Source of the DNA: an uncultured virus (IMG/VR IMGVR_UViG_3300031329_000004)
Lineage: Duplodnaviria; Heunggongvirae; Uroviricota; Caudoviricetes
IMG/VR virus record: IMGVR_UViG_3300031329_000004
Length of the DNA stretch: 64,000 nt
Strand: one strand, 5' to 3'
Part shown: positions 1-64,000 of the stretch, piece by piece
Position numbering within the stretch: position 1 is the stretch's first letter
Layout of the letters: every line of letters starts with the position of its first letter
The notes under the pieces: generated by a model
What the model saw: only the letters and a program-made list of their open reading frames with translations
What the model was told of the DNA's origin: nothing
The model's database searches: none
Program-made: the position numbers and the translations under genes

Positions 1-2
1 AA

Positions 3-3000
3 AAAAAACCTTTCAGTTTATTTAGGTGAAGTAATATGTGGGAATCAATGGATAAAGCTAAAGAAACTAATAAGTCATATAGAAATTCTATTTATGAACT
101 TAAACTTGAAAAATGAGATGATGTATCATATCAAGATATATTAAATATAGAAGATAAGTATAAACCAGAATGATTTAAAGATAATTTTACACATATTATT
201 TGAAATACTCTATTAAGTACAAATAACTCAGTAGACTCTATTAAAGAAACTGATGTAAAAAAGATTCGTGACATATATAAGTCTGAATGAATTAATACTT
301 GAGATTTTACTAATAAAATTAAAAATCTATTCCAGAGTTGAGATAATCAAATAAAATCTGATATAGATTCTGCTATTAAAGCAGAAGCAGACTACATGAG
401 ATTACTTACTAATAATTCAACTCTTACAGAACAGAATTTAAATGATTATGATTATTACAATAAGATATTAAACGAAACAGATATTCCTGCTAAAATTATT
501 GCAGATGATTATTCTTTTATGGAATGATATCAAGAAATGGTGAATTACTATTGAGAGAACTTAGCTAAAGAAAAAATAAAAAAAGATAATGATGAATATA
601 TAAAAGAAATACTTTTATTAAATGAGTTTGTTAAAAAAATCTGAAATACAATAGATTGATTAAATGATACATTTAAAGTTGATGTATCATGAATATGATC
701 ATGAACTTTTGTAGATAAATCCAAAACAGATATTACATGAAAAGAATTACTATTAAAAATAAACAAACTAAAAGATGTAAATGATAAAGCAATCGAAGCT
801 GCAACATGAATGAATAGAGATGAATATAATAAAGTAAATGAGATAGCTGATAGGAATACTGAAATCTGATCTTTTGATTTAATAACCACAAATGCCCTTA
901 AAGAATCAAAAGAAGTAAAAGATCAAATGATTCAATATGAATATCTATGATGATCAGAAAGAAGTACTAAACAATCAGAAATAATACAAGAGATTATAAC
1001 AAAGAATACTTTTGATAGTATAGAAAATAATATTTCTGATATTGATCAAAAAAATAGTGTATCTCAAATAAAAAACAATTATCTAGATGCAAAACAAACA
1101 TTAAATAGATTTAATGATAACGTAAGTAGAACTTACTATAGCAAAGTAAGTCAATGACTTTATCCAGACTTGCCAGAAAAAGAATGAAAAGAAGAAGTAA
1201 CTGAATTACTATTTAATCAATTAGAAGACTCTGAAAAAAGATTAATAAGACAATGACTAGATACTGTTTCTTATTCAAGTGCATTTATGCAAATAGCAAG
1301 ATGAAAGGACAATATGTCTTCGTGACTAAAAGAAATGGATATAGCAAAAGCTGCTCTATGAACCTGGAACTTTTTATCATGATTTACTGCTGTTGCATTT
1401 GAAACATGATGAGAGATAATTGAATCTTGAATAAAAAAAGATGATAAATTATTATGAGATGTAAAGTCATATAATTCATGATATATTAATGCAAATGAAT
1501 GAATTGTTGAATCTATGAAAAATATAGCAACAAATGATTTAGATGCTGTTATTACTGGTATATGATCAATATTATTAAATCCAAATAAAACATCTGTATT
1601 AAAATCATGAAGTTATATATGAAGATTAAATCAAGTAAATTCTCAACTTGAAGCTATTCAAGAAACATATAATAAAACATCAAAAACATCTAAAGTTATT
1701 AATAAATTAATTACTTGAAAAAAACTTAATTCAAGAGAACAAAATATTGTAAATAAAAATACTCAGATACTGAACCTTTCAAAAGAAAGATATGATATTG
1801 TTAATAATACAAAATATATAAGTGAGGTATCTAAATCAAAAGATTTTATAGATTGAAAGGATACTGAAAATATTATTGAAAAAATGAGGTTCTTTAATGA
1901 AACTAACTCATTAGCAAATAAAACAACTAAATTCATATGATTTCAGACCGATAGTATACTTACTTGATTCAGAGCTGATGCAGGTATCAATCAAGCACTA
2001 TGAGTGACTGTAGATGACCAAGTAGTGAAAGAGGACTTTTTCTTTAATATAATATGAGATACTATAATGTGATCTGTTGCTTTATGATTTTGAAAAAAAT
2101 TATTTAAACATGACCAAGAAGTTTCTGATATAATGAAAACACTTCCTTGAAATAAAGAATTATCAGAATGAATAAATCTGATTCAAAGAAGAATGTATGA
2201 TTTAAATGGATGAATAGTTATTAGTAAATCAGAGACACTAAATATATTAAAATCTAGTATGAGTGTACTAGGTTCTTTTTCGTCTAAGTCTGCAAGACTA
2301 GATAACTTTGATAACATAATAAAATTTACTGATGATGTATTATGAATGTCTCCTAAATCTAGCAATTCAGTAACTGACTCATGAATAATTATATCATTTA
2401 ATGATAATCTTTCTAAGTTTATAGATCAAAATAAAAGACTATCTTACTTCAATGACTTGTATAATAAAGCATTATCTAGTAAATCTCCTAGTAAATCTAA
2501 GAATGTAAATTTTTATAAAGCAAAAATAGAGCAGGAATTAAATCTTATAGAAGCATTATCTGCATCTGTAGCTAAAAAAGAAAAACTACTTTCTAAATTT
2601 AAACAAAATAAATCATCATACATGTGATGAACACTTAATATAGAGTCTAAGAATTTACAAGCTGAGATATATAAAAGTTTAGATATTAAGATTAATAAAC
2701 TTAAGAAGAATTTAAAATGAAATAAAAAAGTAGATACAAAAGACTTAATGAATTATCTTGAAGAAACTATATCAGAATATGATGAGTCATTTAAAGGCTG
2801 AAGAAAAATAACAATGTATGATACATATACATGACAAGAAATAATCATTGATGAAAAACAATATATAATACAGTCTAAGGCTTTATCTGAAAGAGAATGA
2901 ATATCTCTTAATGAAGCAAAAGAAAAAATATTAAAATCATGATGAATGTCTATTAACATGGATATGGTTTATGCTGATATAAAAGACTGATTATGAAATT

Positions 3001-6000
3001 ACAAAAGAATATATTGATTTTCTGATAAACAATTAATCAAAACAATCGAAAATAATTATGGGATAAAGATATCAAGTTTAGATATAACTACAACAAAAGA
3101 GATAAATAAAATTCAAAATTTTACTGAATGAAATTCTAAAGCTTCAAAAGTAAATAAAGATTTTTGAAGTACTATTGAAATTAGTCATCAATCTAAAACC
3201 AAATTTAATGCATCATTTTCTAAATGATCTTTTGATATTAAAAAAATAAAAGAATATATTTCTTCTTATTCTGATGAATCTAATCCTTTAAATATAAAAA
3301 AGTGAGTAGAGGAATTAAATAAAGAAATATCAAAACTCATTGATGATGTTGAAGTTACTGAAGCCATGATTATTTCTAAGATAGAATCAAATACTCCTAG
3401 ATTATTATTATCATGATCTACTATATTTTCTATAAATACTAAAGAATTACTTTCTTCTAATAGTGAATTTAAGTTAATGGATGAGGCAGCTCAAGAAAGT
3501 ATTTGAATAAAACTCAATAATATAATATCTTGATTCGAAGTAAAATACTACAATGATATTTTACAAAAAGAATTATGAGATTCTGTAGTATGAAAAACTA
3601 CATCATTATGACATTGATCAAAACCATATAAAGAAGTTTTAAAAGAAACATCATTAGGTAACAAACTCATCACCTTAACTCATTGAAGTACATTCAAGCA
3701 TCATGATGATAATTGGAATGAGATTATTTACATAATGCCATCTGGGTGATTAAAAAATAAAAAAGAATTTTCTCTGTCATACAAAAATGCTGTTGTTAAT
3801 ATGGATAAGAAAATGTCTGCTACTGCTGTATTTAAACCACTAAGAGAATATGCATTAAGTGTAATCACTGACCTGTGACGAATAAAAGAATATAGATGAA
3901 TAAATGATAATCTAGCAACTTATTATGATATAGCATCTGAAGATAATAAATTTAATTACCTATCATACATAAATGATTTATTTAAAGATTCTTCTAAGCA
4001 AGGATCAAAGAATATAGAAGAGGTTAAATCTATTATATCTTATTTAAAAAATAATATACTTGATGGTTGAGAGACTGAAATTGATATTGCTATTACAAAA
4101 AACTTTATTCATAATTTATTCTTAAATAAAAAATGAGTAGATTCTTTTATTCAAAACTATAGTGCTACAGATAACAATGCATTAGCATTAAGAAATATAT
4201 TATTATCTGATACATCATTAACTTGAATAATAAATAAGAAAACAAGTAACGCTATTGAGAAAGCAGATAATAAAATTATAGAAGATTTAATCAAAAAAAC
4301 TTATAACGAAGAAAAGTTTAAATTTGATTCAATATCTACTTTATCTCAATCAGAAATAAATAATTTAAGATTAAGGATTAAAAAAGCAAGAGATGATAAT
4401 TCTTCTGCTTCTACTTTGTTAGAACTTAATAATAAATTGAAGACACTTATAGGATATAAATCTAAAGAAAAATTTATTTCTTTTTCTGATTATAGAAAAA
4501 ATAATATTGGTATAGCATTATACCAAGACTTTTATAACAAAGTTCAATCTAAAATTATTAATGATGCAAATAAGTTTACTCATCAATCAATAAATAAAAG
4601 AAAAGCCGAAGCTAAAAAACTTATAAAATTAAATAAACTTTCTGTTAAAGAAAGGAATAGAATAGCAAAAGAACTGCAAGCATATTCTGATTTATGAGAT
4701 AATTTAGACATAACAAAACAGATAGAAAAATTATATCTGAATAAGTCTAAAGCAAATGTAGTTATAAAAGAACACAGAAAGGCTCTTAAAGCTCTTGAAA
4801 ATACATTAGGTAGTAATGTATCAGATGATGAAAAGTATCGTCTTATGGATGATTATATGATGTTAAATCAAAAAGAATTAGATGACATGTATATCCTCCT
4901 CAATAAAATTGATTCTATAGTTGTTCCTTGAAAACCTAAAAAACCTAAAGAATCTAATTTAAAAGACTTTCCAGAACAAGTATATTTAGATGTAAGTGAC
5001 AATGATCTCAAATCATTAAGATCTGAACTTGTAAAAACTATTTCTAATATAGAAAAGTCTTTCAATAAGATAAGAGAAATAGATAGTTTAAAAGAAACTA
5101 ATTCATTCAAATATTCTATAGAAGAAATTAAAAAAGTTTCTGAAGAAATTGAAGAACTAAAATTAACGAATGAATCCTTTAATGATTTATATTCTAGTAT
5201 TAAAGTACATATAGATAATGGTAGTGATATAAAAGACTTAAGATTTCAAAACACAGCAGCAGATGAAATCACATATGTTATAAATTGAAATACAGAAACT
5301 ATAAGCTTCTGATGAAATTTATCTCCTAAACAAGTAGATGCTTTAACTTCTATACTAAGAAAGATAGAAAAAAATAATGCTTGAGTTACGTGACTTAAAT
5401 TAGATATAGAAGAAATATCATCAATATGAGATGATATACTTCAAGAGTCTGAAGTATCAACTGTTATATATAAAGATATAACAGATTCATTATTTTTAAA
5501 TTACACCTTACGAGATGAACATTCTATAATTGACTCTGCTTTTAAAGATGCATATTCTAAGAATGTAGATTGAGTTCAAAATTTTTCATGAAGAGAACTT
5601 ATGTGAATGCTTTATAAAAAAGAATGAAGTGATTTTAGAAAATTTATAGATTCACTCTATGTGACAGATATATCTAAAATAGAATCTTACTCTAAAAAGT
5701 TTGAAGTATTCTTAGAAGATATATTAAAAAACTCAGAGTATTCATACAGATGAATAGACTGAGTTATTACTACCTTAAAATGAAAAGATATAATTCCACT
5801 TATAGATATAAAAAAACTAAAAAATAGATTTGCTAATATAAGAAATCAAGACAATGGCGAAGCTGTTTTAAAAATGTCTAGCTGAATTAACTCAAAATGA
5901 TTTTTGGAATTTGAATATTGATCAACTCAATTTTTAGATCTTCCTATTATTTATAGGAATATCAAAGAATCTAAATGAACTTCTATTTCTAAAAACCTTA

Positions 6001-9000
6001 GATATATAGATTGATTTTCTATAAAGAATTTATCTAGATTCATGAAAACTGCTGATTCTATTAAATTCATGAAAAAAGAACAAAGAGTTATTTTTGATGA
6101 ACTTACTAAAAAGAATTATATTTGAATAATTAATTGAACTGATTTTCCAGAAAATTTCTCTTCTGGTTGAAAAAAAATCTGATGATATTGATTATCTCAA
6201 AAACTCAGATCTAATCTAAAATTACAAGAATGAGAAATACTAGGTTTATGATTCTGAAATAAAGATGGCTTTACTTTTGTATATAAAAATACAGATATAG
6301 ATTTTTCTTGAGTTTCTTATCAAGATAGAATGAAAATAACAGAGCTCGCATATTTTTATGATATGTGAATAAATGCTTGATTCATTAATATAGATATTTC
6401 TGAAGCTAGAAATTTATGGAAATCATTTATAAAAGATTTTAATTCATCTTCTAAAAAAGATTTTGATTCATTTCAAAAATATCTTTTTGAGTATAAATGA
6501 AAAAAAAGTAAATTAAAATTAACAGATATTATGTCTGGTTCAAAACCAGATAAAGATCTAACTGATTTTGAGTCTTGAAAGAAATCATTCAAATCTAGTT
6601 CTGACAACATTAAAAAAAGATTAAGTAGTTCTTCTTCTACTAAGAATTTATTTCAATGATATAAATGAGAAAAAGCTATATACGATTGAGATATTAGTAG
6701 TTACTTAAAATCTAATTGATTAAAAACTGTAATCATAGATGAAGTAAAAGAAGATTGATTACTATCAATCATGGCACAATGAAAAAATAATAAAGAAAAA
6801 ATTTCTTTATTTAAAGAGTATGCAAACAATCCAGAAAGATTATGGAACATAGATAAAATTATTAATAAACCAATGGATGATTGATCTGAATTAACAGATG
6901 AGTACATCCTAAAAAGAATTGATAGATATTATTTATCTGACTACGAAGATGGAACTTGATATGCAACTCGTGATATATGAAAAATAAATAAACTCATTAA
7001 TAATTGAAGTGATACTATAATAAAAACTCATATACAATGAACATCAGAAAATTGAAAAGTTAATTTATGAAAATGATTAATCAATACTTTTAATATAAAA
7101 CATAATTGAAGTGACTTATCAGAAACATTAATTATCTGAAAATGAATGCATAAAATAAAATGAGATTATTTAGATTTAAGTTCAGAAAAACACACTATAG
7201 AAATAAACTGAAAAATGTATAATGTTATATGAATAGATGATAATGTAGATTACTCTTATTTTAAAGAAGCAACAAGCACATCAGCTAAGACTAAAGAAAT
7301 GGTTTCTATAGATAGTATTATCTGAGCATTCGATCAAATATATGTTGATGCATTCCATGATCTCACTAAAAATAAAATAACAGATCTTGTTAAAAACTTT
7401 GAAAAAACATATATATCTGATGGTGAATTACCAAGTCTTTATTGAGACTTAAATAGAATTATTAAAAAGCTTTATGAAACAAGAGATGAGATTCAGTACT
7501 CAGATCAATATTTTAAAAACAAGTTTAATCAGTTATTTTCTGATATAAAAAATGTTATTGAAGAAACAAGAACTGAATGATATTGATTTAAATCTTTTAA
7601 ATTGGATCCTAATCTACATCCTGATACTGTAAAAATACATCCTGAGAATCCTCTATATAAAAAGATAGAAAAAGAATTTGAGTGAGACAATAAATATATT
7701 GTTATAACGAGAGCTCCTGTATCTGATAGATATGTAAGTGGTTTATATAAAATAGTATTAGATGATACTATGGATAAAAAGCATATAAAGGTTCATCCAG
7801 AAACTGGTTTAGATAAACTAAGACTTGATCATGATGGTGACACTGTAACAGCATATAATCCAAAGAAAGAATATGGTTCTATATTAACAAGAGCTGTTTA
7901 TTGAAACGCTCAATTATTATCTCCTAATGACATAGTAGATGGTAAGAAACTTATTGATATGAATGATGATGAGTTTTTTACTCATATAGATAATAATTAT
8001 GATTTTGAAAATTGAGTAAGACTTAATGATTATATTGAAGCAAAAGAGGTAGATGAACTTACAGGTGAAGTAAGTAATGAATATACATCATTTATAAGTA
8101 AAACTCTTATAGCTCAACAAGCTGATAAAGATATATCTATTTGAGCATCTTCTGTAAGAACTGCTGATATAATGAATAGATCAGTACAAAGAATAGTAAG
8201 AGCTTGAAGTAATAAAGCTAATATCGAATTTAGCAAACTAAATCCAGATGTACAACGTGCAATATTAAAATGATATTTATGAAAAGATATTCATGATATA
8301 CATATATATGAATCTATTATTAGTTGAGATCAATCTAAGTTTATTGATCAATTAAATAAAGAATGAATGCCATGAGGAAAATATTTTATTGATGGGAAAA
8401 ATAAATATTCTATTACTAGAATGTTTAACGAAATAAAAAGCAAAGCATGAAAAGAAATATTTTTAAAAAAAGTTAAATATAATTTAACTAATAATAAATG
8501 AATTACTCTACCATTAGGAACATCAATAAGACAAATAAATTTAGAGCATAGAAAGCTATCTAATTTTAGATTAACACAAGAAGATTTAGAAAAACTATCT
8601 TTAGTAAAACAAGATAAAAGATTTGCTGTAGAATGATGAGAAGTCCTCAATACATTCTTTGATTTCGCTAAGTCATGAAAAGATTTTATCCCAGAAGACT
8701 TTGATAGAAAAATGGTTGAGCTTATGTTTCCTTGAGTTGATTATGAGAAGATTTCTCCATACCTAGAAAACATAAGTAAATGAAACAAAGTTCAATGGAA
8801 GTATTGAGTTAATATAACGGACCCACAATTCCAAAGAATTTTAAGTGACGATGTTTCTTGAGATATATCTTCCTTATGGAAGTTTGCTCATGACTCTTTA
8901 AATGATTATTTAAAAATTCAAGCTGCATCAAATGAAATTCCATTTCTTTTAAAGAAATATAAAGAATATTTATCTCCAGAAGAAATAAATACTTTTGATG

Positions 9001-12000
9001 AAATATTTTATAATAAGTGACTTGATGTATGAAGTCAGAAAGTAATTAATAGTATTATAGAAAACAATAAATCAATCAGTGAAATAATGTTTGCTAAAAC
9101 TTGAAGTCATATTGATTCTATTTCTTACTTAACCAATAAACAAAAAGAAAACTTATATGAGCATATAAAAAATAAAATACCTAAAGAAATTAAAGATACA
9201 TATATAGAAATATCTACATATCAAGATTTAAAAAAGAACACAAAGAAGTTTTTCAATCAGGTATTAAAACTTAGAGAAAAATGAACTGATGAAGATATTA
9301 TATATATGACGTTATTTATAAAGACTCTAAGTGCAGATTTCAATAAAACAATGAAGACTCATAACACTAATAATGTATCTATTCAAAATACAATGAATGA
9401 TAATATTATAAAACAATATATTGAATCTACTGTATGAGTAAAAGAATCTATTATTAAAAATAGTTTTAAGAACTTAGATATAGATACAAAGAATGAATAT
9501 CTAGAAAAGCTTTCGTACATTTCAGATAATTTAAATAAACAAATACAAAAAAAGAATACATATATTAGTGAGATAAAAGATAAATTTAAAATTAGTTCTC
9601 AAGATTTAGATATTGAATATCAAGATAATGTAAAACTTTTAGATGAGTCTTATAATGATTTATTAAACAAAAGTCTTGAGCTTGAAAAAATGAATCAATC
9701 TAAAAAATCTTATTTTATAAAAAAAGAAAAATACGATTCTGATTTAAAAAAGTATTACGATTCTAAAAAAGAATTAGAAAAAACTTATTCACTTAATAAA
9801 AGAGAAGTAAAAGAATACGAAGATATGATTTTAGAAATAAGTCGTATTAAAATAGAAGAATCAAATCTTATTAAAGAAGCTCAGTCTATACTATGAACAA
9901 CTACTTCTTCTAAAGAAGATATTGCTAAATTATTAAAAGACAGAATAGGTGAATTAGATGCTAATATAGAAAGATGATCAGACGAGTTTTTATTAGAATT
10001 AAAGCTATGACAAGAGAATATAATTTTAGATTGAGATTCATATAAGATAATTTCTTGAGATGAAACAAAATCTTATAAAAGAGTTTCTGATTATACTAAT
10101 GCTAAATTTATTGCTAAAGATAAAAAGCTACTTAAATACTCTTCTGATATATGAAGATGAGCTGAAGCCTTAATTAGAGATGTGTTTAATAATAAGAAAA
10201 AAGTAAATCTTTTAGATTATCCAGGATTAAAAACATTTAAAACTGAAAAATCATTTAAAGAATTTATATCTGAGATAAAAAGATTACGAGAAGATTTTTC
10301 AAAAAAATGAGAAGTTTTATATTCAAAAGATATAAAGGTAAAGGATGATGTATTATGACTTGCATGAGAAGTTAATCTTGTGACTAAAACAAAAGATGGT
10401 AAATATAAACTTTATGATATAAAGACAGTTCGAGATACATCATTTTATGATTTAAATGTTTCTAAAATAAATGAAAATAAATGAAATCAACTTAGTATGT
10501 ATTCTAATATTATAGAAAGAAATTATAAGATTGATTCTAACCCAGTAGTTATAGATGAGATTAATGTTATTATTTTTAAAGCTAATTATGATGAATGAAT
10601 TAACTCTATTAGTTATTCTGAAATAATTCCTATAAATAAAAAGAATAGTGTTTCTGAAATAAATGATGACTTATTATCTAACTGAATAATTAATACTGAG
10701 GAAATACTCAGCCCATCTTTATGATATGACGAAAAAATAAAAACTATATCTAGGTATATTCAAAATACTAACACTCAAATTAAATCTTTAAATAAACAAA
10801 TAGATAAAAAAGAATTAAAGATGTCTGAAACATTAGTAGAAATTTGAAATATCATTAAAAAAGATTTATCAAATATTAATCCTAGAAATGTATTAGATTA
10901 TAAAAATTCAGACATTAAGGAATTACTTGCTCGTAAAAACAAAGTAGATGAGCTATACAGAGAGGTAGATGCATTAGAGGGGGTAACTACCACTAAAACT
11001 AAAATGAAAGCTCTAGTAAAGAAAAAATGATGAATGCTTGTACAATCAGATATAAAATCTCCTATTATTTGAGATATAAAAGATTCTTATGCTTGATGGT
11101 CATGAAAAATGTCTGAAGAGATAATTAATGATTTGAAGTGAGTGACTGATACATATAAAAAAATGTGGGACTTTCAATATATAGATCAGATTCAAAGATT
11201 AGATCCTGAGTTTTTAAATAGAATAAATGCTATATCTTTTCATATGTGAAATGATTTTAAAGTATTTAATAAAGCAGCAACTCAATGGGACTCTATAATA
11301 TCAGAATTAGATAAATGACTTGCTGACATAAACATTTCTTGAATATGAAAGATAAAACAAACATTTAATTTAATAAAAAGTAAAATAACTCCTAACTCAG
11401 ATAGCTCTCATAATATCTGAAGAAAGTTAAAAGAGTCTATTAACCAGGCACTTATTTGAGAATGAGGAGAAATAATTTTCTCTTTAGAAAAAATGAAAAA
11501 ATTATTTAAAGAAAAGATAGTTTCCTTAAATCAAACTAACCTTGTATATGATGAGTTTATTTGAAACGATAAAGAATTAATTAGTATGTTGTCTTTAGCT
11601 TTTCCAGATTTAAAGAAATCTGAATTGACTGTATGACATATTCATTACATATATTTATCTCAAAATAAAAAGTTAAATACTAATATAGATACCTACATAA
11701 ATGAAACAGTAAGTTATTCTGTTGCTAAATTAAATACATTAGATTCTGTTGTATGAGAACCATTACAATTACTTCAAAAATATTCAGGTTCAAATAGTCC
11801 CAATAGAAGCTTCTGATGGAAAGAAAATCAACACTCTTCTTTATTATTAGATGATATAATTGAGTCAGCTAAATGAGATCATAACTTAGCTATTATTAGT
11901 TTAGGAATATCCAATATAGATGACTTCAAAAAAAGACTTATGGATAAATGATTCACTGAGAATCAAGCACTTACACTATATAGTGAATTATATAAAAAAG

Positions 12001-15000
12001 ATAATTCAACTGGTCAAAGATTCTTTGATTTACTTAATGGTATTAATTATATGATTAAGTATTGATATGCTAATACATTGCATTATGCAGGTACAATATC
12101 TGCTACTATTCAAATGCCATGACAGTACACTGAGATAATGACTCGTAAGTGATCTTTCTGATGAATATCAGATATAGAAATTTCAAAGATAAGAGCAAAC
12201 ACTAAGGTTATGAAATGAGAAGATACTCATATATTTGCATCTGGTATAGCTTTGCAAAACAATGACAACCCCTTTGCTAATTTTTGATCTGATTTTATTT
12301 CTAATCAATTCTTTAAATTAGATAATTTTATTGAAAAGAAGTATGGTATTGATACAGGTTTATGAATGAAAGTAAGATGAACTATAGATTTATTTACAAA
12401 TCCATTATGAAAGCAAGATGCTCCATTTGATAATATAAGAAAAGATGCAGCAATAAAACAAGCAATGTTTGAAAGTTGATATAAAACTTATGAAGATTTA
12501 ATACTCTCTGTAGATAAATTTTGAAAATGAGAAATGATTCGATTTGAAACAAAAGCTCGTATGATTTATAATGAATTATGAGGATGAGTATCATCTAAAG
12601 ATTCGTTATATAAAATAAATAAATTATTCAATTTACATTGATATTCTAATAAAGAAGATATGTCATGATTTGCTGCAATGGCTATGAGATCTTGGCAGAA
12701 CCTTTGAGGATATTTAGCTCATTGGATGGCAAATAAAACAATGAGAAATGTTGAGATAATTCAAAAACTTACAAGAGCAGCAGCTCATGGTGACCTGGAA
12801 GCTATATGACAACTTACAAGAGTTTCACTTTCAAGAGCCAGGAACATTGCTTACATTGCTACTATGTGACTTAAGTATGATAAACTTCAAGATATAGATA
12901 CTACTAAAAGAGATTGACCATTAGCTCTTGTAACTACATTAGCTAACGATGTTGTATGAGTATTAGCATTTACATGATTTGCTATACAAGCTCATGAAAG
13001 ATCAATACTTATGGATGCGTGACTATGAGAAGAATCATTAATAATGTTACAATCATTTACTTGAAGATTTACAGGTTCATTAAATGTAGTACCTAATCTT
13101 ATAGATAGTTTATACTCTCAGTTAGTTTTAAAGAATTGGAATAAAATGTCTATATGAGAAAAGAACTTATTTATTATTGAAGCTGTTATGCAAACAATAA
13201 AAGATAATGGATGAAACTTTAATAGATATTCATGAGTAAATAAAAGTGAATACTGAGAATGAAATATATGATTTTCATATAGTTCTATTACATGACAATG
13301 AGTATGATGACAAAAATGAAAGATAGATTCTGATTTATGGTTAGATAACTCTACCCAGAAAGATATAATCGCATTAAGATCCGAGTGATGGATACCATAT
13401 CTAAAACATATTAGTAAAGCATTAATTTGAGATAGATTATTTAAGAACAATGTAACCTATGAAAATAGGCTCTCAGCAGAACAATATGTTTCATTGAGGT
13501 CTAGTATAGCTCTTAAAGAAATAGATGATGCTATGCTTTGATTATCTGATACTAATTGAGTATTTAATGTATTACATTGAGATAGATATTCTAATCCTGA
13601 AGATATTATAACATTCAAAGTTCAATGAAAAGATAAAGAGGTACATAGAAATGATGTTATACTTATGAATGCTTTTAATTCTTATTACTTTGCAAATGGT
13701 AAGTTGTGACTTGAAAAACTTAATCCCGATGGAAGTAAGAACTGAGTCACTGATAAAGAAGAAGCTGCAAGAAGAAATATAATGAAAGATACATTCTGAG
13801 ATTTAAGTATTCCGTATAATATCTATATAGAAAATTGATGAGTTCAAAAGTTTGATCAATGGGTATATGAAAGAATAGTTTCTATGTGACTTAATTCAGA
13901 AGAATGAAATATAATGTTATGAGAACACGAAGTGGCTATTCCTGAAATAACTGATTATATTATAGATAATGAATTTAGTAATAAAAAGAAACAATATCTT
14001 ATAGACACTTATTGAAAAGATCACTATTACAAATGATATGATTATGATGATATACCAGATGTAGAAGAAATGATTATGAAAATTAATATCTATAAGAACA
14101 TGCCAGAATTAATATCACTTGATAGATGAATAAAACGAGTTGCTGATGGTGTTGCATTGTATTTAGATGAAACCATACAGGAATCTGTTTATAAATCATC
14201 ATGAGCTTATTTACCTATCATGTGGAAAGACGAAGACAATGAAATGTTCGATCAAGATAATATGTTATTAACGTGACAGGTTGATGTAGATAAATATCCT
14301 CAATCTAAAGAAAGTCATAAAGTCTGATATAGGATAAAACAAAGACTAGAAAATAAACTCAAAGAAGATGATCTTACAGAGTACATGATTTCCAAATGAG
14401 AAACGTGAGAATTAAGTAGCTCTTTAAAAGTACTTTCTAATACATCTAGAGATGCTTGAACATTAACAAAAACATTTGATAAGATTAAATCAAGAATGAC
14501 AGATAAAGAATTTGCTAATTTCAACTTGCAGTTTTTAGATTCTATGAACTCTAATATAGCGAAGAAGTTACATTGAAGCAAATTTATGGAAAACCTTAAA
14601 GAATCTTGATTGGTATCTGAATATGTTAATTATATGTACGCCATTACAGATTCTATAAAAGATTATGATCCTGAAGAATCGTGAACTGGTAAAAGCTGAG
14701 ATTACATATGAAGTAGTTTTAATTGATTCTCAAGATACACATGACAGAATCAATGATATAAATGAAACTATTGAACATTTTCTAATGGGCAATGACTAGC
14801 ATCAGAGTATCAGCCTATAATAAAATATGTTAATGACAATAGAGATATGCTGTATGATAATCCACATAAAGTTATTCAATCTTATATAGCAGATATTCCT
14901 TTTATTCCAACAAGAGCTTGATTAAAAATCGCAGATTATATTCTTCCAAGAATAAAAGAATTAAAGATTTCTCCATCTTGAAATGTTATTAAAGAAACTG

Positions 15001-15158
15001 GTGGTTCAATATATGTAAAAGATAATGTGACTTACAAAAAAATTAAAAAAATTTCTAAGATACGAGTAAGACAATCTAAAGTTAGAAGTAGAATTAAATA
15101 TTCTAGGAAAACTAAGAATCTACTCAGTGGTTTAGTATATGGAAAACAAGACTTCTAA
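3..15158 (+). CDS. Giant virion/ejection polyprotein (>5,050 aa, 5'-truncated by the window) containing a two-barrel DNA-dependent RNA polymerase and a degenerate PD-(D/E)XK domain
   Basis: One frame (positions divisible by 3) is open with TGA=Gly at every line I spot-checked; I did not check every codon. It contains track ORFs 4416 and 9690 and ends TAA at 15156-15158. Motifs: VITRAP (7701), KVHP..LRLDHDGDT (DHDGD at 7827-7841), EDGTG (6945), LGKGL (7065), YDIKT/QLSMY (10413/10488). Confidence 0.88.
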
Positions 15159-15174
15159 TATTTAAAATAAAAAT

Positions 15175-15561
15175 ATGGACGAGAAGAACCTACCAACAAA
15201 AGCATTTACTCCTCTTGAGATAAAGAATCTAAAAGATTTGATATCTCAAAAGGGAATAGTGTTCGAAGCAGAACTTATAAAAGCTATAGAAGAAACAGAT
15301 CTCAATGATGATTGATTTTGATTTGATGCTATAGGTATTGTTAAGAGATATGCTAAGACAGCAGATAATGCTATGAAAGTAAATCCTAAAACTTGAGATT
15401 TAATTCCAGATGAGGAAACGAGAATGAAAGCGCTAGATAAAATGACAAAGATATTGTTGTGACAATCTTGAGCTTCTAAATGAGTAACTGTAAACATACA
15501 GAATAATACAAACCTCTGGAACACTTGAATACCAAAGCCATGAGAACATTTAATACATTAA
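15175..15561 (+). CDS. Probable terminase small subunit
   Basis: 128-aa ORF immediately upstream of TerL; helical PDEETRMKALDKM segment and a C-terminal VTVNIQNN strand, as seen in TerS proteins. Confidence 0.6.
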
Positions 15562-15573
15562 TATATATTCTAG

Positions 15574-17661
15574 ATGATAAGTCTAAAAAACATTGAACGA
15601 CCTAGTATATTAACTCCAAAACAGCACCAATTAATCTTGGGGCTGATTTGAGGTTTAATAACAACAAATGATCAGATCAAAGAAAATAAATCTATTTATG
15701 GTTGATGCAATTCTGATTACAAAGTTCTTGATAAGCAATTAGCAAGAGAGATAGATAATTATCCAAGTGTAAATAGAAGATTAAAAACAAAATCTATGGC
15801 TGAGTATTTAGTATGAAAGACTCAGACTATTCCTCTTATATGATCTTGAATCAGAAATGAGAAACATAAATCACTTGATGATGTTATAGTAAAATATTAT
15901 CTATATCCATTCTTTGAAGATAAAACTACTATATCAGATAATATTTTATATATGTGGTTTGATTTATTTAAAAATGTAAGAGTTCAGAAAATATCAGATG
16001 GTCACCTTAATATGTATATATGAGATGAGCCTATGGATATGTTTCAATTCCATGATAATATTCCATTTGCATTTGAATACTATACAGATTTTTCTAGAGA
16101 TAGATTACTAGAAATAGAAATAGCTCTCTGATACACTAATAAAACTATTGGTGACCCAACAAGAGGATATTGATATACACATATGCTCAGAGCGAATGTA
16201 TGAGAACATATGGTAATGCCTGCAAATGCTATAAGACTTATAAAGAATTGGAGATGGTTCAATGTATATCTCACATCTCGTAAACAAGGGAAGACAAGTT
16301 TTGCTGCAGATAGAATTGTAGCAGAACTATTATCTGAAAAAAGATGATATGGTATGCGTAAAAATAGAAGAATAAAATTCTTTACTGATAATGCAGCAAA
16401 GGTCTGAACGGAATGTATGCAATTTATTGCAGACTTTCTATGAGACTTAGTCAAACAAGAAATTTCTCCAGGTGTAAAATATTTTGAAATAAGAGAATCT
16501 AAGCAAGAAGTTATCTGTAATCTTACAGGTAACTCTTTTGCTGTTGTATCTTTAAAGTGACTACAATGAGACTCAGATAATTCAACAGGTGATGGACTTG
16601 CATGTGATGCAGCAATTATAGATGAGTGATTCAGAATAGGATATAGATTCTGGAAGTCATTTAGAGATAGAGCGAAAGAAGAATGTGAATGGATATTATT
16701 TATATCTACTTTAAATGAAGAAACTGAAATAGGCCATTGGGCTTATGATGAACTTATAAAATGAGAAGCTTGATGTAATCCAGATTACAATACTGTGAGA
16801 TCAAGTGACTTTGATAATTCAGTTACATATCATAATAACTTCCTAAAGAGATGACTTACTCTCAAAGATTTTTATAAATATACATGGAATAAATTAAAAG
16901 AAAGATTAAAAGAAACGAATGAAGAGTATATCATGAAAAGAATACTTTGTTGAATACTCTCTGATAGGACTTTATTTGATGTCACAGGACGAATAGCTGC
17001 AGTTAATGATAAAGCTGTACAAACAGACTTAAGAGTTATCTGAATCGATATGTGAGGTCTTTCTGACCATGTATGAGTATGTGAGTTTAATGTACGAAGA
17101 CTTATAGTTGAGAAATGATACTCTCATAAAATAGATGGTGACTATCAAAACTGTTTAGTAATAGCAAGAGAAGCAAAAGAAAAATATCCAAACTGTATAA
17201 CTGTATGAGATAGATGATGACCTGTATGAGAAGCTGTAGCTATACTAGATAAGAAAACACAATACATAGATTACTGGATTAAAAGTACCGGTAATAGTAG
17301 TGGACTCAATGAATTAGATTGATACTACACTATGAAAAAATGAGTCTTTGTTTTATCATGAGCCTATGCGCTTACAAACATTGTTAAAATTATGATGAGT
17401 TGTACAGATCTCATTACTCAATTTTGAGATATGGAAATGAAAAAATCTACAAGATGAGGAACTATATTATATAAAGCAAAGAAAGGAAGAAAAGATGATG
17501 CAGTTTTCTGATATCTAAATGTATTCTGATTGCTACGAATCATATTTCAGTTGCTATCAAAAGAAGACATGATAGACTTTGCCAAGCAGTACTGAGAATC
17601 TGAAGTAATTGCTGTAGACGATAGTGACGAAATTTACTATACAGGATGAATGACTTATTAA
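15574..17661 (+). CDS. terL: Terminase large subunit
   Basis: Walker A TSRKQGKT (~16273), Walker B AAIIDEG (~16610), IST coupling motif, RNase H-like nuclease motifs GIDMG..SD (~17041) and KDD (~17490). Confidence 0.93.
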
Positions 17662-17679
17662 TTTATAATTATTACTACT

Positions 17680-18231
17680 ATGAACTATCCAAATTGAGTA
17701 TACATTGCTATGAATCTTTCTAGAGATACTGAAGAAAATATAAAAAAATATTGCTCTGAGCATCTTCCAGATATAGAGATGACAGATGACTTACATTCAA
17801 CTGTAATTTATTCTAAGAAACCTCATGAGAAAAAAATAAAAAGAGATCAATGTAGGTGTAAATGAAATCCAGGAAAATTTGCAAAATATTGAGATGATAA
17901 AGAATCACTTGTAATTGAAATTGATTCTGAAGATATGCAATCTATGAATAATAAAATGATGGAAGAACATGACTTTGTCACAGACTATCCAGAATACAAA
18001 CCTCATATTACTCTTACATATGCTTGAAAAGAAATTGATATTGATTCTCTTCCTCCTATGGAATTTCCAATAGAAATGGAACATCAAGTAATAGAAAATC
18101 TAGATGAAGAAGCTATGACTGATGAAAAGAAAGATGATGATCTAATGACTGATGAAGAAATGAAGAATAAAAAAGATGAAGATGAAGATGAGGATGAAGT
18201 AGAAAAAATGTCTGAATGATTTGTAATGTAA
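17680..18231 (+). CDS. acb1: Acb1 / T4 gp57B-like 2H phosphodiesterase (candidate anti-CBASS cyclic-nucleotide nuclease) with an acidic C-terminal extension
   Basis: GVYIA...LHSTVIYSK...LVIEIDSE...DYPEYKPHITLTY parallels T4 57B as I recall it (GLYVAA...IHSTICYSR...LVLVLDSE...DFDDYTPHITLSY); both HxT motifs are intact. Confidence 0.85.
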
Positions 18232-18255
18232 TTTATATATTTAATAAAAGTATTT

Positions 18256-20145
18256 ATGCAACTCTCTGAGGGAAAAATACAAAAGATAAAAGATTTGATC
18301 CATGATAATATGCTTGATTTTCACAACTATGAATACAAGTCTTATATTGAAGATTACAAATCTTATATAGGTGATGTATCTGATAGGCTCACAAAAAAAG
18401 AAGATTGGCAAATGAATATGTCATATCCTCTTGCTTTGATGATGGTAGATACTGTATATGGTACAGTATTTGATTTTGATTTTCAAATGAAAATTAAGAA
18501 TGATAACTTACAAAATGCTTGTATTGATGCTTATGATTTTATGAGTAAATGAAAACAAGCTCTTGGTATGTCAGCTAAAGAATGACTTATAACAGGTACA
18601 TGAATATTTCGTGACTATACATATTACGAAGAATGAAAGTATGAAGCTTTCTGATCTACTATAGATTATGAAATAAAGAGTCCTACTATGGAATATGTTT
18701 CTATATTCAATGTTATGTATGATAGAATGAAATGACTCAATGAATCATCATATAAAATAGTAAGACAGTTTTTATCTGAATCAGATATATCATCTAGAAT
18801 TACAAGTTCTATTAATGATAAAACATTAAAGGATGCTACTGAAGCTACAATAAAAAAACTTAATGGTTCTGAGAATAGTTCATTTTCAATGTATAATTAT
18901 GAAGCTATAAAAGGTTTAATATTCTCTAGTCAATTTATAGAATCTTTCACTGATAGTAAATGAAAAATAGCTAAGTGATATAAGACTGATATTGAATCCG
19001 TAAAATCATATAAAGACTTGAATTATAATCTCTCTGAATGATCAATAGAAAATACTATGAAAATGTCTCCATATTATAATGATTTTAATTATAAGTATGA
19101 AGTTGTTGAAGTTATGGAATGAACATATAAACATGTATTTATAAATGGTACTTATATTCTTACTCAAGAAATAAATCCAAATATTTATAATCTTGTATCT
19201 ATAGAATTTAATAAGATACCTGGTTCATGAAAATCTATTGGTATACCTAGAATTATTAAGCAACTTGCTGAAAGTTCTAACTGATTGATGAATATGTTTC
19301 TTGATAGTTTAAAGTTATCAAATACTTTAATATTCAAAAAGAAAAATTGACTTCCATCTAAGAATGAAAAAATTCAAATTAAATCATGACAAGTTCTATC
19401 TGGTGACCTACAAAGAATTGATCTATGAGGTGGTGACTTTAGTGGTATGAACTGAGTACAAGCATTACAAGGTATAGCGCAGTCTACTCTTGGTATCAAT
19501 CAAATGATAATGGGTGGTGACTCTAGAGTACAAAGAATAGCCGGAGCATTTGATTTTGCATTCTCACAATATAAGTCACGACTTACTCCTTTTACAGATT
19601 CAATAGATATCTGAATGACAAAAGTAATCAAATGATGGATATCACAATACATATCTATGTATACTGAAGATGAACTATTAGATAGATACTGAATAGTTGT
19701 GACAAAAGTAAAATGAAAAAATAAAAATAAAGATAAGATAATTGATATTATGCTAGATGATATTTCAATAAGAGATATTTTAAATGAAAATAACATTTCA
19801 TTTAAATTCGATTCAATGCATAACTTGAAAAAAGATGCTAATAAAAAACTTGCTATGGATATATTCCAATTAGCACAGCAATACAATAATCAAAAAGTTG
19901 ATGGTGAAGCATTTATTAAACTCCTTTCTGGTGACCAAGATGTAAAACTCGAAGATGTATTATGAATACAAAAGGAATATAAAGATCTTGATAATACTTC
20001 TGATTTAGATATTGATCAAATTCTTAATGAAGTTGATGAAGATTTCCAAGAAGAGGAAATTGATTCTGAGATAGAGGCTATCGAGCAAGTATCTCCAGAT
20101 ATAAATATGTCTAGAGAAGATGATTTAACATCTAATTTATTATAA
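18256..20145 (+). CDS. Portal protein (podovirus-type)
   Basis: 629 aa, lies between TerL and scaffold/capsid; KEGLITGTGIF and NKIPGSGKSIGIP segments resemble P22/SU10-like portals; acidic tail. Confidence 0.8.
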
Positions 20146-20146
20146 T

Positions 20147-20470
20147 ATGTTTAAAAAATTACTATACAACACAATCATGATGTTTGACAGCTTATATGTA
20201 TATTTATATCCTAAGGACAAGAGTGATCAAATTAAGTTATTACTTAATGATTATTCTGAAACAGAGGTATATCTATCAAATTTTGTAGAAGCAAGAGGAC
20301 AGGAAACTTTAAAGGAGATATATGTTATTATAAATAATTTCTATATCTGAAAGTTAAACAGTTTAATTGTGGAAGGAAACGATATAGAAATCTCAAAACT
20401 AAAATATCTGCAAGTTCTTTTGCTTGATATGAAAGATACTTTAAATACTAATTCTGATAATAATGGCTAG
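20147..20470 (+). CDS. Small head-module hypothetical protein
   Basis: Track ORF 20147 extended through TGA to TAG at 20468-20470. Confidence 0.7.
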
Positions 20471-21116
20471 TGATATATATGACTTTGGTAAAACGACTGA
20501 AGATAATGTAACAACAGATGATGTAACTACTGATGATGTAGTAACTGATGATGTTGTAACAGATGATGTAGTAACAGATGATGTAGTAACAGATGATGTA
20601 ACTACTGATGATGTCGTAACTGATGATATAACTACTACTGATGATGTTGTTGTATCTGAATCTGAAAAAGTTGAAACTGAAATAGATGATGAAACTGCAA
20701 AGCTTGATAAAGAGCTTGCTGATTTAGAAGCTATTCTTAAATGAGATACTGCTACACCATGACAATCAGATGAAGCAAAAGAAGTATCTGTTAGACTCCA
20801 GGAAACAATTAAAAGTATGAAGTCTCTTACTAAAAAAATTGATGAACTTGAACTTGAAAAAGCAGAGAGAATTAAATTTTGAGAAAATGCTTGATTGTCT
20901 CCAGAGATGATAATTCTGAAAGCTCATTATGATAAAGCTAAGAAATGAGATGAGGGATCTATCAATAAGATAAAAGAATTAATAGCATCTGATCTTGGAC
21001 TAGAGGTTACAAATCAAAAAAAAGTATTTGTATCTAGCGCAATATCTTCTAATGCTGCAGATGTAAATGTAGACAAGTCTGAAGATATATGATTCGGAGC
21101 TTGATTCACAATGTAA
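20463..21116 (+). CDS. Probable capsid scaffolding protein
   Basis: Directly upstream of the capsid gene; acidic low-complexity N-terminus, coiled coil (LDKELADLEAILK), ends GFGAGFTM. Confidence 0.75.
20502..20654 (+). repeat. Coding tandem repeat, about 10 imperfect 15-nt units (TDDVV/TDDVT) in the scaffold
   Basis: acWgatgatgtWRYW-type units with synonymous variation. Confidence 0.95.
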
Positions 21117-21143
21117 TTTTAAATTTAAATACTAAAAAATATT

Positions 21144-22565
21144 ATGGACAGAAAAAACCAACCAGGTCAATATGGTGCAGATGTAAATGTTACAGATTTT
21201 CTAAACGAACTTTGTAAAAGACCATCTGCAAATATCACTGCAATGAATGAAGACGAAATGTCAGAGCTTACACTTCTAGGTTTTGATATCACTGAAGATA
21301 CATTTCAAGGTAAAGGTCAACTCGGTATTTCTCAATACGGTGACAGACTTAATCTTCCTATGAAAAGTATCAAGGAAAAAAATATGTTTAAAGTTTTCTC
21401 TGGTCAACAGTTAGATCTTATAAACAACAAAGTTACAGTGACTGAGTTTGCAAATGATGCATCTCAAGTAGAAGCTGTTTCTGCAATTACTTCTGCTAAC
21501 TCTGGTGAGTTCTCAGATGTATCTGGATTCCAAGCTACTGATGTAGTACTTATTGTAAAAGGATCTGCAGCTAGTGCTACAGTACCTGCTAAAGTAAAGA
21601 TTACTGATGTTGATCAAGAAACTGGTGTAATTACTTTTGATACAAATGTAACTATTGCTCAAGGTGATTATATTGAATATATAACTACTGATGCATTCGG
21701 TTGTCAAAATAACACAAAAGGTGTTGCTCAGAACTCTGAAAAAGCTAAATCATTTACTTATAATACTCAGTTCTTCTCTCGTGAAGCAAAGGTTGATCTT
21801 TCTGATTTCAACAAAGTATTCGCAAAAGAATCACAACAGTATGAAGCATTTACATATGACTTCTATGGTAAACCTACTCAAGAACTTTATTCTGAGGTTG
21901 CAAAATCTTTCAGACATGGTTCTGGTATCACAGGTGCTTCACCTAAGATTAAAGGGTACGATACTATTATCGAAGAAAGAGATGCTGCAGGTCTAGAATC
22001 TATTATAGATTTTACTGGTATAACTGGTACTGAAGCTGAAAAAGCTGATAAACACCAAAAGAAAATTGAAGATATTCTTTACAGAGTAAATCAATCTCCT
22101 GTAAAATCTAAGTTTGTTCTTATTGGTAATTCTCGATTCCATAGAGCATATAAAAATATGATGCAAGAACTTAGAGGTGAAGCAGAAGCAAGAGCTACTG
22201 GTCAACTCTTTGATACTATCCATGATGGTATAATGAAATGGAATGTAGAGGAAGCTCCTATGGTAGATTTCTACCTATCTAGACAACTATCTAGAGAGCA
22301 AGCATATGCAGGTCGAGCATATATTCTTCCTAAAGATCTTATTGCAGGATTTACTCCTAAATGGTCTGAAGTAGAAATGAAAGGAAATGGAAGTATTGCT
22401 CCTAAAGCTGCTGTATTTGGTGCTGTTAATACTAGAGAAAAAGTTGGACAGGCTACTGCTGAGTGTAGAGTATACGAACATTATATGAGACTAGGATTCA
22501 TATTTGCAGGTGTATCATACAGAGATACATACTTCAGAATTGATGACTTTAACTTCGGTCTATAG
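21144..22565 (+). CDS. Major capsid protein (probable HK97 fold)
   Basis: 473 aa after the scaffold; YNTQFFSREAKV segment resembles SU10/P22-like capsid proteins; strong codon bias, no TGA codon; followed by a terminator. Confidence 0.85.
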   Translation: MDRKNQPGQYGADVNVTDFLNELCKRPSANITAMNEDEMSELTLLGFDITEDTFQGKGQLGISQYGDRLNLPMKSIKEKNMFKVFSGQQLDLINNKVTVTEFANDASQVEAVSAITSANSGEFSDVSGFQATDVVLIVKGSAASATVPAKVKITDVDQETGVITFDTNVTIAQGDYIEYITTDAFGCQNNTKGVAQNSEKAKSFTYNTQFFSREAKVDLSDFNKVFAKESQQYEAFTYDFYGKPTQELYSEVAKSFRHGSGITGASPKIKGYDTIIEERDAAGLESIIDFTGITGTEAEKADKHQKKIEDILYRVNQSPVKSKFVLIGNSRFHRAYKNMMQELRGEAEARATGQLFDTIHDGIMKWNVEEAPMVDFYLSRQLSREQAYAGRAYILPKDLIAGFTPKWSEVEMKGNGSIAPKAAVFGAVNTREKVGQATAECRVYEHYMRLGFIFAGVSYRDTYFRIDDFNFGL

Positions 22566-22591
22566 GCTTTAAGAGAAGTCTTATGACACAA

Positions 22592-22630
22592 GAGGCTTCC
22601 TAAGCATATTAGGAAGTCTCTTTATTTTTT
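22592..22630 (+). terminator. Intrinsic terminator after the capsid gene
   Basis: gaggcttcctaa-gcata-ttaggaagtctc followed by tttatttttt. Confidence 0.85.
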
Positions 22631-22642
22631 AAAAAATTACAT

Positions 22643-23290
22643 ATGAAATCTAGTATTAATACATATATAACTTATAGTGAATTACTTGCAATGCTACATC
22701 CATATTTCCTTATGAGTTGATGAGAAGATTTCATGACTACATGAGAACTTCCTATACAAATAAATTTAGCTATTCAAGATCTTATGAATAATTCATCTTT
22801 CTCATTTATGTCTGAGTTTGATACACTCGAACCTGAACCAGAATTATATAAGTGACATTATAGAATATTTAAAACAGAGTTTCCAATAAATAGAGTTCAT
22901 GAATTATTATTAGATGGTGATCCAGGTACTCCTTGAGAACTTGTAAATAGAATGCCTTACTTCTCTTCTCCAGAAGTATTTTATAAAAGAGGTACTAATA
23001 TACTTTATGGTCCAAAAGACTGTGACAAGATGACTATAAATTATGAAAAAGAATATATTAGAAATAACATTGTCACTGCTGAAGATTTAAAAAGAGAACT
23101 TCCTATTCCTTATAGTTTTGTTCCTGCTTTAATGAAAATGATATATGACAATTCATCTATGTTTACATTTTTCCAATGAGAATGAGAAAGCGCAGATTAC
23201 TATGGTCACTGAAAAACTAGATTAAATGACTTGGTAAATTCTGATGATTTATCCTCTAAAACAAATGTTAAAATATGAGCAGAACTATAA
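22643..23290 (+). CDS. Probable head-tail adaptor (tail tubular A-like)
   Basis: 215 aa after the capsid gene; INLAIQDL and LPIPYSFVPALMK segments typical of podoviral adaptors. Confidence 0.6.
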
Positions 23291-25053
23291 TCGAATTTAA
23301 TAAACAGCTTAAGATTGGTACTACCAATGTTGAGTACGAAAAAATTTTTAATTGTAGAGTTATAGATCCTACATATGAAAAATGAAAATGATTATATAAT
23401 TCTGAATTTTTTCTGGATAAAAGATTTTGAATGAAAGAATTTGTTATTGATAATTTTCATTATACGGATGATATAAAAATATACTCTAAGACTTATTTTT
23501 TATATAGAAATAATTCTTCTATATTTGTTTGAGTAAAAACTCCTACATGAATAAAAAGTATAGCAGGTCCATTTGCTTATGACAGAAGAAATCCTATTCG
23601 ATTTTCTGAATGAAGATGAGCAAATGGAATCCGAAAAGAATTTAATGTTTCTGTTTCTAATTGAGCTACAATAGATAATACTAACTTAGTTATAAATGAA
23701 GATTGAGTTTACGAAGATTGATATATAACTTTAGATGTTTGAACTTGATTAAATATAGAAGCTTGAGATTATGTATTATTCAAATCATGAATATATGCGT
23801 GAGCTACTATAAGAGTTGATTTATATCAAGATGGAAAAATATATATCATAGGAATCAATTCTAGGGGGTCTATCCCAATAGATTGAGACAACATAGATAT
23901 ATACTCCGAATCTTGAAAAGTTCCTCTTATAGGTACAAGAGAATGACTTTTAGCAATACATATAAATTGAGATAATTCTTGTGACCATACAAATATACTT
24001 ACTTGAAATATTGATGATGTTGTAAGATTCAACTGAGAAATATTTGTTTTGAAGTGAGATGTTGTATATTTTTCTCGAAGTACATTCGATGACAACTTAC
24101 AATTTTATAAATCAGCAGATAGGAAAAGAGTAAGATGAGCTTATAAACTTATTCCAAAATGAGGATATCTTCTTGTTATGTGAGATGATAATAGATTAGT
24201 GTCACCACAAAATGATGAATACTCTTTCTTTCCTCTGAATTATAGTTCAGAGCTTTATAGTAAATACTCTTATATATTTACTGATTCAACTTTGTACATT
24301 ATACAATCTGATAGAGAAATTGCTAAAATAGATATTACAAGTAATGATTCAGTTTCGTTTAATCTTACTGTGACTCCTATAACAGATACAGTAAAATGAT
24401 TACTAGATGATATAGATAACTTTAATTCTTTTGATAAATGAGAAATCTATGTTAATAGAAATAAAAATGATAGAAGAATACATTTTCTATATGTAAGACA
24501 ATCATGAGATACATTAGAGTATGAATACGATATGGAATACCAACACTGGTTACTTAATACTTATACTCGAACTATTTATAAAATATCAGAACAATATCTA
24601 TGTAATGGATCTGTTTCAGATATTTCTGGATATACAGATCTTTGAGAAGAGTATAAACAATCTATAAACTTTACTATTCAAATTCCTAATTTAATTACAA
24701 AAGTATGATTACTTAGAATGATTATGTGAGTTTCTAATGAGTTTAATTTAGAATATGATGTTGATATAGATGTTGAATCTAGTCACTCTCTTACTAAAAG
24801 AAAGTTAAAAATAAAGAGTGTGGCTTTAGATACAATGCCGGTTGACCATAGTTTAGACATGCTTAATGTACTCATGAACTGAAAGGACAATAAACATGAT
24901 TGAAATATAGCATCAGTGCAAAGAACAATTATGATGTCCGGTAGGTATCACAGATATAACATAAACTCTAAAAATAGATTTATATATTGATATTCTTATG
25001 TCCTATGAGTTCCATCTAATATATTTGTGAATGAAAGAAACTTTAGTTTTTAA
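23275..25053 (+). CDS. Probable tail nozzle / tubular B-like beta-rich protein
   Basis: 592 aa, beta-strand rich, follows the adaptor as in podoviral gene order; includes track ORF 24199. Confidence 0.6.
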
Positions 25054-25065
25054 AATAAATAAAAA

Positions 25066-25986
25066 ATGGATTACGATTTCTGAAAAAAGAAAATGATGTC
25101 TTCTAATGAAGATTCAAAAGTCCCAGTATGAGAATATGATTTTGGACAAAAACAAATGATGACTCCTATTAAACCAAAGCAAGAAAAAATATTAACAAAG
25201 GTTGAAAAAAAAGAAACTCCTGATTTTAAAGAAGTTAACATTACAGAAATTAAGGATCCATCTTATTGAAATGAAGTTGATAGGATGTATACAACTCTTA
25301 AAAAACAAGATTACCCTTGAGCTAGTTTAGCAAGCAGTATAGCATCTTGATACATAAGAGAGACTTCTTTAGTAGATAAAGAAACTGATGCAATTGAAAA
25401 AAAAGAAGGAAAAGATTTAGCTGATTTATATTATTATAATGCCCCATTATATAAAAAGTTAAAAAATGAATCTGAAGATCTAGAGTTTGATTCGGAAATT
25501 AAAAAATATATATCTGATTTATCAGATTTAGATTCTAGTTTTAGAAAAAGGACAAATAAAAGAGAAGATGTTATATCTATATATGAAGATATAAAAAAGA
25601 AGCGTAATGATATGAATCAAGCTTTTTCTAAAAAATCTCAAGAAAAAAAAGATGAAAAGATTCTTTTAGAAAAAAAAGAAGAAGCTATATCTGACTTATC
25701 TGAACTAGAGTATAAAGATAGGTATACTGAAAAAGAAATGGATATAATTATAGATAAAATGATTAATATAAATAATCAATATGAATCAATAGATCCATCA
25801 GATAAAATTTCAAAAAAAATTCTGGATATAAAAAAAGATGTATTACTTTGACATCCAGATGATTTATCAAAAAAGATGAAAGCTGAAAATCAAATTAATG
25901 AATTGAAGATTCAACTGGAAAAAGAATGAAAATTTAATTTTAATGATAATGAATCTGAAGAAGAAAGTTTTTGATTCTCAATGTAA
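25066..25986 (+). CDS. Charged coiled-coil protein, probable internal virion protein
   Basis: 306 aa; two YDFG[KQ]K.MM motifs at the N-terminus; ends EEESFGFSM. Confidence 0.65.
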
Positions 25987-26009
25987 CTTATTTCTATTAC
26001 CTATAATAT

Positions 26010-27461
26010 ATGTCAAAATTGCTAGAACAATTAGAAGAATCTAGAAAAAATTGAACTCTTACAGATAAAGATGTAGCTGAGTTTAATAAATCTTGAGCGC
26101 TTACTATTAATACCTCTCTTAATGATTGAGATAATATTAAGAATGTTCACTATGAAGAACTCAATAAAACTTGAGAAAATTATTCTAACATAGTAAATGA
26201 TAGAGCGTCTAAGCTTAAGGCTACTACTATGGATGCTGCGAATAAGCAAACAGATATAGAAGTAGCTAAGAGTAAAATTAAGACAGAGAGAAGTGATGAT
26301 ACTCGTGAAGATCTTCTTGAAGTTACATGAGATTTTAAAGATAAACAAGAAGATAGATATAAACAAGTTGCTGAGATTACCGATCGCCAAGAACGAATTG
26401 CTAATAGGCAAGCTAATATGTCTGCTGCATCTGCTTGAAAATATGGTGACATATTTACTGATGGGGGTATGGCCAACATCAAGAATGATATTATCTCTAG
26501 ATTTGGTGAGCAAATTCTAAGCGCAGAGCAATATGAATTAAATACTAACAGAACTATAGATAATGATTTAATGAATGTTGGTCTTACTGAGATTACAGAT
26601 AAAGATAAACGAGATTCGTTTAAAGATGTTCTCCTGGATAAAGATAATGCATATATATTGAATGCAATTTCTGTTGCTGCAGAATGAGACAAAGAGGCTA
26701 TTAAAGATGTTTCTAATTTCTACGAAGCATATGTTAAGCAAAAAGCAGATAACGAATCAAAGAGAGCATGATTCACTGAGCAGGCAGCAGGTATGGAAAA
26801 TGAATACCAATCACTTGATGTATTTGGAAAAGCTCAATTACTTCAAAGACAAACTTGAACTATCACTTGATATGGATTAATTGCAGACAGAATTCCTGCT
26901 TTAATTAATAAATATCCAAATGCTACTCTTGCTGAACTAGAATGAAAGGTTGCAAAAATTGCAGAACTTGCTCTTACTGCAAAACAACAGTTACCAACTA
27001 TCATTGCTAAATCTGAAGACGATAGAACACAAGTTGAAAAAGATATTCTTAAAACTTATTGAGATAGAGGATTACAAGAAATGCAAAACTCTGACAGAAG
27101 CACAAGTGAAACTCTTGCGCAACAAGCTGCATCTGATAAATGACTCATTAAACAATGAGGAACATTAAAAGATTATTCTCCAGAATGAAAAAAAGTTCTT
27201 GAAGAAAATGCAGAAAATATTCGTTTAACAAACGAAGAAAAAAGAGCGAAGATTGAAAGACTAAAATGAGAGCAACAAAAAGCTATTCGTGACAAAAGAT
27301 TAAAAGACGAACAACAACAAATCAACGATAATAAAAAGAAAAGAAGAGATGCCTATCGAAAACTTGCAGATTTATCCATAACACAATGATTTGATAAAGA
27401 TGCTGTTAAGATTAAAAGAATGAAAGATGTTATTGATAAAGCTCTTCCGATAACTCTATAA
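26010..27461 (+). CDS. Probable DNA ejection / internal virion protein
   Basis: 483 aa, helical and Ala/Gln/Arg-rich (RQANMSAASAGKYG); lies after the tail genes. Confidence 0.6.
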
Positions 27462-27488
27462 AAAATTTATTTTTCTAAAACAGAAAAA

Positions 27489-29348
27489 ATGGAACATAAC
27501 TTACAACATGATTATATTTCTGATTTACTGAATCCTATCCCTCTTGCTACAACTTGAGAGATAGCTATTTCACTTTCGGTAGAAATAAAAGCTGATATGT
27601 GATTCATAATTATTGATAGATGAATCAATATGACTGAAGAACGAATGATGTATCATAGAAAAAATGCTAATACAGTATATGTATATTCAGAGAATAGAGT
27701 CACACCTAGACACCATTCAGTATTAGCTAAAGTTATTCTTGATACTGTAGGTTCTATAAATTACGCGCATGATAATTGATTTGATCAAATGTATATATTC
27801 AGAAAATCTGAAAATGATGTCATTATTAAATGAGGTCCTTTTTTTATAAACAAAGAATATATTACTCTTGAAGATTTAGATACTGAGACAAGCGATCAAA
27901 ACTTATCATACTGACAAGATAACTATATTTATATAAAAGATAATGCATATATAGTCACAACAGATATTATTCCAGGATTATATCCTGTATGAATTATATC
28001 TGTTGAGGTATCATGATCTATTTCAAAAATACAAATGATGAATGTATTTCCTATAGGTCACTGAATTACTGAATCAGATCAACAGAAACTTAATAACTTA
28101 GATTCATCTAAGTATGAAAAAAATGAAAATAAAACTAATTCTATTAGACCAAAAACTGAAGCAGATAATACTAAATATCCTACAGAAAAAGCTATTGCAA
28201 ATGCTCTTTATTGAAAGGTAGATAAAGTAGAATGAAAATGACTTTCTAAAAATGATCTGACAGATGATCTTAAATGAAAGATTGATGAGATGATACAATT
28301 AGATTTACCAAATTCTCCAATATCAAAACCTCCAATGATAGCAGGTCCATGAATACTTATAGAAGATTTATGAGATGCATGATATAGATTTAGATCATCT
28401 ACAAGTAATGCATATGGAACTGCCGGAGAACATATAGATATATTTCCAGTAGATTCTCATTCTAAAATGATTCATACTGACGAGCAAAAATATGTAGTTT
28501 TAGAAGATTGATATAGAAGTTGATTCTATGGTAATTCTAAATTTAAAGATGCTCAGAATCCTGCTGTAACTGTTTTCTATAACAATCCAAACAATGCAGG
28601 TACTATGGTAATTGATACTCATATACGAGTCGTTAATGGTCTTGGTATGATGACTGAGACACATAAATCTATTCCATACCAGGTTAATCTTGTAAAAGGT
28701 CACTGAGCATTCGAGTTATCTCCAGAATCCTTTGCGTGACTTGATTACATAAACTCTGTTGCTATGTATATTAAAGTAAACAGAGTATGAGCATTTATCA
28801 CAGATCATAATGGTTCAGAGTTTAATACTGAAATAAATGATTTAGATAGTGTTGTATGACCTGTTAGAATCAAATCTATGTTCATGGACTATGAACAAAC
28901 AATAGAACTACCACAGGCTTGATATGCTTATGAACATGATCAATTTGTAGCTTCTGATACTTGGAATATAACACACTGACTTTGAACTAAAAAAATTATA
29001 GTTCAATGTTATAATGCAGGATGAGAACCTATACAGTTTGATACATATAGTTTTACTGATAATGATACTATTAGTATAAAATTTAGTGATGATGTCTCAT
29101 GAAGCGCTGTAATACTTTCTTCTTGAGGTGAAGCTCCAGATACTTCTGGTGACGATAAGAACTTTGAGGAAGTATTTACAAGTGTCACAGGAGGATGAGT
29201 CTTTACTCATTGAATGTGAAAATATCCTTGTATCACTGTTATAGATTCTAATTGAAAAGAAATTATTATAGAGACAACTCATCAAGATAAAAATATTGTA
29301 TCTGTTACTTGGACATGAACACATACAGGTAGATTTATAGCAAACTAA
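27489..29348 (+). CDS. Tail fibre / proximal fibre protein
   Basis: 619 aa; KVDKVEGKGLSKNDLTDD fibre motif; two C-terminal modules of the WNITHGLG..IIVQCY / THGMGKYPCITVID type. Confidence 0.7.
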
Positions 29349-29376
29349 AAATCCTTATTTATTTAATACAAAAATT

Positions 29377-31842
29377 ATGTGAAAAAAAGTATTAGTTGAT
29401 TTGGACATGAATCTTAATCAATTACTAAATTTAGTTTTTCAAATATCACAAAACGATTTAACTTCATGAGTCTCATGACAAGTTTTCTTTAATGATACAG
29501 AAAAAAAATTAAAAGTGTATGATTGAGCAACATTTAAAAGCATACTTACTCAAGCTGATAAACTTTTATTTGAAGCAAAAGATACAGAACTTTTATGAAA
29601 AATTACAAGTATAGAAACTCTTCTTGCTTCAGATGATGTAGACCTAGATGATATGAAAGAACTTGTAGCTTTTATTAAAGCTAACAAAACAGAACTAGAA
29701 AATTTATCTGTAAGTAATATTGCTTGATTACAAGATTCTCTAGATGATATGCAAATTGAATTACAAAAAAGCTCTACGCACATTCAATGGCGAAGAGCTT
29801 CTGGTTCATGGATAAATCTAGTTTCTATTGATGATTTAATTGGCCCTCAATGAGAGAAGTTAAATATTAGAGTAGATGATAGCCAACTACAATTCAAATA
29901 TCAAACAGAGTCTATATGGACTGATTTATTTAATCTTAATAGTTTAAAGTGAGATTCATGAAAGAATCCACTTTTTAGAGTAGATGGACAAAAATTACAA
30001 TATCAGATTGTATGAGATGCATGATGGATAGATTTATATACATTTCCTACAAATGTAATTACATGGAATGAAGTTTCATTAAAACCTATTATATATACTA
30101 AGTCACAGGCTGACTTATTATTTAATGCTAAATTATCTATATTAGATATTAGAGATGATTTACTTTGAACTGCAGCAGACAAAGCTTTATCTGAGAATCA
30201 ATGAAGAATATTAAAATCACTTATTGATGATATATGACTTTTACTTTCTAGTGATGATACTACTCTTGATGAAATTCAAGAGATTGTTTCTTATATAAAA
30301 CAAAATAAATCTGATCTGCAGAATCTTTGAGTAAATAATATTGCAGGACTTCAAGATTTATTAAATTTAAAATCTAATTCTAATCATAATCATGATTGAA
30401 TATATGAACCTAAAAAATCATCTGATGATAATTATGTTACAGATGCTGAAAAAACAGTAATAGGAAATACGAGTGGTACAAATACAGGCGACCAAGACCT
30501 AAGTACATACTCAACACTCACAGGAACAGAAACGCTCACTAATAAAACACTTACAAGCCCAGTAGTAAATACTCCAACAGGAATAGTTAAGTGAGATGTT
30601 TGATTATGAAATGTAGATAATACAAGTGATACTACAAAGAATAGTGCAACAGCTACACTCATTAATAAAACTCTCACGAGTCCAAAAATAAATCTAGGCT
30701 CTGACGCTACTGGAGATATATACTATAGAAATGCTAGTGGGTTATTTACTAGACTACCAATAGGAACAGTAGGACAAGTGCTAACAGCTAGTGGAATACC
30801 TAGTTGGGCTGATGCTAGTGAATGAGGAAGCTCAATGCTAAAACATAAATTTACAGCTCCTTGAACTTGGAATAATGAAGTAACTGGAATCAATCAAGTA
30901 AGTGTTGATACTACAGATATGACAGGAGGGATAGTAGATGTACAGATTGATTGAGTAAGTAAAAAAACATTCCTACCAAATGAGCGTTGAATTTACATTA
31001 ACGAGGGAAGTACGGATATTGATATAATCGCAGGGGGGGGATTAGGTTTATCAAGTTATGATTCAGTAAGTAGGGGTTGACCAAATACATTTATGCGTTC
31101 ATTAAGATTTAAACCAGATGGTACTAGATTGTATCTTTTATCTGCTTCTGGAAGTAGAACTGTTTATGAATATGTACTTTCAACTCCTTGGAATTTAGCA
31201 ACAGCATATAATTCAAATAGGAGCTTTAATACTCTCTCACAAGAAAATAATCCAACTTGAATATTCTTTAAGCCCGATGGAACTGTAATGTATGTTGCAG
31301 GGGTTACTAATAAGAAGATTCATCAATATTCTCTTTCAAATGCTTGGGAAATCCACACTGCGTCTTATAGCTGAATTAGTTTTAATGTATCTACTCCAGA
31401 ACTCAATCCATACTCAATGTTCTTTAAATCTGATTGAACTAAGATGTATACTATAGGGACGAGTCAAAAGGTTCATCAATATACACTTTCAACTGCTTGG
31501 AACGTAAGCACTGCAAGTTATGATTCAGTTAGTTTTAACATAGCCAGTCAAGATATCTCTCCTTGGGGTATGTTTATTAACGATGATTGAAGTTCGATGT
31601 ATATGGCTTGAGCTGTTAATAGTTCTTTATATAAATATACATTTTCAACTAATTGGGATGTATCAACACTCTCTTATACTTGAGAAAGTTTTAATATAAG
31701 CAGTCAGGAAACTAATATTAGGTCTGTATGATTTAAAACTGATGAAAGTAAAATGTATATTATGGGGACTCAAAATAATGCAGTTTACCAATACACTGCT
31801 GGATTATCATTTACTGGAGAAGCCTTTACTACTATAATTTAA
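29377..31842 (+). CDS. Tail fibre with C-terminal beta-propeller (probable receptor-binding) domain
   Basis: 821 aa; duplicated LL.SDD..LD...E.V..IK.NK..L.NL...NIAGLQD block; TLTNKTLT repeats; DVGLGNVDNTSD; repeated FKPDGT.MY...YxLSTAW.I.TA blades from ~31100. Confidence 0.8.
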
Positions 31843-31848
31843 AAAAAA

Positions 31849-32178
31849 ATGTATATAATGATAAAAGATTGAAGTATCTATAAAACTTCTAATGTAGAAA
31901 TGAAAGACGAATGATTCGTACAAATACAAAAAGAAATATCTCAAGAGGATATGGAAAAACTATCTCTATGAGCTACTATAACAGATGAGTGAGTAGTAGT
32001 AGAAAATGAAAAGTATCTACAAAATAGAGCCGATAGTAACCTAGAAAAATCTATTACGCCTATGCAAGCTATAGTATTACTCGCAACTTGTATAGAAGTA
32101 TTAGCAGAGGGGAATGATGACCCTAGACTTGAATACGCAAGAGGTAAGTTTAATGAAATTAAAAATATTTTAACATAA
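31849..32178 (+). CDS. Hypothetical protein, possible tail-fibre chaperone
   Basis: 109-aa ORF directly after the fibre gene. Confidence 0.55.
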
Positions 32179-32309
32179 TAACATAATGGCATCAGAAGAT
32201 AAAACTATAGAGCTACTAGTAAAACTCTCTTGAGAGGTTTCTAGGGGCATAGCCTTAACTGAGAGAGTAATGAAATGTAGAGAAGATATTAAAAATTTAA
32301 CAATTTCAA

Positions 32310-32558
32310 ATGACTAAAGTATACAAGAGTCCTAATAAAGGTAAGAAATACTATGTGATTCATAAATGAAAGAAGATACACTTCTGAGATGATTCATATA
32401 GAATTAAACCTGGAACACCTGCAGGAAATTCTTATTGCGCTAGAAGCTGATGAATTGTATGAGCCAACGATCCAACTACTCCTAATTATTGGGCTAGAAG
32501 ATTATGGTGATGTGAATGAAAAATATCACATAAAAGTAAGACATTAGAGACACCATAA
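32310..32558 (+). CDS. Small basic phage protein (KKIHFG...SYCAR...PNYWARRLW family)
   Basis: 82 aa; motif pattern recalled from small conserved viral proteins (DUF5754/DUF6321-like); function unknown. Confidence 0.55.
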
Positions 32559-32595
32559 TAATCTATAGAATAATCTATATAAATAAATTAAAATA

Positions 32596-32910
32596 ATGAT
32601 CAGCATAAACCTATACATAATACTTTGAGCTTCAGCTTTTTTTCTAATAAGCTGAATAGCTTTAGGTTGGATATTGTGAAAACATCTCCGGCCTACATAT
32701 ACTGTAGTTGCTCTAGTTTGAGTTATATGGTTCTTCTATAGTATATACACCATAGAGAGGTGACTCGATATGACAGCAGCATTTGACTGGGTCTGAGCTG
32801 CATGTCTTGTACAAACTCTCTGATTAGAGATATGACTTATAGGAAGAACAATAGCAAACAATGTATCTAAATGATCTGAATTATATTCTAAGATAAAAAC
32901 ATGAAAGTAA
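32596..32910 (+). CDS. Small multi-TM membrane protein, holin candidate
   Basis: 104 aa with 2-3 hydrophobic helices and a basic C-terminus; near the endolysin gene. Confidence 0.6.
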
Positions 32911-33488
32911 GAAAACTAAGAATAGAAATATTAAAATATATTATTCAAACAATAGCTTGATTATTTGTTTTATCATTTGCTATTATGTGAGCTATGCATC
33001 TTATATGAGAAACATATTCTTACATTAGAACTCCAGAGAGTATATGGAATTATGAGTTCATTGATCCTAAGACTCCAGAATTTCAAATAGCTAATCCTAT
33101 ATCAATGATATCTAAAAGCATATATTGGGCTTTATGACTTATAATATGGGATGATTATCTACTTTGTGCTAGTGACTATTGAAAAGAAATTTTATCTGAT
33201 GAGGAAATGGATCAGGTAATATCTGATAAAAGTCATAGAAAATTAGAAACTACATTTACAGAACAACAATTAATGTGAGATGTTTGAGGTAAATGAGATA
33301 TTGATTGAGATGGTATACTTGATTGAGAATGGATATTCTGATGAGAGAATACTATAGATTGAAAAAAGTTTTATATTACAAAAATTATTTGAACTTGATG
33401 TTATATAAGAAGTCACCAAACATTTTTTTATAATTGAATAGAAAAAAAACAGAGATTTACTTCGTGACCTTTTAATATTATTAAATAA
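32901..33488 (+). CDS. N-terminally anchored membrane protein with a DxDGDG Ca-binding-like loop
   Basis: TM segment IAGLFVLSFAIMGAM; GDIDGDGILDG at ~33295; overlaps the preceding membrane gene. Confidence 0.6.
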
Positions 33489-33562
33489 ATACATATGAAA
33501 TATATTAAAAAAATAGAATAGAAAAAATATAGATAGATTTTACTTTACATAATTTTACAAAC

Positions 33563-35422
33563 ATGAAACATTATGAATCTCCAGAATTTAAACAAATAGC
33601 AAAACCATCTAATCCTGCTGTTTGATTTAGCAAGATGTATTTTAAAGCAGATGGAAAACCTTATAGATTGGACTCTAATTGAAATGAGCATGAGATAGGA
33701 TGAAATGTAGCTACAGGTAGTGACATGCTTCTATGACTATCTACTTCATGAACTGATGCATATTCTATTGCAGAGTTTGCTCCACTTACTAATAATCTTT
33801 TAATTACTTTTATTCCAGATGTATCTAATACAGATGCAGCTACTATAAAATATGGTGCGCTTGCTGCAAAGAATATAGTAAATGTAGATGGAGATCCATT
33901 ATCAGATAATGATATTGAATGAAACAAAGTTACTTTTTTAAAATACGATTTATGAAATGATAATTTTGTATTATTCAAATCATGACAAGATCCAATAAAT
34001 CCAAGTGATCCTGTAGAAATTCCAGATCCTATATCTTTATATAAACATGTAGTAGATGATCAAGCATGATTAAATGCTTTAACTTGAATGACTTTGTGAG
34101 ATACTATATTTCAGAAAGATAGTGCTGAAGTTTATATAGCTACATGAGAAGACTCATATAAATCTAATAGTGAAACAGGTAACTATGGAACATATGACTA
34201 CATAGTAGAAAATGATTCAGAAAGAAACTCTTTATCATGAATGACTACAGGTGATACAATCTTTCAAAAAAGTAATTGAATCGTATATAGAGCAACAAGT
34301 GCTACTACTTCAGCAGCTCTGAGTTCTCCTTTTATGCCTACTATAAATAAAAGTATTCAAGGATGAAGTGCATCTATATGAAAATATATAGCTTATGATC
34401 CAGGAAGTACTTTAGTTGAAACAATAAATATAACTGCAATACAAACTATTCCTCATGAAGTTGAATATACTACTTGATTCTGATTTTCAGATAATTGATT
34501 ATTTTTATTTACTACATGACAAATACCTTGATGAAGTCGTTTATATCAATATTCTCTTTCTTCTGCTTGGAATATATCTACTAAGACCTTAATAAGAAGT
34601 GTTCCTGTTGAGGATTTGTGAACTAATCCAGATACACAACCAAATTTTAATGGAGGTTCTTACCCTGCATTTAATAAGTGAAATATATTCTTTTGAAACG
34701 GATGATATAAAATGTACCTTTATATAGTTCATTGAGGAACTTATAAAAGATTTGATCAATTCAGAGAGTTCACTTTAACTGATCCTTATAATATTTCTAC
34801 TGCTACATTTATAAATCAATTATGATGAAGTACATATAATGGAGCATTAAACTATTACTGAGCTTGATGCTTGAGTTCTGATGGAACTAAACTCTATGTA
34901 ACCACTGATGGGTGATTGTCACAGTATTCACTTTCTACTGCTTGGGATATATCAAGTAAAACATTTGTACATAAAAAGAATATATCATGAAATACTGTAC
35001 AAATATCTAATGATGGAACATTGTTATATTTACATACTCATGTTTATAAATTATCAATTCCATATCAATTAAGTAGTGCAGAGTTATTATGAATTTCTCC
35101 TATATGAGCTATGTATTTTCCAAACTGAAAATCTTTTCTTTTCTGATTATCGTGACTAAATATAAATAAGTATGAGTATATTCCTACTGGAATATCAAAA
35201 TGATATGTTGTTTCTGATAGTTCTAATCCTAAGAAGACAAATTTTATTTGAGTTGCAAACTCCTCTTGAACTATTGTTGATATAAATTATATGGAAGATA
35301 ATACTAAAACATGACTTACAGTATGAGCTAATTACTTCCTTTGATTAAATGGTGACATATCAACTACTGGTACTATAAAAGTATGAAAAGCTGTGTCTGA
35401 AAATAAGATTAAATTTATTTAA
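33563..35422 (+). CDS. Second propeller-containing fibre / receptor-binding protein
   Basis: 619 aa; duplicated L.GMT.GDTIFQK repeat; YQYSLSSAWNIST-type blades like those in 29377-31842; C-terminal GLTVGANYFL...KVGKAVS. Confidence 0.7.
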
Positions 35423-35437
35423 AATAAAACTAACATT

Positions 35438-35914
35438 ATGAATCCAGATATACATTGAACGCATACATACTTAGACTTTGATAGTAATGATAATTACCTC
35501 ACTGAAGACCTGTTAATTTTTACCAGGTCTTTCAATGAGTCTATCAATATACCACCTCATATATGGACTTGTTTCATAGCTGAGAGATGAACAAGTACTA
35601 ATGGAGCTAGTATACCATCATGGGCTATTCCTATTTCTAGGATATGTCCTCGAAGTAAAGTTATCTTTTTAGCATCAGTTGGTCACGACTATTTATATGT
35701 AAAACAAAAAATAACTTTATATGTCTTTGATAAAGTAAATAGAAAAATGTGAGCTGAGTTATGTGATCTTGATATAACTCAAAAAATGGCAGACTGATTC
35801 ATGAGAGATAAAATGAAAGAATCTTGAGCATCTATATTGCAAAGAAATATAGTTTACTATGGCCTTAGAATAGGATGACACAATACTTATAATACTTACT
35901 CTAAAAATAAATAA
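35438..35914 (+). CDS. DUF1353-family protein
   Basis: TNGASIP...VGHDYLY...ADGFM...M...G...YYGLRIGG pattern. Confidence 0.8.
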
Positions 35915-35915
35915 T

Positions 35916-36848
35916 ATGAAATATAATTTAGATGTAGTTACATCAAATAAAAGTAGATGATTAAATTCAAAAACATTTATAATGTTGCATCACACATGAA
36001 CTGTAACAAGCTTAGAAAATATGGTATCATATTTATCTAAAAAAAATGAGAGACAAGTTTCTTGTCACTTTGTTATTTCTAGAGATGGAAGAATAGGAAG
36101 AATAGGAAATGAGAATGATATTCTCTGGCATGCAGGTACTGGAAATAAAATTCAAGGATTCATTAATAATATGAATGCTCATGCTATAGGGATAGAAGTT
36201 ATCTCTAATTGAAATGATTATACAAGAAAACAAATAGAGGTTTTATCTAAACTTGTATTTTTTCTTCAAACTAAATTTTGAATTAAAAATGATAATGTCA
36301 TAAGACATAAAGATTACTCTATAAGAAAATGGGATATAGGTGATAACTTCTATAAAATATTCTGATATAAAGATTATAACCATTGGCTTAATCGTATGGA
36401 TAGAATAACATCTTATAAATGAGTTCCTGTAATAAACAAAAAACAACCATCTAAGTACCCTCTAAGGCTTTGAATGTTTCATCCCTATAAGAAACACATT
36501 ATCTTATATGATAGAGCATACAGGCTTCCATTAGATAGATTTAAATTATTACTTGAACATGAATGGTCACATAAAGTATACTGGACTGAATTTACTAAGA
36601 GAGAAATACAAGCTTGGGAACAAATAAGTAGACTTGATGATATTGTAAAAGATAGAATTAAGAATAGATGGACCAATGTATATTGGGTTAATAAATATAT
36701 TTCTCCTGGAGAAACTATAGAATCTGAAGACTTTGCTGAAACATATGAAGACATTATTAAAAATCCTAATTCAATCTATAATGATTATAGAGACATAAAA
36801 AGAATGGCTGTAAGAAAATTAATGGCTATTCATTGATATGTTATATAG
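35916..36848 (+). CDS. Endolysin: Amidase_2 N-acetylmuramoyl-L-alanine amidase fused to an HExxH zincin-like domain
   Basis: MLHHTG, VSCHFVI, WHAG, AIGIE, IRHKD..RKWD, then in the same frame through TGA: LEHEWSH...SEDFAE (joins track ORFs 36021 and 36474). Confidence 0.85.
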
Positions 36849-36853
36849 AGTAC

Positions 36854-36881
36854 TTGCTTTTTATTGAAACTATTATAATAT
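36854..36881 (+). promoter_or_regulatory. Sigma70-like promoter
   Basis: TTGCTT-N16-TAATAT, overlapping a TATAAT. Confidence 0.6.
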
Positions 36882-36918
36882 CTTAATGCCTATTTTATTT
36901 GCATAACTATTAAAAATT

Positions 36919-37173
36919 ATGCCACAATTTACAATCGATGATGTTACTCCTCTTACTAGAGAAGAAAAAATTGAGTTTACTGAATTAATTGAAAAATACA
37001 ATGAAACTCAAACTGAATCAGCATCTGAATGAAGTAGAAGACTTGCTCTTATTTACAAGATGCAGGCAAATACTTTTAAAGAACTTGCTACTGATGATAA
37101 TAAAAATCAGAAAGCAGATGCAAACTATGAAGTACAAGCGATTAGAAACTGGATTGCTTATAACAATGCATAA
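36919..37173 (+). CDS. Hypothetical protein
   Basis: 84-aa ORF between a promoter and a terminator. Confidence 0.7.
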
Positions 37174-37181
37174 TTGTTTTC

Positions 37182-37215
37182 AAAAAAATACCTCTCAATT
37201 ACGAGAGGTATTTTT
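37182..37215. terminator. Bidirectional intrinsic terminator between convergent genes
   Basis: aaaaaaatacctctc-aattac-gagaggtattttt. Confidence 0.85.
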
Positions 37216-37229
37216 ATTTGTAGCGAATT

Positions 37230-37514
37230 TTATTGTCCTACATTCTTAACAGATTTCTTAAGTCCAGAACAAGTCTTAAATTTCACTGTACTCATTGCAG
37301 GAATATCTATTGATTCTCTTGTTGCAGGATTAACTCATTTTCTTGCTTTTCTTTTAGCAAGAGAGAAAGTTCCTAAATCTTTAATTTGTAATGATCTATC
37401 ATTTATAAGTGATTCATTAATAACATCTGTAAAAGCCATAATAACTTTATTAGCTGTATCTTGTGATACACCTGCAAGCTTTGCAACATTTCTATTTAGT
37501 TCTGCCTTTGTCAT
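37230..37514 (-). CDS. hup: HU-family DNA-binding protein
   Basis: MTKAEL...LQIKDLGTFSLAKRKARK(tga=G)VNPATRESIDIPAMSTVKFK; the only clear minus-strand gene. Confidence 0.93.
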
Positions 37515-37570
37515 AATAAAATTTATTATAAAAATATAAAGTAAAGCCTCTAGCAATAAAGACGAGCTTT

Positions 37571-37598
37571 ATTATAAAGCTAACTATTACTAAAGCAA
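37571..37598 (-). promoter_or_regulatory. Sigma70-like promoter for HU
   Basis: Minus strand TTGCTT-N16-TATAAT. Confidence 0.7.
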
Positions 37599-37678
37599 TA
37601 TAATTTATTTTTATTTAAAAACAAAATGTATATTATATTTTTGCACGACAGATACTTTTATTATTAAAAAAATAAGTT

Positions 37679-38002
37679 ATGTCATTAAATGTACACCAAC
37701 GAGATAATATATGCGTAAAGGCCCATTGTTATAAAACAGAAATAAAAGTCCACTCAGACGATTCTCAGTTCATTCACAATGAAGATAGGAATGCTTTTCA
37801 TATTGATATATCATTTCTTATAAATTGAAAGATAAAAGAATTTTGATGGAGATTTATTTTAGATGAATCGGATGAACACTATTGAGTTTTCTTAGATTGA
37901 ACTTGGAACTCTCTTCATGTTCTTATAACTAAATTATGATATGATCTTTGAGAATCAGATATTATAACAGAATGGATATATCATATATTAGATAATCAGT
38001 AA
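37679..38002 (+). CDS. Hypothetical protein
   Basis: 107-aa code-25 ORF divergent from HU. Confidence 0.65.
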
Positions 38003-38008
38003 ACATTA

Positions 38009-38075
38009 AAACTCTTGAGTCGTGCCAAGAGTTTCTGCGTTTTACCTATACAGGTAAGACGCATTTTATTTTTTA
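38009..38075 (+). terminator. Tandem hairpins / terminator
   Basis: aaactcttg/caagagttt (38009-38034) and tgcgttttacct/aggtaagacgca (38036-38063) followed by a T-rich run. Confidence 0.7.
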
Positions 38076-38239
38076 AAAAAACTTTTTTTTTATTGAGTGA
38101 TACACTATAGTATAAATAGTACTGGTTTCTGAATCTATTTAGTTCTCTTCTTTAGAAGTTTTTCTATTTTTCTTGTACTACATTTCTTATGAATAAAGGT
38201 ATATAAATATATAGAGCAGAAAAATTTTGAAAAAAAAAT

Positions 38240-38404
38240 TTGCGTGTCACGATAAAAAGATTAAAGTCTTTGAGATGAATAAAAGTCCCTGCACTTCTAA
38301 TACATCAACCTAAGCTTTGGCGAGTACTTAGGTCTGCCAAAGCACCTACAGCTACTCAAAGGACTTAGGAAAAAATACTTGCTACTCGTTAGCAGGTATT
38401 TTTT
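38240..38404 (+). promoter_or_regulatory. Promoter, structured leader RNA and terminator upstream of the replication module
   Basis: TTGCGT-N16-TAAAGT; several alternative stems; terminator aaaaaatacttgcta/tagcaggtatttttt. Confidence 0.55.
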
Positions 38405-38419
38405 ATTTTAAATATAAAT

Positions 38420-38929
38420 ATGAATCAAGAATTACTAGAGCAATTACTCAGTGAGTTTCCTCGCATAGATCAATCTGCTATGTTTTCTATTCTTCGTTCT
38501 ATAAAAGCAAGAAGTGATACATATAAATTGATATGATTGTCACGACTAGAGTGTGACAAATACTGAATAAGTCAGAGACAGATGCATAATCTTATTCAAT
38601 ATCTTAAAGATTACTGATATATATCATATGAAAGAAAAACACTGCCTAAGTGAAAAGTTCACCTATGCTGCATGTATTCTTTATCTGATATCTTTAGTAA
38701 TTTTTTATTTGATTTATTTAATAAAGTAAAAAAAGTATATCAAAGAATTGATGTTATTGCTTTTATAAAGCAAAATTTTAATCATAAAAAAACTATTTGA
38801 TTTATTACTTTTAAATATTCATGAATAAAATATAGAGTAAATTTATTCTGAAGATATAAACATATGATATATGATACCCGGAATAACTGTATTATTAATC
38901 CCATAACAACATTCAATGTCTACAATTAA
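38420..38929 (+). CDS. Winged-HTH DNA-binding protein (possible replication or transcription regulator)
   Basis: CDKYGISQRQMHNLIQYLKDYGYI HTH pattern. Confidence 0.6.
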
Positions 38930-39575
38930 TAAATATTATGTTGTATGGATATGACACATTCCATGAATATATACTACCTGGAAAGAATGCAGAGCTAATA
39001 TATTAAAATTTCCTAAAGCTAGATATAAAAAATTCTCTACTTATGAGAAAGCAAAAGTAGCTTATAGTGAATCTCATGAAAAACATTGGTGAGTAAAAAA
39101 ACAAAGTGATGGAACTATCATTAGATCTTGTAAGCATAAGATATGATTTGTAAAAAATCTAGATAAAATAATAGCTTCAAGCATTGTATCTGATGGAGCA
39201 TGTTCATATGCTTGATCTAATTCTGGAAAAATAGAATGGCAAGTTATAGATATGAAGACTTGAGAATATGTTGTTAAAAGCAAAGTCTTTGAAAATGGAA
39301 CAAATAATATAGCTGAGTTCTTATGACTCTGTGATGCTATTGAATACAGAAATATTATACAATCGTCACAAACTATATTCTGTGACAGTAAGATAGCTCT
39401 CTGATGGGTAAGAGATATGGAATGTAGAACAAATGCAGAAGAGATACCAATAGAACTCAAATTACTTATAGAAGAGTCTATAGAATATTTACAGTGACTA
39501 TGACATATAGAAAAATTATATCTTTGGGAAACAAAGAAATGGTGAGAGAATCCTGCAGATTATTGAAGAAAATAA
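38916..39575 (+). CDS. rnhA: Ribonuclease HI with N-terminal hybrid-binding (Cauli_VI) domain
   Basis: KYYVVW.G..PGIYTTW.EC...YKKF, then SDGAC, GTNNIAEF, FCDS, WETKKWGENPADYGRK. Confidence 0.93.
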
Positions 39576-39591
39576 AAAATATATAAATAGT

Positions 39592-39619
39592 TTGCTTTAT
39601 AATAAACAAACTATAATAT
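39592..39619 (+). promoter_or_regulatory. Sigma70-like promoter
   Basis: TTGCTT-N16-TAATAT, followed by a hairpin containing TCTAGCAATAAAGA. Confidence 0.6.
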
Positions 39620-39689
39620 GTAAGGGAGATTTCTAGCAATAAAGAATCTTAATAATTTATCCCTTAAAAATATTTTATGAAAATAATTT

Positions 39690-39995
39690 ATGTGATATAA
39701 AAATTCTAATTGAGAAATCATTAATAATCGAACACTATCTAAAAAAAAATCATCTAAAAAGAAAACGCCAATAAAGTGACGGAAAGTATATTACATTGGA
39801 AAAACAAAGTCTACTTGAACAAGAATAGTATTCTACCAATGAAAGATAATATCACATGATAAGTCTACTTGAATATGTGTATGTTCTATATTAGATAGAG
39901 ATCTAATCCTTAATCCAAAACAAATAAAGATTCAGATTAATATTCCTTTTTCTGTACTAAGAGATGATGACACACTAGATTACTTTAACAATTAA
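39690..39995 (+). CDS. Basic hypothetical protein
   Basis: Code-25 ORF starting ATG-TGA (MG). Confidence 0.55.
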
Positions 39996-40005
39996 AAAAC
40001 ATATT

Positions 40006-40578
40006 ATGGATTTTAAAAAAGACTTAGGAACATTAGCATTTATATGCTCTACAGGAAGTGGAAGACTTGTTTCTATAGAGTCACATATTACAGCAGGTGC
40101 TGACGAATGAACGAAACAACCTCTTGATTTATTCCTTGCAAGTTGAGTTGGAATTAATGCTAAAATTTTTAGAGATAAATTAGTAAAAGATTTTCTAAAA
40201 AGTATTAGTTCTAAATTCATAGCGCTTCAAGAAAAAACCAATAAAGAATTAGCAAAAGAATGAAAAGAACTAAACGAAGTAATGTCTGAATCTTTTTATC
40301 AAGAACTTATTGATACAGCTCTAAAATCAGATCCATATAACTATAAAGAATTTGATAGGTTCGAAGATAATTTTATTGCTCCAGATGGAAAGTTTATAGG
40401 TATCACTCCAGACTTTCATAAAAAAATGAAATCTTTATTTGATGAATCATTCCAATATTACTTTACTGATTCATATATTGTCTGAAGATCAACTCTTAAT
40501 GGAGAAATATTATTCGTTATAAAATGAGTAGAAATGACACGACAATTATCACTTACTATTTGAGATGAAAAAAAATAA
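40006..40578 (+). CDS. Hypothetical protein
   Basis: 190-aa ORF that includes track ORF 40282. Confidence 0.7.
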
Positions 40579-41155
40579 AAAAATAACTCTCGCAAATGTT
40601 AAGAAGAAATGAAGATGGAAAGCTCGTTCACAAATGAGTCCAGAGGAATTAGATTTCTTTTTAGAATATGTAGATAAAAAAAGAAGTGAAACGATAATGT
40701 TAAAAGAGATGCTAGCTAGGCAAAACTTAAATGCTGCTGCATGAATTATAGTTTCACCTATGTTTCTACCTGTAGAAAGAAAAACTACACCAGACAAGAA
40801 AATATCGCTAAATATGAATGGTTATAGAAATTGGGATTTCATAACAAGCGATAATCTTAAAAAAGATTACAAAGAAATCATGAAACCATATATCGCTCAT
40901 CTTACTAAATTATCTAATGTTCATATAGAATACAGAATATTCTATGGAAAGAATGAACCAGATGGAATGAATATTGCAGCAGTACAATCTAAATTTTTTC
41001 TAGATGCTTTGCAAGGAGAAAAAGATGAAGATGGAAATCAGATATCTCCGGCATATATTGATAATGATAACATATCAAATGTGACTGAATCATATTCAAG
41101 TTGATGAAAAGAAATTTGAAATGAAAGAATAGAAATTTTAATTACAAAAAAATAA
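40565..41155 (+). CDS. RusA-like Holliday junction resolvase
   Basis: SLNMNGYRNW...PDGMN...KFFLDAL...IDNDN...V...ERIEI. Confidence 0.8.
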
Positions 41156-41159
41156 ATAT

Positions 41160-41288
41160 ATGAATATTAATATGAATGAAGAACCATTAGATGTAGAATA
41201 TGTTCCTGCTGAAGAAGAAGAACCGGTTTAATATTATTGCGACTACAATAAGATATTTCTAAAAGAAATATATAAATCCTTAACCTAA
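41160..41288 (+). CDS. Small acidic hypothetical protein
   Basis: 42-aa ORF. Confidence 0.4.
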
Positions 41289-41475
41289 TCGCAATAAAAT
41301 ACAACAGATCACAAAGAACATAGAAGCACAGAAAAATAAGAGTAATAGAATAACTTTTTATTTTATTACTCTTTTAAAAAAAAACTTTTTCAAAGTTTAA
41401 AAAATTTCTCTAGCTTACTTATGCATAAGCTCGTTACGAGATATCGTAACTTTATTTATTAACCATATATATATT

Positions 41476-42282
41476 ATGGCTAGAATGTGAAAAAGAGGAG
41501 GTAATAAAGTATACCTACAAGTTTCCGGTGGTAACCTAGTACAAAGACTTGATGAACACTATCAAGGAGATTGTATTGAAAGAAAGTTGAAGATGTGAAA
41601 GAATGCTTGAAAAATGGTAAAAGAACATCACTTTCCAAGTGTTGAGTGATTCATTACTAATGTAGAAATTAAAACATCTGATTTTTGAAATCAAGTAATG
41701 GTGACATTAGATAATGAAATTGTTGTACAATTTTCATCAAATGATTTTATATCTATTTGTAATACTATGTTAAACTTTTGACATGGTGCTGATCTTTCTA
41801 AAGAGATTGAAGTTTCTTCTTATACATGAAATGATGGATATGGAAAATTTTCTATATGGCAATCATGAGAAATGGTAAAATGGTTCGTGAATAAAGAAAA
41901 CTCCAAAGAACTATGATGTCCTCAAGCAACAAAGAAAACTGTTGCAGGTAAAGTTAAATGGGATTTTGATGATGTTAATAACTGGTACTTCAATGAAATT
42001 GGAAAATGGATTCAAAATACATTTCCAAATGGTTCTATAGCTACTCCAGAATGAGCAACATCTAATGTATCAGAACAACAAAAACTTGCTGATCAATGAG
42101 AGCAAGGAAGTGTAAATGATGTTCATAAAGATGAAGAAGCTCCTGTAGCATGATATGCTGCTAAACCTACTGGATGAGAACCTAATCCAGAAGTATGAGG
42201 TACAGCACAAGCTCAAGCTCAAACTTGAAATACTAAAAGAAAAGATGAAGAAGAAATATCTATCGAAGAATTACCTTTCTAA
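41476..42282 (+). CDS. ssb: Single-stranded DNA-binding protein (phage type)
   Basis: Disordered linker and acidic C-terminus EEEISIEELPF; followed by a terminator. Confidence 0.75.
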
Positions 42283-42293
42283 ATCGTAAACAT

Positions 42294-42328
42294 ATAGGAC
42301 ATGATTTATTCATAGTCCTATTTTTTTT
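42294..42328 (+). terminator. Intrinsic terminator after ssb
   Basis: ataggacatga...tcatagtcctat followed by a T run. Confidence 0.7.
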
Positions 42329-42350
42329 ATTTACAAATAACAATTATATT

Positions 42351-42650
42351 ATGAAATTTATAGTACGAGACATTATCTTTACAGATAGAACTAAAGCAGG
42401 ACAACCTCTTATTAACAAAAATAAAGAAAAATTCTTTATGCTTCATCTTGAAGTAAAAGAAGTTGGTGACTCAGTTATTCAATCAAATGAACATGGTAAA
42501 TGGATAAGTAAATATTATATCACAGATGAGTGAGACAAACTCAAAGATCAAATCAAAATAGGTGAAACATATCTTATTGAATATTCTCAATCATGAATTT
42601 ACAAAAATGTTCAATCAGTAAGAACTATATCTGGTAATATTATTATATAA
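42351..42650 (+). CDS. Small OB-fold-like protein
   Basis: Beta-rich; IKIGETYLIEYSQSGIYKNV. Confidence 0.55.
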
Positions 42651-43009
42651 TGAAAGAAGCAATATTAAGAACTCTGAGAAAAACTTCATTAGATGATAGT
42701 GAAAAATTACAAGAAATATTTAAGATTGCTTCAGAAGATACTTCTAGTCATTACTGAATTAATGGTTTAGTAAAACTTAGTCATGAAGAATATAATAAAA
42801 TTAAGTCTCTCTATTGAGAGGCTGTTCTTCTTGATTTTATAGTAAGGTTAGATAAATATATCTATGAAAAATGAAAGCAATATAAATCGCATTATATGAC
42901 TATAAATAAATGGATATCTGGTGACCCTAAAATTAAAAAAATTCCACAGACTTATAGATGCGCATATGGTGAAATCCATAGAAAATGAGAAGACTGTACT
43001 TGTAATTAA
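42650..43009 (+). CDS. Replication initiator / replisome-organiser C-terminal-like protein
   Basis: VKLSHEEYNKIKSLYG...I.RLD.Y...KGKQYKSHYMTI.KW pattern, directly upstream of dnaB. Confidence 0.65.
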
Positions 43010-43023
43010 TAAGATATAGAAAC

Positions 43024-44550
43024 ATGGCAATGATTCCAAAACATGATGAATTGAGTGAGCAATGAGTTCTATGATCTTGTATAATAGATAAAAATGTTAT
43101 TCCTTATGTCTTATCTGATATACAGGAAGATTATTTTTACATAGATAATAACAAGATCGTATTTAAAGCTATTAAGTCACTAGCTGAAAAGTGAAAAACA
43201 ATAGATTTAATAACTTTAAAAAATGCGTTAGAGAGTCAAGATATTTCAGTGACTTTAAATAATTGAAAAAAAGTTATAGATAAATTTAAAAAAGAAAATC
43301 TCTTAGAAGAAATTTGAGGTATATCATATCTTACAGATCTAACTGAAGCTGTATGACATACAGTGAATATATATGATTATACTAAAATAATGAAAGAGAA
43401 TTATTTACTCAGACAATATTCTAATTTATGAAAATATATTAGTGACTGATTAAAAAATAATCTTGATACTTCATGAGTAGCTGATCTTATAGAACGACAA
43501 CTGAAAGTTATAAACTCTATGTGAATAGATGATAAAACTGAAGACATGATGACTATCATGACTGATCATTACGAATCACTTCTTTGATCTCTAGAATGAA
43601 ATGAATGAGATATAAAAAGAGTTAAAACATGATTTACAGAACTTGATAAACAAATTTGAGCATTACACTGATGAGATTTAGTTGTAGTTGCTGCTAGTTC
43701 TTCTATAGGTAAAACAATGTTCTCTATAAATGTATTAAATAATATTACATGACAATGAAATAAATGATTATTATTTACTATGGAGATGAGCAAAAATAAA
43801 ATTTCTGATATTCTTATCACTATTAATAGTGACATCAAATACCAAACACTCCAGACATGGAATGATGATGTAGTTGAGATGAGAAATAAATTATTACTTG
43901 CTCAAGATAGATTAGATTCTGGCATTGATACAGATGATAATTATATTAAAACAATTCAGAATAATATAAATATTCTTGTAGCTCGAAAACAAAAAGTATT
44001 AGAAGATTCTTCTGAGGCTATAGATGCTATTGCAGAAAGAAAATTATATATTGATGATAGATCTGGTCTAACAACTAAAACTATTCGTAATAAAATAATG
44101 GAACTATCTGTGACTGGTGACTTAGACATAGTAGTTGTAGATCAATTATCACTTATGAGTGGTAACTGAGCAGGTATAAGAGAACGATATGATATTATAA
44201 CATGAGAGCTGAAACAAATGGCTAGAGAGTATAATGTTCCTATTGTGCTTGTAGTACAATTACTATGAAAAGAAATAGGTAAACGAGCAGGCCATGTTCC
44301 TAGAAATGATGATATCAAAGAATCATTTAAAATATATGAAGATGCTGACAAAGTATTACTTCTTAATAGACCATCATTCTGGGCTCAAGAAGACTGACAT
44401 GAGAATGATGAATTTAGTGATATGAGTATGCATGTACATATTACTAAAAATAGATGATGAAGTACCTCTGAAATAATATTATGATGTGATATAGAACATC
44501 AGAGACTTCGAAATGCAACATCTTTAGAAAAATCTAAACACTCATTTTAA
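43024..44550 (+). CDS. dnaB: Replicative DnaB-family helicase
   Basis: P.HD..SEQGVLG N-domain, IGGISYL, TGFTELD, VVAASSSIGKT, FTMEM, VVVDQL, VQL, EDAD, KNRGG. Confidence 0.95.
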
Positions 44551-44578
44551 TATTATTTTATTTTTTAAATAACAAACT

Positions 44579-44905
44579 ATGTCAATATTTGAAATGTACA
44601 TTGATAAGCGCTGAGAATATAGATTTAGATTAAGAGCAGGCAACTGACAAGTAATATTATGTTCTGATTGATACTCATCACAAGATGGCTGTATGAATGC
44701 AATTCAATCTGTAAGAGAAAATTCTCAGAATGATTCTAGATTTATCAGAAAACAAACAGATACTGGTTGTAAATTTACACTATGTGCTTGAAACTGACAA
44801 TCCATATGAGAATGAGAAGTTATGATATCAGATGCAGCACTTGAAAATCAAATAGCTTCGGTATCTAAAAATGCTCCAGAAGCAGTACTAATAATTATCG
44901 ATTAA
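44579..44905 (+). CDS. yegP: YegP/DUF1508 tandem-domain protein
   Basis: FEMY.DKRGEYRFRLRAGNGQVIL.S.GY...C...I.SV..N, repeated twice. Confidence 0.85.
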
Positions 44906-45435
44906 TGAAAAGAATATGGATTACATCTGACTGGCATTTTAATCATGAACCTATTAAGGAATTTGAAAATAGACCAGATAACTATGAGAAAATACTCATT
45001 AAAAAAATTAACAATCAAGTACATCATAATGATATACTTATAAATCTATGAGATGTAATATTCTCAAGATCATGAGAACTCAAACAATATCTTGCTAGAA
45101 TAAATTGTAAAAATATTATTCTTGTAAGATGAAATCATGATACTAAAAGTTTTAACTTTTATATGAATCAATGATTTTCATTTGTTTGTGACGAGTTCAA
45201 ACTATCTTTTGAAAAATATAAAATATTATTCTCTCATATTCCACAAGAAAATTTACCAAATGGTTACATAAATATACATGGCCATCTGCATAGTAATATA
45301 CATAGAGATGGAATACATGATGGAAAACATATATTATATAATCCAGAAAAGACTTGATATAATTTTGTACCGATATTGCTTCGTAATATCATTAAGAAAA
45401 ATATTCCTAAACAAATATCATGAGAGCATCAATAA
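44905..45435 (+). CDS. Calcineurin-like metallophosphoesterase
   Basis: SDWHFNH, NLGD, RGNHD, SHIP, IHGHLH. Confidence 0.92.
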
Positions 45436-45689
45436 TATTAAAGACTACTAACTCTAAAATCATTAGACCATATGCTCTTGCGTGATGGTATATATTTACA
45501 TACAACTCTTGGAATGGAACTATTAGAGATAAATGTATTGTAAAAGGTGTACCTATAGAAAAATTAAAATCACTTATCAAAGATGTTGAAAATTGTCCAG
45601 ATTCTTGAACAATTATTTTTACTATAACTTATAGGAAATGATTAAGTGAAATAGAAAGAATAGAAGCAATGTTTAAAAATACTTTTTAA
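45420..45689 (+). CDS. Hypothetical protein
   Basis: Code-25 ORF overlapping the upstream stop. Confidence 0.55.
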
Positions 45690-45699
45690 AAAAATAAAT

Positions 45700-45990
45700 A
45701 TGAATTTCAGAATTATAAATATTCCTTTAGTAGAATCTGATGTTCTATTAAGAATAGTAAAAGATACTTATTTTCGTAGTTCAGATAAATTTGTAGTAAA
45801 AATATCTACTTGGAAAAATAGTTCTAATGAATCTAAATTAGATACTTTTTTTGAAGAAATAGTAAGTTTTGATTGTGAAGAATCAAATATGTTAAAACGA
45901 TGCCAATCGTATTTAATTTGATATTCTGAAGAAAACGCAATAGAATTTTATAAATCTAATAAAATTAAAGATGTACCTACCTCAGACTAA
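45700..45990 (+). CDS. Hypothetical protein
   Basis: Track ORF 45700 extended through TGA. Confidence 0.65.
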
Positions 45991-46118
45991 AGAATGATGG
46001 CTATTGTTTAGACTTAATCAGATTTATAAAATGCATTGAGCCACACAACAGCAAGTATCTGCTTACGCATATACTAAAAGTAAATCTATGATTATACTTT
46101 ATAAACAAAAAATAAAAG

Positions 46119-46784
46119 ATGAAACATTTGAAAGAGTTTATTATTCGATATGGCTATGAACTTTGAGACACACTTGAGTATAATTCATATAGAACATGAG
46201 AGCGCTCAGAGATAAGAAATTATGATTCGTTATCCGTAACAGAATTATTGAAGCTTATAATCGATCCTAATATGGAAATGGTAAAAGCTATACACTCAGA
46301 AAAATTACAGACAGCATGTGACTATGGAACTCAAATACACAAAGACCTGGAACAATATTTCCATACTTGAGAACTTCCTAGAACACCAATACATCTTAAT
46401 TTTAGAAGAGCTCTTGTTGAAAAAGATATAAAAATCTTAGAAGCTGAAAAAACATACAAGCTTGATATAGGTATCTGATTTCCTCTCACAGCGATGTTAG
46501 ATACAAAAGTGAAGATAGGTAAGCAAAGATGAACTATGGACTATAAGTGCTCAAGAAAAGATAGGAATTTCATAACTATGAAGTACGAACTTCAATGAAA
46601 TTTCTATGCAATGATGTGTTGAGAGAAAAATGCTTGGAATTTATATCTCAATAAAAAAAGATATAAACTCATAAAAGCAAGTGATCATCATCTTGTTATT
46701 CTAGATTTAATAGCATATGCAAAAACATTAGTAGAGAAGTGACACACAAATAACTTATATCTTAATAAGAAATCATGAGCTTAG
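46119..46784 (+). CDS. PD-(D/E)XK (RecB/lambda-exo-like) exonuclease
   Basis: LSVT, YGTQIH, AEK, MLD, MDYK, LQGNFY. Confidence 0.8.
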
Positions 46785-47104
46785 ATTTTTATCTGATATC
46801 ATTATCAGAAAATAAAGAAGAACTTGCTTGGCATAATATAACTCACAATCTTATTCCTATGGCTGAAGAATCATGATTATATCAATGCTTATGGCGACCT
46901 ACAGAAAACAATATGTTTTATGCAAGAGATATTATTATGCATCTTAAAGCATGAATATATAAATTACAATCTGATCCAGAAAAATATAAAAAATTAAATA
47001 GTGATAATTGATGGTGAAGTTATCATAACTTTTTACCGTTTGTTAAAAGAGTGTTAGAATCTTGTGAAAAAAATCCAGAAGCTGAGATAGAATCTTTTGT
47101 ATAA
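46775..47104 (+). CDS. Conserved phage hypothetical protein
   Basis: MSLD...NITHNL.PMA...LWRP...NGWGSY pattern recurrent in phages. Confidence 0.7.
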
Positions 47105-47132
47105 ATTTAATTTATTAATCATAATATAAACC

Positions 47133-48698
47133 ATGATAAAAAATATTACTCTTAAATGAGTTCGAGGAATCTCTAAATCATTTGAATTGAAAGAATGACT
47201 TAATAATTTTGTATGAAAAAACTGAACTTGAAAAAGTACAGTCATACAATCTATTACTGATGCATTTCGTTGAGAAAAAATTCAAGTTAAGGAATGAGAA
47301 ATGACATTGAATTATGATGATAATATGATTCAAAGAAATGCTAATCGTTTATTCTCTAGTCCTAAATCAGATATAGATTTAGTTCTTCCTGGATTTCTTA
47401 TGTGAAAACATAAAACTATCAAGGGGGTAAACTCCACTAATGAAGAAAGAAGAATTACTGTAAGTAACTTACTAGGTATAGATAGAACTAAATTCTTTCT
47501 TGATGCTTGAATAGATTATGATCTTAAATGAGCTATGGCAGAACTTCGTGACATGAATACTAAAAGTAGTACTTATGCTGATGAGTTAATAACTCTTGAA
47601 TCAAAAAAATCTAAAAAGCTTACAAAGCCTACTGTAGTAAAACTCATACAATGATCAGAAGAAAAAGTAGAAAAATGAAATGCTTATGAATTAGAATCTC
47701 TTAATAATTCATTATCTAATCTTAGACTTAAATGGAAGAAAGTTCCAGAAGAACCAACATCTATTGATAAAATAGATTTTATTCCAGATTCAGTTATCAC
47801 TGAATGAAATCAATCTGAAATTGATTCTATGAAAAAACAACTTGCAGAAATTGCTGCTAAGTGACAAAACATGCCAGATATATGTGAAGCATGTGGTCAA
47901 ACTATTCAAGATGTTGAGTCTGCAAAAGCAAAGTTACGACTTGAATATACACAGCTTTCTACTAATATTAATAATACAAAAGTTATTGATAGAGAAGTTC
48001 AACCATCTAATCTCGAAGCTTATAATAAAAATGCTAATGATATAGCTGATTATAATCTTGAAGTTCTTACAAGAAATAATATTATAGAATCTAATACTTC
48101 TATTGAAGCTGAAGCTAAAGAAATTCAATCTAAAATAGATAATTTCAAACTTGTTAAAGATACAGTTATTCCTGCTGTTATATGAAATGATTCAGAGTAT
48201 CAAGACTATCTTGATGCAGATAGAGCTTATGCTCTTGCTCAACAAGAATCTAAATGAATTAAAGATCGTATCAAAGAAACTAAAGCAAAAATCAAAAGTC
48301 TTTCTACTGAAAAACTTGAAGATAAAATTGAGGCTTATAAAGATACTGAGCTTGCATTCGTTGAATCTGTAGATAAACAACTTACTGTTGGTGATGTTAA
48401 ATTTGTATTCTATAAAGCTAATACAAGTCCTAATGCTACTGAACCATACGCAGCAGTATTTGATATACTATATAATTGAAAAAGTTATACTGAACTTTCT
48501 GGATGAGAACAAGTAATTGTTGATGTTGTTATTGCTACATTATTCATAAAGAAACTTACTCTAGATTTTATCCTTATAGATAATGCAGAAATTAGTGACA
48601 GCAATATTAAAATGCTCATGAAAGAATATCTTGATTGAGTTCAAGTTATATGTACAAGAATCTGAACATCTCCTTTAACTCTAAAACATACTATATAA
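47133..48698 (+). CDS. SbcC/Rad50-like ABC ATPase with coiled coil and zinc hook (copy 1)
   Basis: GKNGTGKST, CEAC hook, LSGGEQ signature, ILIDNAE Walker B. Confidence 0.88.
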
Positions 48699-49061
48699 AT
48701 GAAAATTATAAAAATCGAAAATGAAATCTTTTGATTTACTACAGAAGTAGTACTTTGCGCTAACGATAAAGAATTCGATTCTTATAGTAAAAAAGCTCAT
48801 GTTAAATTATCTATGGAAGAACTTCCAACTTCAGAAACTCACAACTGATATTATGTAAATTACAAATGACAATGAATAATTGTTATGAGAAAGTTACTTT
48901 TAGATACTATGACTCATGAATTAATTCATCTAGTATTTAGATTATTAGATGATAGATGAGTACCAACAAGAGTTGAAAACGATGAAGTATTTGCATATAC
49001 TGTTTGATATTATGTAAGAAAGATAGTAGAATGATTTAAAATCAAAGTGACTACATCTTAA
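48699..49061 (+). CDS. HExxH-containing small phage protein
   Basis: TMTHELIH...NDEVFAY. Confidence 0.7.
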
Positions 49062-49098
49062 AAATCACTCAGTGATATTTATTAAATAAGAGCATTAC

Positions 49099-49320
49099 AT
49101 GCAAATACAAGATACACAATGAAACATTCTCGAATTACGAGAATGAGTAAAAGTTATTCTCGATAGGTTATATATCACAAAGAAGTGACATCCTATTCGT
49201 TCTCAATTTAAAACCAAAGATGAACACTTTGTTATAAATAGAAGACTATGAGAATACAGTAAATGCTCTGGTGCTATATTTCCCATATCTGATTATAATC
49301 CTTATGAGTCTACTTCGTAG
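49099..49320 (+). CDS. Hypothetical protein
   Basis: 73-aa code-25 ORF. Confidence 0.55.
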
Positions 49321-49361
49321 ACTAAAAAATATATTTGTATTTTATTTTCTAAAATTTATAT

Positions 49362-49742
49362 ATGCCTATTAATATCTTATCTTATGATTATAAAGTAGAT
49401 AATATAATAACTCTTCTTTCTGTTATAGAGAAATCATCTAAAGATATTTTAGATATAAAATATCCATGATCATCTGTAATAACAAGATTAGTTATTTTAT
49501 GATTCAGTATGGATTTAAATTCTGAATCTATCAAGTCGTGACTTTCTCTTATAAGAAAACATTCAATAGAAAGACAAGACTTATTTGTAAAATATTTTTA
49601 TAAAGAACCTAGCTATGAAGAATTTAAAAAAACTTTATTATCGGATGATCATACTATGGTAGATTTCTTTATAGATATTCATATATGATCTTCTTGAGAT
49701 GTACTATTTCCAGAACCCGAAATAAAAATAATGAAAACTAAG
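49362..49742 (+). CDS. Hypothetical protein
   Basis: 126-aa code-25 ORF. Confidence 0.6.
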
Positions 49743-49745
49743 TAG

Positions 49746-49980
49746 TTGATTTATTATCAATATAATATATATTCTTATTGTCATCATCTAGAATCACTAT
49801 GATGTGACACCAACAGAGGAGAGACCCTATATGCGACATAATGTATTCCGGTCCATCGCAAAGCACAACAGAAAGCAATATGCTCTGATTGTTGCTAAGA
49901 TGAAAGGAGGTGATCGAATCTAAACGATAGGCTAACCCCCTATCATAACTTGCCGGAGATTTATTCTCTGGCTTTTTTTT
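49746..49980 (+). other. Stand-alone small transcription unit: promoter, structured RNA and/or 30-aa basic peptide (49831-49923), terminator
   Basis: TTGATT-N16-TATATT; higher GC; GAGGA upstream of MRHNVFRSIAKHNRKQYALIVAKMKGGDRI; GAAAGGAGGTGATC at 49902-49915; terminator gccggaga/tctctggc plus T8. Confidence 0.6.
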
Positions 49981-49992
49981 AATTATCTTTTC

Positions 49993-50442
49993 ATGAAAAC
50001 ATATCCTACTCAATTTGAAAAAAATAATCCTAAATATAAACCATGAGAATTATTCTGAAAAAACATCATACTCAAAGCTGTAAACTCTAAGATTGTTTAT
50101 ATTAAATGCTGAGAATGTTGATGTGAAATAAGAAGAAGAGCTGATAGATTATCTCATCAATATTGTAAATATTGTAGATATAAGTATGTGGCTTATGAAT
50201 ATATATATTGAATCCCAAGACATACTATAGCTGCAAGAGTAAATAAAAAATATTCAATTAATGAATGTTTATGACTTACTCCAAGATTCCATAGTTTACC
50301 AAAAGAAACATTTAATCAATATGACTTAAATTATTTATATAAAAATAATGAAAGTGAATATTGATTTACAAAAACACTTTGAATTAAGTGTGACATAAAA
50401 CATAAACTTATTTCTATAATAAATCTACCATGAGAGAAGTAA
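49993..50442 (+). CDS. Cys-rich (CxxC...CxxC) zinc-finger protein
   Basis: CGECGC...YCKYC, then an HTH-like YGIPRHTIAARVNK segment. Confidence 0.6.
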
Positions 50443-50687
50443 TACTTAAATCATTGTATCAATACTTTGAAGCATATGATGAAGACTCATTATACAATGA
50501 GGAATTTATGTTCTTTAATGAAGAACATAAACTTGTAACTATACAAATACATTCAGATGGAACACTAGACTATAGCACATACGAAGACTTTGATGCGCTT
50601 AATACATCTGAGAACATAGACTGATGAACTGTAGAGATGCAATCATCTCCTCATGCTACAGCACTTTATTTCTTAGATAATATATAA
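50430..50687 (+). CDS. Hypothetical protein
   Basis: Track ORF 50430 extended through TGA-TGA. Confidence 0.6.
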
Positions 50688-50688
50688 T

Positions 50689-50874
50689 ATGGAATCAACA
50701 CTATGGAAACTTACATTACACGACTGAAGAGTATTCAATGTTATATCTGAAAACAAAACTCAGAAAACTAAATTCCTCAGAAAGTATAACGAACTCAATA
50801 ATAAATGACTCGTGACTTCTATAGAAGAAACTTGTAACTGAATACATACCACGAAACAGTTCTTAGATCTTAAT
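50689..50874 (+). CDS. Hypothetical protein
   Basis: 61-aa code-25 ORF. Confidence 0.55.
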
Positions 50875-50890
50875 AAATTTTCAAAACATT

Positions 50891-51064
50891 ATGAAAACAA
50901 AAGTATATGTATGAAATAGAAGTCCTGACCATATATCAGAAGAAGCTTTTATAAGCAAAGCAGAAAGTCAATGAACAGTATATTCATTAGAATGATTTCA
51001 GAATGCATTTAATGCTGATGAAGTCAGTACTGAATTTCAATATATTTTAATTGCAACTAATTAA
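50891..51064 (+). CDS. Hypothetical protein
   Basis: FI.KAE.QGTVYSLEGFQ.AFN pattern, 57 aa. Confidence 0.6.
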
Positions 51065-51068
51065 TATC

Positions 51069-51914
51069 ATGACACAACAACAATTAGTTATTGATGCAGT
51101 GACTTGAGAAGAAAAATCTGTAAAGCAGATTGCATCTGAAACAAACATACTCGAACCTAACATTAGACGAATACTTGGAACTGGTACAAAGACTTGAATC
51201 TTTGAACGAATAGCTCCAGGTATTTATACTATTACGATTGGTGACAAAACTAAATGTATCATCAAATGCTGAGATGCATTACAAGAAATAAAGAAATTAT
51301 CCAAAGCACCATACAAATTTGATATGGTGTTTTTAGATATTCCTTACAAAACAGCAGCAGTAACTTGAGGTAACCGATGAGTAAAATACGATCTTATTAC
51401 TCAAGATCAATTCGATGAATTTCTTCATGACTTAAAACAAGTCATCACTCCTACTACTCATGTGTATCATATGTATAGCAATGCTCCATCTTGATGGAAA
51501 CAAATGAAAGCTTACAATGATTCCTTTGAGAAGAGATGATTCAAACTTCAGAAGCAATGAGGATGGCAGAAGCTCTACAAGAACTGAAAGCCTTGCTCTA
51601 ATATGCGCTGAGAAATCATGAAGCGAGAATGACTTGCATTATATTCCCTCGAAGATATAGATACTTCTATATTAGAAATGGACTATGAATCTACTAGACC
51701 TCGAACAGCATCTGAAAAATGTAGTGACATGATACGCTCACTCATCACTCAGTCTACGAAAGTAGGTCAAAGAATACTAGACCCTTTCGCAGGAACTTGA
51801 GTTGTCTGAGAGCAAGCTTTAAATGCTTCTCGTAATGCAATGCTATTTGAGAAATCAATAGACCGAGTAAAGAATGAAATACTTCCAAGACTTACTAAAA
51901 TATTTTCTAAGTAA
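51069..51914 (+). CDS. Beta-class N6-adenine/N4-cytosine DNA methyltransferase with N-terminal wHTH
   Basis: GDAL, FDMVFLDIPY (motif IV variant), EK...LI..ST..G..ILDPFAGTG; N-terminal SVKQIASET.ILEPNIRRILG...FERIAPGIY. Confidence 0.88.
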
Positions 51915-51920
51915 ATATTC

Positions 51921-52220
51921 ATGAAATATACAATAATAGATCTTCAAGTTCAAAATGATTTATGATTACCAGAATATAGTTTAAGAGATGTAGTTGAAAG
52001 ATTGTTATCATTCCACTCCATCGATAACGATATGTCTTTATGGGATATCTATACACTTCTTGATAATTGATGGGCTATAACATCTTATGCTCATTTCCAT
52101 AAACACTATACATGGCAACCAGACCTTACTTATAAGCTATTAAAAAAATACAAACAATGAAAGTGAGCAAGACAATTTAAAAAATTAGCAAAGAAATATA
52201 CAAAACTTTATTACTTTTAA
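51921..52220 (+). CDS. Hypothetical protein
   Basis: Code-25 ORF. Confidence 0.55.
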
Positions 52221-52412
52221 TTATATACTATGCAAACATACATATTTAATTTCACATCTAACTCTACAAAGAGTTAGATAATGGTGACTACACTGACGAG
52301 CTATACAGAGGTGCAGAATTAGACATTGATTCTGTAAGTCGTCCTTGATACTAGATTTATTCTTTGAATAAATAAAAAACTCCTTTGTATTTTATATCTC
52401 TAATTATTTATT

Positions 52413-53294
52413 ATGTTACAACAAATTGTACACAAACTTGAAAGCTCATATGAATTATGTTACACCGATTACAATGATCACTTTCAAGATTCACCAAACG
52501 AAATACAGAAATGTATTGAGAATAAAAGTCCTGATCACTTGTATGAGAATAATGATTGGAGATATAACGACCAACATGAATCAGCTCATCAAGTTATAGA
52601 AGATTTAGATCTCAATGAAGCAGAGCAAGAATGGATAGATGATCCAGATAATCGTAGTGAAGTTATGGATGCTATTCATGATAGAGATAGTTCATCTCCT
52701 ATTCAAGATATGCTCGATAGAACAGACTTACCTGCTAGGCTTATGCTCTTTAGTAATTATGATGTTATGAACTCTAATTACTATCTTACTCAATCATGAT
52801 GATATGAATACGATGACATATTCAAACAAATAGTAGATGCTTTAAATCTTAATCCTTTCAAGTTATTACAACATATATGAGAATATATACTTGACTGATC
52901 TGAATGGCCAAACATTCCAGATCGTGACGGAAATGAATATGTAAGTTATGAAGACTTTGTATCAGAGCTTAATGAATCTATTGGAAGTTGTAATCAACTT
53001 ACATTTTTATGAGTACTAAATGCATGAGACATATCTTATAAAGATGAGTGAGAATACTACACAGTCACTATACCCAAGTGAAACTCGTGTGGATTATTCG
53101 ATCATTGTACTGGCTCATGATCTATGCTTGACTGTACATTACTCAGAGACTTTACTGTCACTCTCGACAAGTGACTTGAATCAGAGTATGACTTCTATAA
53201 ACTTATAGTAGATAGCTCTGATACAGGTTATGGTATCGATAAAACTTATGGACTCACAAGAGAAGCTTGGTGAGATAATATTTCTTTAACATAA
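52413..53294 (+). CDS. Acidic conserved phage hypothetical protein
   Basis: 293 aa; track ORF 52413 extended; PKGNSCGLFD...GSGS and YGIDKTYG. Confidence 0.75.
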
Positions 53295-53300
53295 ATTATT

Positions 53301-54273
53301 ATGAGTTATATATACTCACTACAACTTCCAGAATGACAAGAGCAAAATCAATGTATACATGAGCTATGAATTAGTAAACAACTTTATAATGTAGAATATA
53401 ATATATTCAATGAATCAATTAAATCATATTTAATGGAAGAAGCTCTTGATAAATACTCAATTCATTTTCCAGAAATATTATTTACTATACTTGTAGAGCA
53501 TGAACTCGCTGATAAAGATGATAATCTTTCAGTTATATACTGAATCAATGGAGAATCTTATGAAGCTGAAGCTGAAATAATAATTGCATATCCCGACTTC
53601 GATTCTACTTTACTTTTATAAATATATTATTATGGATAAAAAATACCAGGTACTTATAAATCAATTAATTCAATGACATCATCTCGAACCAAAAGAGTTT
53701 GATGATTTAAGATTATATCTTGAGTCTCATATCAGAACTATAGATATAAGAAAAAAGAATGAACTCTGAATAGAACCAGAGTTAAATCCATTCTCAAAAA
53801 TAGAACAAAAAATACAATCTCAAATAGAAGATGTAAATCAAATGGATGAAGATGAACCTTGAGAATATTTATACTCTCAATATATCGATGAGCTTTGTAT
53901 ACAAGATCAAGAAGAATGAATGAGTCCATTAGAAGCTATTGATAGATTCGATAGTAACGAAATAGATTTTAATATCTGATTCGAGAAATGATATATTCAG
54001 TGAATGAGAGAGATGCTTAAATTATTTAATAAATAAAATCATATGGCTACACTAGCAAATCTTGCAGATGAATTAGAATTACCAGTAGATGAATATCTAG
54101 ACTGGGTAGTAAATCTATACATAAACTGAAACAAAAAAGAATTCATTAAAGACTTTGCAGAAGTCTGTGCTTGCTGATGATACGAAGACTTCATGGATAA
54201 TCTATGAAACTTCTGACCAGAAACACAAATGAAAATTCTTAAAGCAATAGTAGAATTTACTTATAATTCTTAA
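53301..54273 (+). CDS. Three small hypothetical genes (53301-53621, 53632-54036, 54043-54273)
   Basis: Tandem code-25 ORFs with AT-rich leaders. Confidence 0.6.
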
Positions 54274-54282
54274 TAAACTATT

Positions 54283-54516
54283 ATGGATAAAAATTGATAT
54301 GCATCCTCTTGGCATGTATCAAATGCTGCTCAAGTTAAATTCTGTGAGGATAATAAATGCCCACATTTTGCTCCTTATAATAATTGTTATTCTTGCAATA
54401 ATAGCATTTATTCTCCTCTTACTAGAAATGGAAAGATTACTTGAGTGACATTAAAAAAAGCTACTGAAGAATTAATAACTTCATGTCCTCATTGCAACAG
54501 AAGCTACTGTGATTAA
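54283..54516 (+). CDS. Small zinc-finger phage protein
   Basis: PHFAP...CYSC...LITSCPHCNRSYCD. Confidence 0.75.
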
Positions 54517-54533
54517 TTCTTAACTAAATTACT

Positions 54534-55220
54534 ATGCAATATCAAGTAATACAAATAGAACATTCAAATAGATTTTGAGATGTTTATACAATTAAATGAA
54601 TATTTGATTCATTTAATCCTGCAAGAGAATTAATGAAAAGTTTATATGATAATTATATATCATATAACAAAATGTCTGACGATACAAATTATGATAATAC
54701 ATCTTGAGTTTCTTGTACTCATCTAGTTGAATGAGAAAACTGATGAAGAACTCCAGATCAAACATACAAAGTTGTAGAATTAGATTTCGAAATGAATCAG
54801 CCTTGTGAAATTAATATATCTGATTAATTAAAACATATGAAACAATTTATATGAGACTGTACTAACAGTCCATTCGAAGATGCAGATACATTATCTGATA
54901 TAGTAGATAAAGCAGTAGAAATAACTCCTAGAGAATTTCTACTTGAATGTGAAATAGATAGCAAAGAAATACTCACAGACATAATAGTTTACTGAAGTCC
55001 TAGCTATACATTCTATAAAAGCTGAGATACATATTTTTATATGTGGTCAGCTATAGAATTTTTATATCAATAAAAAAATATTACCATGAAAGATTTAGAC
55101 CAGTTAATAAAAGATGGTATGTTTAATACCTGTTGAATATATACATGAGACATGGCTATCACTCATCCAACTATTTATATTAAAAATAGAATATTAAGAT
55201 TATTAGACATCAAGTCTTAA
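54534..55220 (+). CDS. Small hypothetical genes (54534-54827, 54837-55073, 55086-55220)
   Basis: Tandem code-25 ORFs. Confidence 0.55.
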
Positions 55221-55260
55221 TAATAAATAACATATAATTATAATTTATAAAGATATTACT

Positions 55261-55650
55261 ATGACAACTTGAGAAACATTTATGCCACCCGAAATACAAA
55301 ACAAGAAAATTGTTCTTGATGATTTAGCAAAGATGGAATTTAATATTAAAGAAATTTACTGACTCATTGCTAGAACAATGATAGCTATGAGTTGGGGAAT
55401 TAATTCTCCTGCTAATTATAGAGACAGAGTTTTATTCTTTAAAGTACAATGATTTTTACTCAAGGGATATGTTTATATCTCTCTTGAATATGATGATACA
55501 TTCACTGTATACTTTACTAAGAAAGATAAAGTCTCAGTGATACGAATAGTTAAATGAGTTTATATAGATCAACTCATAGATATTATAGATCACTATGTAG
55601 AAAAAAATGTTAGTGACGAAGAGTATAAAAAACTTATTTCCAATATATAA
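55261..55650 (+). CDS. Conserved phage hypothetical protein
   Basis: MSWG...FKVQG...KGYVYI.L.YDDTFTV...GVY.DQL..IID..VE pattern recurrent in phage early regions. Confidence 0.7.
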
Positions 55651-55655
55651 ACATT

Positions 55656-56931
55656 ATGAAAACATGGAATGAAAATATGCTAGAGATAGCTATAGGACAA
55701 TGACTTACATCCTCTAATAGAGATGTAAGAACTACAAGTATAGATGCTTTTAAATCTCCTCACTTTAAAGATTGTATTAATAAATATCTCTGATCTAAAT
55801 GATTCCCTCAAATGAATTTAGATTCATGGAAAGATACTGTTGATAAAAATTTTGATGACTCAGTATATTATTCTGAGCTTCAAGATTTTGCATATAAGTT
55901 ATTAGATGCATGACTTCAAATACTTTGACCTAAAAGATCAAACAAACAAACTTGGATAACATTCACAGATTGAACTAACATATGATATGTTCAAGCAGAA
56001 TACTCTTGGTATGCATATAGTTTAAATTGTATTCCTAGTCGTAACACATGAAACTGATTCAGAGTAATAGACAATGCATGACTTACTATTGCAGAAGCAA
56101 AACAATGTCTTGCATCTAGACATCTATCTAACACCTTTGTTTATGATTACAATCCTGAATATTATTCTTCTATAGAATCTTATATAGAAACAAGCCGAAG
56201 AAGATCATGGAAAAATTATGGTTACATACATCGTGACGAAGTAAAACAATTTATTAAATAAATTATTATTATGCTAGATCAAATTAAAAAAGAACTTAAA
56301 AAAGTTTTATGAAGATCAATAGAACATTGAGTTATTAGATATACTATATCTGAAGATAAAGAAAAATATCTTACTATAGAATATCATGATAGAAATACTT
56401 ATACTCCATCTAAAGATTGACACACATGGAAAACATTATGTTCTACTCCATTGTTCGTTAGAAAATGAGAACTTGAATTGTGATATGAGTATGTAAATAA
56501 ATATCCATCTATAGACAAACTTATAGATTGGATAGTATTTATTCTTGTAGATAAAATGCTATCATATAGTCAAGATGTAAACTGAATCCTAGATGAATAT
56601 ATCTTAACTAAAAAGTAATAAAATGAATAGAGAAACACAAGCATTACTCTGTGAACTATGTGTGACTATCTGAAGATCAAAACATTCTAATACATTTACT
56701 GAACTGACTACAATACAGTTACTCGTTTTCTACGAGTATGTATTAGAAGTTTGTATCAAAGATACAAAACTAAAAACACTACAATCAATCTATGACTTCG
56801 TCAACAGTTGAGATATATTAGAATTATTTGCCAGACTTAAAAAAGAAATTAAGGACTGACAAAAACTACTTACTACCTGGAAAGATATTCCTAAAAAAAA
56901 TAAAAAGCTAGACAAGTTGTTACAACCTTAA
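55656..56931 (+). CDS. Three hypothetical genes (55656-56261, 56271-56618, 56623-56931)
   Basis: Tandem code-25 ORFs. Confidence 0.6.
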
Positions 56932-57014
56932 TACAATAAACCTAGCAATAGAAGTAATCTAAACTTTTTTCAAAAGTTAAAATATACTTATAGTTTATTT
57001 CTTAACATATATTT

Positions 57015-57740
57015 ATGCCACCAGATAAATTTTCTAAATTTTCTGTTTGAGACTTGATAGTATATCAAGATGACTATTGAGTAATAGAAGCTATACATAC
57101 TCACTATATGAGAGTTTCACATAATACTCTTTGAAAAAGAAACTTTATATGAAGAGATACTCCCGATATATGCATACACATAAAAGTGAATAGTATGGTT
57201 AGATCTTTTTGATGATCACTACATTATATACTTAAACCCTGATTAAAATTAGAAATACTTAATTCTTTTTCACAACTTATATTAAGACTTGAAGATATAT
57301 ATGATATAGAAGTTGTTTCAAAATCTAATTGAGATTCTACTCCTGTAGCACACCCTTTAAATACTAAACCTATTACACCCATGACTAATTTTATACAACA
57401 AAAAAAGAAAGATGATTTCTTAAATAGTAAAGCTAAAATCAATAAGGTAGAAAAAATATCTAATGAACTAGATGCTTCTACTAAACTTGTTCGTGAAGCT
57501 CGAAGATCACTAGAACATATTGAAGATAAAATGAATTATCTTGTTCAACAAAAAGAAAGCGCTATTAACAACTCAGATATTGATACTCTTGAGAATCTTA
57601 TCTTGGATATTCCAGAGATATTAAATACTCTTGATACAGAGATATTAAAATCATTTGTTAAAGATCTTGTAAAGACTCCATCTGTTAAATCTAAAAGAGA
57701 TACAGAATCTCCTAGAGAATATTTTTGACTCAAAGATTAA
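57015..57740 (+). CDS. Hypothetical protein with C-terminal coiled coil
   Basis: Contains track ORF 57381; followed by a terminator. Confidence 0.65.
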
Positions 57741-57744
57741 TTAT

Positions 57745-57779
57745 AAAAAGCCTACGATAATACTTAGGCTTTTTATTTT
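57745..57779 (+). terminator. Intrinsic terminator
   Basis: aaaaagccta...taggcttttt followed by a T-rich run. Confidence 0.75.
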
Positions 57780-57808
57780 ACATTAATTTATTATTAAAAC
57801 ATAAACAC

Positions 57809-59143
57809 ATGACTAAAAAATTACTACTATTTATTCTTGTTATCATATTAATCCTATGAGTATTTACTTATATGGATTATACATCTCTAGATTCACAGAT
57901 CGCAAGAGCTGATGATACTAGAAAAGAAGTTGCTGAATCTTTAGCTTACACTATTCATATAGATAGTTTAAAGAACTCAGACTCTGAAGCTTTAATCTCA
58001 TTAGAGCAACAAGCTATACAAGAGAGAAACATTGAGATTAAAAACAATCAATGATGTATGGCTGCTAACTATGCACTCAAAGGTACGACAATCGCTCCTG
58101 TGAGTTGTGACGAAACATTAGGTATGTTATATCCTAGTGAATTATTCTATACATTTAAAGTATCAGATAATCCTGTTATATCACAACATGAAGAAAATCA
58201 TTTTCATAAATGAGCATGATGAATGTTAGCAACAGATATAGCAACATCATTCTGACAAGCAGAACAATTCGCTCTAGATTATTTCTGAGAAGTAAAAGCA
58301 TATACAGTTCGATCATTTCAAAATGAATGTGTTGATGATATACTAGATGATTTTTATCCTAATGAATCTCAAGGTTGTAAAAACTGGAAGACTCATTTAT
58401 GAAATCATATAGAATTATCATTCAATCATAAATGAGAAGATATGAAATTTGTACTGTGACACATCGATAGTAAACTCTCTGATGGTGACATAGTCTTTAC
58501 AGGACAAAAGATCTGACAGACTAATGTAACAGGTACTACAACAGGCCATCATGTTCATATAGAACTATGGTCTTGAAAACATAACATATCATACTCAGTA
58601 AGAAATAAAGAATTACTAGAATCAAGAAGTGCAGATCCAATTAAAAAAGAGACAACAACTTCTACTGAATCTACTAATGATTTTACTTATACTCCTATCG
58701 TTGGTGACGGAAACTTATCACCAGACTCTCAGAAATATAAAGATGCATGAGAAAAATATGGTATAGATTGGAGAATGATTTCAGCAATACATTGTACTGA
58801 AACATTTGATATCAAAGCTAAGAGTTGTAGCAGACATACTAAATCACCAACATCATCAGCATGAGCGCAATGATGTATGCAATTTATGCCAAAGACTTGG
58901 ACTTGATGGTTAGCATCTAGTACATGATACTGAGTAGATGGTGACTGAGACTGAGTAGCAGATATACATAACTGTATGGATGGTATACATTCTGCTGCAA
59001 ACAAACTCTCATCAAATTATAACAAGTTCATATCTGAATGAAGTACTCCAGAACAAGCAAGATGGAAAGCATACAGACAATACAATCATGCAAATTGGTA
59101 TGCAGATCGTGCAGCTAATATCTTTAATACTTTAACAAAATAA
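57809..59143 (+). CDS. Membrane-anchored dual peptidoglycan hydrolase: TM + coiled coil + M23 peptidase + lytic transglycosylase (SLT)
   Basis: N-terminal TM IFILVIILILGVF; M23 motifs H....ATDI, GNHI, LGH, GQKIG..NVTGTTTGHHVHIE; SLT motifs IDWRMISAIHCTET, AGAQGCMQFMPKTW, DGDGDG, YNHANWY. Confidence 0.88.
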
Positions 59144-59148
59144 TTCTT

Positions 59149-59674
59149 ATGTTACAACTAGAAGCAGACAAAGATTGTTTTGATACAGTCATAGCATTGA
59201 AGCATGAGATACAAGCTATAGCTTCTATCTATCAGAATGATTGAGAAGTAAACCTAACTCAAATGCTTAATCATAATCAAAAGATTATGGATGTTATGAC
59301 TACTCTATCATCAATGAAGTTTAGCTTAAAAGAAATCAAAGCAGAAACAAATAATTTTTTATCTTCTAATATATAATGATGAAACAATTAATATTTATAA
59401 AACATAAAGATCCATTCAAAGGAAGACAAACTCTTCCTGTAAATGTAAACTGAAAAATAATTCATAACAAATAATTATGAAAGATATTTTTAATATAAAA
59501 AAAACTCCTGCTACTACTGAAGCAATAAACAAACTCATTACTAAATGGACTAATCTATTGCTTAAGTATGAAACAATGAAAGTTCCAATACAAAATAAGA
59601 CACCTTCAAAATGAAGAGTGTCTGTACCTGTAAATATATTTAAGAACTGAAAGCTTATTCAAATAAATAAATAG
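59149..59674 (+). CDS. Three small hypothetical genes (59149-59376, ~59376-59474, 59477-59674)
   Basis: Tandem code-25 ORFs; the last two share a KGR...PVN..NGK.I ending. Confidence 0.5.
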
Positions 59675-59695
59675 TTATGAAACTCTAATAACTAT

Positions 59696-59723
59696 TTGCT
59701 TTTAAACATACTCCGATTATTAT
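59696..59723 (+). promoter_or_regulatory. Sigma70-like promoter
   Basis: TTGCTT-N16-TATTAT. Confidence 0.55.
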
Positions 59724-59751
59724 ATATCAGTATATTATAACAACCTATACT

Positions 59752-60075
59752 ATGAATGATGTATATGAAATTCAATTGATTGTAGGAAAGAACATCTCTA
59801 CTAAAAACATTGCAGACAATAATGTATCTATCTTCGTAAGTATTCCAACAAACCTATATAATGTTATACATAAATATGTAAACAAAGTTTTGGAATTACA
59901 TCTTACTAAGTGAGGTACATCTTTTATATTGAACTGCAATATTAATAATGATGGATCTACTCCTATAATGTACAATGCAAAAGAATGACATTGAGTTTTA
60001 AAACTTGATGTAATACTAGAAGATAAAATGGTACTATGATATATAGTATCATCTGATTTATTCCTTAAGATATAA
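59752..60075 (+). CDS. Hypothetical protein
   Basis: 107-aa code-25 ORF. Confidence 0.6.
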
Positions 60076-60080
60076 TCCTT

Positions 60081-60596
60081 ATGTGATATTATACTAAGCA
60101 TGAAATAGATTTGACTCCAGAACAAGAATGTAAAAAAGATCAGTATCTTAAAGAGATAGAAATAATCTCTTGATACTTCAATCCTTTTGAAAATGTATGT
60201 AAATGGTATGAAAGATCTACTGATATGTGTGCATTCTCTCTACTACATCCAGAAGAAGTATTTACTATCTACTGACATTGAGAAGAAGACTTAGATAAAT
60301 GGATAGCATACTATCATAATTGAAATGAACAACAAGAGAAAGCAGAAATATCTATAGTATATCCTGAATATAATTCTGATAAGCTACTCAATGTAGATTC
60401 TACTTCAATGAATAGAACTGTTAAGCAGGCTCTCAAAGATTATAATACTATAGTCAATTCATCTATGACTCTTGAAGTTCATAAGACAGTTACACACCAA
60501 ACTTATAAGTGTACTAAATGTTTAAAAACATTCTCCGAAGACGATGTAGAAGTTCAATGAAGATGTCCTAAATGTTTTGAAGATAATAATTCCTAA
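60081..60596 (+). CDS. Conserved phage protein (MGYYT...KWY...GHGEE..D.W) with C-terminal zinc ribbon
   Basis: Family pattern plus CTKC...CPKC. Confidence 0.7.
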
Positions 60597-60609
60597 TCAT
60601 ATAATCCTT

Positions 60610-62025
60610 ATGATCAAATCTATAAAGATAGATTACCCAGAATACTGAGTCAAAGTATCAGAAACATTCTGACCTTGAGTCAATGTATTAGAAAAACCTA
60701 ATGGATATGGTAAGACTATAATCCTTAGAACTATTCTCTCTGCATACTCTGGAACATTCATATGATCTAGAACTCTTCCATCTGGAAGTGCTGAGATAAT
60801 CCTAGACGACAAGACTCTTATGATGTCTAAGTCTATGTGGATTGGAATAGACAAAGTGAATGCTATAGCAAAACATATAATGCCTTGAGCATTTATGGAT
60901 CTCTCTACTCCAGAACAAAGGAAGACTATTGTAGATCTCTTAGAGATAGATAGACTCTGATTCTTATCCTCAGCTTTTGATTGATTCTTATCAGCAAAAG
61001 GTGTATGAGAAAAACAAGAAGATGGTAGTATCATTACTACTATCAAATACTCTGACACTCTTGCTAAAGAAACAAAGCAATCTATTGCTGAATCTAAATG
61101 AAAAGAAGATCAGCTTCTCTCAGATATTACTAGGCTTCAATGAAATATTAACTCATTCAAAAAGAAAGAGTTTAAAGACATTGATAACTATAATATCTTT
61201 GAACAAGAAGTAGTAAGACAATGGTCCGAACTTGTATCTGGCCATCAAGAGAATGTAAGAAAATCTAACTCAGATAAATCTTTATTAGAATCTAATAAAG
61301 CTGCATTACTCAAAGAGTATTCTGTATTACAATCTCAACTTAATGGAACATGTCCTACATGTAATCAATCTATAGATGTAGATACTACAGCTATTAACTC
61401 TAAGATAGATCAGAATATTACAGAGTGAAAAGAGATCGCAGATAAACTTAGTAAGTTTAAAACTCTTGATGCTCTTCCTATTCTTAATACCTTAGAAGAG
61501 AAAGCTAAACATCTAGCAATGGAGATTCCTAAGAAACCTGCAGAAGCTAGATATACTGAGCAACATGATTATAATAATCAATTGCAATCTCAGAAGTTTA
61601 CCAATGAAGAACTTGAACTTAAGAAGAAAGATCTTCGTGAACTATGAGAACTAGATAATCAAGCTGTACTAGATTGTATAGATAGAGCTCAGAAAGAATT
61701 CACTAAAACTCTTGAAAAGAAAATCTCATCACTCTGATTAGAGATTGAATTATTCAAGACTCAAAAGAATGGTACAGTTAAAGAAACATTCAATGTATCT
61801 TTAGATGGTAAACCATACTCAGAACTCTCTCAATGAAATAAGATTATCTTACAAGTAAAGATGGCTCTTGTATTCATTAAGAAGTTATGACTAGACTTCA
61901 TGCTCATTGATGAAGCAGGTACACTAGGACAAGAATCATTTGATATGATTGTTAAAGCTTGTAGTGAATTAGATTCTAATATCCAAATCATTGCAATGCG
62001 ACCACCATACTTCAAAGTAAAATAA
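60610..62025 (+). CDS. SbcC/Rad50-like ABC ATPase with zinc hook (copy 2)
   Basis: KPNGYGKT, CPTC, YSELSQGNK, MLIDEAG. Confidence 0.85.
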
Positions 62026-62070
62026 TCTTTAATCATTCTAAGTCTACAAAATTATTGAGTAGATACATAG

Positions 62071-62106
62071 AGGGCAAGTATAATTACTTGTCCTTTATTT
62101 TATTTA
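62071..62106 (+). terminator. Intrinsic terminator
   Basis: agggcaagta-taat-tacttgtcct followed by ttattttattt. Confidence 0.75.
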
Positions 62107-62196
62107 TTAAATATTCTATTATGAATGACATAGAAATATACAATGAGTATGGTCTATTAAAAGACTGAGTATCTTATTTTAATAATCATATCTAAT

Positions 62197-62391
62197 ATGA
62201 AAGTACAAATACTAACAGAATATCATCTTAAAAAAGTAATAGATACATTTAGTCCTTTAGGATTATTCTATGCTTATATAGATTGATCATGGATCTGAGT
62301 AGATAATTCTACTGCAGATTCTTGGACCGAAGAATTCCAATCAAAACAAGAATGTCTTGATTGGCTTCTTGAAGAACATCCTATTTATAAA
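62197..62391 (+). CDS. Conserved small phage protein
   Basis: WIGVDNSTADSWTEEF...CLDWL. Confidence 0.7.
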
Positions 62392-62397
62392 ACTATT

Positions 62398-62889
62398 ATG
62401 ACAGACTACGAACAAGAAGCTCAAGACTTTCTTGATGCTACTAACACTACCATCACTAAGAAATTTCTTATGTATGGTCTACACTTTCCAGAAGATACTG
62501 ATGAGAGGAATATCTGGGAGATTACATTAACCAGATGACAACAATCATATACTTATAAATTCTGAGATAGTATTAATAACTCTCAGATAAAAGATAAAGC
62601 TGCTTTTAATAATCTATCAATTAGTAGAAGAAAGTATGTATCATCTTATATGTGAAATTATAAATATCCTAGAAAAGAGAATCCTAAAAAAATTCCTCCT
62701 ACTAACTGTAGTGTAATCTCATGTTTCTATATATGTGATGAATCATTTGCAGACTTCTGTGACTCTATGTGATATGACAGAGATTCTATTAAAGCTCTTG
62801 ATATATATAACAATGTCATGAAAGAAGTGAGAGAATTAAAATCATTATTCTCTCCAAGTGAATTAGAAAAGCTCCAAGAAATACAATAA
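62398..62889 (+). CDS. Conserved phage hypothetical protein
   Basis: FADFCDSMGYDRDSIKAL.IY pattern. Confidence 0.7.
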
Positions 62890-62905
62890 CATTTAATTAT
62901 ATATT

Positions 62906-63349
62906 ATGAAAATAGCTATCAACAAATGTTATGGATGATTTCAATTATCTATAATGGCTCAGAAAAGAATCGCAGAGATTCTATGAAAGACAGCATACTT
63001 CTTTCATAGAGAATATGATGATGATCTTAATGTGACATATACTCTTATGGATTACCAAGATCTCAACAACAAAACTTCTACTATGTTAGAATGTTATACA
63101 GTATCAACTCTTCCAGATGATATAGATACTATATCAGATAAAGATTATGATGCTATAACTCTACCCAATTATACAGACTATGATAATAGATCTCTTCCAG
63201 AACTTATACAAGTAATAGAAGAACTATGATCAGATGTATCTAATCATATTTCAAATATTAAAATAGTAGAAATTCCAGATGATGTTAAATGGCATATAAA
63301 TGATTATGATTGAATAGAAACTATTCACGAAGATCATAGATCATGGTAA
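62906..63349 (+). CDS. Conserved phage hypothetical protein
   Basis: INKCYGGFQLS...LIQVIEELG...IVEIPDDVKW.I.DYDG.E.IHE.HR.W. Confidence 0.8.
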
Positions 63350-63456
63350 TGAGTCTACAAAATGCTAGACTAAATAGTTAGACCGTAGCTTACAGCTACA
63401 ACACAATAATTCTTTGGATGCATTTCATCCAAACTTATATTCCTAATTTTTCCATT

Positions 63457-63825
63457 ATGAAAAATGCAATCGCAAAACAAGAAGCACATATTATGAATCT
63501 CTTTAATCTTACTCCAAAAGATATCTACTCTGAAAGAGAATTTCCATCTAAAGAAATTACTGACCAAGAAACTTGAGAAGTAAAACAATCTTGAAGTATG
63601 AAATCTATTTCACTTAAAGGTCTTATTAAAAACAATGCTATATCTTTCAAACTCTTTGAAAAGAAAGATGCTCAGATTGTTAAATACAATCGTGATACTC
63701 AAAAAGAGAACTTCGTAGTTCTAGATAAAGCTGCACTTGATTCTGATTTACTCCAGATACAAGCAATGCTTTCTAAAAGAAGTTCTAAATCTACATATAC
63801 TGTAGAAGACTTCTGTGAGGTTTAG
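63457..63825 (+). CDS. Hypothetical protein
   Basis: Track ORF 63598 extended upstream through TGAs (DQETGEVK); followed by a hairpin at ~63827-63868. Confidence 0.7.
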
Positions 63826-64000
63826 CCTAACCCATAGCTCAAGAATAATTTCTTGGGCTTTAGTTAGATTATATCCTAAAACAAAAACACAAATGATTAC
63901 ACTAGTAATACTATGCCAGAACTTATTCTGGACTCCACATAACACGAATCCTAGAGTTATAGAAGCTTGCGAGATAACTTGGCAAGAAACATATCCAGAT

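Follow-up and report, generated by a model that had tools for sequence, protein, structure and literature searches.

Gene content of the window

We analyzed a window of 64,000 nucleotides, the first part of an IMG/VR record (denoted G000) that originates from a salt lake, with a GC content of 28%; all features described here are encoded on the plus strand. The window opens with a giant gene (1..15158) that contains 266 TGA codons and, judging from motifs and a weak fold match, likely encodes a virion-injected two-barrel RNA polymerase polyprotein. Next comes the likely large terminase gene (15574..17661), with 36 TGA codons. The terminase has no Pfam or PHROG match of its own and was assigned via its orthologue in a second phage (phage B, represented by the IMG/VR genome G001), which is 36% identical and matches Terminase_6N (E 9e-5, above the cut-off). 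Between the terminase and the portal lies a gene (17680..18231) for an Acb1-family (anti-CBASS-like) 2H phosphodiesterase (Pfam PF23474, E 1e-25), for which tblastn yielded no match in G001. The probable portal (18256..20145), which matches no profile, is named by position; it shares 34% identity with its syntenic counterpart in G001 and is syntenic also in L001, the one 2-kb syntenic code-25 relative recovered from metagenomes.

The major capsid protein gene (21144..22565) is codon-optimised, and its product is predicted to adopt the HK97 fold (Foldseek match to a Vibrio phage capsid, E 5.6e-12; pLDDT of the model 56); the presence of both an HK97-fold capsid and a terminase places the virus among the tailed phages (Caudoviricetes). 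Further downstream are a tail fibre or receptor-binding block (27489..35422), which includes a possible holin named by eye and a product (29,377-31,842) with a PHROG tail-fibre match (E 3e-23), and an Amidase_2 endolysin (35916..36848; Pfam E 8e-24). The RNase H gene (38916..39575; 12 TGA codons) was used to assess codon meaning, and the DnaB helicase gene (43024..44550; 27 TGA and 5 CGA codons) served for both TGA and CGA. An SMC/SbcC-like ATPase (47133..48698) has a Walker A motif in which all glycines are encoded by TGA. Rfam produced no match in the window.

Peptide-pattern scans of IMG/VR with the terminase, the capsid, the capsid alignment and protein P0249 found no relatives, and tblastn against 50,697 GenBank phage records gave no match for the terminase, P0249 or the M23/SLT protein. 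The amidase matched 40 GenBank phage records, all at less than 60% identity (32-44% among the 15 matches listed). No RNA datasets carrying the sequence were listed.

TGA as a glycine codon

Under code 11, open reading frames of at least 100 amino acids cover 12.2% of the window, compared to 89.7% when TGA is read and 20.5% when TAG is read; in ten base-shuffled controls with TGA read, the cover is 1.6-5.5%. The longest frame grows from 473 to 5,040 amino acids once TGA is read. Among the 60 window genes counted (the gene lists were hand-picked from scans of open reading frames), a single one stays at least 80% intact under code 11. These results bear out the initial annotation, which proposed that the virus is recoded to code 25 (TGA=Gly), so that standard-code annotation would miss nearly every gene. 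TGA is present in 59 of these 60 genes (98%) and in 39 of 40 phage B genes, early and replication genes being as TGA-dense as late ones, and the stop codons of 67 genes are TAA (60) and TAG (7). The tandem TGATGA and the ATG-TGA gene starts that had been reported are there as well, with 24 in-frame pairs in the 67 genes and starts at 29,377, 39,690 and 60,081.

The meaning of the codon can be read from alignments. In a profile of 102 cellular DnaBs, from which P0001-P0004 (the query itself and W-rich phage relatives) were dropped, glycine is the best of the 20 residues at TGA, with 277.9 bits, and tryptophan ranks 14th, with 251.4. In the RNase H profile (112 homologues, after 7 of 119 matches were dropped as W-rich before counting), glycine is again the best (207.3) and tryptophan the lowest (162.7), and four TGA sites fall at columns with glycine in 111-112 of the 112 homologues. 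Code 25 scores above code 4 in all 14 proteins compared. When TGA, TGG, CGA and CGG were masked in the alignment, TGA faced GGN 44 times and TGG once (215 counts); TGG faced TGG in 38 of 49 counts and thus retains its tryptophan meaning. Of the seven DnaB TGA codons that fall at well-conserved positions, three are aligned with P, V or R instead of G. Each motif in which the initial annotation placed TGA at an invariant glycine does carry it: the SMC Walker A GKNGTGKS at 47,214 (three TGA), HU RKGVNP at 37,343, the RNase H motifs WIGHIPG and WGENPADYGRK, the fibre motif GDVGLGNVDN at 30,592 (three TGA), and DnaB IGGISYL at 43,312, where the glycine pair is TGA GGT. The Walker A glycines of the terminase, DnaB and a second SMC protein are GGN.

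The database copies of these proteins put W at every TGA, including all 27 in DnaB, since the protein database assumes code 4. The chance that TGA encodes tryptophan or that the genes are decayed appears negligible, given the low rank of tryptophan in both profiles, the composition of the proteins, which under code 4 would be 5.1% Trp and 2.1% Gly as opposed to 0.7% and 6.5% with TGA as glycine, and the recovery of the sequence unchanged in other sequencing runs (positions 15,100-25,000 show no substitutions in runs X2-X5 where covered). Glycine is, then, the confirmed meaning of TGA across the window, and TGA is the main glycine codon in both phages discussed below; the protein database mistranslates such proteins with tryptophan at TGA.

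A probable join of two phages in one record

The initial annotation took the window for a whole phage genome, a view that the structure of the record does not sustain. G000 is a linear contig, 52% complete according to CheckV, that starts inside the giant gene and ends inside a primase-helicase gene and so is open at both ends. It contains two amidases, two SMC-like genes, two phrog_6306 genes and two DnaB domains. From about position 59,150 on, approximately 14 kb of G000 match G001, a separate 60-kb IMG/VR genome that is 98% complete, at 99.87-100%, whereas the terminase, portal, capsid and giant genes of G001 itself show 26-38% identity to those of the window. The record accordingly divides into an incomplete tailed-phage genome (phage A; 1..59610), a shared segment of 433 bp at its end (59178..59610), the likely join, and a phage B segment (59611..64000) that runs on to G000 position 73,045. 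TGA is glycine on both sides: open reading frames cover 11.9% under code 11 versus 90.5% with TGA read in phage A (over 1-59,147), and 17.8% versus 88.5% in the phage B segment.

Could a crossover within the shared segment have genuinely brought 14 kb of phage B into phage A? The two phages occur together in the same runs, they are colinear at the join, with an M23 gene just upstream in both, and the giant gene of phage A also turns up on a 72,871-bp ENA contig, known by that gene alone. Nevertheless, we consider such a recombinant unlikely. In runs X1 and X2, the shared segment forms a contig of its own (433 bp) that branches on both sides, and among the contig pieces listed none bridges phage A on the left to phage B on the right, whereas a run X4 contig leads from the G001 upstream gene through the shared segment to 59,859, just as G001 reaches this segment from its own upstream gene. 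The joined record would also carry duplicate lysis, SMC and helicase genes. In X1, the shared contig has a depth of 20.5, close to what its flanks add up to (10.0 and 8.2); this sign is weak, as contig depth does not measure copy number. Run X2 covers phage A and hardly any of 59,620-64,000, the uncovered part carrying no weight, and a contig scan for the shared segment elsewhere found it in G001 only.

On the whole of the evidence, including that on host and decoding below, we judge it probable that the record combines two related salt-lake tailed phages, likely misassembled at the common segment (59,178-59,610), both with TGA as the main glycine codon, which is likely decoded by the tRNA-Gly(UCA) of a Gracilibacteria host rather than by phage machinery. 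The IMG/VR record is a likely chimera, and users should not take it for a single genome.

Host and decoding

The initial annotation assigned the virus to Gracilibacteria or Absconditabacteria. A code-25 host is still the best inference, but the second of these lineages is now disfavored. CGA is used 56 times in 67 genes, and CGG 3 times. One DnaB CGA falls at a column with arginine in 95 of 100 sequences, CGA faced TGG in none of 12 counts of the masked alignment, and the best PHROG score drops in all five proteins assessed when CGA is read as W, by small margins (1-6 bits), although some secondary PHROG families rise under this reading. In sequence comparisons, CGA thus behaves as arginine rather than tryptophan; because both CGA and CGG are predicted to encode tryptophan in Absconditabacteria (PMC8629427), Gracilibacteria are favored. 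An Absconditabacteria (SR1) host, the group to which most published clear code-25 phages are assigned according to PMC10746230, would be at odds with this usage, and we regard it as quite improbable. CGA usage offers a cheap test to separate phages of the two lineages.

A standard-code host, with phages that switch the code by means of their own suppressor tRNA in the manner of Lak, crAss and Agate phages, seems very unlikely. The closest named RNase H relatives come from Bacteroidota and Bacillota (32-40% identity), and no Shine-Dalgarno sites are present, a trait that also fits Bacteroidota. However, the even density of TGA across early, replication and late genes and the three ATG-TGA starts argue against such a switch, and the gene devoid of TGA encodes the capsid, a late protein, the reverse of the code-switch pattern. 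No TGA-reading (UCA) tRNA, release factor or PCRF domain was found in the 98%-complete G001, the tRNAs of which are tRNA-Met and tRNA-Pro only. No suppressor tRNA or release factor was found in G000 either, of which the phage A part is incomplete, so that the missing part could carry one. Low-threshold ARAGORN 'SeC/Stop' calls were rejected as long, implausible folds.

Thus, the phages likely infect Gracilibacteria, as their codon usage suggests, and TGA is glycine in their genes likely because these hosts read it so; the share of genes with TGA agrees with the figure of about 90% that the Borges preprint (10.1101/2021.08.26.457843) gives where phage and host both use code 25, and phages of code-25 bacteria can be expected to be recoded in this way. 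A host lacking release factor 2 would supply tRNA-Gly(UCA), as published for Gracilibacteria, and the phages would therefore have drifted to its AT-rich code and become locked out of standard-code cells. We found no host link by prophage or host-named homologue. A peptide-pattern scan of 185,579 GTDB genomes yielded no capsid relatives. Of the 80 loci retrieved from GTDB with RNase H, none is TGA-recoded, and one of them, L056, pointed to a phylum with the standard code.

The capsid gene and the giant protein

The phage A capsid gene, with no TGA among 36 glycine codons (p 1.6e-18), is the sole TGA-free gene of the 60 counted, and it shuns TTA and ATA too. The phage B capsid gene likewise has no TGA among 33 glycine codons, and the two capsids are 27% identical. 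The purge is not family-wide, because TGA is used in four of the seven capsid relatives in the database (10-15 W residues versus 2-4) and also in the partial capsid gene of L001 (three TGA among nine glycine codons). Given that both capsid genes are TGA-free and that of phage A is codon-optimised, TGA is likely a non-optimal glycine codon: it may be decoded less efficiently than GGT and GGA, and the major capsid gene, whose product is the most abundant protein, would have purged it.

The giant protein comprises 5,040 amino acids from the first ATG, in a frame open to base 1; the database copy, at 5,130, is 90 longer. Its motifs include K-x-H...G-K at 7,023-7,076, R-x-P at 7,707 and DHDGD at 7,827. 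The last is kept as DxD[G/A]D in five of five aligned relatives, and the R-x-P and DxDxD motifs occur in all six aligned giant-protein sequences. No PDB chain matches the polymerase region in sequence; the low-confidence model of this region (pLDDT 44) weakly resembles the largest subunits of RNA polymerases in fold, with local one-barrel matches to Pol IV, Pol II, beta-prime, QDE-1 and p97 (best E 2e-4), the p97 N-domains scoring as high as the polymerases. The motifs and the model suggest that the protein likely carries a two-barrel RNA polymerase. By analogy with the crAss-like virion polymerase, it would be injected with the DNA and transcribe early genes. In our literature searches, we found no virion polymerase of a CPR phage in print.

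Tentatively, and with a little less than even confidence, we propose that these phages represent an undescribed Gracilibacteria podovirus family that injects its own 4,000-5,000-amino-acid two-barrel RNA polymerase, and that TGA is a slow glycine codon in the hosts, purged separately from the capsid gene alone in two phages. If so, expression levels in uncultured code-25 bacteria could be gauged from TGA density. Should the capsid pattern hold, a reassigned codon would be read worse than GGN even where glycine is encoded by it most often, a point of relevance to the upkeep of stop-codon capture.

Comparison with known systems

Recoding of this kind is already known from phages. The initial annotation held that few such phages are characterised, which overstates their rarity: code-25 phages and prophages of both lineages are in print (Borges 2021; Liu 2023, PMC10746230). 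As portrayed in these two reports (Liu et al. 2023, PMC10746230; Borges preprint, 10.1101/2021.08.26.457843), they likewise use in-frame TGA as glycine in about 90% or more of genes, show almost no annotation under code 11 and have no code-switch machinery, none having been found here either; the phages described here differ in their salt-lake source. None of the searches connected them to a described genome by nucleotide or protein sequence; relatives may be present in the Zenodo tables of Liu et al. Dense TGA is suggested by Liu et al. (PMC10746230) to reflect codon optimisation; the TGA-free capsid gene goes against this idea, which our tentative proposal, if true, would contradict.

Code 25 of Gracilibacteria/BD1-5, as described by Hanke et al. 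2014 (PMC4032931), Sieber et al. 2019 (PMC6851277) and Shulgina and Eddy 2021 (PMC8629427), shares with these phages UGA=Gly, low GC, TAA and TAG stops, and CGA=Arg. The difference is that, here, the code is read from the sequence of viral DNA, in which no tRNA-Gly(UCA) was found. Lak, crAss, Agate and Jade phages also have in-frame stop codons and, in the account of the Borges preprint, read TAG as Gln or TGA as Trp in 26-71% of genes, with a late bias and often with a suppressor tRNA or release factor, in contrast to TGA=Gly in 98% of the genes counted here, with none of that machinery found.

The giant protein, finally, resembles the virion RNA polymerase gp66 of the crAss-like phage phi14:2 (10.1101/2020.03.07.982082) as described there, which is likewise very large, encoded beside head genes, and equipped with a DxDxD-type motif in a predicted double-psi beta-barrel. 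Membership in Crassvirales receives no support because the terminase, portal and capsid match no PHROG. Whereas gp66 has 2,180 amino acids and the motif DFDID, its putative counterpart here, known from sequence and a model, has 5,130 and DHDGD.

Results

When TGA is read as a sense codon, the window (27.8% GC) becomes almost completely coding. Under code 11 (TGA stop), open reading frames of at least 100 aa cover 12.2% of it; reading through TAG raises this to 20.5% and reading through TGA to 89.7%, the latter a large gain in the coding-density comparison proposed in the initial annotation. The longest frame grows from 473 to 5,040 aa, and ten shuffled-base controls reach just 1.6-5.5% with TGA read. 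In-frame TGA occurs in 59 of 60 hand-picked window genes, which together use 870 TGA vs 395 GGN glycine codons. Across 67 genes of the full 73,045-bp record (G000), the ends are TAA (60) or TAG (7), and there are 24 in-frame TGATGA pairs. The three ATG-TGA gene starts claimed previously are all present, and TGA lies in the named motifs as claimed, except Walker A, where three of four motifs carry GGN. The stretch 15,100-25,000 is present, with at least half of its words, in three runs, all 2019 salt-lake metagenomes, perhaps from one campaign and one possibly the source of the record. This stretch recurs with no substitution listed where runs X2-X5 give cover. Neither errors nor decay account for the TGAs.

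That TGA means glycine, as first proposed, was confirmed by profile, structure-sequence and orthologue alignments. Against a DnaB profile of 102 cellular homologues, found by a TGA-masked search and cleared of self and three W-rich phage matches, Gly is the top residue at the TGA sites (277.9 bits; Ser, 271.1; Trp, 251.4), and four of the seven sites in columns at least 70% conserved are opposite Gly, the other three being opposite P, V and R. For RNase H (query translated with code 25; 112 of 119 matches kept, 7 W-rich ones removed), Gly scores 207.3 bits and Trp is last with 162.7; four TGA sites are opposite Gly in 111-112 of 112 rows and one is opposite Ala, and near-invariant Trp is opposite five of seven TGG sites. 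A solved RNase H, aligned with TGA masked as X, has Gly at the X of KTXE, KWXE and DYXRK. Code 25 yields a higher PHROG score than code 4 (TGA as Trp) for 14 of 14 proteins. When 18 pairs of orthologues are aligned with these two codons, TGA and TGG, and also CGA and CGG masked, the 215 codon counts opposite TGA include 44 GGN, 90 TGA (45 pairs) and a single TGG. The protein database stores these same codons as Trp.

The view of the window as a whole phage genome was not borne out: G000 is a linear virus record of 52% CheckV completeness in which no end repeats were found, its 5' end is inside a giant gene (frame open to base 1; database copy 90 aa longer), and from 59,130 on it matches another phage. 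A pattern search of IMG/VR identified that phage, B, as G001 (60,427 bp, 98% complete), which matches G000 59,130-73,045 at 99.87-100% identity and has only short or diverged matches outside it. G001 has its own terminase, portal and capsid (37%, 34% and 27% identical to their window counterparts) as well as separate tail and giant genes, and an M23 gene of its own precedes the shared stretch. The joined record contains two copies each of an amidase, an SMC-like and a phrog_6306 gene, two HU genes (by eye), and one DnaB plus one primase-DnaB fusion. In Logan contigs, 59,178-59,610 is a standalone 433-bp piece in runs X1 and X2, and an X4 contig carries 215 further bases ahead of this shared segment and continues past it to 59,859, those bases, its loose end, being G001 sequence absent from G000; among the Logan pieces listed, none bridges phage A left to phage B right. 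It appears very probable that G000 is a chimera of phage A (1 to ~59,610) and phage B, and a natural recombinant phage is the considerably less probable origin. Both parts use code 25. X2 depth, a weak measure, is 28 for 59,178-59,610 vs 6.7 for phage A, and further contigs match short window motifs, together a hint of a third related phage.

Residues 2,201-2,900 of the giant protein recovered 7 matches, including self, among 1.84 billion representatives; two of these matches are W-rich proteins of 3,811 and 4,261 aa. In an alignment of phages A and B with four of the matches, K-x-H...[G/S/A]-K is present in all five sequences covering that stretch, and R-x-P and DxD[G/A]D follow downstream in six of six. 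A predicted model of poor quality (pLDDT 44) matches best to RNA-polymerase largest subunits, to QDE-1 and to p97 N-domains, all of which have the double-psi barrel in common. By analogy with phi14:2 gp66 (10.1101/2020.03.07.982082), the giant protein is likely to be a virion polymerase. Downstream of this putative polymerase core, still inside the giant protein at 10,356-10,430, we noted by eye GLAGEVNLV...LYDIKT, which may be a PD-(D/E)XK nuclease-like motif. The core relatives P0243-P0246 and P0249 (DAV49625.1) are Gly-normal and Trp-poor as stored, and may represent standard-code phages or code-25 translations.

AGGAGGTGAT occurs in the 73 kb in two copies only, one per phage (window 49,746-49,980, plus strand; G000 68,700-69,000, equal to L082 2,880-3,110, minus strand). 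Each is the end of a TGA-free short ORF, 30 aa and 44 aa, with K-G-G-D, followed by a hairpin and T-run and preceded by its own Shine-Dalgarno-like site, which other genes in both genomes lack (among the gene starts counted, 0 of 52 in the window and 1 of 37 in phage B have such a word); a ribosome decoy or leader peptide is possible. AGGAGGTG has a second, intergenic copy in phage B at G000 ~64,600 (L084 14,611 and 18,881, positions in G001), near low-complexity C/A-rich DNA (G000 65,000-65,750), a possible origin or genome terminus. In phage A, an Acb1-family anti-CBASS gene (window 17,680-18,231) is inserted between the terminase and portal genes; it is absent from phage B. The probable scaffold gene (20,463-20,680) starts with tandem DDV(V/T)T repeats, where the syntenic gene of L001, a 2-kb code-25 metagenome relative, has EE-rich repeats.

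Discussion

The capsid genes depart from the general codon use. The HK97-fold gene of phage A (21,144-22,565) has TGA at 0 of 36 Gly codons (genome-wide share 0.68, p 1.6e-18), TTA at 1 of 24 Leu codons, and 0.39 vs 0.21 C-ending Phe/Tyr/Asn/Ile codons; in phage B, TGA is at 0 of 33 (share 0.59, p 1e-13). Three of seven database capsid relatives appear almost TGA-free, and four do not. Because several codon families shift jointly, we infer translational selection on the phage A capsid gene, with TGA the disfavoured codon. Liu et al. (PMC10746230) suggested the opposite, dense TGA as codon optimisation; that paper and its preprint were the only literature found on this point, Zenodo tables and bioRxiv supplements aside.

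The code assignment stands, the whole-genome claim falls, and the host is inferred. The known UGA=Gly bacteria are Gracilibacteria and Absconditabacteria (PMC8629427), the reassignment is proven by proteomics (PMC4032931), and BD1-5 genomes are without RF2 (PMC6851277). The only tRNA genes of G001 are tRNA-Met and tRNA-Pro, in G000 a tandem tRNA-Pro(TGG) and tRNA-Met(CAT) at 70,526-70,679 in the phage B part; a PCRF domain was not found in G001, nor a TGA-reading tRNA or release factor in G000. Given TGA in 98% of genes and no decoding gene found in either, TGA is likely decoded by the host. In Absconditabacteria, both CGA and CGG are predicted Trp codons (PMC8629427). Here, CGA at DnaB residue 421 is opposite Arg in 95 of 100 rows, Arg is top in the residue test (277.9 vs 271.2 for Trp), TGG is opposite CGA in 0 of 12 cases in the masked orthologue alignments, and reading CGA as Trp costs five of five proteins 1-6 bits in their best PHROG score, with some secondary families up. 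Since CGA behaves as Arg, these codon alignments would favour Gracilibacteria over Absconditabacteria as the host. A peptide-pattern scan of 185,579 GTDB genomes for the capsid, which could have pointed to a prophage, gave no relative.

The 98% of window genes with TGA compares with ~90% for code-25 phages on code-25 hosts, and with the recoded codon in 26-71% of genes of code-switching phages, as reported in the Borges preprint (10.1101/2021.08.26.457843). Code-25 phages are already published, and phages A and B join this known group.

What the first reader, a model, noticed from the sequence alone, without database searches (positions are those of the whole stretch)
18181..25986. Shared acidic-GFxM C-terminal tag on the scaffold, Acb1-like enzyme and an internal protein: candidate capsid cargo-loading signal
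Seen: three otherwise unrelated late proteins end alike: Acb1-like ...DEDEVEKMSEGFVM* (18231), scaffold ...DKSEDIGFGAGFTM* (21116) and the 25066 protein ...NESEEESFGFSM* (25986). Each is encoded TGA-TTY-NNA-ATG-TAA. Established: scaffold C-termini bind the coat interior in P22-type phages. Inference: the scaffold's coat-binding peptide has been grafted onto cargo, so an anti-defence enzyme would be packaged and injected with the DNA. This would resemble an encapsulin cargo-loading peptide in a phage.
Basis: partly seen in the sequence, partly recalled or inferred. Interest (0 to 1): 0.88.

Follow-up and report, generated by a model that had tools for sequence, protein, structure and literature searches.

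The report
Shared capsid-docking tail on phage proteins
In a salt-lake phage that reads TGA as glycine, the scaffold, an Acb1-type anti-defence enzyme and a third protein all end in the same short acidic GFxM tail, which most likely pulls them into the assembling virus head.

Summary
TGA-TTY-NNA-ATG-TAA occurs three times in 64 kb (0.09 expected). Each copy closes a head-module gene: the Acb1-like gene (17680-18231), the scaffold (20463-21116) and a 306-aa protein (25066-25986). TGA is glycine here, so all three end GFxM.

The tail is under selection. Five of 6 scaffold homologues (49-94% identity) end F-x-M. Both full-length Acb1 homologues (56-62% identity) end xF[AV]M after an acidic linker of unrelated sequence. 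The 188 cultured-phage Acb1 matches stop at about residue 150, so they lack the tail.

New support came from cultured phages. The Acb1 domain is fused to the portal's C-terminus in Pam3 and in a Rhizobium phage (Pfam), and similar matches lie under portal or head annotations in 25 of 42 records. In two other phages it is a separate gene beside the portal.

Best reading: a short C-terminal docking motif that recruits proteins into the procapsid, making Acb1 a head-internal protein.

Not shown: the receptor (coat or portal), retention after DNA packaging, and injection. The tail of the 306-aa protein could not be tested in relatives, and one distant scaffold relative lacks the motif.

The parts
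17680..18231 (+). Acb1-like 2H phosphoesterase gene (183 aa). The catalytic domain covers residues 5-145. An acidic linker covers residues 146-179 (18115-18216). The terminal G-F-V-M lies at 18217-18228, followed by a TAA stop.
   Evidence: Pfam PF23474 Acb1, E 1.1e-25, 90.5 bits against a cut-off of 27. phrog_755 E 4.9e-25. PDB 7t26 Acb1 E 3.8e-9. Both H-x-T motifs are invariant in the alignment (H39/T41, H109). The tail was read. Residues -24 to -5 are 55% D/E, the highest of 80 ORFs.
20463..21116 (+). Scaffolding protein candidate (217 aa). It has an N-terminal D-I-Y-D-F-G motif (20472-20489), acidic TTDDV repeats, long helices, a helix-turn-helix, and a disordered tail ending G-F-G-A-G-F-T-M (21090-21113).
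   Evidence: The gene lies directly upstream of the capsid gene. AlphaFold2 (mean pLDDT 56) gives residues 1-62 disordered, helices at 66-93, 102-138, 147-160 and 164-177, and residues 180-217 disordered. There is no Pfam or PHROG family match.
25066..25986 (+). 306-aa K/E-rich protein of unknown family. It has two N-terminal Y-D-F-G motifs (25069-25083 and 25132-25146) and a C-terminal E-E-E-S-F-G-F-S-M, with the tag at 25972-25983.
   Evidence: No family match. The only hit among 1.84 billion representatives is its own cluster.
21144..22565 (+). Major capsid protein (473 aa, HK97 fold) and a candidate receptor of the tail. It has no TGA among its 36 glycine codons.
   Evidence: The AlphaFold2 model has pLDDT 56. 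Foldseek against the PDB gives 104 hits at E<=1e-3, and all the listed ones are phage capsid or encapsulin shells; the best is 9in6_M at E 5.6e-12.
18256..20145 (+). Putative portal protein (629 aa), the alternative receptor. The gene starts 24 nt after the Acb1-like gene.
   Evidence: The assignment rests on position (after the terminase) and size only. There is no Pfam, PHROG or PDB sequence match. The homologous C-terminus precedes the small gene, scaffold and capsid gene in L001.
15574..17661 (+). Putative large terminase (695 aa), the start of the head operon that contains the Acb1-like gene.
   Evidence: A weak Terminase_6N hit, E 0.048 and 13.7 bits, below the cut-off, and seen only with TGA=Gly. 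The gap to the Acb1-like gene is 18 nt.
22590..22622 (+). Terminator-like hairpin (14 pairs followed by a T-run) just after the capsid gene. It closes the unit terminase, Acb1, portal, scaffold, capsid.

Best explanation
The acidic linker plus G-F-x-M-COOH is a short linear docking motif. It recruits its bearers into the assembling procapsid: the scaffold, the 306-aa protein and an active-looking Acb1-type cyclic-oligonucleotide phosphodiesterase.

All three are made from the late head operon. The exposed, disordered tail inserts its Phe and Met into a pocket on a head-interior component. My estimate of the receptor, given docking, is the inner face of the HK97-fold coat (about 45%), the portal (about 25%), or other (about 30%). 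Acb1 thus becomes a head-internal protein, the non-covalent counterpart of the portal-Acb1 fusions in cultured phages.

Shown: the motif, its enrichment, its conservation on two of the three proteins, the Acb1 identity, the tail as a lineage-specific add-on, and the portal fusions elsewhere.

Inferred: docking itself, the receptor, retention after DNA packaging, and ejection into the next host (about 0.3 on its own).
For: (1) The motif closes 3 of 80 ORFs and occurs twice internally in 20,583 residues (P about 1e-6 to 1e-8).

(2) All three genes lie in the head module of one strand-uniform operon, with short gaps and no terminator before the capsid gene's hairpin.

(3) Scaffold homologues, 6 from the database. 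Five end F-x-M: P0009 and P0012 end ..GAxFTM, P0010 ends xFGxFIM, P0013 ends GFGFVM, and P0011 ends SFFM. Four of those five keep G or x at position -4. The preceding residues stay acidic.

(4) Acb1 homologues. Both full-length ones (P0016 at 62% identity, P0017 at 56%) end xFAM or xFVM after acidic linkers that do not align.

(5) The tail is absent from cultured-phage Acb1. All 188 tblastn records are matched over query residues 1 to about 150 only. PDB Acb1 is 144 aa. The nearest cultured homologue lies among early and replication genes.

(6) Acb1 domains are tied to the head interior elsewhere.
- Pam3 portal (621 aa): Phage_portal_3 at 40-388 plus Acb1 at 471-616, E 5.5e-29, with both HxT/S motifs kept.
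- Rhizobium phage RHph_TM3_3_3 portal (608 aa): Acb1 at 469-606, E 4e-33.
- In 25 of 42 records matched by the Pam3 domain, the match lies under a portal, head-protein or DUF1073 annotation.
- Synechococcus phage Yong-M3-232 has a separate Acb1 gene directly after its portal gene.
- Edwardsiella phage vB_EpM_ZHS has a separate Acb1-like gene between the terminase and portal genes, as in this window.

(7) Precedents, read as passages.
- 80alpha scaffold and SaPI1 CpmB share a C-terminal 'RIIK' helix-and-hook that binds the coat N-arm (PMC5644958).
- T4 internal anti-defence proteins share only a capsid targeting sequence (PMC3012670).
Against: - No binding test could be run. Complex prediction does not admit recoded proteins.
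- The one distant relative with DNA in hand (L001, capsid protein 36% identical) has a homologous scaffold that ends ..SENVSDYVEI, without the motif.
- P0014 ends xFVLxA, so the motif is not strictly terminal. P0011 lacks the glycine.
- The scaffold's invariant residues lie in the helical region (residues 129-177) and in D-V-N 200-202, not in the tail. A P22-style helix-turn-helix may therefore be the coat binder.
- Conservation on the 306-aa protein is untested.
- Acidity is partly a proteome-wide trait here: net charge is -25 for the portal and -12 for the capsid protein, and the source is salt-lake metagenomes. A strongly acidic tail might be expelled by DNA, as scaffolds are.
- A portal-fused domain stays with the empty capsid unless it is cleaved, so the fusions support a head-interior location but not injection.
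- In phage G, a canonical Acb1 was not found in the proteomic data (bioRxiv 10.1101/2024.12.16.628780, passages).
Confidence: 0.55

Rival explanations
1. Assembly-only co-factor. The tail docks the three proteins to the scaffold core or procapsid during assembly, but Acb1 and the 306-aa protein leave with the acidic scaffold when DNA enters. Acb1 then acts only in the producing cell, for example by clearing cyclic-oligonucleotide signals late in infection near assembly sites, and is not delivered to the next host.
For: - The tail and the whole Acb1 protein are strongly acidic (net -27), like the scaffold (net -32).
- No prohead protease was detected in the head module, so a P22-type scaffold exit is plausible (established knowledge of P22).
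- A 2026 preprint reports that phage protease enzymes activate CBASS (PMC12991175, abstract only), which places CBASS sensing late in infection.
- Late-operon expression fits.
Against: - A folded domain of about 17 kDa is less likely than an elongated helical scaffold to escape through capsid pores (inference).
- The portal-Acb1 fusions place the domain permanently inside heads.
- Late cytoplasmic action alone needs no tail.
Confidence: 0.2
2. C-terminal recognition signal unrelated to capsids. An acidic stretch plus hydrophobic-x-hydrophobic-COOH could be read by a host or phage PDZ-type or tail-specific protease or an unfoldase (a degron), or by another common partner, to time the removal of these proteins.
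For: - The motif sits at the extreme C-terminus in 3 of 3 window proteins and in most homologues.
- Its F-x-M-COOH form resembles class II PDZ ligands and C-degrons (recalled knowledge, not tested).
- The phage uses another C-terminal tip elsewhere: the 41476-42282 product ends ..EEISIEELPF, like an SSB tip.
Against: - No PDZ or protease gene was found in the head module.
- In P0014 two residues follow the motif, which is bad for a strict carboxylate reader.
- The bearers are a scaffold and head-operon genes, and Acb1 domains are tied to portals elsewhere. Both point to the head.
- A degron on an anti-defence enzyme has no evident benefit.
Confidence: 0.1
3. No peptide function. The shared 15 nt would be a gene-end nucleotide signal (translational coupling or re-initiation before the next gene) or a chance or recombination relic.
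For: - The three copies are near-identical at DNA level (TGATTYNNAATGTAA).
- Each is followed 23-27 nt later by the start of a large structural gene.
Against: - Gaps of 27-28 nt also precede genes whose upstream neighbour lacks the motif (27461 to 27489 and 29348 to 29377).
- Homologues keep G/x-F-x-M while varying the third residue (V, A, T, I, F), and use GGN-glycine in place of TGA at the same positions (P0012, P0013).
- The acidic linker is conserved in character, not in sequence.
- Chance is excluded.
Confidence: 0.05

Closest known systems
T4 capsid targeting sequence (CTS) on internal proteins (IPI-III, Alt)
   Same: A short conserved peptide is the only feature shared by diverse proteins, several of them anti-defence. 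It directs them into the prohead so that they travel with the DNA (PMC3012670, passages).
   Different: - The T4 CTS is N-terminal, targets the scaffolding core, and is cut off by the prohead protease (recalled).
- Here the motif is C-terminal and is also carried by the scaffold itself.
- No protease gene was found.
- There is no sequence similarity.
80alpha scaffold and SaPI1 CpmB 'helix-and-hook' (RIIK motif)
   Same: A scaffold and an otherwise different protein share a C-terminal motif of about 16 residues that binds the same site on the HK97-fold coat N-arm (PMC5644958, passages).
   Different: - That motif is basic (RIIK), helical, and used by a satellite to compete with the scaffold.
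- Here the motif is acidic plus G-F-x-M, predicted disordered, encoded within one phage, and attached to an enzyme.
Encapsulin cargo-loading peptides
   Same: A C-terminal short peptide, placed after a flexible linker on enzymes, docks on the lumen of an HK97-fold shell (established knowledge, recalled). The resemblance is functional.
   Different: - The shell here is a true phage capsid protein in an operon with terminase and portal candidates.
- The motif sequence differs.
- Binding was not tested.
Portal-Acb1 fusion proteins of cultured phages (Pam3 gp3, Rhizobium phage RHph_TM3_3_3, and others)
   Same: The same enzyme family (Pfam Acb1) is attached to a head-interior component encoded in the terminase-portal region.
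   Different: - Those phages use a covalent N-terminal tether to the portal's C-terminus. The window has a separate gene with a C-terminal tail.
- The window's domain is closer in sequence to stand-alone early-gene versions: 35.8% identity to Vibrio phages against 23% to Pam3.
P22-type scaffolding protein
   Same: The gene lies directly upstream of the coat gene. The protein is acidic and elongated-helical, with a predicted C-proximal helix-turn-helix. No protease was detected.
   Different: - There is no sequence family match.
- A 40-residue disordered tail with a terminal motif follows the helix-turn-helix.

Membership tests
Acb1 (Pfam PF23474, 2H phosphoesterase) | Profile match above the curated cut-off | tested here: met
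   90.5 bits against a cut-off of 27, E 1.1e-25, residues 5-145. PDB 7t26 Acb1 E 3.8e-9.
Acb1 (Pfam PF23474, 2H phosphoesterase) | Two catalytic H-x-T/S motifs | tested here: met
   L-H-S-T (H39) and P-H-I-T (H109) are invariant in alignment A3 and align with those of 7t26.
Acb1 (Pfam PF23474, 2H phosphoesterase) | Cleavage of CBASS cyclic oligonucleotides | not testable with these tools
   This needs an enzyme assay. The host's defence systems are unknown.
HK97-fold major capsid protein | Fold similarity to solved capsid proteins | tested here: met
   Foldseek gives 104 PDB hits at E<=1e-3, and all the listed ones are capsid or encapsulin shells. The model itself is of low confidence (pLDDT 56).
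Phage scaffolding protein (P22 type) | Gene adjacent to the coat gene, helical and elongated, with no enzymatic domain | tested here: met
   (low-confidence model).
Phage scaffolding protein (P22 type) | C-terminal element binds the coat interior | not testable with these tools
Encapsulin cargo-loading peptide | Short conserved C-terminal peptide after a flexible linker on cargo enzymes | tested here: met
   Acb1; disordered tail of the scaffold.
Encapsulin cargo-loading peptide | The shell is an encapsulin, with no terminase, portal or tail | tested here: not met
   The shell gene lies in a phage head operon with terminase and portal candidates and with tail-fibre and lysis genes.
T4-type capsid targeting sequence | N-terminal peptide removed by a prohead protease | tested here: not met
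   The motif is C-terminal, and no protease family was found in the module.
80alpha SP/CpmB helix-and-hook | [quoted passage not shown] | tested here: not met
   The tails read G-F-x-M, with no RIIK.

The most novel reading that the evidence does not exclude
A modular, uncleaved C-terminal 'acidic linker + GFxM' cargo-loading peptide, shared with the scaffold, loads an active Acb1 nuclease and a second protein into the head of a TGA=Gly phage. Cyclic-oligonucleotide-degrading activity then arrives with the DNA at the first moment of infection. The portal-Acb1 fusions and portal-adjacent Acb1 genes in dozens of cultured phages would be the covalent version of the same strategy. On this reading, virion-borne Acb1 is a widespread counter-defence mode that my literature searches did not find described.
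Probability: 0.3. Interest if true: 0.8.

Novelty: new variant of a known kind. Interest (0 to 1): 0.68.

Why it matters
Acb1 is currently treated as a soluble enzyme made inside the infected cell. A version carrying a head-docking tail, together with portal-fused versions in cultured and structurally studied phages such as Pam3, would mean that some phages pre-load signal-degrading enzymes into the virion.

That would change when and where CBASS-type signalling can be blunted. It also offers tractable test systems, because Pam3, phiPSA1 and the Rhizobium phages are in culture.

A four-residue natural cargo tag on an HK97-fold capsid would also interest capsid engineers. It would give a natural phage-side example to set beside encapsulin cargo loading.

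Tried and rejected
- **Whole genome:** none is held.
- **Related DNA:**
  - The capsid protein alone and the capsid alignment found nothing in viral contigs or genome contigs.
  - The capsid alignment found one 2.1-kb contig in metagenome contigs (L001).
  - The Acb1 alignment found nothing in viral contigs.
  - The scaffold alignment found nothing in genome contigs.
  - The capsid protein has no tblastn match in GenBank phages.
  - The longer related contigs (40.8 and 45 kb) could not be fetched.
- **306-aa protein:** the search of 1.84 billion representatives returned only its own cluster. Conservation of its tail is therefore untested.
- **Complex prediction (capsid protein with the Acb1 tail):** I did not pursue it.
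- **Protein atlas for the 306-aa protein:** I did not pursue it.
- **The genome search by taxon name:** not possible without a genome handle.
- **Sequencing runs:**
  - Ten salt-lake metagenome runs are listed, with no RNA holder.
  - The four runs laid carry only identical low-coverage fragments, with no variant letters. They say nothing about constraint or expression.
- **TGA=Trp (code 4):** rejected on codon frequencies and homologue alignments.
- **Scaffold and 306-aa protein as paralogues:** rejected (BLASTP E 0.86).
- **Portal candidate:** no match in the PDB sequences.
- **Giant ORF:** no Pfam domain.
- **tRNA genes:** none in the window.
- **Literature:**
  - Searches for Acb1 with virion or packaged, Acb1 with portal protein and anti-CBASS with portal and fused produced no paper describing packaged or portal-fused Acb1, in the listings and in the passages I read.
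  - This does not show that it is unpublished.
  - No supplementary files were consulted.

Full report
**What the window is.**
- The 64-kb window is 27.8% G+C and phage-like, with essentially all long ORFs on the plus strand.
- Genes are open only if TGA is read as a residue.
- TGA is glycine, not tryptophan.
  - TGA+GGN together make 3-11% of codons per gene, while TGG stays near 1%.
  - Window TGA positions align with GGN-glycine, or with 'W' in database proteins that were evidently called under code 4. The counts are 11 G and 26 W of 49 cells in the scaffold alignment, and 9 G and 4 W of 15 in the Acb1 alignment.
  - The Acb1 profile scores 90.5 bits with G against 87.3 with W.
- NCBI table 25 is the code of SR1 and Gracilibacteria.
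- Identical fragments of the region occur in salt-lake metagenome runs.

**The observation.**
- The three ends read TGA-TTT-GTA-ATG-TAA (18217-18231), TGA-TTC-ACA-ATG-TAA (21102-21116) and TGA-TTC-TCA-ATG-TAA (25972-25986).
- The degenerate 15-mer occurs 3 times against 0.09 expected, and 0 of 100 shuffles reach 3. One-mismatch variants are at chance level: 8 found against 6.39 expected.
- As protein, 3 of 80 non-overlapping plus-strand ORFs end G-F-x-M. The motif occurs twice internally in 20,583 residues, giving P = 7.5e-8 to 1.2e-6.
- The residues before the motif are acidic. Acb1 has 55% D/E at positions -24 to -5, the highest of the 80 ORFs (median 10%), and the 306-aa protein has 35%.

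**The bearers.**
1. *17680-18231.* This is an Acb1-family 2H phosphoesterase.
   - Pfam PF23474, E 1.1e-25, residues 5-145 of 183; phrog_755; PDB 7t26, E 3.8e-9.
   - Both H-x-T motifs are invariant.
   - Residues 146-183 form a tail outside the domain.
2. *20463-21116.* This gene lies directly upstream of the capsid gene.
   - A low-confidence AlphaFold2 model (pLDDT 56) gives a disordered acidic repeat region (1-62), long helices (66-93 and 102-138), a helix-turn-helix (147-160 and 164-177) and a disordered tail (180-217).
   - This is scaffold-like, although no family matches.
3. *25066-25986.* This encodes a K/E-rich 306-aa protein with no family match.
   - It is not a paralogue of the scaffold (BLASTP E 0.86).
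   - It shares a second motif with the scaffold. [YF][DE]FG occurs only 3 times in the proteome: at scaffold residue 6 and at residues 3 and 24 of this protein.

*Neighbours.*
- The capsid assignment of 21144-22565 rests on Foldseek: 104 PDB hits at E<=1e-3, with all listed hits being capsid or encapsulin shells, from a model of pLDDT 56.
- The terminase (15574-17661) and portal (18256-20145) are assigned by position, plus a sub-threshold Terminase_6N hit for the former.
- A strong terminator-like hairpin follows the capsid gene.

**Conservation.** Only protein-level relatives were reachable.
- *Scaffold, six database homologues.*

| Homologue | Identity | C-terminal end |
|---|---|---|
| P0009 | 94% | ..IxFGAxFTM |
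| P0010 | 59% | ..SxFGxFIM |
| P0012 | 50% | ..RGFGAxFTM |
| P0013 | 49% | ..DxGFGFVM |
| P0011 | 55% | ..STSFFM |
| P0014 | 55% | ..xMAxFVLxA |

  - Here x is the 'W' of a code-4 call, which I take to be TGA; I could not check the DNA.
  - So 5 of 6 end F-x-M, 4 of 6 also have Gly or x at position -4, and one carries a non-terminal variant.
  - The N-terminal D-[IL]-Y-D-F-G is kept in 5 of 6.
- *Distant relative L001.* Its capsid N-terminus is 36% identical. Its scaffold is homologous through the invariant D-V-N but ends ..SENVSDYVEI, with no motif.
- *Acb1.* Both full-length homologues end in the motif after acidic linkers that do not align: P0016 ends ..EDDEExYHKxFAM and P0017 ends ..DDDDDETMTIxFVM. 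P0018 is a 115-aa fragment and uninformative, and P0015 is the window's own protein.
- *306-aa protein.* The search returned only its own cluster, so nothing can be said.

Variation of the third residue (V, A, T, I, F), and GGN-glycine in place of TGA in some homologues, point to selection on the peptide rather than on the DNA.

**The tail is an add-on.**
- tblastn of the Acb1-like protein against 50,697 GenBank phage records matched 188 records, all over query residues 1 to about 150.
- Solved Acb1 is 144 aa.
- The most similar cultured homologue (Vibrio phages, 35.8% identity) sits among small early genes and a DnaB helicase.
- This lineage has therefore moved an Acb1 gene into the head operon, between terminase and portal with gaps of 18 and 24 nt, and given it the tail.

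**Independent support: Acb1 domains joined to portals.**
- The PDB sequence search unexpectedly matched the Pam3 portal protein (8hds_A, residues 481-617 of 621, E 4.8e-6), with both H-x-T/S motifs aligned.
- Pfam confirms Phage_portal_3 plus Acb1 in the Pam3 portal (Acb1 at 471-616, E 5.5e-29) and in the portal of Rhizobium phage RHph_TM3_3_3 (Acb1 at 469-606, E 4e-33).
- Using the Pam3 domain as query, 42 phage records match.
  - In 25 of them the match lies under a feature annotated portal (20), head protein (4) or DUF1073 (1).
  - Five more are 'hypothetical protein' at the equivalent place in phiPSA1-like genomes.
  - Several records are GenBank/RefSeq twins.
  - I checked only two fusions by Pfam.
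- Synechococcus phage Yong-M3-232 has a separate 183-aa Acb1 gene (E 1.5e-38). It overlaps the portal gene's end and precedes a Mu-F-like minor capsid gene.
- Edwardsiella phage vB_EpM_ZHS has a 199-aa gene with the domain (tblastn E 1e-7) between the terminase and portal genes, as in this window.
  - That the C-terminal extension lies in the head interior is my inference from portal topology.
  - The passages I saw do not mention the domain.

**Mechanism.** The best-supported reading is a short linear docking motif on a disordered acidic linker that brings its bearers into the procapsid. Two precedents are 80alpha scaffold with CpmB and the T4 capsid targeting sequence on diverse anti-defence internal proteins. 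An ejected virion protein that inhibits CBASS has also been reported (bioRxiv 10.1101/2025.07.23.666291, abstract).

The following are not shown:
- The receptor. The scaffold's invariant residues lie in the helical and helix-turn-helix region, not in the tail, so the tail need not be the coat binder. The portal is a serious alternative, given the fusions.
- Retention after DNA packaging. The tail is acidic, like scaffolds that exit the procapsid.
- Ejection. A portal-tethered domain would stay with the capsid unless it is cleaved.

Canonical Acb1 was not found in phage G proteomic data. This fits the view that only tailed or fused versions are head-associated, but it also warns against generalising.

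**Verdict.**
- I rate it a new variant of a known kind (capsid targeting signals).
- The apparently undescribed portal-Acb1 association is a finding worth following in its own right.

Noticed in passing
window 21144-22565: The capsid gene has 0 TGA among its 36 glycine codons, whereas the other real genes use TGA for 25-100% of glycines. Close homologues also have few (1 'W' at a reference-Gly position), and distant ones have 4-9. This may reflect selection against TGA in the most highly expressed gene, or recent acquisition of the gene.
   Followed up: partly
window 36-15158: A single ORF of 5040 aa with 266 in-frame TGA lies just upstream of the putative small and large terminase genes. Neither half has a Pfam domain. 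It may be a giant virion or ejected protein.
   Followed up: partly
window 20472-20489, 25069-25083, 25132-25146: A second shared motif, Y-D-F-G, sits at the N-termini of the scaffold (one copy) and the 306-aa protein (two copies). These are its only 3 occurrences in the proteome. It is kept as D-[IL]-Y-D-F-G in 5 of 6 scaffold homologues and is absent from Acb1.
   Followed up: partly
L004 2272-4137; L002 3558-5384; one search hit list: Cultured phages of Pseudanabaena, Rhizobium, Pseudomonas syringae, Synechococcus, Aminobacter and Sinorhizobium carry an Acb1 domain at the C-terminus of the portal protein. My literature searches did not find this described.
   Followed up: partly
L003 1593-2144: In Synechococcus phage Yong-M3-232 the Acb1 gene overlaps the portal gene's 3' end by 26 nt in another frame. 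It begins with an acidic stretch of about 30 residues. It could be a split or frameshifted form of the portal fusion.
   Followed up: no
window 41476-42282: This 268-aa protein ends ..KDEEEISIEELPF after an AQAQAQ-type linker. The end resembles an SSB C-terminal tip, a different C-terminal short motif in the same phage. It has no Pfam hit.
   Followed up: no
window 15175-15561: The 128-aa protein upstream of the terminase, possibly the small terminase, contains an internal acidic D-D-G-F-G-F-D stretch that resembles the tail motif (read-out).
   Followed up: no
window 17680-20145: The Acb1-like and portal genes are in the same reading frame. Between them lie one TAA and eight sense codons, so stop read-through would give an N-terminal Acb1-portal fusion. 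Chance could easily produce this arrangement.
   Followed up: no

Follow-up and report, generated by a model that had tools for sequence, protein, structure and literature searches.

A candidate rre-like small RNA gene with an over-long Shine-Dalgarno sequence in a phage of TGA=Gly bacteria

A Shine-Dalgarno (SD)-like sequence without a start codon is known from the cry3A mRNA of Bacillus thuringiensis, where this element, STAB-SD, is proposed to bind the 30S subunit and to stabilise the RNA. In Alphaproteobacteria, the rreB and rreR genes have been reported to give free-standing mRNAs of about 165 nt, which show weak translation and binding to 30S subunits (Hahn et al. 2016, PMC5711450). The rre genes contain a 16-17 nt complement of 16S rRNA that has as its last base the G belonging to the start codon, GTG or rarely ATG, of a conserved ORF of 14 or 18 codons (PMC5711450). 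An extended SD has also been reported in the SD-blind Bacteroidia, where rpsU (bS21) of the Flavobacteriales is the one strongly SD-led gene (PMC9976891, PMC13000453). Here we describe an intergenic element of a phage, the closest published kin of which would appear, judging from its parts, to be the rreB/rreR small mRNAs (Rfam CC2171).

The DNA analysed is a stretch of 64,000 nt from an uncultured virus, referred to here as the window. When TGA was read as a sense codon, its ORFs formed a near-continuous row of genes on the + strand; all 67 ORFs of at least 70 codons lie on this strand, and ORF 36-15158 (5040 aa) contains 266 TGA codons. Under table 11 only 20 ORFs of at least 100 aa were obtained, and reading TAG or TAA as sense gave no comparable continuous gene row in the window. 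The code was assigned to table 25 because the Walker A and methyltransferase motifs, for example GKNGTGKST, are correct only with TGA = Gly. PHROGs and Pfam searches of the window returned a tail fibre, an endolysin/amidase, DnaB, an SbcC-like protein and a DNA methylase, and these phage genes together with the TGA=Gly reading identify the window as DNA of a phage whose host reads TGA as Gly. No tRNA or tmRNA was found in the window. Ten salt-lake DNA runs, and no RNA run among those listed, contain the stretch, and contig pieces from four salt-lake runs were identical to the window, showing neither variants nor ends. Scans of IMG/VR for relatives of the phage with a 22-mer, four single proteins and a back-translated invariant peptide returned none; a metagenome scan with alignment A1 gave 31 generic Walker-A loci without TGA recoding, and profile A1 matched 0 of 401 genomes of the class sampled within the Patescibacteria. 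The protein database contains relatives of the neighbouring SbcC-like protein at 53% (P0002) and 46% (P0003). The 473-aa gene at 21144-22565, which belongs to the structural block and has no family match, is free of TGA codons, every other long gene having 5-45. The long gap 38003-38419 holds two back-to-back terminator-like hairpins (38009-38063) and then a G+C-richer structured stretch (38277-38404), which has a 15-bp hairpin at its end, directly before the gene at 38420.

The element under study occupies the 247-nt gap 49746-49992 between ORFs 49362-49745 and 49993-50442, and all of its parts are on the + strand. It opens with a promoter-like sequence, TTGATT-N16-TATATT (49746-49773; 9/12 matches in a consensus scan), followed by a hairpin at the predicted transcript start (49779-49809), for which the minimum free energy (MFE) fold gives the helices 49779-49783/49805-49809, 49785-49788/49801-49804 and 49789-49791/49797-49799. 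An SD sequence, GAGGAG (SD1, 49816-49821), stands 9 nt before the ATG at 49831 of a 30-codon ORF, which with its TAA spans 49831-49923 and encodes the basic peptide MRHNVFRSIAKHNRKQYALIVAKMKGGDRI; no other ORF of the window has an SD core ahead of its start. The ORF contains an internal hairpin (49862-49896, MFE helices 49862-49872/49884-49896) and, 6 nt before its TAA, the sequence GAAAGGAGGTGATC (SD2, 49902-49915), which is complementary over 14 nt to the canonical 16S 3' tail and behind which there is no ATG, GTG or TTG at SD distance. The linker GAATCTAAAC (49916-49925) leads into a hairpin of the MFE fold with the arms GATAGG/CCTATC (49926-49944), the loop and 3' arm of which contain the anti-SD-like ACCCCCT (49935-49941); in an alternative local fold SD2 pairs with this C-rich ACCCCCT, at -11.9 kcal/mol for 49899-49948. 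A terminator scan located an intrinsic terminator at 49952-49980, with an 8-bp stem (49952-49972) including five G-C pairs and a T8 run, and the promoter-like site and this strong terminator would together enclose about 200 nt. The ATG of the next gene (49993-50442; 149 aa, with a four-Cys motif and no family match) lies 13 nt after the T-run.

The SD2 14-mer is present in one copy in the window, with no copies at one or two mismatches; its base composition would lead one to expect about 1.3e-4 copies. The element region has a G+C content of 0.44 against a window mean of 0.28, which ties for the highest of any 120-nt stretch in the 64 kb, and its folding energy of -55.7 kcal/mol (z = -3.4) was equalled by 1 of 200 shuffles. 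Two terminator-like sites were found in 2.8 kb, with 0.6 expected. Promoter-like sites numbered 14 against 22.8 expected in shuffles, so that the promoter call is not significant alone; the cellular look-alikes described below have TTGAC(A/T/G) boxes at a relative place matching that of the phage site. The 14-mer and the anatomy of the element are a real, non-chance feature. An SD core (GGAG, GAGG or AGGA) at -20 to -3 was found in none of the 67 + strand ORFs read with TGA as sense. Since the phage and its likely host group are without SD use, the two strong SDs within this single gap fall outside routine translation signalling. The first-pass annotation had listed a promoter, a 5' hairpin, GAGGA with a 30-codon basic ORF, SD2 just before the stop with no start codon after it, a second hairpin and a terminator, and had seen other genes without SD motifs; our analysis reproduced these observations at the same positions, with the reservation already made for the promoter. 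As for described families, Rfam at the gathering threshold returned 0 matches in the whole window and, at E values up to 10, only chance-level matches in 49600-50100, and a blastn search of the element region against INPHARED gave only short AT-rich matches.

The comparison with rreB/rreR shows a common plan, consisting of an autonomous small transcript (predicted in the phage) that has a promoter and a terminator to itself, a very long 16S complement and a tiny ORF, in a genomic context that is not conserved, between orders in the case of rre and among the cellular look-alikes here. The published rre RNA co-sediments with 30S. The phage complement measures 14 nt and fits the canonical tail only, whereas that of the rre genes measures 16-17 nt and fits their own 16S; SD2 lies 3'-terminally in a separate ORF that has an SD in front of it, without a canonical start behind SD2; the look-alike peptides are unconserved, while the rre small protein is conserved within its clade; and the element is carried by a phage whose TGA=Gly host group does not belong to the Alphaproteobacteria. 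By the start-codon feature that defines the published rre family, the phage element falls outside it. The consensus of the Rfam model RF01867 (CC2171, a Caulobacter sRNA) begins ..GAAAGGAGGUGAUCCAGUGUCUC and ends in a terminator, and viral look-alikes align to these parts; the phage element, however, stays below the gathering threshold of 75 bits, and the viral loci are without the middle section of about 90 nt of the model. STAB-SD differs in its location, being in the 5' leader of a long mRNA, whereas SD2 lies near the 3' end of a mini-transcript. In the rpsU case ordinary genes are, as in our phage, without SD, and the state of the 16S tail is read through an extended SD kept at a single locus; that SD drives a ribosomal protein gene in an autoregulatory loop, whereas no protein gene stands behind SD2.

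Cellular look-alikes were found in Patescibacteria. A 12-mer search of the 401 genomes of the class matched 137 genomes, many matches being the complement of the 16S gene end, and 8 of the 130 inspected 12-mer places showed the part order of the phage element (G332, G052, G084, G145, G437, G305, G452 and G031). A unit in G450 was found by synteny, upstream of dinG; the order of G084 (70 of about 140 places) yielded further units in G906, G973, G975 and G504 together with an ORF-less variant in G926; and a phylum-level pattern, matching 10/401 genomes versus 1/401 for a reversed control, gave units in G632, G538 and probably G603. Free-standing units are present in at least 16 Patescibacteria genomes, SD-less code-25 ones included (G603 counting as probable only). 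Their parts are arranged as a TTGAC-type promoter, SD1, a short ORF, (G/C)A(A/G)AGGAGGTGATC, a linker, a hairpin and a terminator, and the phage element shows all parts in the same order (SD1, short ORF, extended SD, linker, hairpin, terminator). In the cellular units SD1 lies 7-9 nt before an ATG or GTG, and the ORFs, of 9-55 codons and encoding unrelated peptides, have their stop at SD2 or close to it, the frame being one of three.

The SD2 14-mer is identical in G052, G084, G145, G437, G305, G452, G031 and G906 and is found also in G975, which equals G145 across the 175 nt compared; this invariance is partly ascertainment, because the cellular and viral units were found with SD2-containing patterns. 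The linker xAATCTAAxC is common to the phage element, G906 and the viral locus L466, the G906 (CAATCTAATC) and L466 (CAATCTAAAG) linkers after the same 14-mer both being near-identical to that of the phage. Pairing of the post-linker hairpin is kept in the cellular units by compensatory changes, as in CTAATAAGA/TCTTATTAG, CTGGTAGA/TCTACCAG and CTGATAGA/TCTATCAG. No neighbouring gene is conserved among the units, which often point away from their neighbours, and their distribution is patchy (at least 9 or 10 of the 204 genomes in the order of G084, and 3 of 30 dinG-upstream regions). A covariance model, R1, made from the three nearest cellular units, G084, G145 and G450, did not recognise the phage element, giving 10.8 bits for 49855-49964 (E 4.4, rank 17 of 43); the distance from ATG to SD2 is 71 nt in the phage ORF versus 28 nt in the model. 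Eight cellular units had no Rfam match at E up to 0.1, and no description of such units in Patescibacteria or phages was found in the literature excerpts consulted. A second non-stop ORF after the hairpin was discarded as a component, being confined to three close cellular members and absent from the phage.

The pairing partner was evaluated by locating TGA=Gly genomes via a recoded GTPase motif and reading their 16S 3' tails directly. In the order of G001 (records titled Absconditicoccaceae/Absconditabacteria) the tails vary widely and CCUCC is kept in 1 of 30; in the order of G084, whose DinG homologues mostly contain 17-47 in-frame TGA codons and in several cases 0-10, none of nine tails has CCUCC, eight of them reading GGACTATCTCCTT and one GGACTACCTCTTT. 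The code-25 genome G035 keeps CCUCC in its tail, GGATCACCTCCC, and its genes are still without SD. G084, G145 and G052 are likewise code-25 and SD-less, with SD cores upstream of 1/13, 0/14 and 0/20 genes respectively. The predicted energy of the duplex between SD2 and the tail is -24.7 kcal/mol for the canonical tail, -18.4 kcal/mol for that of G035, -11.6 kcal/mol for the G084-type tail GGACUAUCUCCUU and -8.7 to -11.6 kcal/mol for the tails in the order of G001, and the sampled code-25 lineages, as candidate hosts, offer at best 9-10 contiguous pairs. The first-pass annotation had held that SD2 complements the conserved 16S tail and had named the host tail as the point to confirm: full complementarity holds for the canonical tail and is reduced in the sampled code-25 orders (29/30 and 9/9 tails without CCUCC), so that the host evidence goes partly against the claim, with divergence in both orders but CCUCC kept in G035. 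As the candidate host tails have diverged, the pairing would be weaker than had been assumed, and the perfect 14-nt complement exists for the canonical tail only. A tail-adapted SD2 (AAGGAGATAGTC followed by TATCT) was found in 0 of 181 genomes. In two SR1 genomes, SDs are reported to be scarce (2-7% of genes) and CCUCC to be missing from the 16S ends (PMC10783764), and bS21 is reported to be frequently absent from Gracilibacteria and Absconditabacteria (PMC9297842). Within the order of G001 (L042, L043, L074-L101) the last 12-15 bases of 16S differ between genomes, for example ACCATCCTAA, ACCATTCTAA, ACCACCCTAA, ACCTTTCTA and ATCTCTTAAC, as if the tail were no longer selected. As a separate observation, G035, a TGA=Gly genome, has two adjacent class II synthetase genes (L117 4556-7389), of the family that includes glycyl-tRNA synthetase, the first of them without a match to an anticodon-binding domain.

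The arrangement of SD2, anti-SD and hairpin extends to other viruses. The pattern GAAAGGAGGTGATC N1-4 TATCT was found in at least 80 IMG/VR stretches, 62 of them distinct among the matches listed, where a rough estimate gives about 3 by chance; these loci were selected with the 14-mer, the identity of which is accordingly a product of selection. The 62 distinct loci among the matches listed have G+C contents from 0.32 to 0.68; five of them show a canonical start codon at SD distance and 33 a T-run within 80 nt. An ORF of at least 60 codons ends within 8 nt of the motif in 34 of 64 loci (the 62 and two more), a count which is biased because the motif itself supplies TGA in two frames. In the viral loci UAUCUCC can pair back onto GGAGGUG, at -5.4 to -7.8 kcal/mol. 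With the Rfam CC2171 model, 10 of 20 viral loci gave sub-threshold scores of 20-36 bits (gathering 75), aligned on GAAAGGAGGUGAUCCAGU and the terminator. A 50-nt query of INPHARED matched 184 records, 170 of which are Pseudomonas phages carrying GGAGGTGATCCAGTATCTCCC; the Pseudomonas phage records among the matches listed share 23 nt at 100% in unannotated DNA. The viral look-alikes L395 and L388 had no match in INPHARED. In phage JG004, AGGAGGTGATCCAGTATCTCCC (L467 701-723; record 24281-24303) falls within the tRNA cluster, in a gap without annotation between tRNA-Asp and tRNA-Cys. The excerpts consulted of a Pseudomonas phage transcriptome paper (PMC10914365) make no mention of such an RNA.

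On these grounds we tentatively read the gap as a self-contained rre-like small RNA gene, that is a mini-mRNA with an over-long SD that would dock on 30S subunits, and we give this reading slightly less than an even chance. The promoter would produce a transcript of about 200 nt ending at its own terminator, and SD1 would direct ribosomes to translate the short frame, the sequence of the peptide being immaterial. SD2 might pair with the 16S 3' tail and, with no start codon available, a 30S subunit or a terminating ribosome would dock without initiating. At rest SD2 would be partly masked by the anti-SD ACCCCCT, and translation of the short frame would unmask it. Most likely, the phage copy would titrate or mark ribosomes, or stabilise its own RNA via ribosome binding, and the cellular counterparts presumably have roles in ribosome titration or marking or in RNA stabilisation. 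A broader proposal, which we consider unlikely, is that transcripts of phages and Patescibacteria share a general 3'-end module, not described before, in which an extended SD, the internal anti-SD next to it and a hairpin or terminator stand at or just after the stop, and which captures the small subunit or mimics the SD-anti-SD helix; the likely host tail being non-canonical, the RNA would then have a target other than the docking of host mRNA. A factor recognising the SD-anti-SD helix, or the ribosomes of a bacterium hosting the tiny host cell, are possible alternative targets.

Several other explanations were weighed against an rre-like small RNA gene. The 30-aa basic peptide might itself be the product, with SD1 as ribosome binding site and SD2 as a by-product or a 3' stabiliser: SD1 is well positioned, the 30 codons are open up to a frame end 6 nt past SD2, and an SD-led short ORF is found in every cellular look-alike. 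However, the codon log-odds of the ORF (-0.15) are lower than the 5th percentile (0.087) for 250 windows of 30 codons taken from real genes, its GC3 is 0.43 versus 0.17 in phage genes, and it has no family match, Pfam having returned nothing for a 39-aa GTG-extended form that contains it or for a 50-aa alternative frame. In addition, the look-alike peptides, of 9-55 codons, have no common sequence and occupy three frames relative to SD2, which argues for selection on RNA and not on protein, so a small protein gene has in our judgement a low probability. The same lack of conservation and varying frame speak against an arrest or leader peptide, one of three options offered by the first-pass annotation. 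Another of them, a type I toxin-antitoxin-like unit, would agree with a small ORF in a structured, insulated transcript, but the peptide is hydrophilic, with 9 basic residues (5 K, 4 R), 2 His and no hydrophobic span or membrane helix, and the look-alike peptides are mutually unrelated. Six minus-strand promoter-like sites within about 250 nt downstream (second hexamers 50033-50330) are all weak (9/12), in a region where such sites are, as given above, fewer than in shuffles, and a toxin unit is very improbable. The third option, a ribosome-sequestering or pausing RNA, fits best, because the start-less extended SD is the only invariant part of the look-alikes and rre mRNAs bind 30S.

Leader-peptide attenuators and the short pR'-tR' transcript of phage lambda are models for a different explanation, in which the gap is a cis-acting leader for 49993-50442 and its terminator is read through upon translation of the leader ORF or by an antiterminator. 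Only 13 nt separate the end of the terminator from the next ATG, all genes are co-directional, alternative pairings of SD2 exist, and a second structured terminator-like leader precedes the gene at 38420. Against this, the cellular look-alikes are free-standing, with no conserved downstream gene and often pointing away from their neighbours; neither the MFE nor the centroid fold contains an antiterminator helix competing with 49952-49972, and attenuation needs no 14-nt 16S complement. We regard a leader function as improbable. Captured or decaying foreign DNA, either the gene start of an SD-user or a host rre-like gene without function in the phage, would explain a G+C content of 0.44 in a genome of 0.28, a codon usage that looks foreign and an SD2 that fits the canonical tail better than the sampled code-25 tails. 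The unit is nonetheless intact as a whole (promoter-like site, SD1, ORF, SD2, masked hairpin and terminator), gives a more stable fold than 199 of 200 shuffles and shows an order of parts that recurs in many genomes, which makes a functionless remnant quite unlikely. Two more candidates were rejected, namely a prfB-like frameshift site, as TGA is a sense codon in code-25 cells and the frame is not constant, and a role of SD2 in starting the next gene, which is 78 nt distant.

If the reading as an rre-like small RNA gene is correct, bacteria and phages that ignore SDs still retain one RNA with a giant SD, and docking of this RNA on ribosomes without a protein would offer a direct handle on ribosome counting, parking and hijacking. 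The occurrence of the core in 62 distinct uncultured viral contigs (among the matches listed), as well as in a phage of TGA=Gly bacteria, suggests a wider reach, and its presence in well-studied Pseudomonas phages makes an rre RNA function testable in tractable phage-host pairs. The element also sharpens the question of why the 16S tail is conserved or drifting in lineages without SD-led initiation.

Two further observations concern the surroundings of the units. Upstream of dinG in G513 (L270) and G372 (L272), the strong promoter box GTAAACTTGA.. precedes different inserts of 150-200 nt in close relatives; the same box drives the SD-rich unit in G084, G145 and G450, and one of the L270/L272 inserts has its own terminator, so that this position resembles a slot in which small RNA genes can be swapped. 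Finally, small Cys-rich ORFs end at the extended SD in L335 (G906; ..CPGYCPICPKC..) and in the IMG/VR locus L466 (..CFWC..CSDRC..), and the gene following the phage unit has its four-Cys motif.
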